Origin: an uncultured bacterium
GTDB taxonomy: Bacteria > UBA8481
DNA: 21,226 bases
Assembly: GCA_964499705.1 (NCBI GenBank)
Contig: CAZCME010000009.1
Coordinates: 126,001 to 147,226 of the forward strand
Direction of reading: 5' to 3'
The notes under the pieces were generated by a model. The model did not search any database. It was given only the letters and a program-made list of their open reading frames with translations, and was not told where the DNA came from. A program made the position numbers and the translations under genes. This document shows, piece after piece, positions 1-21,226 of this stretch. Positions within the stretch are counted from its first letter, which is position 1. Each line of letters opens with the position of its first letter.

Positions 1-1
1 C

Positions 2-784
2 GGCGGGATGCTCGACGAGAAAGGCATCACCAGCCCGCCGGATCGAGCGGCGCTACTCGAGAAGATGCGCGACTCGATGGCGCTTGAACTTCTCGCGCAG
101 TATGACACGTTCGCCGCCGCGACCGAGGCGTCGCTCTCGCCGAAGCTCTCCATCTTCATTCCGCCGGTCTCATCGATGCTCCAGTCGGAACGCGCGCCGC
201 TCGCGGAGTTCCTCGAGATCGACCCCGCGATCGTTCTGTGGGCCGCGCGGTATCCGCGCGGGGAAGAGCCCCCGGCAACGCGGATGATCGTCGCGCGTGC
301 CCGAGCGAAGGCCGCCGACGCTTACGCCGCGCTTTCGTTCGCCGATAAGCTCCGCCTCGCCACGCCGAAGGGCGATGCCGCGATCCGGAAGGTTGTCTCG
401 AACGAAGTCGGAGGCCTCGCGTCGAATCTCGGCGCGGGAATCTTTGCGCAGTACGAATCGTATCTCATCCGGATCAACAGGATGCTGGACGAAGAAGGAG
501 TCGCGGACACCGCCGTGCGGAAGATGATCCTCGGGCCGCGCGCGCGCGACATTTCGGACTCGATGCTCGCGCAGTTCGATCGATTCGCGGCGAAGACGCT
601 CGCGTCGTTCAAGGGCACGACGCCCGTCATCGAGACCGCCGCGAAGGAGACGCTTGCCGAGGAACGTGCCGCCCTTGTCGAGAAGCTGGAGATCAGCCCC
701 GGCGCCTACCGGTGGCCCAACGCGCGGCGCGACGCAACCACAGGCGCGACGGTGCCCGTCGCCTCGGGTGGCTCCGCGCGATGA
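2..784 (+). CDS. Hypothetical alpha-helical protein, probably 5'-truncated by the window; paralog of 18798..19934
   Basis: Frame open from base 2, so ATG at 8 is probably internal. Two internal copies of a helical unit (MLDEKGITSPPDR...ERAPLAEFLEIDP; MLDEEGVADTAVR...ERAALVEKLEISP). Aligns without gaps to the 18798..19934 product. Stop TGA 782-784 overlaps ATG 781. Confidence 0.85.
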   Translation, partial: GGMLDEKGITSPPDRAALLEKMRDSMALELLAQYDTFAAATEASLSPKLSIFIPPVSSMLQSERAPLAEFLEIDPAIVLWAARYPRGEEPPATRMIVARARAKAADAYAALSFADKLRLATPKGDAAIRKVVSNEVGGLASNLGAGIFAQYESYLIRINRMLDEEGVADTAVRKMILGPRARDISDSMLAQFDRFAAKTLASFKGTTPVIETAAKETLAEERAALVEKLEISPGAYRWPNARRDATTGATVPVASGGSAR

Positions 785-840
785 TCCGCCGCCTTCTCGT
801 TCCCGCGCTCATTCTCGCGATGGCGATCTCGTCGCACGCC
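781..840 (+). other. Sec/SPI signal peptide of the giant protein
   Basis: Basic n-region (MIRR), hydrophobic core (LLVPALILAMAI), probable cleavage after S-H-A; no lipobox Cys. Confidence 0.85.
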
Positions 841-3800
841 GCGACGATCAGCGACCAGACCTCGACGACGCTCTCGGACGGAACGATCGCGTGTCTCTTC
901 AAGATCACCGATTACGACGCCGCGCGCGACGGCAACCTCTACATGGTCATCACATCGGGAACGACGCGCACCGTCTACAAGCCCGCTGACAATCCGACCG
1001 GCGATGCGAAGTGGAGCGGGTATCAGGGAGTTGTCCTCGCGAGCGGTACGACGATCACGAAGGCGGAGGTCGTGATTCTCGGGACGGCCGTGCCGACGAC
1101 GATGACTGTCGTCGACCGAGCGTTCGGACCCGTCACCCTGAAGCTCGACGTCGCGGGCGACGCGACGGCCGGCTACACTCTGACGCAGAAGGTCACGATC
1201 GCCGACGTCGGATCGTTCGACGCAGCGGGCTCGTGGAATCCGTCTAAGCCCGATGACCCGATCATGATCGAATCGACCAACGTCTACAAGACGCTCCTCG
1301 GAAATCTCCTCTCGGGGTCTTACGCGACCGACGCCTTCTCGATCGGCGACAAGATCACCGCCACCGTGACTCTGCCGCCGGAATGGATCGCGCAGCTCAA
1401 GAAGGGTGTCAGGATGCAGGACGATCTTGCGGCCTTCTCGACCGGCAACTTCAAGATCTCGATCTCGATTCCGTTCACCCTGAAGATCGATCCCACCAAG
1501 CCCGCCTTCGAGATGATCGCGACCATCGATCCGATCGGAAAGACGGCGACTCTCGCGCTCAAGTCCGGGCAGACCTGGTCACAGCCGCTCAATATTCTTC
1601 CGGCGACGCTATCGTCGATGACTATGACGACCGACGCGGCCTTTGCGCGACTGAACGCGAAGGCAGAGGGCGAGATCGACCTCTTCGGCAAGTTCCCGGC
1701 GAGCGTCGAGATCGTCACGTTGAAGGGCATGAAGCCAGACGTGAAGGTTTCGATGAAGCCGGACGTGAAGATCATCATCGGCGCGCTGAAGTCGCTCAAT
1801 ATCCCGATGGAGCTGGAGAGAATTTACCTTCCGATCCTCGAGAAGATCTCGCTCGGGTCGTTCGAGCTGGGCGATATCGGAAATCTCTCGCTCGGGAAGC
1901 TCCCGACCGCGAACCTCGACTTCACGATCGAGCTTCCGAACTGGAAGCACGACTTCAAGGTTTCGATCCCCGACTTCGACATCAACAAGCCCGACATCTT
2001 CGCCCTGAAGCTAGGCGAGGTCGTGTTCCCGGTCCTGAAGGCGGACTTCGACCTGATCCTCGCGGGGCTCGCCGTCGACATGATCGGCATCGGCTCGTGG
2101 ACGCTCGCGGACATCGACCTCGACGTCGTCGATCTCAAGCTGACGGCCGCAGGCGATCCGACCGCCGGATACGATCTCGCCACCGCGCTCACCGTGAAGG
2201 ACATCGGGACGATGAACGCGACCGGCAAGTGGCTCCCGTCGGCGCCGCTCAATCCGATCACGTTCAAGGTCGATAACATCTTCAAGTCGGCGATGGAAGG
2301 GCTTCTCCAGTCCGCCTATCCGGGCGACGCCTTCTCGATGAACGCGCAGGTCGACGTGACGGTCGGTCTCGCTCAGGAGTGGATCGACCGCCTGAAGAGC
2401 GCCACACCGGACAAGACGCCGTTGAAGTCCGGCGCGTACACCGTCGAGATAAGCCTGCCGTTTACTCTGAAGGTCGACCCGACCAAGCCCGCCTTCAACA
2501 TGATCGCGAAGATTGATCCGATCAAGCAGACCGTCGCGATGGGGCTTGCCCCCGGCCAGCAGTGGGTCGATCCGCTCGGGTTCCTCCCGATCACGTTCGA
2601 CAAGATCGACGCGACATCGGACTTCAAGTTCGAGCGGTTCGCGGTCGCGGCGAAATCGAACGTCACCTTCTTCGGCCAGATCCCGGTCGAGGTCTCCGCC
2701 ATCACGCTGAAGGGGATGAAGCCGGACTTCAAGGTTTCGATCAAGCCCGATGTGAAGATCCTCATCGGCGCGCTGAAGAGCCTGAAGATTCCGATCGAGC
2801 TGGAGAAGATCTACCTCCCGATCCTCGATAAGATCTCGCTCGGGTCGTTCGATCTGGGCGACATCTCCTTCGACGGAAAGCTCCCGACGGCGAATCTCGA
2901 CTTCTCGATCGCGCTCCCGAACTGGAACCACGATTTCAAGATCTCGATCCCCGACTTCGACCTCACGAAACCCGACCTCTTCGCGCTGAAGCTGGGCGAA
3001 GTCGTCTTCCCGGTCTTGAAGGCGGACTTCGACGTGATCCTCGCCGGGCTCGCCGTCGACTTTCTCGGCGTCGGCGCCTGGACTCTCGCGGACGTGGACC
3101 TCGACGTCATTCACATCACAGTCGGAGCGGCCGGGAATCCAACGGACGGGTACGATCTCTCGTCGACGATGACGTTGAAGGACATCGGGACGATGAGCGC
3201 GATCGGAAAGTGGCTCCCGTCCGAGCCGCTCGCGCCGGTCACGTTCAAGGTCGACAACATCTTCAAGTCGGCGATGGAAGGGCTTCTCCAGTCCGCCTAT
3301 CCGGGCGACGCCTTCTCGATGAACGCGCAGGTCGACGTGACGGTCGGTCTCGCGCAGGAGTGGATCGACCGCCTGAAGAGCGCCAAGCCCGACACGACTC
3401 CGTTGAAGACCGGAGCGTACACCGTCGAAGTTACTCTGCCTTTCACACTGAAGGTCGACCCTACGAAGACCGCCTTCAATATGGTCGCGAAGATCGATCC
3501 GATCAAGAAGACCGTCTCGATGGGGCTTGCCTCCGGCCAGCAATGGGCCACACCGCTCGGCTTCCTCCCGATCACGTTCGACAAGATCGACGCGACGTCG
3601 GACTTCAACTTCGAGAAGTTCGCCGTCTCGGCGAAGTCGAACATCTCCTTCTTCGGCGACATCCCGATCGAGCTTTCCGCGATCACGCTGAAAGGGATGA
3701 AGCCGGACTTCAAGGTCTCGATCAAACCCGATGTGCAGTTCCTCATCGGCGCCATCAAGTCGATCAACTTCCCACTCAATCTCCAGGATCTCGTCCTACC

Positions 3801-6800
3801 GGTCCTCGAAGGAATCTCCTTCGGCTCGTTCGAACTCGACAAGATCGACTTCGACGGCAAGCTCCCGACGCTGAACCTAAACTTCTCGATTGCGCTCCCG
3901 AACTGGCGTCACGACTTCAAGATCTCGATGCCCGACTTCGACATCGGAAAGCCCGACCTCTTCGCGACTCGGCTCGGCGAGATCGTTCTTCCCGTTCTGA
4001 CAATCAATCTCGACAAGATCACGGCCGGGCTGATGTTCAAGGGCATCTCCGGCTCGTGGACGTTTGTGGACATGGATCTCGGTATCGGAAAGCTCTACCT
4101 CGGCGCGGCGGGCGACGCGACGAAGGGATACGACATGAAGGGCATCGCGTCGCTCATTGATGTCGGCGCGTTGAAAGTCGACGGGTTCTGGACTCCGGCC
4201 GCGCCGCTCGACCCGATCACGTTCACGACAAAGAACATCTTCAAGACCTGGTACGAGAATTCGCTCGGCGGGATGGTGCCGAAGGAGTGGTTCACGCTCG
4301 GCGAGGATATCACCGCGAAGGTCGGGCTCGCGCCGGAGTGGGTCGAGCGATTGAAGCAGGCGAAGCCGGACACGACGCCGTTTACATCAGGCAAGACTAC
4401 GATCGACGTCTCCCTTCCATTCACGCTGAAGTTCGATCCGCAGAAACCCGCCTTCCGGATGACGGCGACGTACAAGGTCATCGAGAAGACGACGACAATC
4501 GCGATGGATCCCGGCCAGAAGTGGGAGAAGCCGCTCGACATTCTCCCGATCACGTTCGACAAGATCACGATCGGCGCGGACGCCTCGTTCACGACGCTCA
4601 CGGTGAACGCGTCCACGAAGCTCGACTTCCTCGTTCCGTGCAGCGCCGATCTGACGCTCGTGACGTCCAAGGGCAAGGATCCGGCGTACTCGGTCTTCCT
4701 GAGGCCCGACGCCGGAACGAACATCGTCAAGGCGATCCTCGACGGCCGCGTCCCTGCCGGGCTCTCAGGCATGGTGAATGGACTCCTGCCGGGAACCGTC
4801 ATCGAGGAGATCGCTGTCGTGATGGACGCGAAGAAGAAGAAGCCCGACGTCCGGATGAAATTCACGATGACGAAGGGCTCGCTCTCGCAGAAGTTCGATA
4901 TTCTCGTGACCGAAGCCGATCTCGGGAACCCGGCCGACTTCTCCGCGAAGGCCGCGCCGCAGATCCTCGATCAGCTGACGAATGGCACGATCGGCAAGGC
5001 GACGACGGAACTGCTCGAGTCGCTCGGCCTCGGCCCGATCGACTGGACAATCCTCGACGTCAATGTTCTCAACCAGCTCATTCTGATGGTGAACGTCAAG
5101 GGCGCCCCAAGCACCGGTTACACGATGACCGCCGACATGAAGGCGCTCATCTTCGAAAAGTTCACGATGACGGGAAAGTGGGATCCGGCGAAGCCGACCG
5201 ATCCGATCAAGTTCACCGCGGACAAGAACGTCTTCAAGCCGAGCTTCGACGCGACGATCGGCAAGCTGATGCCGGAAGGGTCGATGGTGCTGAAGAACGA
5301 GCTATACGCCATCGTCACATTCCCCTCGGCGGTCACGGATGCGCTGAAGTCGAACGGCGCCGGCGGAAAGTCCACAAGCGCCGACGGTCTCGACGTCGAG
5401 ATCGGCTTCCCGATGGAACTGAAGATCGATCCGACGAAGACAACAATGTTCAACATGATCGGGAGCATCTATCCGACGCGCGGCCAGGTCGGTCTCGCGC
5501 TCGCGCCGGGCCAGACGTGGGAAAAGCCCTTCGGCTTCGTGCCCGCGACATTCAACACGCTGAACGTCGCGACGGATCCGAGCTTCACGCAGGTGACGGT
5601 CCACGCCGACGGCACGACCGACTTCTTCGAAGGATCGACGCTCGAATTCCAAATCGACCTTCTTATGGTCCAGGGGCAGAAGCCGGATCTGAAGATCCAG
5701 ACGAAACCTTCGGCCGATCTCATCGCGGCGATCGTCAAACGCGCGAAGGTGCCCGAGGCTCTGGCGGCCTCTCTGCCGTCGGTGACGATCAAGAAGTTCA
5801 AGATCGCGGCGGATTACTCCGCGATGGCGGGCGGCAATGACGGCGGCGCGACCTGCGAGCTGATTCTGAATGTCGATCATGACCTGACCGGTTACATCGA
5901 CATCGAGATCAGCGTCCCGGCCGTGAACCTGACCGATCCCGCGAACTTCGTCGAGATCGTCGCCAAGGAACTCTCGAAGAAGCTGGGAGACGCGGCGAAT
6001 ATCGTCGGCCAGCTCACGCAGAACCTTGGCAAGAAGCTCGGTGATGCCGGGAGCGATCCGCTCGGCACCGCGGAGAAGGCCGCGGATGACGCCGCCAAGA
6101 AAGGCGAGGCACTCGGCACCGAAGCCTACGAGTATATGAAGAATCCGAAGAAGGCCGTGAACCAGCTCGTGGATCTCGGAGAAGACCTCGCAAACAAATT
6201 GTATGACGAGGCGAGCAAGTGGGCGAAGGATCCGATCGGCGAGGCGAGGAAGAAGGCCGAGCAGGCGGTCGCCGCCGCGAAGGCTGTCGTCGAGGGCGCG
6301 CTAAACCTCCTTTCGGATGCCGCGGATTTTCTTTCGGATCTCCTCAGCGACATCTGGGGCGCGATCACGGGCGAGTCCGAGCGGAAAGCCCGGGCGAAGA
6401 AGGCGGATGCCGAAGCAAAGGTCGAAGAGGCGCGGCGTGCGTTGAAAGAGGCCGAGGATCTTGAGCTGGAGGCGATCGAGTTGGTGCGGTATCGCGAGCA
6501 GTTCAAGCAGGCGGTCACGCTACAGCACTGCGAGGACATCATCAGTTCGGTGAAGGTGAACAAGGCCTGCGTCATCGAGGGCGGCGGCATGAAGATTCTC
6601 CGCGCGGCGTCGAACGCGTTCATCAAGGATATCGACGCGAAGAAGTCGAAGATCCGCGAGATCTTCTACGAAGATCTCATCAACGACGGCACAATCATGA
6701 ATCTCGGTTACAAGAAGAACGGCGACGTCTATATGTCGAACACGATGACGAAGGCCGGGATGGAGGAGCTGAAGACGTGGATCGACGGCGATACGCTCTT

Positions 6801-9800
6801 GAACAGCGCGTCGAAGACAAGCCTGAAGGCGCTCATCGACAAAAAGCTCACGCCACCTGCGATCGACCGCGACACCGCGATGGCCTGGATCCGCTATCTT
6901 GCGCTACACGAGAATGACAGGATCCTGACGGCGCTGAAGAAGCACATCAACGGCGAGTATGTCGACAACTACGTGCTCTTCCCGAACGTCTCCAACCTCT
7001 CGTCCGGCGACAAGACGACGCTCCAGGGCGAACTCGACATCGCGATCGCCGCCTACATCGCGAAGAAGAGCGAGCGCGAGTATGCGCTCTTCATCGACAT
7101 GATCGAGAACGCGAAGACCGACGCCGAGCTGGTCGGGTACAAGGCGTGGATCCGAAGCATGGACGTGCTGAGCAAGGCGCCCGTCAGCGATCTCGAATAT
7201 CTCTCCGTCACGCAGGTCGAAGATCTCCGCAATCGCATTGATGCGCGTCGCAAGAATATCGGCGTCGAGGGCGGAACGGCGACGGTCCGCGCGATCAAGT
7301 CGGTCATCGCGCGCCAGCTCGGGCAGGCGAACGTCCTCTCCTATGATCTCGTCTCGTATCTCGCCCAGATGGGGAAGATGATCGACCAGTCGTTCACGGC
7401 CACGGATGGGCGCACGAAAGAGACCAGGATGACGGCGGACGGCTCGGCCGAGCATTTCCGCTTCAAGGACATCTGGGCGCCGTTGAAGTTCGAGATGGAG
7501 ATCCGGTCGGATCTTTTCCGACTTGGTCAGGTCGACGACACCGCGGTCAAGGCGTTGACGGCCGACCATCGAAAGACGGTCATCACCGCCGTCGAGGCGG
7601 CTATCGCCAAGCTCATCGCGCTCGACAGCCTCTACGACACCTACGCGGAGTGGTCGACCGCCATGACAGCCTATGTCGCGTCGTCATCCCGCGACGATGT
7701 GTACGCGGAACTCGACGAGCGGATCAGCCGAATTGCGACGGTCGAGGACGCCGAGAGGGCTCTCAACCACCTGACGGACGAGGCGCGGGCCTTCAAGTGG
7801 CCGGACATCCGGAAGCTGAGCGCCGGCGATACGTCGACGCTGATCGCGAAGATCGAGGCGAAGCTCGACGGGTATCGACAGACGGCCTTCACTACTGCGA
7901 AGAGCTGGATCGAGAACTCCTTCGAGAATCCCGAGTGGCTCTTCAAGGCCGACAAGTACCTCAAGGGCGTCCTTCATCTTCACGAAGTGAAGCCCATGCC
8001 GGACCTCTCGTTCCTGAAGCGCGCGCAGGTCCGCGATCTTCAGAAGTTGGTCGCCGAAAAGCTGAAGCCCTACGCCCAGATGCAGAATATCCGAGACTAC
8101 ATGAACAACCCCGCGCGGACGGGCGCTCAGCTTAAATTGCTCGAGGATCTCCTCGGCGGCTTTACGAACACCGGCCTACCCGAAGAACTCGGCACCGTGG
8201 CGACAATGACCACCGAACAGACGGCGACACTAAAGGCCGAACTCAAGATCGTGCGCGAGCCGTTCACATCGATCGACTATGTCCGGTGGTACATCGGCAA
8301 GGAGTCGAACGTCCTCTTCCTGAAGTGGATGCAGGAGTCGCTCTTGGGAACAGCAAAGCATGACTGGGGCGGAAATATGTATGTTGAGAAGATCCCCTCG
8401 GGAACGCTCGCCACACTGCAGAACGACGTCGCCGCGAAGATCGCGGAGATCGAGGCGCAGGCGGTAAACGGTCTCGCGACGATCAAGAAGCAGATCGCCG
8501 ACGCTCCGACTCTGAAGGAACTCAAGGCGTGGAGCAGTTACATCGTTTCGACACCTCGCGGCCCGAAGCCGCGAGAGGATGCGCCGGATATCGCGAACAT
8601 CTCCGCCGACGACTTGACGAATGTCTACTGGTACGACATTGGGCCTCTGGAAAAGGACGCGGTGAAGCTGACCGCTCAGCTGGAGAAAGTCTCGACCGAG
8701 ACGGAAGCGGCGACGCTCATCGCGGACATCGCGAAGTCGACTCTAGGAACCGCGTTCAAGGCATCGCTCACGGCCGACGCCGAGAAGATGCGCACGGCCT
8801 ACAAGACCGGCGGCTCGGAGACGATGCTGAAGTTCAAAAAATGGGTCACGGAATTCGCGGGACCAAGTATCGAGCCGCTGAGGATCTTCTGCTTCTTCTT
8901 GCGTGAGCCCTACGGCAGCTATAACAACCAGCCCCCGTCAGGACAGGATTGGATGGGATCGCTCGTCGGGTCGCTCCGCGAGGGCGAAAAGAGCGCGCTC
9001 TACAAGGCGGTGGAGTTGCAGGCCGAGCGCAACGCGTTGAAGAACGCGACGACCGTCGCGGAGTGCGAGGCAATTCTTGCGGAGTATACGTCGTCCAGCG
9101 CGGCCTCCAAAGTCGTGGTGTGGGACTACTCGGGCGTGGAAGAGGCGAAGGCCGAGATCAACGCGAAGATCACTGCGCTCAAGGCCGCCGCCGCCGCCGC
9201 CGCCGCCGCGGAAAAGCCGAATGCGCTTAAGCGGATCAGGGATTGGACTGCAAGCGCCACGGACAGGGATCTGCTCGACAAGGCCGCGCGATTCGTCTTC
9301 AACTACCGCCAGCTGGCGCCACCGGCCGGGATCACATGGATTGATACGGATGTGGGCCTCCAGACGAGCGCTGATCGGACGATTCTCTTCAACGAAATGG
9401 AACTTCGACAATCCGTGCTCTATGTGCGTGAGAAGGCGGCGCCGCTCACCACGGTCGCGGATCTCGAAGCGCTCCGCAAGGACGTCAGCGGGTACAATTA
9501 TGGCGACACGGTCAAGGCGGTTCTCTACAAGGAGATCGATCCGAAGATCGCGAGCCTGAAGGAGGCCGCGGCGACCGCGGCCGCCGCATCTCAGGCGATT
9601 CTGACGAAGGGCCGCGACTGGCTCGCCACAGTGACGGATAAGGAGAAGGCCTTCGACCTCTATCGGTATATCCACAATTATCCATCGACCTCGTACGCGC
9701 CTCCGGCGGGCATGGAGTGGCTGAATGCCGAGATTGTCGCCCTGAATGCTGATGATCGCGCCAGCCTGAAGAACGATGCCGCCGCAACCGGCAATTTAAT

Positions 9801-12800
9801 CGGGGTGCGCAATGACCTCACCGCCGCGCAGTCGATTGAGGCATGCAACGCGATCAAGGACCAACTGAAGGCGGGTTATTACACGGGGCTGACGGCTGAT
9901 CATAAGGCCGAGTGGACGACGAAAATCGACTCGAAGATCGCGGAGTTGAGATCGAATGGAATCACTGAGTTGTTCACAGACTCCGCAGGCGCGCTGAAGC
10001 TGATTCGCAATTGGATCGAATCGTCGACGAGTAAGGATGACCTGGACAAGGTTCAACGGTATGTCGCCAACTATCCAACCATGAAGCCGTTGCCAGCTTC
10101 AGCGGATTGGGCGGCTTCTGTCTGCAAGCTACTGACCTCCGACCAACGTACTGCGATCAAAAAGGAACTGACTCAGCGGATGGCGATACTTGCAGTTCGG
10201 AACAACATCGCGGCCAAGAACTTCAGGGACGCCCAGACGGGTCTCGATTGGAACATCCAGAATCAGAATCTGACGACTGATCAGGCGACCATGCTGAAGA
10301 AGGAGATCGACGACGCCCAGCGTGCGCCATACGTCGAGAAATACGGCGACGCATGGGTGGCGGTCGACAAGGCATATCGCGACCGAATCCCCGGTCTAAA
10401 GACCGACGCCGATATCACGGCGCTGAAGAGCGAGATCAACGCCGATACGCGTCTGCCGTCCGAGGCGAAGGAACTCCTCTTGAAGGCCGTGACCGACGCG
10501 GGCGCGAAAACCATCAAGGCCGCCGTCCGCGCGTCGATCGCGGAAGTCTACAAGCGGATCATCGGGAGCGACGCCGACGCGACAACGTTGGATGGATACG
10601 TGACGAACTTCGCGACCAAGGGACTGGCGTCGATCGCGACGGAACTCTTCGCTTCGTCCGGATTCACGGGAAAGACGAACACGGAGAAGATCAAGTCCCT
10701 CTACCGGTTCGTCCTGTGGCGCGAGCCTGATAACGCAAAGGTCACAACCTATAACAGCTCGGGAAAGACGATCGCGGCGATCGGTAACGAGATGCAGACG
10801 TTGGACGAATTCAAGAATCTCGCGTCCGATACGAAGACCTTCATCCGGACCGTGCTTGGCTGGTCCACCGGTCAGGCGGCGAGCTTCTCGGCCTCATCGA
10901 ACAATCTCACAAGATGGAAAACGGCAACCTCGTCCGCGGCCTGCGCGACATCCGAGGACGCGAGCAAGGCATTCAACGGCAACGAGAAGGACAAGTGGTG
11001 CTCGACCGCCGGCGAAAAGTGGTTGCAGGTGGATCTCGGCTTGTCATGCAACATCACGGAGTTCGTCATCGCGCATGCCCAGATAGGCGGCGAGCCTTCC
11101 TCGACAAGCTCCGATTATAATACGCGCGACTTCAGCATCTCCGTCAGCGTGGACAATTCCGCGTGGACGAAGGTCGTCGATGTGACCGCTTCTTCGGGCG
11201 CCGTCACGATTCATCCGGTCAAGACCACGGGTCGCTACGTCAAGCTCGCGATCACGAAGCCGACGCAGGGCACTGATCAGGCCGCGCGGATCTACGAGTT
11301 CGAAGTGAACGGTTCCCCCGCGACAACCTTCACACCCTCATCCTCCAACCTCGCGCGGGGAAGGACGGCGACATCGTCTACCGCCTGTGCCACCACCGAG
11401 GCCGCCGACAAGGCGGTCAACGGCAACGGCAAGGACAAGTGGTGTTCGACGGCGAGCGAACGATGGCTGAAGGTTGATCTCGGCGCGTCATGCAACATCA
11501 CAGAATTCGTCATCGCTCACGCGGAAGCGGGCGGCGAAGGCGTGGATTACAACACGAGCGCGTTCGAGATCTCGACCAGCCCGGACAACACGACATGGAC
11601 GAAGGCCGTCACCGTCACCGGAAATACATCGGGTGTGACGAAGCATTCGGTCACGGCCTCGGCGGCGCGCTACGTCAAGCTTGCGATCACGAAGCCCGCC
11701 CAGAATTCAGACAACGCGGCGCGCATCTACGAGTTCGAGGTGAACGGGAGCGTCGTGGGTCCGTCTGCGATCGTCGCGCCTTCTGGATCTGTTTCCGCTC
11801 CGTCCGCGGTTGCCGCACCCTCCGCCGTCGCGGTTGCGCCGTCAGCAGTCGCCATCGCTCCCGCGGCAACAGCCGCGAGAATGGAGGCCGCGCCGCTCGC
11901 GATCGCCGCGCCCGCGTCCGCAGTCATGATTACGCGCGCCGAAACCGCGACGCCGCTTGCGACACGCATCGACACTTCTGCCGCCACAACCGACACACCC
12001 TCCGCGCCCGAACCATGGCAGCTCTGCGAGTTCACCGAGGGCGACATCACCGTCCGGATCGACGCGCTCGGAGACGCGACCGCCGGTTATGAACTCACCG
12101 GCCGCATCGGCCTGAAGGGCACGGCCGCGCTCGGCGGCGAAGGGAATCTTCCGCTCAAGGGGCGATGGGATCCGGCCAATCCGAACGCGCCGGTGAAGTT
12201 CGAGGCCGAGAATATTCTGAAGCCCGGGTTTGAGAAGAGCCTCGGCGAACTGATCCCGAAGGACTGGATCGAACTCGGCGATAAGCTCGGCGCGATCCTG
12301 ACGCTCGATCCACGGTGGATTCAGCGCCTCCAGGCGGGCGAGGACAACCGCGAGGACATCGACTGGTACAAAGAGGAGAAGGTCTACAAGATCGAGCTGG
12401 CCTTCCCGATGAAGCTGAAGCTCGATCCCACAAAGCCCGCCTTCGCGATGACCGTCAAGGCTAATCCGATCCACCACACGGTCGCGATCGAGATGGATCC
12501 CGGTCAGACTTGGGACAAGCCGTTCAACCTCCTGCCGGTCAAGTTCCCGCGCATCAACCTTGGCACCGACGAGAAGGTCTCGAAGTTTGACATCGATGCG
12601 GCCGGCGAGATGGACTTCATCGTCAAGGCGCTCGTCGATATGAAGCTCGTCACGACACCGGGGCGATCGCCGGAATTGAAGCTCGACCTGAAGACGCAGG
12701 GCGACTTCGTCGACGGCGCGTTGAAGCGCGCAGGAATCCCGCCGGAGATCTCTAAGTACTTCACAGCGATCTCGTCGAAGTTCAAGTTCAAGAGCCTCAA

Positions 12801-15800
12801 GATCGACGCGAGCATGGAAGGGCTCAAGAAGGGCGACCTGCCTGACGTCGCGGTCGACTTTGCGATCGAGCTTCCGAACTGGCAACATCACTTCGACTTG
12901 AAGTTTCCCGATGTCGATCTTGCGAACATGCCGAAGTTCGCGAAGCTCTTCGGCGATCAGGTGTGGCCGGTCCTCATCGCGAATCTCCCGAAGATAACGC
13001 TCGGCCTCGCATTCGGCGCGGGCGACCTCTACTTCCCGCTCGCCGACCTCGACCTGGGCGTCGTCACACTCGACATCGACGCGATGGGCAACCTCGCGAA
13101 GGGTTATGACCTCATCGGAAAGATCGCGGTCAAGGATGCTGGTGAGTTCGAGATGAAGGGGCACTGGGATCCTGCGAATCCGCTCGCCGTCATCAAGTTC
13201 GACGCGCCGAACATCTTCAAACCGCTTTATCTCGGCTCGCTCGGCAAGATTCTTCCTGCCGGCGCCTTTGAGTTGGGCGACAAACTCATCGTCGAACTCA
13301 TTCCCGATCCGGGCTGGGTCGAGGTGCTCCAGAAGGCCGGGATCCAGACCGAAGAAGACGCGAAGCGTGCGGGACACGGGTGCAAGATCGACGTCGGCTT
13401 CCCGCTGAAGATGAAACTCGATCCGACGAAGCCACCACTCGATATGGAGATGCGCGTCAACCTCCTCACGAAGATCGCCTCGATGCGCCTCGCATCGTCG
13501 CAGAAATGGGAGAAGCCATTCGATCTTCTTCCGATCAGCTTCACGTCACTTGAGGTCGGCACGGACAAGGAGATGAAGGCGCTCGCGGTCCGCGCCGTCG
13601 GCAAGGCTGACTTCTTTGTCGCTTGCGGCGCGGATCTCGACTTCGAACTGAGCGCTGACGGAAAAGAGAAGCCGTTCACGGTCACGCTGAAGCCCGAGGG
13701 CGACCTCTTCGGCGAGATCGTGAAACTGAGCGGCGCGACGGTTGATCAGAGGAAACTCCTCGACGCGGTACTCCCGGGCCTCCACCTCAACGAACTCACG
13801 ATCGACGGCGATTACGCCGAGATGCAGGCGAAGAAAGGCGCGCCCGATGTGAACTTCAACGTCACACTTGACGCGCTCGGAGCGAAGAAGACCTTCGAGA
13901 TCAAGATCGTCAAGTGCGACTTCGACAAGCCCAAGGTCATCGCGGCGCAGGTTATTCCGCAGATCATCGCCCAGCTCTCCGGCGTCGATCTGAAGGGCGC
14001 CGGCGCCGAACTCCTCGGCGCGCTCGGACTCTCCGGGCAATGGACGCTCATCGACGAGAATCTCCAGTTCTTCGAGATCAAGGTCGAGGCCGAGGGCGAT
14101 CCGAAGACCGGCTACAAGCTCGACGGCTTCGGCAGGATCTCCGGAATCGGCCGCATGAACTTCATCGGGAAGTGGGACGCGGCCGATCCGCTTGCTCCGA
14201 TCGTCTTCGAGGCGGACAACATCTTCAAGCCGATCTTCGAGAAGACGGTCGGAACCGCGGTCCCGAAGGACAAGCTTGAACTCAAGGACAAGCTCTACGT
14301 CGTCATGGGCCTATCCGGACCGCTGGTGGAATCGCTGCGGCGCGGCACGGGAACGTCCGAGGAGGGGCCTAAGAGCGAGGATGAAGACCTTGTCGGCTTC
14401 TCGATCGACGTCAACTTCCCCATAAAGCTCGGGATCGACCCGACGCAGAAGCCCTTCGACATGACCGCGACCGTGAAGCCCCTCGAGCAGACCGCGTCGA
14501 TCGCGCTAGATCCCGGCGTCGTCTGGGACAAACCCTTCGGCATCTTCCCCGTGACCTTCAGCGCGCTGAACGTCGGCACCGATCCGACGTTCACGACCGT
14601 CATCATCGACGCGTCGGGCAAGTCGGACTTCCTCGGCGAGATGGAGTTCAACATCGAAGCGACCTTGAAGAAGAACGAGAAACCGAAGCTGAAGATCCTC
14701 GCTCTTCCGTCCGGCGACATGGTCGCGGCGATCATGAGGAAGGTGAAGATTCCTTCGACCATGGCGACGCCCAAGGTAACGCTCGAGAAGTTCATGATTG
14801 CCGCGGGCTTCGATCAGCTCGTGGCCGGGAAGCTCCCGAGCGCGGCGCTGAAGTTCAAGATCAACACGCTCGCGACCGGCGACGTGAACGTCGACATCAA
14901 CATCCCGAGCATCAGCTTCAAGGAGCCTGACAAGTTCGCCACGGCCGTGGCGAAAGAACTGACGCAGATTCTTTCGCAGATGGTGACGAAGATCGGGCCG
15001 CAGATCATCGCGAACGCGACCGGCACGGTGAAGAGCGCGGTCACGGATCCGGTCGGCACGGGCAGGAAAGCGGCCGAGGCGGGTAAAGAAACCGCCAAGG
15101 ACCTCGGCAACGCCGCATACGACTTTGCGAAGGATCCGGCCGCCGGCACGAAGAACCTCGTCAACGGCGCCGCCGATCTCGGTAAGTCGATCGGCGAGGG
15201 CGCTTACAACGCCGTCAGCGGCGAGGTGAACAAATGGGCGAGTGATCCGGCCGGCGCGGCGTCGGAGAAGGCGCAGGCCGCGATGGCGAAGGCCGAGGAG
15301 GCCTACAACGCCGTCTCGGGATTTATCTCGGACATCGGCGGCGCGGTGTCAGAAATCTTCAGCCGGGAATCCGAGAAGGAAAAGCGCGGCAAGCGGGAGA
15401 TCATCGCTCTGAAGGATCTCAGCGAGCGCGCCAAGTCCGCCAAGACCGTTGCCGATATCAATGCCATCATGGCTGTGACCGACAACAACACCGACCTCTG
15501 CTGGGATGCCAACGGTACGAAGACCTGCGGCCATCGCACGGCCGAGTTCCGGAAGATCCTCCGCGAGATGCGCGACGCCTTCAACGAAGTCACGCTCGAA
15601 AAGCTCCGCGCCCGCGCCGAGAGCGCGACGAGCACGGACCAGCTTCAGAAGATCCTCGACGAGATCGAAGCGAATCCCGACCTCTGCTCGGGTTCGGGCG
15701 ACAAACTTTCCTGCTCCGGAAATGCCGTGAATCTTTGGAACGAGATACTCGCGATGTGGGACAAGGTCGTGGAGAGACGCGAGCAGATCGAGTTGGCGGA

Positions 15801-18800
15801 GATCGAGAAACTTCGAACCGCAGCCGAATCTGCCCGGTCGAAGGACGATCTGAAGAAGATCTTCGACCGGATCGAGAAGAACAAGATCCTCTGCTCGGGT
15901 AGTCGCGCGGCCAAGAACCTCACCTGCTCAATACTCACCTTCGCCTTCTGGAACGAACTCGCCGCGGTCGAGGCTCTTCTCCCCGAGTTCCAGAGGATCG
16001 AGACCGACAAGACCGACGCCGACCTCGACAAGCGGGTCGCGCAAGCCGCAGGATACGGGACGAAATACGGACAGGGGCCGACCTGGGCCAAGCACTTCGA
16101 GAGATTCACGACGGCGCTCGAGGCGCAGAGAGTTGTGGCGAAGGCGCGTCGGTTGAAGCTCGTACGCGAATACATCAAGGACCCCAACACGGGCGGCGGC
16201 CTGATCGCGGTCGCCGAGTGGTTGAGCGGCAAGAGACCGACGCTTACCGGCGTCACAGCGAACGGCATGGTCTGGGAAAAGGCAACGGCCGCGGAAGCTT
16301 TCACCGCGACGGAGATCGAGTCTCTTCAGAAGGAGATCGCTCAACGGAAGTCCGATGACCTCACCGCCGGAATCCTGCGTTCGCTCGGAACAAACTGGAA
16401 CGAGGAGTTTCTGAATCGCGTGAAGAAGTTCCTGGCCGGGGGCCGGGATCCGGAATACGGCGATCCCACGACGCTTTCGAACGAGCAAAGGAAGAAGATT
16501 CAGGAAAAGGTCGATTCAAGACTAGCTGATCTGGCGGAGAAGCGGAACGAAGTGTTCAAGAGGGCGAAGGAGATTATCGCCGGTGTCAAAACGCCCGCAG
16601 GCCTCGACGACTTCGTCCGGAATCTGGAGCAAGGCAGGCTGCTCGACGGCAATGTTAGGCTCGCGATTTCCGCTCTGCAAGCAACGCAGATGGAGGAATT
16701 ATCCAGGTTGATTGAGGTGCAGAGGAAGGCAATCGGAAATGTCGCCGAGACGCAGATGAAGGCGGTTCGCGACAGCGTGGCCAGGGCCTCGTCGATGTAC
16801 GAGCTCTCCGACTACGAAATGCAGCTCAAGGACGGCCGGTCACTCGATTCGTTGAAGGTCAATGCTCTTACCAGCGACCAGATCCAAACGCTCCTGAAGG
16901 AGGTCGCGGCGCGCGAAAAGGAACTTCAGAAGTCGCTTCCGGATCAGCAGGAGAAGGCCTACGTCGATCTCATCAAGACTGCGGACCTCGAGACGCTCAC
17001 GCAGGTCGTCGACGGGCTCTGGAACTGGAAACCCCGAATCGGCATTCTGAACGCTAATCTTCCGGCTGCGAGCGAGATGAGCCGCGCTCAGGTCGATAAG
17101 CTCACGGCAATCGCGAAGCCAAAATTGACTGGAATTATCCTCACGAACGCCCGCGAGTTCATCGAGAAGCAGACAGGCGATGCCCCGCTGAGTGCGATGC
17201 GCGCTTACCTCGGCACATTCATCTCCAATCAGCGGGTTCAGCCGCCGATGCAGACGGCTATCGAAAACTACAAGGTCGACCGTCTTATGCTCTTCAGGCT
17301 GGATCGCCCCGACCTCATAGGCTTGCAATCGACAATTGACAGGCGTCTGGAGACCTTGAAGACCGCCGGCTCGGTCGAGGATTTCCGGAAGCTCATCGCG
17401 ACGGCGAAGGACGCGACTCGGCTCTCGCAACTCATGAGCCATTTCACATCCGACGGTCGCTCGGATCCGTCGCTGAAACTTCCGAGCCCGGCGAAGCTCT
17501 CGAAGACCGAGAAGGATTCATTCGTCGTGGAGATCAAGGAGAAGATGAAAGCTCTCTCCACGCCCGCTGTGATTCCGCTCGGGATCGTGGAGCAGTTCAG
17601 AAAAATCATCGGCACGGAGATGAGTCAGCCGGTTCTCTCCGAGCTTATGAACCACATCCAGTCCGGAGGACGAAATACGAATCCCGCGCGCAAGTGGCCC
17701 GCGACGACGAGTCTCAATCCGAAGGATAAGGAGACCCTTCTCGATGCCATCAAGGCGCGGATCGAATTGCTCAAGAGGCCCGCGAGTACGACGTCGCAGG
17801 GAACGCCGGTTCAACAGCCGTGGGGACAGTCCGCCTCGGGGACGTCATCTGGCGCACCGACGACTACTGCGGCCACGGGCAGCGCGGATGTGAGTCAGAA
17901 GCTCACCGCGATCATCGCCGCCTCCACCGAGATCCCGCTCCTCAATGAACTGATGAACCACGTCCAATCCGGCGGCCGGAACACGAATCCGACGCGGGGT
18001 TGGCCCGCGACAGCGAATCTGGACCAGGGGTCGAGGATTTCGCTCATCGCCGCGATCAGAGGGAAGATCGAGGCAATCCAGCGACAAGTCAGCGCGCCGC
18101 CACAGGGATCGACACAGCCGGCGGCCGCCGCGCCGGCGCAGGGAGTCACGGTGGTCCTCACCTGGACCGATCGCGGCGACGGCGATCTGCTCGTGAACGG
18201 AGCGCCCAGCCATTATAGGGGTGGTTCACCTGACGTCAGAACCGGGCCGGGCGAGGAGAAGATCACGCTGACCTCCGGTGTGAACACGATCGCCGCGCGA
18301 TGGAGCGGCGGACCTGCGGCGAGATTGACGGTCACGATTTATGTTTCGGGGCAGACGCCTCAATTGTTCACGCTGACCTTGAACCCGGGACAGACATCGA
18401 ACTTCTGCACGATCGACGCGGCCAGGAGAACCGTCAGCCCGGCGCCCGGAATCTCGCAAGGGACGCAGCAGCAGAGCGGGGCGTCCTCATCGAGCGGACC
18501 AGTCTGGGTGGCGGTCTCCTGGACGGACGCGGTGGATGTCGATCTCTTCATCGACGGCAAACCCGGTTCCGCGCAGGGTGGATCTCCCGACGTCTCGCGC
18601 GGCCCGGGCGAAGAGAAACTTTCGCTCACCTCTGGAACCCACAAGATCGCGGTGCGTCGCTTCGGCGGAACGCCAACAAAGGTGAAGGTGACGATCGCGA
18701 TACCGGGCAAAGCAACCGAGGTGTTCGAGCAGACCATAGGCTCCGGAGCGCCTGTCGTGTTCGGAACGTTGAACGTCGAACAGAAGGTGTTTGTGAAATG

Positions 18801-18801
18801 A
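781..18801 (+). CDS. Giant secreted multi-repeat protein (6006 aa): 8 unrecognised ~330-aa modules, helical repeat arrays, DUF4214-like, 2x F5/8 type C and 2x YfaP/DUF2135-like domains
   Basis: 18-kb uninterrupted frame with strong G/C-ending codon bias. ATG 781 gives a typical signal peptide (MIRRLLVPALILAMAISSHA/A) and overlaps the upstream stop (ATGA), so it is preferred over the GTG at 712. Confidence 0.95.
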   Translation: MIRRLLVPALILAMAISSHAATISDQTSTTLSDGTIACLFKITDYDAARDGNLYMVITSGTTRTVYKPADNPTGDAKWSGYQGVVLASGTTITKAEVVILGTAVPTTMTVVDRAFGPVTLKLDVAGDATAGYTLTQKVTIADVGSFDAAGSWNPSKPDDPIMIESTNVYKTLLGNLLSGSYATDAFSIGDKITATVTLPPEWIAQLKKGVRMQDDLAAFSTGNFKISISIPFTLKIDPTKPAFEMIATIDPIGKTATLALKSGQTWSQPLNILPATLSSMTMTTDAAFARLNAKAEGEIDLFGKFPASVEIVTLKGMKPDVKVSMKPDVKIIIGALKSLNIPMELERIYLPILEKISLGSFELGDIGNLSLGKLPTANLDFTIELPNWKHDFKVSIPDFDINKPDIFALKLGEVVFPVLKADFDLILAGLAVDMIGIGSWTLADIDLDVVDLKLTAAGDPTAGYDLATALTVKDIGTMNATGKWLPSAPLNPITFKVDNIFKSAMEGLLQSAYPGDAFSMNAQVDVTVGLAQEWIDRLKSATPDKTPLKSGAYTVEISLPFTLKVDPTKPAFNMIAKIDPIKQTVAMGLAPGQQWVDPLGFLPITFDKIDATSDFKFERFAVAAKSNVTFFGQIPVEVSAITLKGMKPDFKVSIKPDVKILIGALKSLKIPIELEKIYLPILDKISLGSFDLGDISFDGKLPTANLDFSIALPNWNHDFKISIPDFDLTKPDLFALKLGEVVFPVLKADFDVILAGLAVDFLGVGAWTLADVDLDVIHITVGAAGNPTDGYDLSSTMTLKDIGTMSAIGKWLPSEPLAPVTFKVDNIFKSAMEGLLQSAYPGDAFSMNAQVDVTVGLAQEWIDRLKSAKPDTTPLKTGAYTVEVTLPFTLKVDPTKTAFNMVAKIDPIKKTVSMGLASGQQWATPLGFLPITFDKIDATSDFNFEKFAVSAKSNISFFGDIPIELSAITLKGMKPDFKVSIKPDVQFLIGAIKSINFPLNLQDLVLPVLEGISFGSFELDKIDFDGKLPTLNLNFSIALPNWRHDFKISMPDFDIGKPDLFATRLGEIVLPVLTINLDKITAGLMFKGISGSWTFVDMDLGIGKLYLGAAGDATKGYDMKGIASLIDVGALKVDGFWTPAAPLDPITFTTKNIFKTWYENSLGGMVPKEWFTLGEDITAKVGLAPEWVERLKQAKPDTTPFTSGKTTIDVSLPFTLKFDPQKPAFRMTATYKVIEKTTTIAMDPGQKWEKPLDILPITFDKITIGADASFTTLTVNASTKLDFLVPCSADLTLVTSKGKDPAYSVFLRPDAGTNIVKAILDGRVPAGLSGMVNGLLPGTVIEEIAVVMDAKKKKPDVRMKFTMTKGSLSQKFDILVTEADLGNPADFSAKAAPQILDQLTNGTIGKATTELLESLGLGPIDWTILDVNVLNQLILMVNVKGAPSTGYTMTADMKALIFEKFTMTGKWDPAKPTDPIKFTADKNVFKPSFDATIGKLMPEGSMVLKNELYAIVTFPSAVTDALKSNGAGGKSTSADGLDVEIGFPMELKIDPTKTTMFNMIGSIYPTRGQVGLALAPGQTWEKPFGFVPATFNTLNVATDPSFTQVTVHADGTTDFFEGSTLEFQIDLLMVQGQKPDLKIQTKPSADLIAAIVKRAKVPEALAASLPSVTIKKFKIAADYSAMAGGNDGGATCELILNVDHDLTGYIDIEISVPAVNLTDPANFVEIVAKELSKKLGDAANIVGQLTQNLGKKLGDAGSDPLGTAEKAADDAAKKGEALGTEAYEYMKNPKKAVNQLVDLGEDLANKLYDEASKWAKDPIGEARKKAEQAVAAAKAVVEGALNLLSDAADFLSDLLSDIWGAITGESERKARAKKADAEAKVEEARRALKEAEDLELEAIELVRYREQFKQAVTLQHCEDIISSVKVNKACVIEGGGMKILRAASNAFIKDIDAKKSKIREIFYEDLINDGTIMNLGYKKNGDVYMSNTMTKAGMEELKTWIDGDTLLNSASKTSLKALIDKKLTPPAIDRDTAMAWIRYLALHENDRILTALKKHINGEYVDNYVLFPNVSNLSSGDKTTLQGELDIAIAAYIAKKSEREYALFIDMIENAKTDAELVGYKAWIRSMDVLSKAPVSDLEYLSVTQVEDLRNRIDARRKNIGVEGGTATVRAIKSVIARQLGQANVLSYDLVSYLAQMGKMIDQSFTATDGRTKETRMTADGSAEHFRFKDIWAPLKFEMEIRSDLFRLGQVDDTAVKALTADHRKTVITAVEAAIAKLIALDSLYDTYAEWSTAMTAYVASSSRDDVYAELDERISRIATVEDAERALNHLTDEARAFKWPDIRKLSAGDTSTLIAKIEAKLDGYRQTAFTTAKSWIENSFENPEWLFKADKYLKGVLHLHEVKPMPDLSFLKRAQVRDLQKLVAEKLKPYAQMQNIRDYMNNPARTGAQLKLLEDLLGGFTNTGLPEELGTVATMTTEQTATLKAELKIVREPFTSIDYVRWYIGKESNVLFLKWMQESLLGTAKHDWGGNMYVEKIPSGTLATLQNDVAAKIAEIEAQAVNGLATIKKQIADAPTLKELKAWSSYIVSTPRGPKPREDAPDIANISADDLTNVYWYDIGPLEKDAVKLTAQLEKVSTETEAATLIADIAKSTLGTAFKASLTADAEKMRTAYKTGGSETMLKFKKWVTEFAGPSIEPLRIFCFFLREPYGSYNNQPPSGQDWMGSLVGSLREGEKSALYKAVELQAERNALKNATTVAECEAILAEYTSSSAASKVVVWDYSGVEEAKAEINAKITALKAAAAAAAAAEKPNALKRIRDWTASATDRDLLDKAARFVFNYRQLAPPAGITWIDTDVGLQTSADRTILFNEMELRQSVLYVREKAAPLTTVADLEALRKDVSGYNYGDTVKAVLYKEIDPKIASLKEAAATAAAASQAILTKGRDWLATVTDKEKAFDLYRYIHNYPSTSYAPPAGMEWLNAEIVALNADDRASLKNDAAATGNLIGVRNDLTAAQSIEACNAIKDQLKAGYYTGLTADHKAEWTTKIDSKIAELRSNGITELFTDSAGALKLIRNWIESSTSKDDLDKVQRYVANYPTMKPLPASADWAASVCKLLTSDQRTAIKKELTQRMAILAVRNNIAAKNFRDAQTGLDWNIQNQNLTTDQATMLKKEIDDAQRAPYVEKYGDAWVAVDKAYRDRIPGLKTDADITALKSEINADTRLPSEAKELLLKAVTDAGAKTIKAAVRASIAEVYKRIIGSDADATTLDGYVTNFATKGLASIATELFASSGFTGKTNTEKIKSLYRFVLWREPDNAKVTTYNSSGKTIAAIGNEMQTLDEFKNLASDTKTFIRTVLGWSTGQAASFSASSNNLTRWKTATSSAACATSEDASKAFNGNEKDKWCSTAGEKWLQVDLGLSCNITEFVIAHAQIGGEPSSTSSDYNTRDFSISVSVDNSAWTKVVDVTASSGAVTIHPVKTTGRYVKLAITKPTQGTDQAARIYEFEVNGSPATTFTPSSSNLARGRTATSSTACATTEAADKAVNGNGKDKWCSTASERWLKVDLGASCNITEFVIAHAEAGGEGVDYNTSAFEISTSPDNTTWTKAVTVTGNTSGVTKHSVTASAARYVKLAITKPAQNSDNAARIYEFEVNGSVVGPSAIVAPSGSVSAPSAVAAPSAVAVAPSAVAIAPAATAARMEAAPLAIAAPASAVMITRAETATPLATRIDTSAATTDTPSAPEPWQLCEFTEGDITVRIDALGDATAGYELTGRIGLKGTAALGGEGNLPLKGRWDPANPNAPVKFEAENILKPGFEKSLGELIPKDWIELGDKLGAILTLDPRWIQRLQAGEDNREDIDWYKEEKVYKIELAFPMKLKLDPTKPAFAMTVKANPIHHTVAIEMDPGQTWDKPFNLLPVKFPRINLGTDEKVSKFDIDAAGEMDFIVKALVDMKLVTTPGRSPELKLDLKTQGDFVDGALKRAGIPPEISKYFTAISSKFKFKSLKIDASMEGLKKGDLPDVAVDFAIELPNWQHHFDLKFPDVDLANMPKFAKLFGDQVWPVLIANLPKITLGLAFGAGDLYFPLADLDLGVVTLDIDAMGNLAKGYDLIGKIAVKDAGEFEMKGHWDPANPLAVIKFDAPNIFKPLYLGSLGKILPAGAFELGDKLIVELIPDPGWVEVLQKAGIQTEEDAKRAGHGCKIDVGFPLKMKLDPTKPPLDMEMRVNLLTKIASMRLASSQKWEKPFDLLPISFTSLEVGTDKEMKALAVRAVGKADFFVACGADLDFELSADGKEKPFTVTLKPEGDLFGEIVKLSGATVDQRKLLDAVLPGLHLNELTIDGDYAEMQAKKGAPDVNFNVTLDALGAKKTFEIKIVKCDFDKPKVIAAQVIPQIIAQLSGVDLKGAGAELLGALGLSGQWTLIDENLQFFEIKVEAEGDPKTGYKLDGFGRISGIGRMNFIGKWDAADPLAPIVFEADNIFKPIFEKTVGTAVPKDKLELKDKLYVVMGLSGPLVESLRRGTGTSEEGPKSEDEDLVGFSIDVNFPIKLGIDPTQKPFDMTATVKPLEQTASIALDPGVVWDKPFGIFPVTFSALNVGTDPTFTTVIIDASGKSDFLGEMEFNIEATLKKNEKPKLKILALPSGDMVAAIMRKVKIPSTMATPKVTLEKFMIAAGFDQLVAGKLPSAALKFKINTLATGDVNVDINIPSISFKEPDKFATAVAKELTQILSQMVTKIGPQIIANATGTVKSAVTDPVGTGRKAAEAGKETAKDLGNAAYDFAKDPAAGTKNLVNGAADLGKSIGEGAYNAVSGEVNKWASDPAGAASEKAQAAMAKAEEAYNAVSGFISDIGGAVSEIFSRESEKEKRGKREIIALKDLSERAKSAKTVADINAIMAVTDNNTDLCWDANGTKTCGHRTAEFRKILREMRDAFNEVTLEKLRARAESATSTDQLQKILDEIEANPDLCSGSGDKLSCSGNAVNLWNEILAMWDKVVERREQIELAEIEKLRTAAESARSKDDLKKIFDRIEKNKILCSGSRAAKNLTCSILTFAFWNELAAVEALLPEFQRIETDKTDADLDKRVAQAAGYGTKYGQGPTWAKHFERFTTALEAQRVVAKARRLKLVREYIKDPNTGGGLIAVAEWLSGKRPTLTGVTANGMVWEKATAAEAFTATEIESLQKEIAQRKSDDLTAGILRSLGTNWNEEFLNRVKKFLAGGRDPEYGDPTTLSNEQRKKIQEKVDSRLADLAEKRNEVFKRAKEIIAGVKTPAGLDDFVRNLEQGRLLDGNVRLAISALQATQMEELSRLIEVQRKAIGNVAETQMKAVRDSVARASSMYELSDYEMQLKDGRSLDSLKVNALTSDQIQTLLKEVAAREKELQKSLPDQQEKAYVDLIKTADLETLTQVVDGLWNWKPRIGILNANLPAASEMSRAQVDKLTAIAKPKLTGIILTNAREFIEKQTGDAPLSAMRAYLGTFISNQRVQPPMQTAIENYKVDRLMLFRLDRPDLIGLQSTIDRRLETLKTAGSVEDFRKLIATAKDATRLSQLMSHFTSDGRSDPSLKLPSPAKLSKTEKDSFVVEIKEKMKALSTPAVIPLGIVEQFRKIIGTEMSQPVLSELMNHIQSGGRNTNPARKWPATTSLNPKDKETLLDAIKARIELLKRPASTTSQGTPVQQPWGQSASGTSSGAPTTTAATGSADVSQKLTAIIAASTEIPLLNELMNHVQSGGRNTNPTRGWPATANLDQGSRISLIAAIRGKIEAIQRQVSAPPQGSTQPAAAAPAQGVTVVLTWTDRGDGDLLVNGAPSHYRGGSPDVRTGPGEEKITLTSGVNTIAARWSGGPAARLTVTIYVSGQTPQLFTLTLNPGQTSNFCTIDAARRTVSPAPGISQGTQQQSGASSSSGPVWVAVSWTDAVDVDLFIDGKPGSAQGGSPDVSRGPGEEKLSLTSGTHKIAVRRFGGTPTKVKVTIAIPGKATEVFEQTIGSGAPVVFGTLNVEQKVFVK
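1102..5990 (+). repeat. Five tandem ~326-332-aa beta-rich modules (R1-R5)
   Basis: Unit starts at about 1102, 2098, 3079, 4057 and 5044. Shared motifs: G(D/N)xTxGY, GxWxPxxPxxPI, N(I/V)(F/Y)K, LKxDP(T/Q)K, GQxWxxPxxxxP, and PNWxHDF in R1-R3. Confidence 0.9.
6055..6402 (+). other. Pro-kinked amphipathic helical segment, copy 1
   Basis: DPLGTAEKAA..., NPKKAVNQLV..., KWAKDPIGEARKKAEQA..., ending ESERKARAKK; homologous to 15046..15396. Confidence 0.7.
6760..10500 (+). repeat. Array of degenerate short alpha-helical repeats (half 1)
   Basis: Recurring L(S/T)xx(D/Q/H)xxxLxxxI(D/E)x(K/R)(I/L) ends, e.g. LSSGDKTTLQGELDIAI, LSVTQVEDLRNRIDARR, LSAGDTSTLIAKIEAKL, LTADHKAEWTTKIDSKI. Confidence 0.7.
9184..9210 (+). 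repeat. (GCC)8-GCG trinucleotide tract encoding 9 Ala
   Basis: gccgccgccgccgccgccgccgccgcg, in frame, between helical repeats. Confidence 0.95.
10519..10818 (+). other. DUF4214-like domain within the giant protein
   Basis: IAEVYKRIIGSDADATTLDGY...IATELFASSGF...NTEKIKSLYRFVLWREPD...LDEF resembles the DUF4214 pattern (LYxxxLGRxPD...SxEF). Confidence 0.65.
10903..11748 (+). repeat. Two tandem F5/8 type C (discoidin/CBM32-like) domains: 10903-11313 and 11347-11748
   Basis: Both carry NL...ATSS, KA(F/V)NG...KWCS, WL(Q/K)VDLG, FxISxSxDNxxWT, RYVKLAIT and ARIYEFEVNG, which are typical F5/8 type C motifs. Confidence 0.92.
11749..12015 (+). other. Ala/Pro/Ser/Thr-rich linker joining the two halves
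   Basis: PSAIVAPSGSVSAPSAVAAPSAVAVAPSAVAIAPAA...TTDTPSAPEP, with short APSAV repeats. Confidence 0.8.
12016..14990 (+). repeat. Three further copies of the ~330-340-aa module (R6-R8)
   Basis: Unit starts at about 12016, 13033 and 14041; same motifs as R1-R5 (GDATAGY, WDPANP, NIFKP, KLDPTKP, W(D/E)KPF, IELPNWQHHF). Confidence 0.9.
15046..15396 (+). other. Pro-kinked amphipathic helical segment, copy 2
   Basis: DPVGTGRKAA..., DPAAGTKNLV..., KWASDPAGAASEKAQAA..., ending ESEKEKRGKR. Confidence 0.7.
15420..18090 (+). repeat. Helical repeat array of half 2, starting with three Cys-loop repeats
   Basis: LC-x8-C, LC-x8-C and LC-x10-C (first Cys at 15499, 15685, 15892), then units ending LSNEQRKKIQEKVDSRL, LTSDQIQTLLKEVAARE, LSKTEKDSFVVEIKEKM, LNPKDKETLLDAIKARI, LDQGSRISLIAAIRGKI. 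Confidence 0.75.
18142..18798 (+). repeat. Two C-terminal beta-sandwich domains, YfaP/DUF2135-like (18142-18417 and 18499-18798)
   Basis: VVLTWTDRGDGDLLVNG...GGSPDVRTGPGEEKITL and VAVSWTDAVDVDLFIDG...GGSPDVSRGPGEEKLSL resemble the VxLxW...DxDLxV...D...GxGPE pattern of YfaP/DUF2135. Confidence 0.6.
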
Positions 18802-19934
18802 ACGCGCGGCATTACATCATCGGATTCTCAATGCTGACCTGCGTTTCCGTTTCGGCTCTTCCCGCGTCGGCGCAGACACCGTCGCCGACGGACTCAGCGC
18901 TCCCCGGCGAAGACGTTTCCACCGCTCCCGAGGCGCCACCGGCCCAGTCCGCGCCGGATGTCGCGGCAAGACCGCGCTCCGCCGCATCGGTGGCCGAGCC
19001 ACCGGCGCCTCTCGAAAATGTGGAACCCGCCAGCGCGCTTGAAGCGGCCATCGAAGGAACGCGGAGCGCCACCCGGACGCTCGTTCAGAATCTCTCCGAC
19101 GAGTTCCTGAAATTCGTCGTCCGCACCGCCGAGTCGCTCGACACCCGCGGCATCGTGAAGCCCGAGCACCGCGAAGCGATGATGGTGCCCGCGGGTAACG
19201 TCCTGGTCGACACCCTCGTCGCCCGGTTCGCCGCATACGAAGTCGTGTTGACGACCCGATGGGCGAAGGCCGCTCCGGCGCTCGCACCCGGGATCGTGAA
19301 GATGCTGGAAGCGGAGCGCGATCGCCTCGAGGAGTTCCTCCGCGCGGACCCCGCCATCATCGAGCGGATCGCGAAGGAGGCAACGCCGCCGACAACCCAG
19401 GCGACGACGCTCTTCATGGAGCGCGTCGCCGAGGCGACAGCAATCGCGGACTCGGGGCCGGGCTTCACAAAGCGACTCCAGAGAGCGAAGATCGCCTGCG
19501 ATTGCGAAGTCGAACGCGTCGTGCGTCGCCGTGTACGGATGGAAGCGGGAAAAGTCGCGGACGGAATCGCCGACGGGTACGTGGCGTTTATCGTCGCGGC
19601 GGAGAACGCTCTCAACAAGCAGTACATCTTCGACAGCGGCGTCCGGCGGAGCATTCTCGAGCCGCAAGCGAAGACGGTCGCCGACTCCATGCTCCGGGAC
19701 TACAACGCATACGCCGAGGCGACGAAGAAGGCCTTCGCCGGAGCGGGCGACCTCGTCTCGAAGCCGGCGAGCGCGGCATTGGAAGTGGAGAGAGAAACTC
19801 TACGGCGCTTCCTCGCAACCGACATTACTTTGCTGAAGGCCGTGATGGAGCAGGCGCTCGAAGACGGTGATGCGGCGGACGGCCGCGCCGTTCGTGGGAT
19901 GATAGAGAAAGCGTCTGCGCACGTATCCCGGTGA
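18798..19934 (+). CDS. Secreted hypothetical helical protein (378 aa), paralog of the ORF ending at 784
   Basis: ATG 18798 overlaps the giant gene stop (ATGA). Signal peptide MNARHYIIGFSMLTCVSVSALPASA/Q, Pro/Ala-rich linker, then two helical units ending ERDRLEEFLRADP and ERETLRRFLATDI. Confidence 0.88.
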   Translation: MNARHYIIGFSMLTCVSVSALPASAQTPSPTDSALPGEDVSTAPEAPPAQSAPDVAARPRSAASVAEPPAPLENVEPASALEAAIEGTRSATRTLVQNLSDEFLKFVVRTAESLDTRGIVKPEHREAMMVPAGNVLVDTLVARFAAYEVVLTTRWAKAAPALAPGIVKMLEAERDRLEEFLRADPAIIERIAKEATPPTTQATTLFMERVAEATAIADSGPGFTKRLQRAKIACDCEVERVVRRRVRMEAGKVADGIADGYVAFIVAAENALNKQYIFDSGVRRSILEPQAKTVADSMLRDYNAYAEATKKAFAGAGDLVSKPASAALEVERETLRRFLATDITLLKAVMEQALEDGDAADGRAVRGMIEKASAHVSR

Positions 19935-19987
19935 CAAGACGATAGCATCTTGATGTGCCCCGCCTGATCGATAACCATCCCTCCATC

Positions 19988-20909
19988 GTGGATGTCTCCC
20001 GAAAGCGAGCGCTCTGTTTCTTCTCGTTCCTCTTTCTGGTCGCGGCTTCCGCTGCGGCGGAGCCGTTGACCATCACGCCATCCCGAGATACCACAACGTT
20101 ACCCTTCTCGCGGGTGGAGGAGAGCCTCCTTATCAATTCCGTCTGCTCGTCAATCGCTCCGGCGCCAGACTGACACCTGCTTCGAACAATGTGAAATACT
20201 CGACGGGAATGCGCGACCTCGTCGCGGACGTGATCGAAGTGAGGGACGCCCGCGGCGAAAGAGCTTCGACGACCAACGCCGTCGATCCCGTCTTGACTCT
20301 CGATCCGCCCGTTGTCCATGTCCATCCCGGCGGCACAGTGCGATTCGACGCGAACGCCGAGGCTGTAACGCCCTTCGTCGTCCTCAGGTCCGCGGGATCG
20401 ACGAGCACGATCGATGACGAGGGTCTCTATACCTGCGGCAGCGTTCCGGACACCGTGGAGTATGTCCAGGCCACGGAAGATCACGGGACATCCATCCTCG
20501 CACGGATCGAAGTGACGCCGGAGCAGGACATCAATCTTGTGAAAACCTTCATCGGCACCATGGCGAGGCTTCTCATCAAGGAAGAAGACCGACCAAAGGA
20601 AGAGGCTGCGCCGAACGAGACTCCGCCGCCCGCGATGCGGAAACCTGTCATCCTGAACGATCTCTTCATCGAACATGCCTATCGAGCGCTCCTGAAGCGA
20701 AAGCCCGGTCGCCGCGAATATCATGAAGCGCTCGCTCTCTTCGACGCCGGCGCGACCAGGCAAATGGTGGCGCGCGCCGCTTGTAACGTTCCGGAATTCC
20801 GTCGCGATATTCTCACGAAGACCATGCAGGGAATGTTCGGCCGGCCTCCGCCGAGGTCGAAGACCTCATTGCCAACGCCATCACGGCAACGTTCAGCGGA
20901 CAGGATTGA
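19988..20909 (+). pseudogene. Frameshifted secreted protein: signal peptide, two Ig-like repeats, DUF4214-like domain
   Basis: Frame 2 from GTG 19988 gives a signal peptide (RKRALCFFSFLFLVAASAAA/EPLTITPS). Frame 1 from about 20085 continues VTLLAGGGEPPYQF...DVIEVRDARG...LTLDPPVVHVHPGGTVRF...TIDDEGLYT, then FIEHAYRALLKRKPG...PEFRRDIL...FGRPP. A likely second shift near 20850 gives frame 3 AEVEDLIANAITATFSGQD*. Sequencing error cannot be excluded. Confidence 0.65.
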
Positions 20910-21074
20910 TTGCATGAAAAGTGTGTTACGGTCGCACCTCCCCCGTCCCTCCTGCGTTCGATAATCGCCCTCCTCATCCTCCTCGGCACTATCACGGCTC
21001 GCTCACGTCCCCAATCGGCAGACGAGAACATCAGAGCGCGATACTCGTCGTGCTCAAGGACGAGTTTGTCTTCC

Positions 21075-21125
21075 GTGCCAAATGGTGCCAGACGAAAACG
21101 GCCCCGGAAAAACAACACTTTGATG
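21075..21125. other. Possible attachment-site elements: GTGCCA direct repeat and IHF-like site
   Basis: GTGCCA-AATG-GTGCCA at 21075-21090 (10-bp period). Minus-strand CATCAAAGTGTTG at 21113-21125 has one mismatch to WATCAANNNNTTR and lies 13 bp from the tRNA 3' end. Confidence 0.45.
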
Positions 21126-21138
21126 ATAAGGGTAGAAT

Positions 21139-21221
21139 TGGAGGGAGAAGGATTCGAACCTTCGAAGGCGTGAGCCAGCGGGTTTACAGCCCGCCCCATT
21201 TGGCCGCTTTGGTATCCCTCC
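21139..21221 (-). tRNA. tRNA-Tyr (anticodon GTA), CCA not encoded
   Basis: Reverse complement GGAGGGATACCAAAGCGGCCAAATGGGGCGGGCTGTAAACCCGCTGGCTCACGCCTTCGAAGGTTCGAATCCTTCTCCCTCCA: 7-bp acceptor stem, GCGGG/CCCGC anticodon stem with CTGTAAA loop, long variable arm, GTTCGAATC T-loop, discriminator A. Confidence 0.97.
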
Positions 21222-21226
21222 GGGTG

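Follow-up and report, generated by a model that had tools for sequence, protein, structure and literature searches.

A 6006-residue exported repeat protein from an uncultured groundwater bacterium and the two paralogous helical proteins encoded at either side of it

In an uncultured groundwater bacterium (genome G000), a secreted repeat protein of 6006 residues is encoded between the genes of two paralogous helical proteins, which are coupled to it by overlapping stop and start codons and whose relatives in other genomes stay linked to, and occur together with, related giants. The locus is proposed to be one coupled gene string that encodes a giant, lineage-restricted protein exported through Sec, together with two helical partners dedicated to it. 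The giant would consist of beta-rich modules of about 330 residues (5+3), extended helical rods and end domains of the lectin type, namely two CBM32-like discoidins, and the partners would be double three-helix-bundle proteins, exported separately and falling into two anciently separated clades with distinct roles. Within the cell envelope, the partners may bind the giant at a roughly stoichiometric level, as subunits that assemble or anchor a fibre of the surface or envelope which binds glycans.

The window, meaning the whole stretch of DNA analysed (21,226 nucleotides; G000:C9:126001-147226), ends where its contig ends, and three open reading frames on the same strand occupy positions 2-19934 of it in the ORF map. 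Its features are as follows.

2-784, plus strand: A-type helical partner gene, 3' part (last 260 codons), the reading frame being open at its 5' end; clade assigned from the tree
781-784, plus strand: ATGA overlap of the A-type stop and the giant start, reading ...cgcgATGAtcc...
781-18801, plus strand: giant gene, 6006 aa from ATG, with a signal-peptide-like N-terminus (aa 1-21)
Between signal peptide and M1, plus strand: N-terminal domain of the giant, about 85 aa, from tiled self-comparison
1099-6069 (aa 107-1763), plus strand: modules M1-M5, about 330 aa each, from self-comparison and HMM
6070-10875 (aa 1764-3365), plus strand: helical region of the first half, about 1600 aa, with repeats of about 125 aa at aa 2700-3180
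10876-11760 (aa 3366-3660), plus strand: two F5/8 type C (discoidin, CBM32-like) domains, from Pfam and the PDB
11761-12009 (aa 3661-3743), plus strand: Ala/Pro/Ser-rich linker between the halves, from the sequence, bridged by independent contigs
12010-15060 (aa 3744-4760), plus strand: modules M6-M8, from self-comparison and HMM
15061-18066, plus strand: helical region of the second half, about 1000 aa, with Cys-containing repeats at aa 4939-5063 and repeats of about 70-100 aa at aa 5530-5777
18067-18792 (aa 5763-6004), plus strand: two C-terminal repeated domains of about 115 aa each, with no family match
18798-18801, plus strand: ATGA overlap of the giant stop and the B-type start, reading ...gaaATGAacg...
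18798-19934, plus strand: B-type helical partner gene, 378 aa, comprising a signal peptide, a Pro/Ala/Ser-rich stretch and two helical bundles

The four-nucleotide ATGA overlaps which the initial annotation had placed at both junctions of the giant gene were confirmed in the sequence. The upstream partner gene is cut by the window, its start lying 209 nt before the first position; the complete gene (G000:C9:125792-126784) encodes 330 aa, and its start codon shares a further ATGA with the stop codon of the gene for a 387-aa YhcG-like PDDEXK nuclease. Four genes are accordingly chained by overlapping stops and starts, namely those of the YhcG-like protein, the A-type partner, the giant, and the B-type partner. 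Consensus scans for promoters and terminators yielded no more sites than expected from shuffled sequence, with no terminator-like site 3' of the B-type gene, and have no bearing in either direction.

The reading frames on either side of the giant gene had been described as homologous, and this has been borne out. BLASTP aligned the two flanking proteins without gaps over 222 residues (27% identity, E=3e-19), and the gap-free match reported earlier, from DPAI to DSML, lies within this alignment and measures 116 residues in both proteins. Significance against shuffled controls, a check named beforehand, was assessed by Smith-Waterman comparison, the pair scoring 256 as against 41 +/- 6.7 (maximum 71) in 500 shuffles (z=32). 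The same kind of comparison recovered the two internal copies of a helical unit that each protein had been said to contain, with the N-terminal unit matching the C-terminal unit at z=25 in the upstream protein and at z=12.7 in the downstream one, and two bundles are also present in the structural model. The downstream protein opens, as previously noted, with a signal-peptide-like start ending in ASA-Q, its signal peptide and that of the giant having been called by eye; the full-length upstream partner likewise possesses a signal-peptide-like N-terminus.

The AlphaFold2 model of the downstream partner, built from a seven-row alignment, has a mean pLDDT of 77.4, with most values between 84 and 96 per ten-residue block over residues 80-370. 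It is all-helical over residues 77-376, where two successive bundles are formed, and of low confidence over residues 1-75, which hold the signal peptide and the Pro/Ala/Ser-rich stretch of about 50 residues. Searching the PDB with the model by Foldseek gave no match at E<0.1, and a wide VIA search returned generic three-helix bundles only, at a best Z of 9.9. The best VIA matches include spectrin repeats (1aj3, Z 8.8, rmsd 3.7 over 98 residues; 3edv, Z 8.7), and spectrin-repeat and other three-helix-bundle proteins seem to resemble the partner, modelled as two successive three-helix bundles, in fold class only, since the identity of spectrin repeats to it is 5-13% and the Z scores stay below the noise level of about 13 for helical models. 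The flanking proteins have no Pfam match above the cut-off and none in NCBIfam, PADLOC, or PHROGs; by sequence, the partner profile finds nothing in the PDB below E=0.57, and the ESM Atlas yielded no usable lead for either the partner or the module of the giant. The partners were also considered as detached copies of the helical repeats of the giant, an idea rejected because the partner profile shows no similarity to the giants (best domain E=1.3). Comparison of the charge and pI of the partners with segments of the giant revealed no pattern.

A word-indexed search returned three relatives of the partners, one of which is from Candidatus Lindowbacteria, and an exhaustive profile search of 1.84 billion representative proteins returned 18 at E<=1e-3 (15 at E<=1e-30), ranging from 224 to 378 aa. 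Three members with source names are entered under 'Elusimicrobia bacterium' MAGs or as 'hypothetical protein'. A maximum-likelihood tree of 17 members was resolved into two clades with 98/98 support each, A-type including the upstream protein of this locus and B-type the downstream one; both clades are old. Judged by sequence, the partners constitute an undescribed family with no Pfam, NCBIfam, or PDB match, in agreement with the initial annotation, which had assigned the flanking proteins to no recognised family. A literature search with the locus tags of homologs found no papers. Passages of the 'Giant genes' preprint (10.1101/2023.11.21.568195) make no reference to Lindowbacteria or to an arrangement of this type; Lindowbacteria have been used elsewhere as an outgroup to Spirochaetes (10.1101/2025.07.04.663154).

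The layout of the giant was derived from tiled self-comparison together with a module HMM, which delineated eight modules (5+3) in a protein of two parts; the identity between M2 and M3 reaches 84% in 200-aa tiles. The two-part organisation proposed at the outset is thus real by both approaches, and the join of the halves is not an assembly artefact, because it is crossed without differences by contigs from two other runs belonging to two studies (X2 record 14, 10467-12358; X3 record 21, 11332-12366). The helical character of the first-half region was read from the sequence, its folded part being limited to the stretch of the giant at aa 1417-2120; within this region, the segment 3' of the modules is conserved across all related giants. 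The module model, obtained from a 13-row alignment of modules, reached a pLDDT of 85.4; its structure is largely beta and ends in a helical hairpin at the C-terminus. The module is without a match in Pfam or NCBIfam and without a clear one in the PDB; Foldseek against the PDB gave none at E<=0.001 (best E=3.5e-3, TM 0.11), the wide VIA search against 48,161 chains peaked at Z 6.0, and the viral structures of BFVD gave none at E<=0.001. A comparison with AsmA/TamB-like proteins likewise produced no Pfam match and, at that same best VIA score, no such chain among the 50 matches listed. By sequence, neither the module profile nor the second-half helical and C-terminal part matches the PDB, and PHROGs has no match for a module, the giant C-terminus, or a helical stretch. 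The beta-rich module of about 330 aa is a previously undescribed family.

The discoidin domains are the part of the giant with recognisable relatives. They match PF00754 in two stretches (117.9 bits against a cut-off of 28.2; E=4e-34) and, by sequence, the CBM32 chains of chitosanase in the PDB (E=6e-6; DD1/DD2, PDB 4zy9 and 2rv9), so that aa 3366-3660 can be placed on sequence grounds among the F5/8 type C (discoidin)/CBM32 lectin modules; they make up 5% of the giant and are set beside CBM32 modules by sequence, not by ligand.

Among the hits of a profile search of the kind suggested in the initial annotation, those with readable context do occur alongside genes of related giants. Such context exists for six partner copies in three genomes, and each of the six belongs to a gene string that includes a giant of this family, five abutting it; two of the six are the partners flanking the G000 giant. 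The six contexts are drawn from about 20 family members, and the three genomes are relatives or have the cassette in common, so that the linkage counts cannot be treated as independent. G041, a Lindowbacteria MAG, encodes a giant of 3537 aa that shares 47% identity with residues 2-1920 of the G000 giant and 41% with residues 3010-3656, and by these alignments is the ortholog of the first half of the G000 giant only. The gene of this giant is followed, with a four-nucleotide overlap, by an A-type gene, then by an ORF6N gene, and then by a B-type gene whose product is the ortholog of the G000 downstream protein (48% identical). A second G041 locus encodes a 2159-aa giant with one module, ending in a bulb-lectin-like repeat (recognised by eye), with an A-type gene 13 nt later. 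An A-type gene also follows the 3' part of a giant gene in G042, again with a four-nucleotide overlap; this giant part is cut by the contig end, is module-free, aligns with the post-module helical region of the G000 giant, and ends in a discoidin domain, outside which the identity is 23-33%, and a module-bearing 5' fragment is located at another contig end. The position of the A-type gene varies, being upstream of the giant in G000 and downstream in G041 and G042. A search of metagenome contigs for related loci matched only the G041 contig already known. On these gene contexts, the A-type protein accompanies every related giant with readable surroundings and the B-type protein the long, discoidin-bearing form. 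The suggestion of one partner per half of the giant therefore fails, as the one-part giant of G041 has both clades and the one-module giant has the A-type alone.

The distribution across genomes follows the same course. In the GTDB phylum of G000 (five genomes, 86-96% complete), modules and partners were each detected in one of the five, both times in G000. Among the four genomes of the phylum of G041, three have modules and two have partners, the latter count originating from a search of 31 genomes, 27 of them unrelated fill-ins, with two positives. The module-holder without partners, G043, has a broken N-terminal remnant only, in which a signal peptide and N-terminal domain are followed by an in-frame stop, about 260 aa of one module, and a premature end. 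Throughout these nine genomes from two small phyla, partners are present only where an intact giant is present.

Candidate defence genes are found inside these gene strings, YhcG-like in G000 and ORF6N in G041; these two neighbours are the only ones matched by PADLOC, in which the partners and the giant C-terminus match no family.

The cassette itself probably moved between the two phyla, as far as protein identities can tell. RpoB of G000 is 77-78% identical to that of its own-phylum relatives and 52% identical to those of G041 and G042. Tgt, whose gene lies on the same contig 32 kb upstream, shares 67-69% identity with its counterparts in own-family relatives and 47% with those in G041 and G042; because it is closest to the former, the contig belongs to G000 and was not misbinned. 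The giant is 47% identical to that of G041 over about 1950 aa, the B-type orthologs 48%, and the product of a syntenic upstream gene (745 aa) 45% in G041 and 44% in G042, this gene not being found in G002-G004. Giant, B-type protein, and 745-aa gene product are thus about as similar to their G041 counterparts as are the core proteins RpoB and Tgt, and neither the giant nor the partners were found in the four relatives from the phylum of G000. In exported proteins that evolve fast, such identities and absences fit block transfer better than vertical descent with repeated loss.

Direct contact between partner and giant was addressed by co-folding the A-type protein (aa 35-312, 17-row alignment) with giant aa 1417-2120 (five-row alignment), which span the last first-half module and the post-module helical segment, the pair being chosen as the most general one. 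For this pair, the co-fold check proposed earlier came out as a weak pass: the three runs gave ipSAE values of 0.50, 0.52, and 0.51, compared with 0.00 for the best of three controls and a verdict of 'weak support', in a calibration where 58 of 80 solved complexes and 2 of 110 mismatched pairs attained the mark, and where the range at or below 0.60 held 7 of the 80 solved complexes and both mismatches that passed. By the tool's own description, passes in this weak class are wrong in the majority of cases, save where the guess was likely beforehand. The partner had a pLDDT of at least 79 and the runs shared at least 74% of contacts, the alignments being shallow and the output given without the interface. 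With the linkage as prior, the models modestly raise the odds of direct binding, short of proof. The most likely binding site would be the final module or else the conserved helical segment that follows.

The locus was also set against known secretion systems. The giant contains no N-terminal haemagglutination activity domain of two-partner secretion (TPS) by Pfam or NCBIfam, and its neighbours are helical or of unrelated families, with no TpsB; no T9SS sorting domain was matched by Pfam or NCBIfam in the giant or its last 368 aa, and related giants end in different domains; no RTX/HemolysinCabind match of the T1SS type was found by Pfam, the N-terminus looking Sec-type by eye. Given that no T9SS, TPS, or T1SS signature is seen, the 'surface' location in the initial annotation is an assumption, and the giant could stay periplasmic. 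The gliding adhesin SprB of Flavobacterium johnsoniae is encoded in a giant adhesin operon with SprC, SprD, and SprF. As that operon is generally described, it shares with the present locus a repetitive exported protein of about 6000 residues and smaller dedicated accessory proteins; the differences are that the giant here has no SprB repeat or T9SS C-terminal domain by Pfam and NCBIfam, and that its partners are helical bundles, not barrels of the PorP/SprF type, with no apparent sequence relation.

We consider it about an even chance that the partners are fixed envelope subunits, with an assembly, anchoring, or capping role, that bind the giant while it presents its lectin domains to glycans. 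A possible, if doubtful, alternative would have the helical proteins act transiently in the periplasm, as chaperones or export-assembly factors that keep the 640-kDa giant secretion-competent and remain outside the final structure. Both partners do carry export signals and are all-helical, linkage and co-occurrence fit, and the weak co-fold pass fits equally well; however, coupling by four-nucleotide overlaps suggests near-equal synthesis, which is generally commoner for subunits of a complex, no Skp/OmpH, Spy/CpxP, or other Pfam match at E<=1 was obtained above the cut-off, and the existence of two conserved clades with different distributions suggests two distinct fixed roles. It is unlikely, to our judgement, that the partners are mere neighbours which make no physical contact with the giant, accompany it because the whole block is inherited or transferred together, and fulfil an envelope function of their own, e.g. 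as an A-B heterodimeric scaffold. The few genomes with readable context are related or share a transferred block, and the unrelated candidate defence genes of the same strings indicate that hitch-hikers are tolerated, but the linkage recurs at the separate G041 locus with a different giant, is kept in G042 despite the divergence of its giant, and the partners are absent where the giant is a remnant (G043); the zero scores of the co-fold controls likewise speak against mere proximity.

In its gene order, with a small gene immediately 3' of one for a giant secreted protein, the locus also resembles CdiA/CdiI or Rhs/RhsI loci as these are generally described, in which case the giant would deliver a C-terminal toxin to which the downstream helical protein confers immunity. 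This is highly improbable here. Pfam and NCBIfam detected no toxin domain in either half of the giant or within the last 368 aa; related giants have lectin-type C-termini that vary by locus whereas the partner stays conserved; and the partners, at 300-380 aa, possess signal peptides, are conserved at 34-48% identity across phyla, and include one encoded upstream. An immunity-like role, one of those envisaged in the initial annotation, is consequently unlikely. The broader claim of dedicated partnership stands in respect of a family of their own, tight linkage, and co-occurrence, with the co-fold speaking weakly for binding, and falls in respect of immunity and of one partner per half. Returning to the partners as fixed envelope subunits, it is rather improbable that the giants and their partners form a fibre of a hitherto unknown kind, envelope or extracellular, in which a beta-module fold without solved relatives would be combined with spectrin-like A- and B-type proteins as obligatory co-assembling anchor or cap subunits and with a phylum-mobile cassette, often including a candidate defence gene; on present evidence, a giant exported repeat protein with accessory proteins is an already known category of system.

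Most giant exported proteins from uncultured bacteria defy annotation, and three handles are offered here, namely a well-modelled module (pLDDT 85) with no solved relative, lectin ends, and a tiny, two-clade partner family that tracks the giant. The functions ascribed to all parts except the lectin domains are inferred, and there is no mechanism yet. Two new families, the module and the partner, can be defined, and the apparent transfer between two phyla, together with the candidate defence genes embedded in the operons, adds an evolutionary angle. The giant and its partners may therefore serve as a tractable case for how very large proteins are assembled or anchored in the bacterial envelope.

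The gene strings that hold the giant gene and its helical partners were found to contain a candidate single-gene defence gene in all three genomes (3/3), namely the source bacterium (G000), the Lindowbacteria MAG G041 with its two giant loci, and G042, a relative that carries the 3' part of a giant gene and an A-type partner gene. The genes are listed below, PDC being the PADLOC class of candidate anti-phage defence genes.

Contig C9 of G000, 124632-125795, just upstream of the window: YhcG/DUF1016 PDDEXK nuclease gene (PADLOC PDC-S02, E=7e-118)
Locus L015 of G042, 5202-6356, minus strand: homolog of the G000 YhcG-like gene, 37% identical
Locus L004 of G041, 9291-9905: ORF6N gene (PADLOC PDC-S05, E=1e-50)

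The G000 YhcG-like gene, present as a single copy in that genome, is ATGA-coupled to the A-type partner gene, and its G042 homolog is located two genes past the partner gene. The ORF6N gene lies between both G041 partner genes, overlapping each by 4 nt.

The related loci of G041 and G042 also share additional gene pieces besides the giant and its partners.

L015 (G042), 6431-7591, minus strand: discoidin protein, 386 aa
L008 (G041), 15397-17727: MFS-like protein, 776 aa, upstream of the giant
L010 (G041), 1020-3485: 821-aa protein, after the second partner

The discoidin protein is similar at its C-terminus to the end of the MFS-like protein and at its N-terminus to the 821-aa protein; no counterpart of these pieces was seen in the window. 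The 3' end of the window carries two further features, the first of which is without a relative in the related loci.

20191-20964: 257-aa ORF, no family match
21139-21221, minus strand: tRNA-Tyr (GTA) gene, at the contig end

Within the giant gene, a recent tandem duplication is suggested for modules M2 and M3 (window 2092-4050), because their protein identity reaches 74-84% over 200-aa tiles, as against 25-55% in other module pairs. The C-terminal end is formed by two repeats of ~115 aa (window 18067-18792; pattern W-x-D...D-x-D-L...GPGEE), for which a Pfam search returned no match at E<=0.01 and which may resemble the DUF2135/YfaP-type domain. A decayed remnant of a giant gene was detected in G043, a genome of the same phylum as G041 (L033:~8950-10014, contig C30). 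It opens with a signal peptide and the N-terminal domain, is interrupted by an in-frame stop, and ends prematurely with a single truncated module; a partner gene was looked for in this genome and none was found.

Upstream of the window, several G000 exported-protein genes bear at their 5' ends AT-rich palindromic repeats (TTTGTAATTTG.../...CAAATTACAAA), translated as their signal-peptide start, with more copies on contigs C3, C6, C11, C14 and C22. Contig C9 features are:

115777-115877: AT-rich palindromic repeat
118001-118130: AT-rich palindromic repeat
122820-122935: AT-rich palindromic repeat
123302-123336: AT-rich palindromic repeat
61701-64424: aconitase-like gene, 907 aa

The aconitase-like protein is 60-62% identical to those of G041 and G042, which belong to another phylum, whereas own-phylum relatives yielded weak partial matches only (36-39% over ~230-285 aa). 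It is a second C9 gene with cross-phylum affinity.

Follow-up and report, generated by a model that had tools for sequence, protein, structure and literature searches.

Fibrous adhesins usually carry their tips at the far end of long stalks. Among the giant ones exported by type I secretion are the LapA-type adhesins and the 1.5-MDa adhesin of Marinomonas primoryensis, which has a PA14 lectin domain. Phage tail fibres have exchangeable receptor-binding tips and a downstream assembly chaperone, and both the fusion of genes and the exchange of tips are well known as processes. PMC8092209 deals with giant fibrillar adhesins that Gram-negative bacteria export by type I secretion and that bear lectin modules. 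The window analysed here (the whole stretch of 21,226 nucleotides, from an uncultured groundwater bacterium) carries a giant gene between two small partner genes, and its product shares with type I fibrillar adhesins a modular build on the megadalton scale and a layout in which a proximal end is followed by a very long extender and by modules of carbohydrate-binding type near the far end. The giant protein differs from them in its putative N-terminal Sec leader, its helix-rich extender, its dedicated small partner gene and its base, which is made of modules of about 330 aa that belong to no known family; RTX repeats, a type I signal and Ig-like extender repeats were not found in a Pfam scan made in four pieces covering 6006 aa and listed at E≤0.1.

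Other secretion and fibre systems compare as follows. Type V autotransporters, the trimeric adhesins included, end in a C-terminal outer-membrane beta-barrel translocator, whereas the C-terminus of the giant protein is a duplicated, soluble-type beta-sandwich. Type IX cargo carries a C-terminal sorting domain, but aa 5764-6006 of the giant protein match no Pfam family at E≤5 (hmmscan) and no NCBIfam family at E≤1, and the last domain is one of two tandem copies. With phage tail fibres the giant family shares a conserved proximal part, exchangeable distal tips and a small gene coupled downstream. Unlike phage fibres, the giant protein and its partner have putative Sec-type leaders, a search of the viral contig collection found no relative, and no phage structural genes lie near the giant gene.

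The features of the window are listed in Table 1. An alternative GTG start at 712 would add 23 aa and extend the giant gene into the upstream gene. The hydrophobic N-terminal leader, read by eye, suggests that the protein is Sec-exported. The discoidin pair is the one part that Pfam recognises; no family match in Pfam or NCBIfam was obtained for the C-terminal pair or for the head, modules, linkers and stalks, and no catalytic or toxin family was matched in these databases anywhere across the 6006 aa. The head domain occurs once in the window, and the seven relatives aligned, P0008 among them, all begin with it. The linkers that follow the last module of each half align with one another (aa 1651-1874 with 4651-4872, 31% identity by self-BLAST). 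A sequence-only reading of this DNA had described linkers ending in ESE plus basic residues and followed by paired cysteines, and both features were located in the two halves (GESERKA at aa 1864 and SRESEKE at aa 4861; Cys pairs 4907/4916, 4969/4978 and 5038/5049 in the C half, and the single N-half pair given in Table 1). The stalk arrays are probably helical, judging from their composition and from a single helix modelled where the linker begins.

Table 1. Features of the window and assembled contigs that cross the junction between the two halves of the giant gene.
Feature	Residues (aa)	Positions	Strand	Basis or remarks
Upstream partner gene, 3' part; putative secreted helical repeat protein	330 (full gene)	1..784	+	full gene at L017:11793-12785
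Giant ORF (P0001), very probably a fused gene	6006	781..18801	+	ATG at 781; open frame
Putative Sec-type signal peptide	1-22	781..846	+	judged from sequence and alignment of N-termini
Head domain	23-105	847..1095	+	37-49% identity to N-terminal domain of seven stand-alone relatives
Modules R1-R3, type A, PNWxH		1096..4050	+	mutual nearest relatives
Module R1	106-437			
Module R2	438-764			
Module R3	765-1090			
Module R4, type B	1091-1420	4051..5040	+	alignment, tree
Module R5, type C, last of N-half base	1421-1760	5041..6060	+	alignment, tree
N-half linker, Asp-Pro-punctuated helices, end GESERKARAKK		6061..6480	+	family-wide conservation
N-half stalk, helix-rich array		6481..10530	+	Cys pair 1917/1930; ~130-aa repeats at aa 2711-3177
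Pre-tip segment		10531..10875	+	43% identity to DUF4214-bearing segment of P0003
Tip 1, two F5/8 type C (discoidin) domains	~3366-3668	10876..11784	+	Pfam PF00754
Presumed fusion junction, linker	75 residues	11785..12009	+	71% of residues Ala, Pro, Ser or Thr
Module R6, type A, PNWxH	3744-4082	12010..13026	+	71% identity to P0008 module 1
Module R7, type B	4083-4418	13027..14034	+	alignment, tree
Module R8, type C, modelled module	4419-4760	14035..15060	+	tree, structure model
C-half linker, Asp-Pro helices, end SRESEKEKRGKR		15061..15480	+	sequence comparison
C-half stalk		15481..18135	+	three Cys-pair units, then ~71-aa helical repeats (aa 5530-5777), then low-complexity spacer
Tip 2, two orphan beta-sandwich domains		18136..18798	+	tandem copies, structure model
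Downstream partner gene; putative secreted helical repeat protein	378	18798..19934	+	
X1, junction-bridging Logan contig		11332-12366		
X2, junction-bridging Logan contig		10500-12358		
X3, junction-bridging Logan contig		11586-12101		

Self-BLAST of the giant protein in 300-aa chunks resolved eight modules of about 330 aa, of which the N half contains five and the C half three, with pairwise E-values (1e-15 to 1e-160) far past chance. Modules of opposite halves are 25-36% identical, and R2 and R3 are about 78% identical. The motif PNWxH is limited to R1, R2, R3 and R6 (aa 386, 713, 1040 and 4032), and together with the signature motifs reported earlier for R4/R7 and R5/R8 it was recovered by motif search and alignment. 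The types assigned to the eight modules by alignment and tree follow position, and the order of subtypes is kept between the halves, as had been proposed. A tree of the eight modules reproduced the predicted pairing by position, with R5+R8 supported at 100/99, R4+R7 at 70/92 and R1-3+R6 at 41/59, while grouping by half is rejected (cost 30 log-likelihood units, p-AU 0.006). In a larger, unrooted tree of 29 modules, comprising the eight from the window and 21 from relatives, the three types form clades (C, 100/100; B, 97/94; A, 80/75). Here R6, R7 and R8 pair with modules 1, 2 and 3 of P0008 (100/100, 100/100 and 85/97), and R4 and R5 lie within the B and C module clades of P0003, P0006 and P0007 (100/99 and 100/100). 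Modules R1-R3 are mutual nearest relatives (98/90), so that the A modules have also multiplied, or been homogenised, inside the giant gene.

The family was defined by an N-terminal leader and head, one or more modules of about 330 aa ending in type C, an Asp-Pro helical linker and a downstream partner gene. The giant protein has all of these features, and its C half lacks only the leader and head. Members are very rare: an eight-module profile matched only 13 proteins at E≤0.001 among 1.84 billion representative proteins. The source labels of the relatives point to MAGs of Candidatus Lindowbacteria, Elusimicrobia, Clostridia and Dependentiae, and the source names found for family members are all 'hypothetical', 'uncharacterized' or a label taken from a tip domain. 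Within the genome of the window, a 45-contig draft, the module was found in the giant gene only. No match to the module profile was found in the four other genomes of its own phylum scope (five genomes in scope; the four others are 86-96% complete), and a search of 61 genomes of relatives, G000 included, gave module matches in G000 and G043 only. As far as the full-text literature search and passages of the giant-gene preprint (10.1101/2023.11.21.568195) show, the family, its module and its partner have not been described.

The earlier reading expected stand-alone homologues with one half, and these exist for both halves. On the N-half side, P0003 (identical to P0005, 3537 aa, also read from genome G043, and labelled a hypothetical protein of a Candidatus Lindowbacteria MAG) consists of a leader, a head, modules in the order A-A-A-B-C, a linker, a stalk, a DUF4214 domain and two discoidin domains. 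Residues 28-1961 of P0003 are 47% identical to 20-1920 of the N half, and 2914-3536 are 40% identical to 3010-3656, rising to 56% in the discoidin pair. A second protein of this kind, P0006 (3243 aa, Elusimicrobia MAG), has an N-half-type base without a discoidin tip, and no beta tip was seen in it. Both resemble the N half in the order of signal peptide, head, A-A-A-B-C base, linker and stalk, and a partner gene follows them downstream, but they differ from the giant protein in ending after the first tip, with no second base-stalk-tip unit. On the C-half side, P0008 (2397 aa, from a 10051-nt assembly contig) has an A-B-C base orthologous to R6-R8, and its residues 70-1249 are 57% identical to 3715-4892 of the C half over 1193 columns. 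Unlike the C half, it has its own head, no beta tip was seen, and its stalk resembles that of the N half (25% over 736 columns, E 2e-37) and not that of the C half. P0008 begins with 'M' right at the head, without a signal peptide, and its gene model may be cut; its locus was not found among the genome contigs or metagenome contigs searched.

Among the other members, P0004/P0010 and P0011 combine a head with just one type C module, and P0004 also has bulb-lectin (B_lectin) domains. The fragment P0009 is 66% identical to the C-half linker and Cys-pair units of the window. More distant are P0013, which its source calls a RICIN-domain protein of a Clostridia MAG, and P0015, which comes from a Dependentiae MAG. 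Across the members the tips are thus discoidin, bulb lectin, ricin-labelled, orphan beta-sandwich or none, and P0008 joins a C-half-type base to an N-half-type stalk, in agreement with the idea of a conserved base with swappable tips.

Since stand-alone relatives of each half exist, two old paralogous genes appear to have been fused, and the giant ORF is very probably a real single gene formed in this way. The central claim that it is a head-to-tail fusion of two homologous halves is borne out by its single open frame, by the colinear modules and by the stand-alone relatives. That claim had a second part, that an ancestral gene was duplicated and then fused. Both fusion and duplication stand, but a duplication local to the giant gene does not, because each half is much closer to stand-alone genes elsewhere (47% and 57%) than to the other half (about 30%); the duplication is therefore old and the fusion came later. 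A local origin, in which this lineage copied a three-module gene in tandem and the two copies fused and then diverged in place while the first gained extra A modules, would account for the colinear and homologous halves, and the closeness of R1-R3 to one another shows that module duplication does occur inside the giant gene. We regard it as highly improbable, as the halves are nearer to genes of other organisms than to each other, R6-R8 pair with the modules of P0008, and R4 and R5 fall with the five-module proteins. The placements in the module tree and the identities to stand-alone genes argue instead that the two lineages split before the fusion.

In this fusion of two paralogues the N half (aa 1-3668) is a complete family member, with leader, head, A-A-A-B-C base, linker, stalk, DUF4214-like segment and two discoidin domains. 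The C half (aa ~3744-6006) is a member of a second, three-module (A-B-C) lineage and ends in two orphan beta-sandwiches; its signal peptide and head were lost in the fusion and are replaced by the linker rich in Ala, Pro, Ser and Thr. The two lineages split long before the fusion and persist as separate genes in other uncultured bacteria, and across the family the base is conserved while stalks and tips are exchanged. An ancestral three-module base, as first suggested, holds for these two lineages and may not extend to the whole family, because one-module members exist; the module tree being unrooted, the ancestral number is inferred.

The unrooted tree gives no direction, and with 13 matches few family members are known. 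Both points would also suit a fused ancestral form from which the stand-alone five-module and three-module proteins arose by gene fission. Such a history is unlikely because P0008 carries the common head domain of the family, and a gene split off from the C half would need to have acquired this head anew. Moreover, a single fused form was seen, while stand-alone forms came from sources with the labels Lindowbacteria and Elusimicrobia, and no long relative (3303-10511 aa) with R6-R8 was found by a word-based search, which also missed the in-range P0005. We therefore hold fission to be about as improbable as the local origin, and keep to a late fusion of two old paralogues.

The junction between the halves had been marked as a possible mis-assembly. 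It is of low complexity and GC-rich (0.69-0.70), hence hard for assemblers, and the genome is a draft, so that two adjacent genes could in principle have been joined by mis-assembly or by an error that removed a stop codon or frameshift. Against this, separately assembled Logan contigs from three runs in two studies (X1-X3, Table 1), themselves short-read assemblies, span the junction without a joint and with 0 differences; X1 may be the source of the window and may not be independent of it, while X2 and X3 come from a different groundwater study. GC3 stays at the coding level through the junction (0.66-0.78), the repeat content there is one short 18-nt repeat, and no frame supplies the C half with its own start, signal peptide or head. 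An artefact is thus barely credible, and the fused gene is taken as real. No significant trace of another head domain or of a partner gene turned up in any frame near the junction. A stretch of nine residues resembling the last strand of the head (VMITRAETA), obtained by BLAST extension, was rejected at E about 5. No RNA dataset is listed for the stretch.

The fused gene provides a clean and checkable case of growth of megadalton proteins by fusion of whole base-stalk-tip genes, besides repeat expansion. It also brings out an unannotated family that has a new module of about 330 aa, a partner gene that is conserved and lectin-type tips that can be exchanged. Should these tips prove to bind glycans, its members would be candidates for the attachment of poorly known groundwater lineages to surfaces or other cells. 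The practical gain will be modest until one member has been expressed and located.

The two tips of the giant protein are of different kinds. The F5/8 type C pair proposed for tip 1 is confirmed by PF00754, which scores 119.5 bits against a cut-off of 28.2 in two stretches, and the copies are 63% identical. Before this pair, aa 3252-3359 of the window are 43% identical to the segment of P0003 that matches DUF4214 (PF13946, aa 3156-3217, 31.5 bits against a cut-off of 23.2), although the segment is absent from the Pfam list of the giant protein at E≤0.1. The copies in tip 2 (aa 5763-5883 and 5878-6002) are 41% identical by self-BLAST. They had been called YfaP-like, a label that has to be dropped, as the pair has no Pfam match at the threshold given above and PF09906/DUF2135 is absent genome-wide at E≤10 in a search whose E. 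coli control was found above the cut-off. No homologue of 133-426 aa and no PDB sequence match at E≤10 was found for the orphan tip, and its best Atlas score (0.83) is under the useful range. The last domain was modelled as a beta-sandwich (pLDDT 86.8) and has no Foldseek match at E≤0.001. Its best structural match, TerD (2qz7; Z 6.7, rmsd 3.3, 102 aligned), and that to a calcium-dependent carbohydrate-binding module (2xhh; Z 6.1, rmsd 3.4, 88 aligned) both fall in the range called common. The TerD match reflects a common sandwich arrangement, and a binding role for tip 2 is accordingly a guess.

In overall terms, in-frame fusion of two family members together with a fibre model is the explanation that we consider likely. 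In the fibre model the signal peptide would take the giant protein out of the cytoplasm, and the partner would likewise leave by Sec export. The head and base, possibly with the small secreted partners, would form the cell-proximal or assembly end, and the helical stalk would act as a spacer projecting tips of sugar-binding type, the discoidin pair and the terminal sandwich pair serving as ligand-binding ends. Through the fusion, two different tips would stand on one polypeptide, one about two-thirds along and the other at the end. The discoidin and bulb-lectin families have established carbohydrate and ligand binding, and by analogy with them the tips may have a binding role. On the function of the protein as a whole we lean towards a secreted or surface binding fibre, probably a glycan-binding fibre at the cell surface. 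The 640-kDa protein, if Sec-exported, could stay in the periplasm, as no signature of outer-membrane export was found; no anchoring or secretion signature was seen either, the C-terminus, head and modules having no Pfam or NCBIfam match.

In an AlphaFold2 model of R8, built on a 16-row alignment (pLDDT 79, pTM 0.67), a beta-rich sub-domain at the N-terminus is followed by a second, mixed sub-domain and then by a long C-terminal helix extending into the linker; the model gave no Foldseek match at E≤0.001. The best structural matches of its residues 1-150 are eight-stranded barrels of outer-membrane and ligand-binding proteins, which are middling and in the range called common (3dzm, Z 7.0, rmsd 5.6, 114 aligned; avidins at about Z 6.3), and the second sub-domain matches a chain of an LptDE-YedD complex (Z 5.1); we assign no fold to the module. 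The matches to barrels at Z 6-7 could be read as the mark of a different job. In the main functional rival the base is the active part, engaging membranes or lipids or acting as an effector against other cells, and the tips only aim it; alternatively, the protein serves as a scaffold in the envelope or periplasm and not as an adhesin-like fibre. It is the base that is conserved, as expected of a functional core, and the missing surface-anchor signature would also fit. We give such a role a minor share of our belief, given that no catalytic or toxin family was matched, that structural matches of this strength are common and that fibrous adhesins usually bear their tips far out on long stalks. 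The binding fibre is retained as the working model. A more far-reaching version, conjectural and in our judgement unlikely, is that uncultured groundwater bacteria have in the family and its partner a surface apparatus not recognised before. Its base would assemble itself from the new beta-rich module and a dedicated secreted partner and would carry interchangeable ligand-binding tips on helical stalks. The fused gene would then represent a natural form with two tips, able to bridge two different targets, for example a partner cell of the producer and a substrate.

Both partner genes overlap the giant gene. The TGA of the upstream partner overlaps the giant ATG (ATGA at 781-784) and the ATG of the downstream partner overlaps the giant TGA (ATGA at 18798-18801); the two are paralogous and 25-27% identical. 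In each of the four loci with DNA context (the window, L015 with two copies, L016 and L037), the giant gene is followed immediately by a partner gene. The partner family equals the giant family in rarity, with four matches, itself included, among 5.8 billion clusters, none of them informatively named. That the partner binds the base is a tentative possibility, to which complex prediction lends weak backing. The downstream partner scored 0.45 against R8 with linker plus head, and the best of three controls 0.00; of 80 solved complexes, 58 reach the mark applied to such predictions, as do 2 of 110 mismatched pairs, and at 0.60 or below it is reached by only 7 of the 80 solved complexes and by both of these mismatched pairs. 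Agreement between runs covers at least 73% of contacts, and the partner has a pLDDT of at least 74.

The second and third modules of the 6006-aa giant protein (R2 and R3) are about 78% identical at the protein level, well above every other module pair, and the distinct third A-type module carried by the stand-alone relatives with a five-module base (P0003, P0006 and P0007) has no orthologue in the window. Together these two features of the sequences point to a recent internal duplication or gene conversion within the module array. A minimal member of the family, P0016, comes from an AT-rich source; its 492 aa combine a leader with a single partial-scoring module and a strongly basic, Lys-rich helical tail, and it may represent the simplest form of the base.

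In the Lindowbacteria and Elusimicrobia loci (L016 and L037), the giant gene and its small secreted partner are flanked by two more genes, which are 50% and 47% identical between these loci. One encodes a 527-aa protein that is rich in Ser, Thr, Asn and Tyr and has no Pfam family. The product of the other is secreted and 821 aa long; it contains an Ig domain of the NBR1 type, and its tail is Gly-rich. Both have weaker homologues (28-32% identity) in the window's own genome, adjacent to each other on a different contig.

Small genes of mobile-element type seem to be lodged within the giant-gene/partner cassettes. A YhcG/DUF1016 PDDEXK nuclease gene lies directly 5' of the upstream partner gene on the window's contig (L017), with a 4-nt overlap, and at locus L015 two partner copies are separated by an ORF6N/Rha-type gene.

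Three successive large genes upstream of the window share an unusual N-terminal leader of ~40-60 aa (48-58% identity). For the ORF listed as the third gene, the leader match falls at residue 617, suggesting a true start that overlaps the stop of the preceding gene. Among their products, a 1604-aa protein contains right-handed beta-helix repeats.

Coordinates of the modules and genes described
Feature	Location	Strand
R2 and R3	window 2092-4050	
Flanking genes, L016	1830-3413 and 12420-14885	
Flanking genes, L037	3990-5561 and 16536-17831	
Flanking-gene homologues, own genome	C1:388879-392782 (L039-L041)	
YhcG/DUF1016 nuclease gene	L017:10633-11796	
Large leader-bearing genes	L017:1765-4002, 4002-8816 and about 8813-10636	
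tRNA-Tyr (GTA) gene	window 21139-21221	-

The window and the contig end at the same point, 5 nt from the tRNA-Tyr gene.
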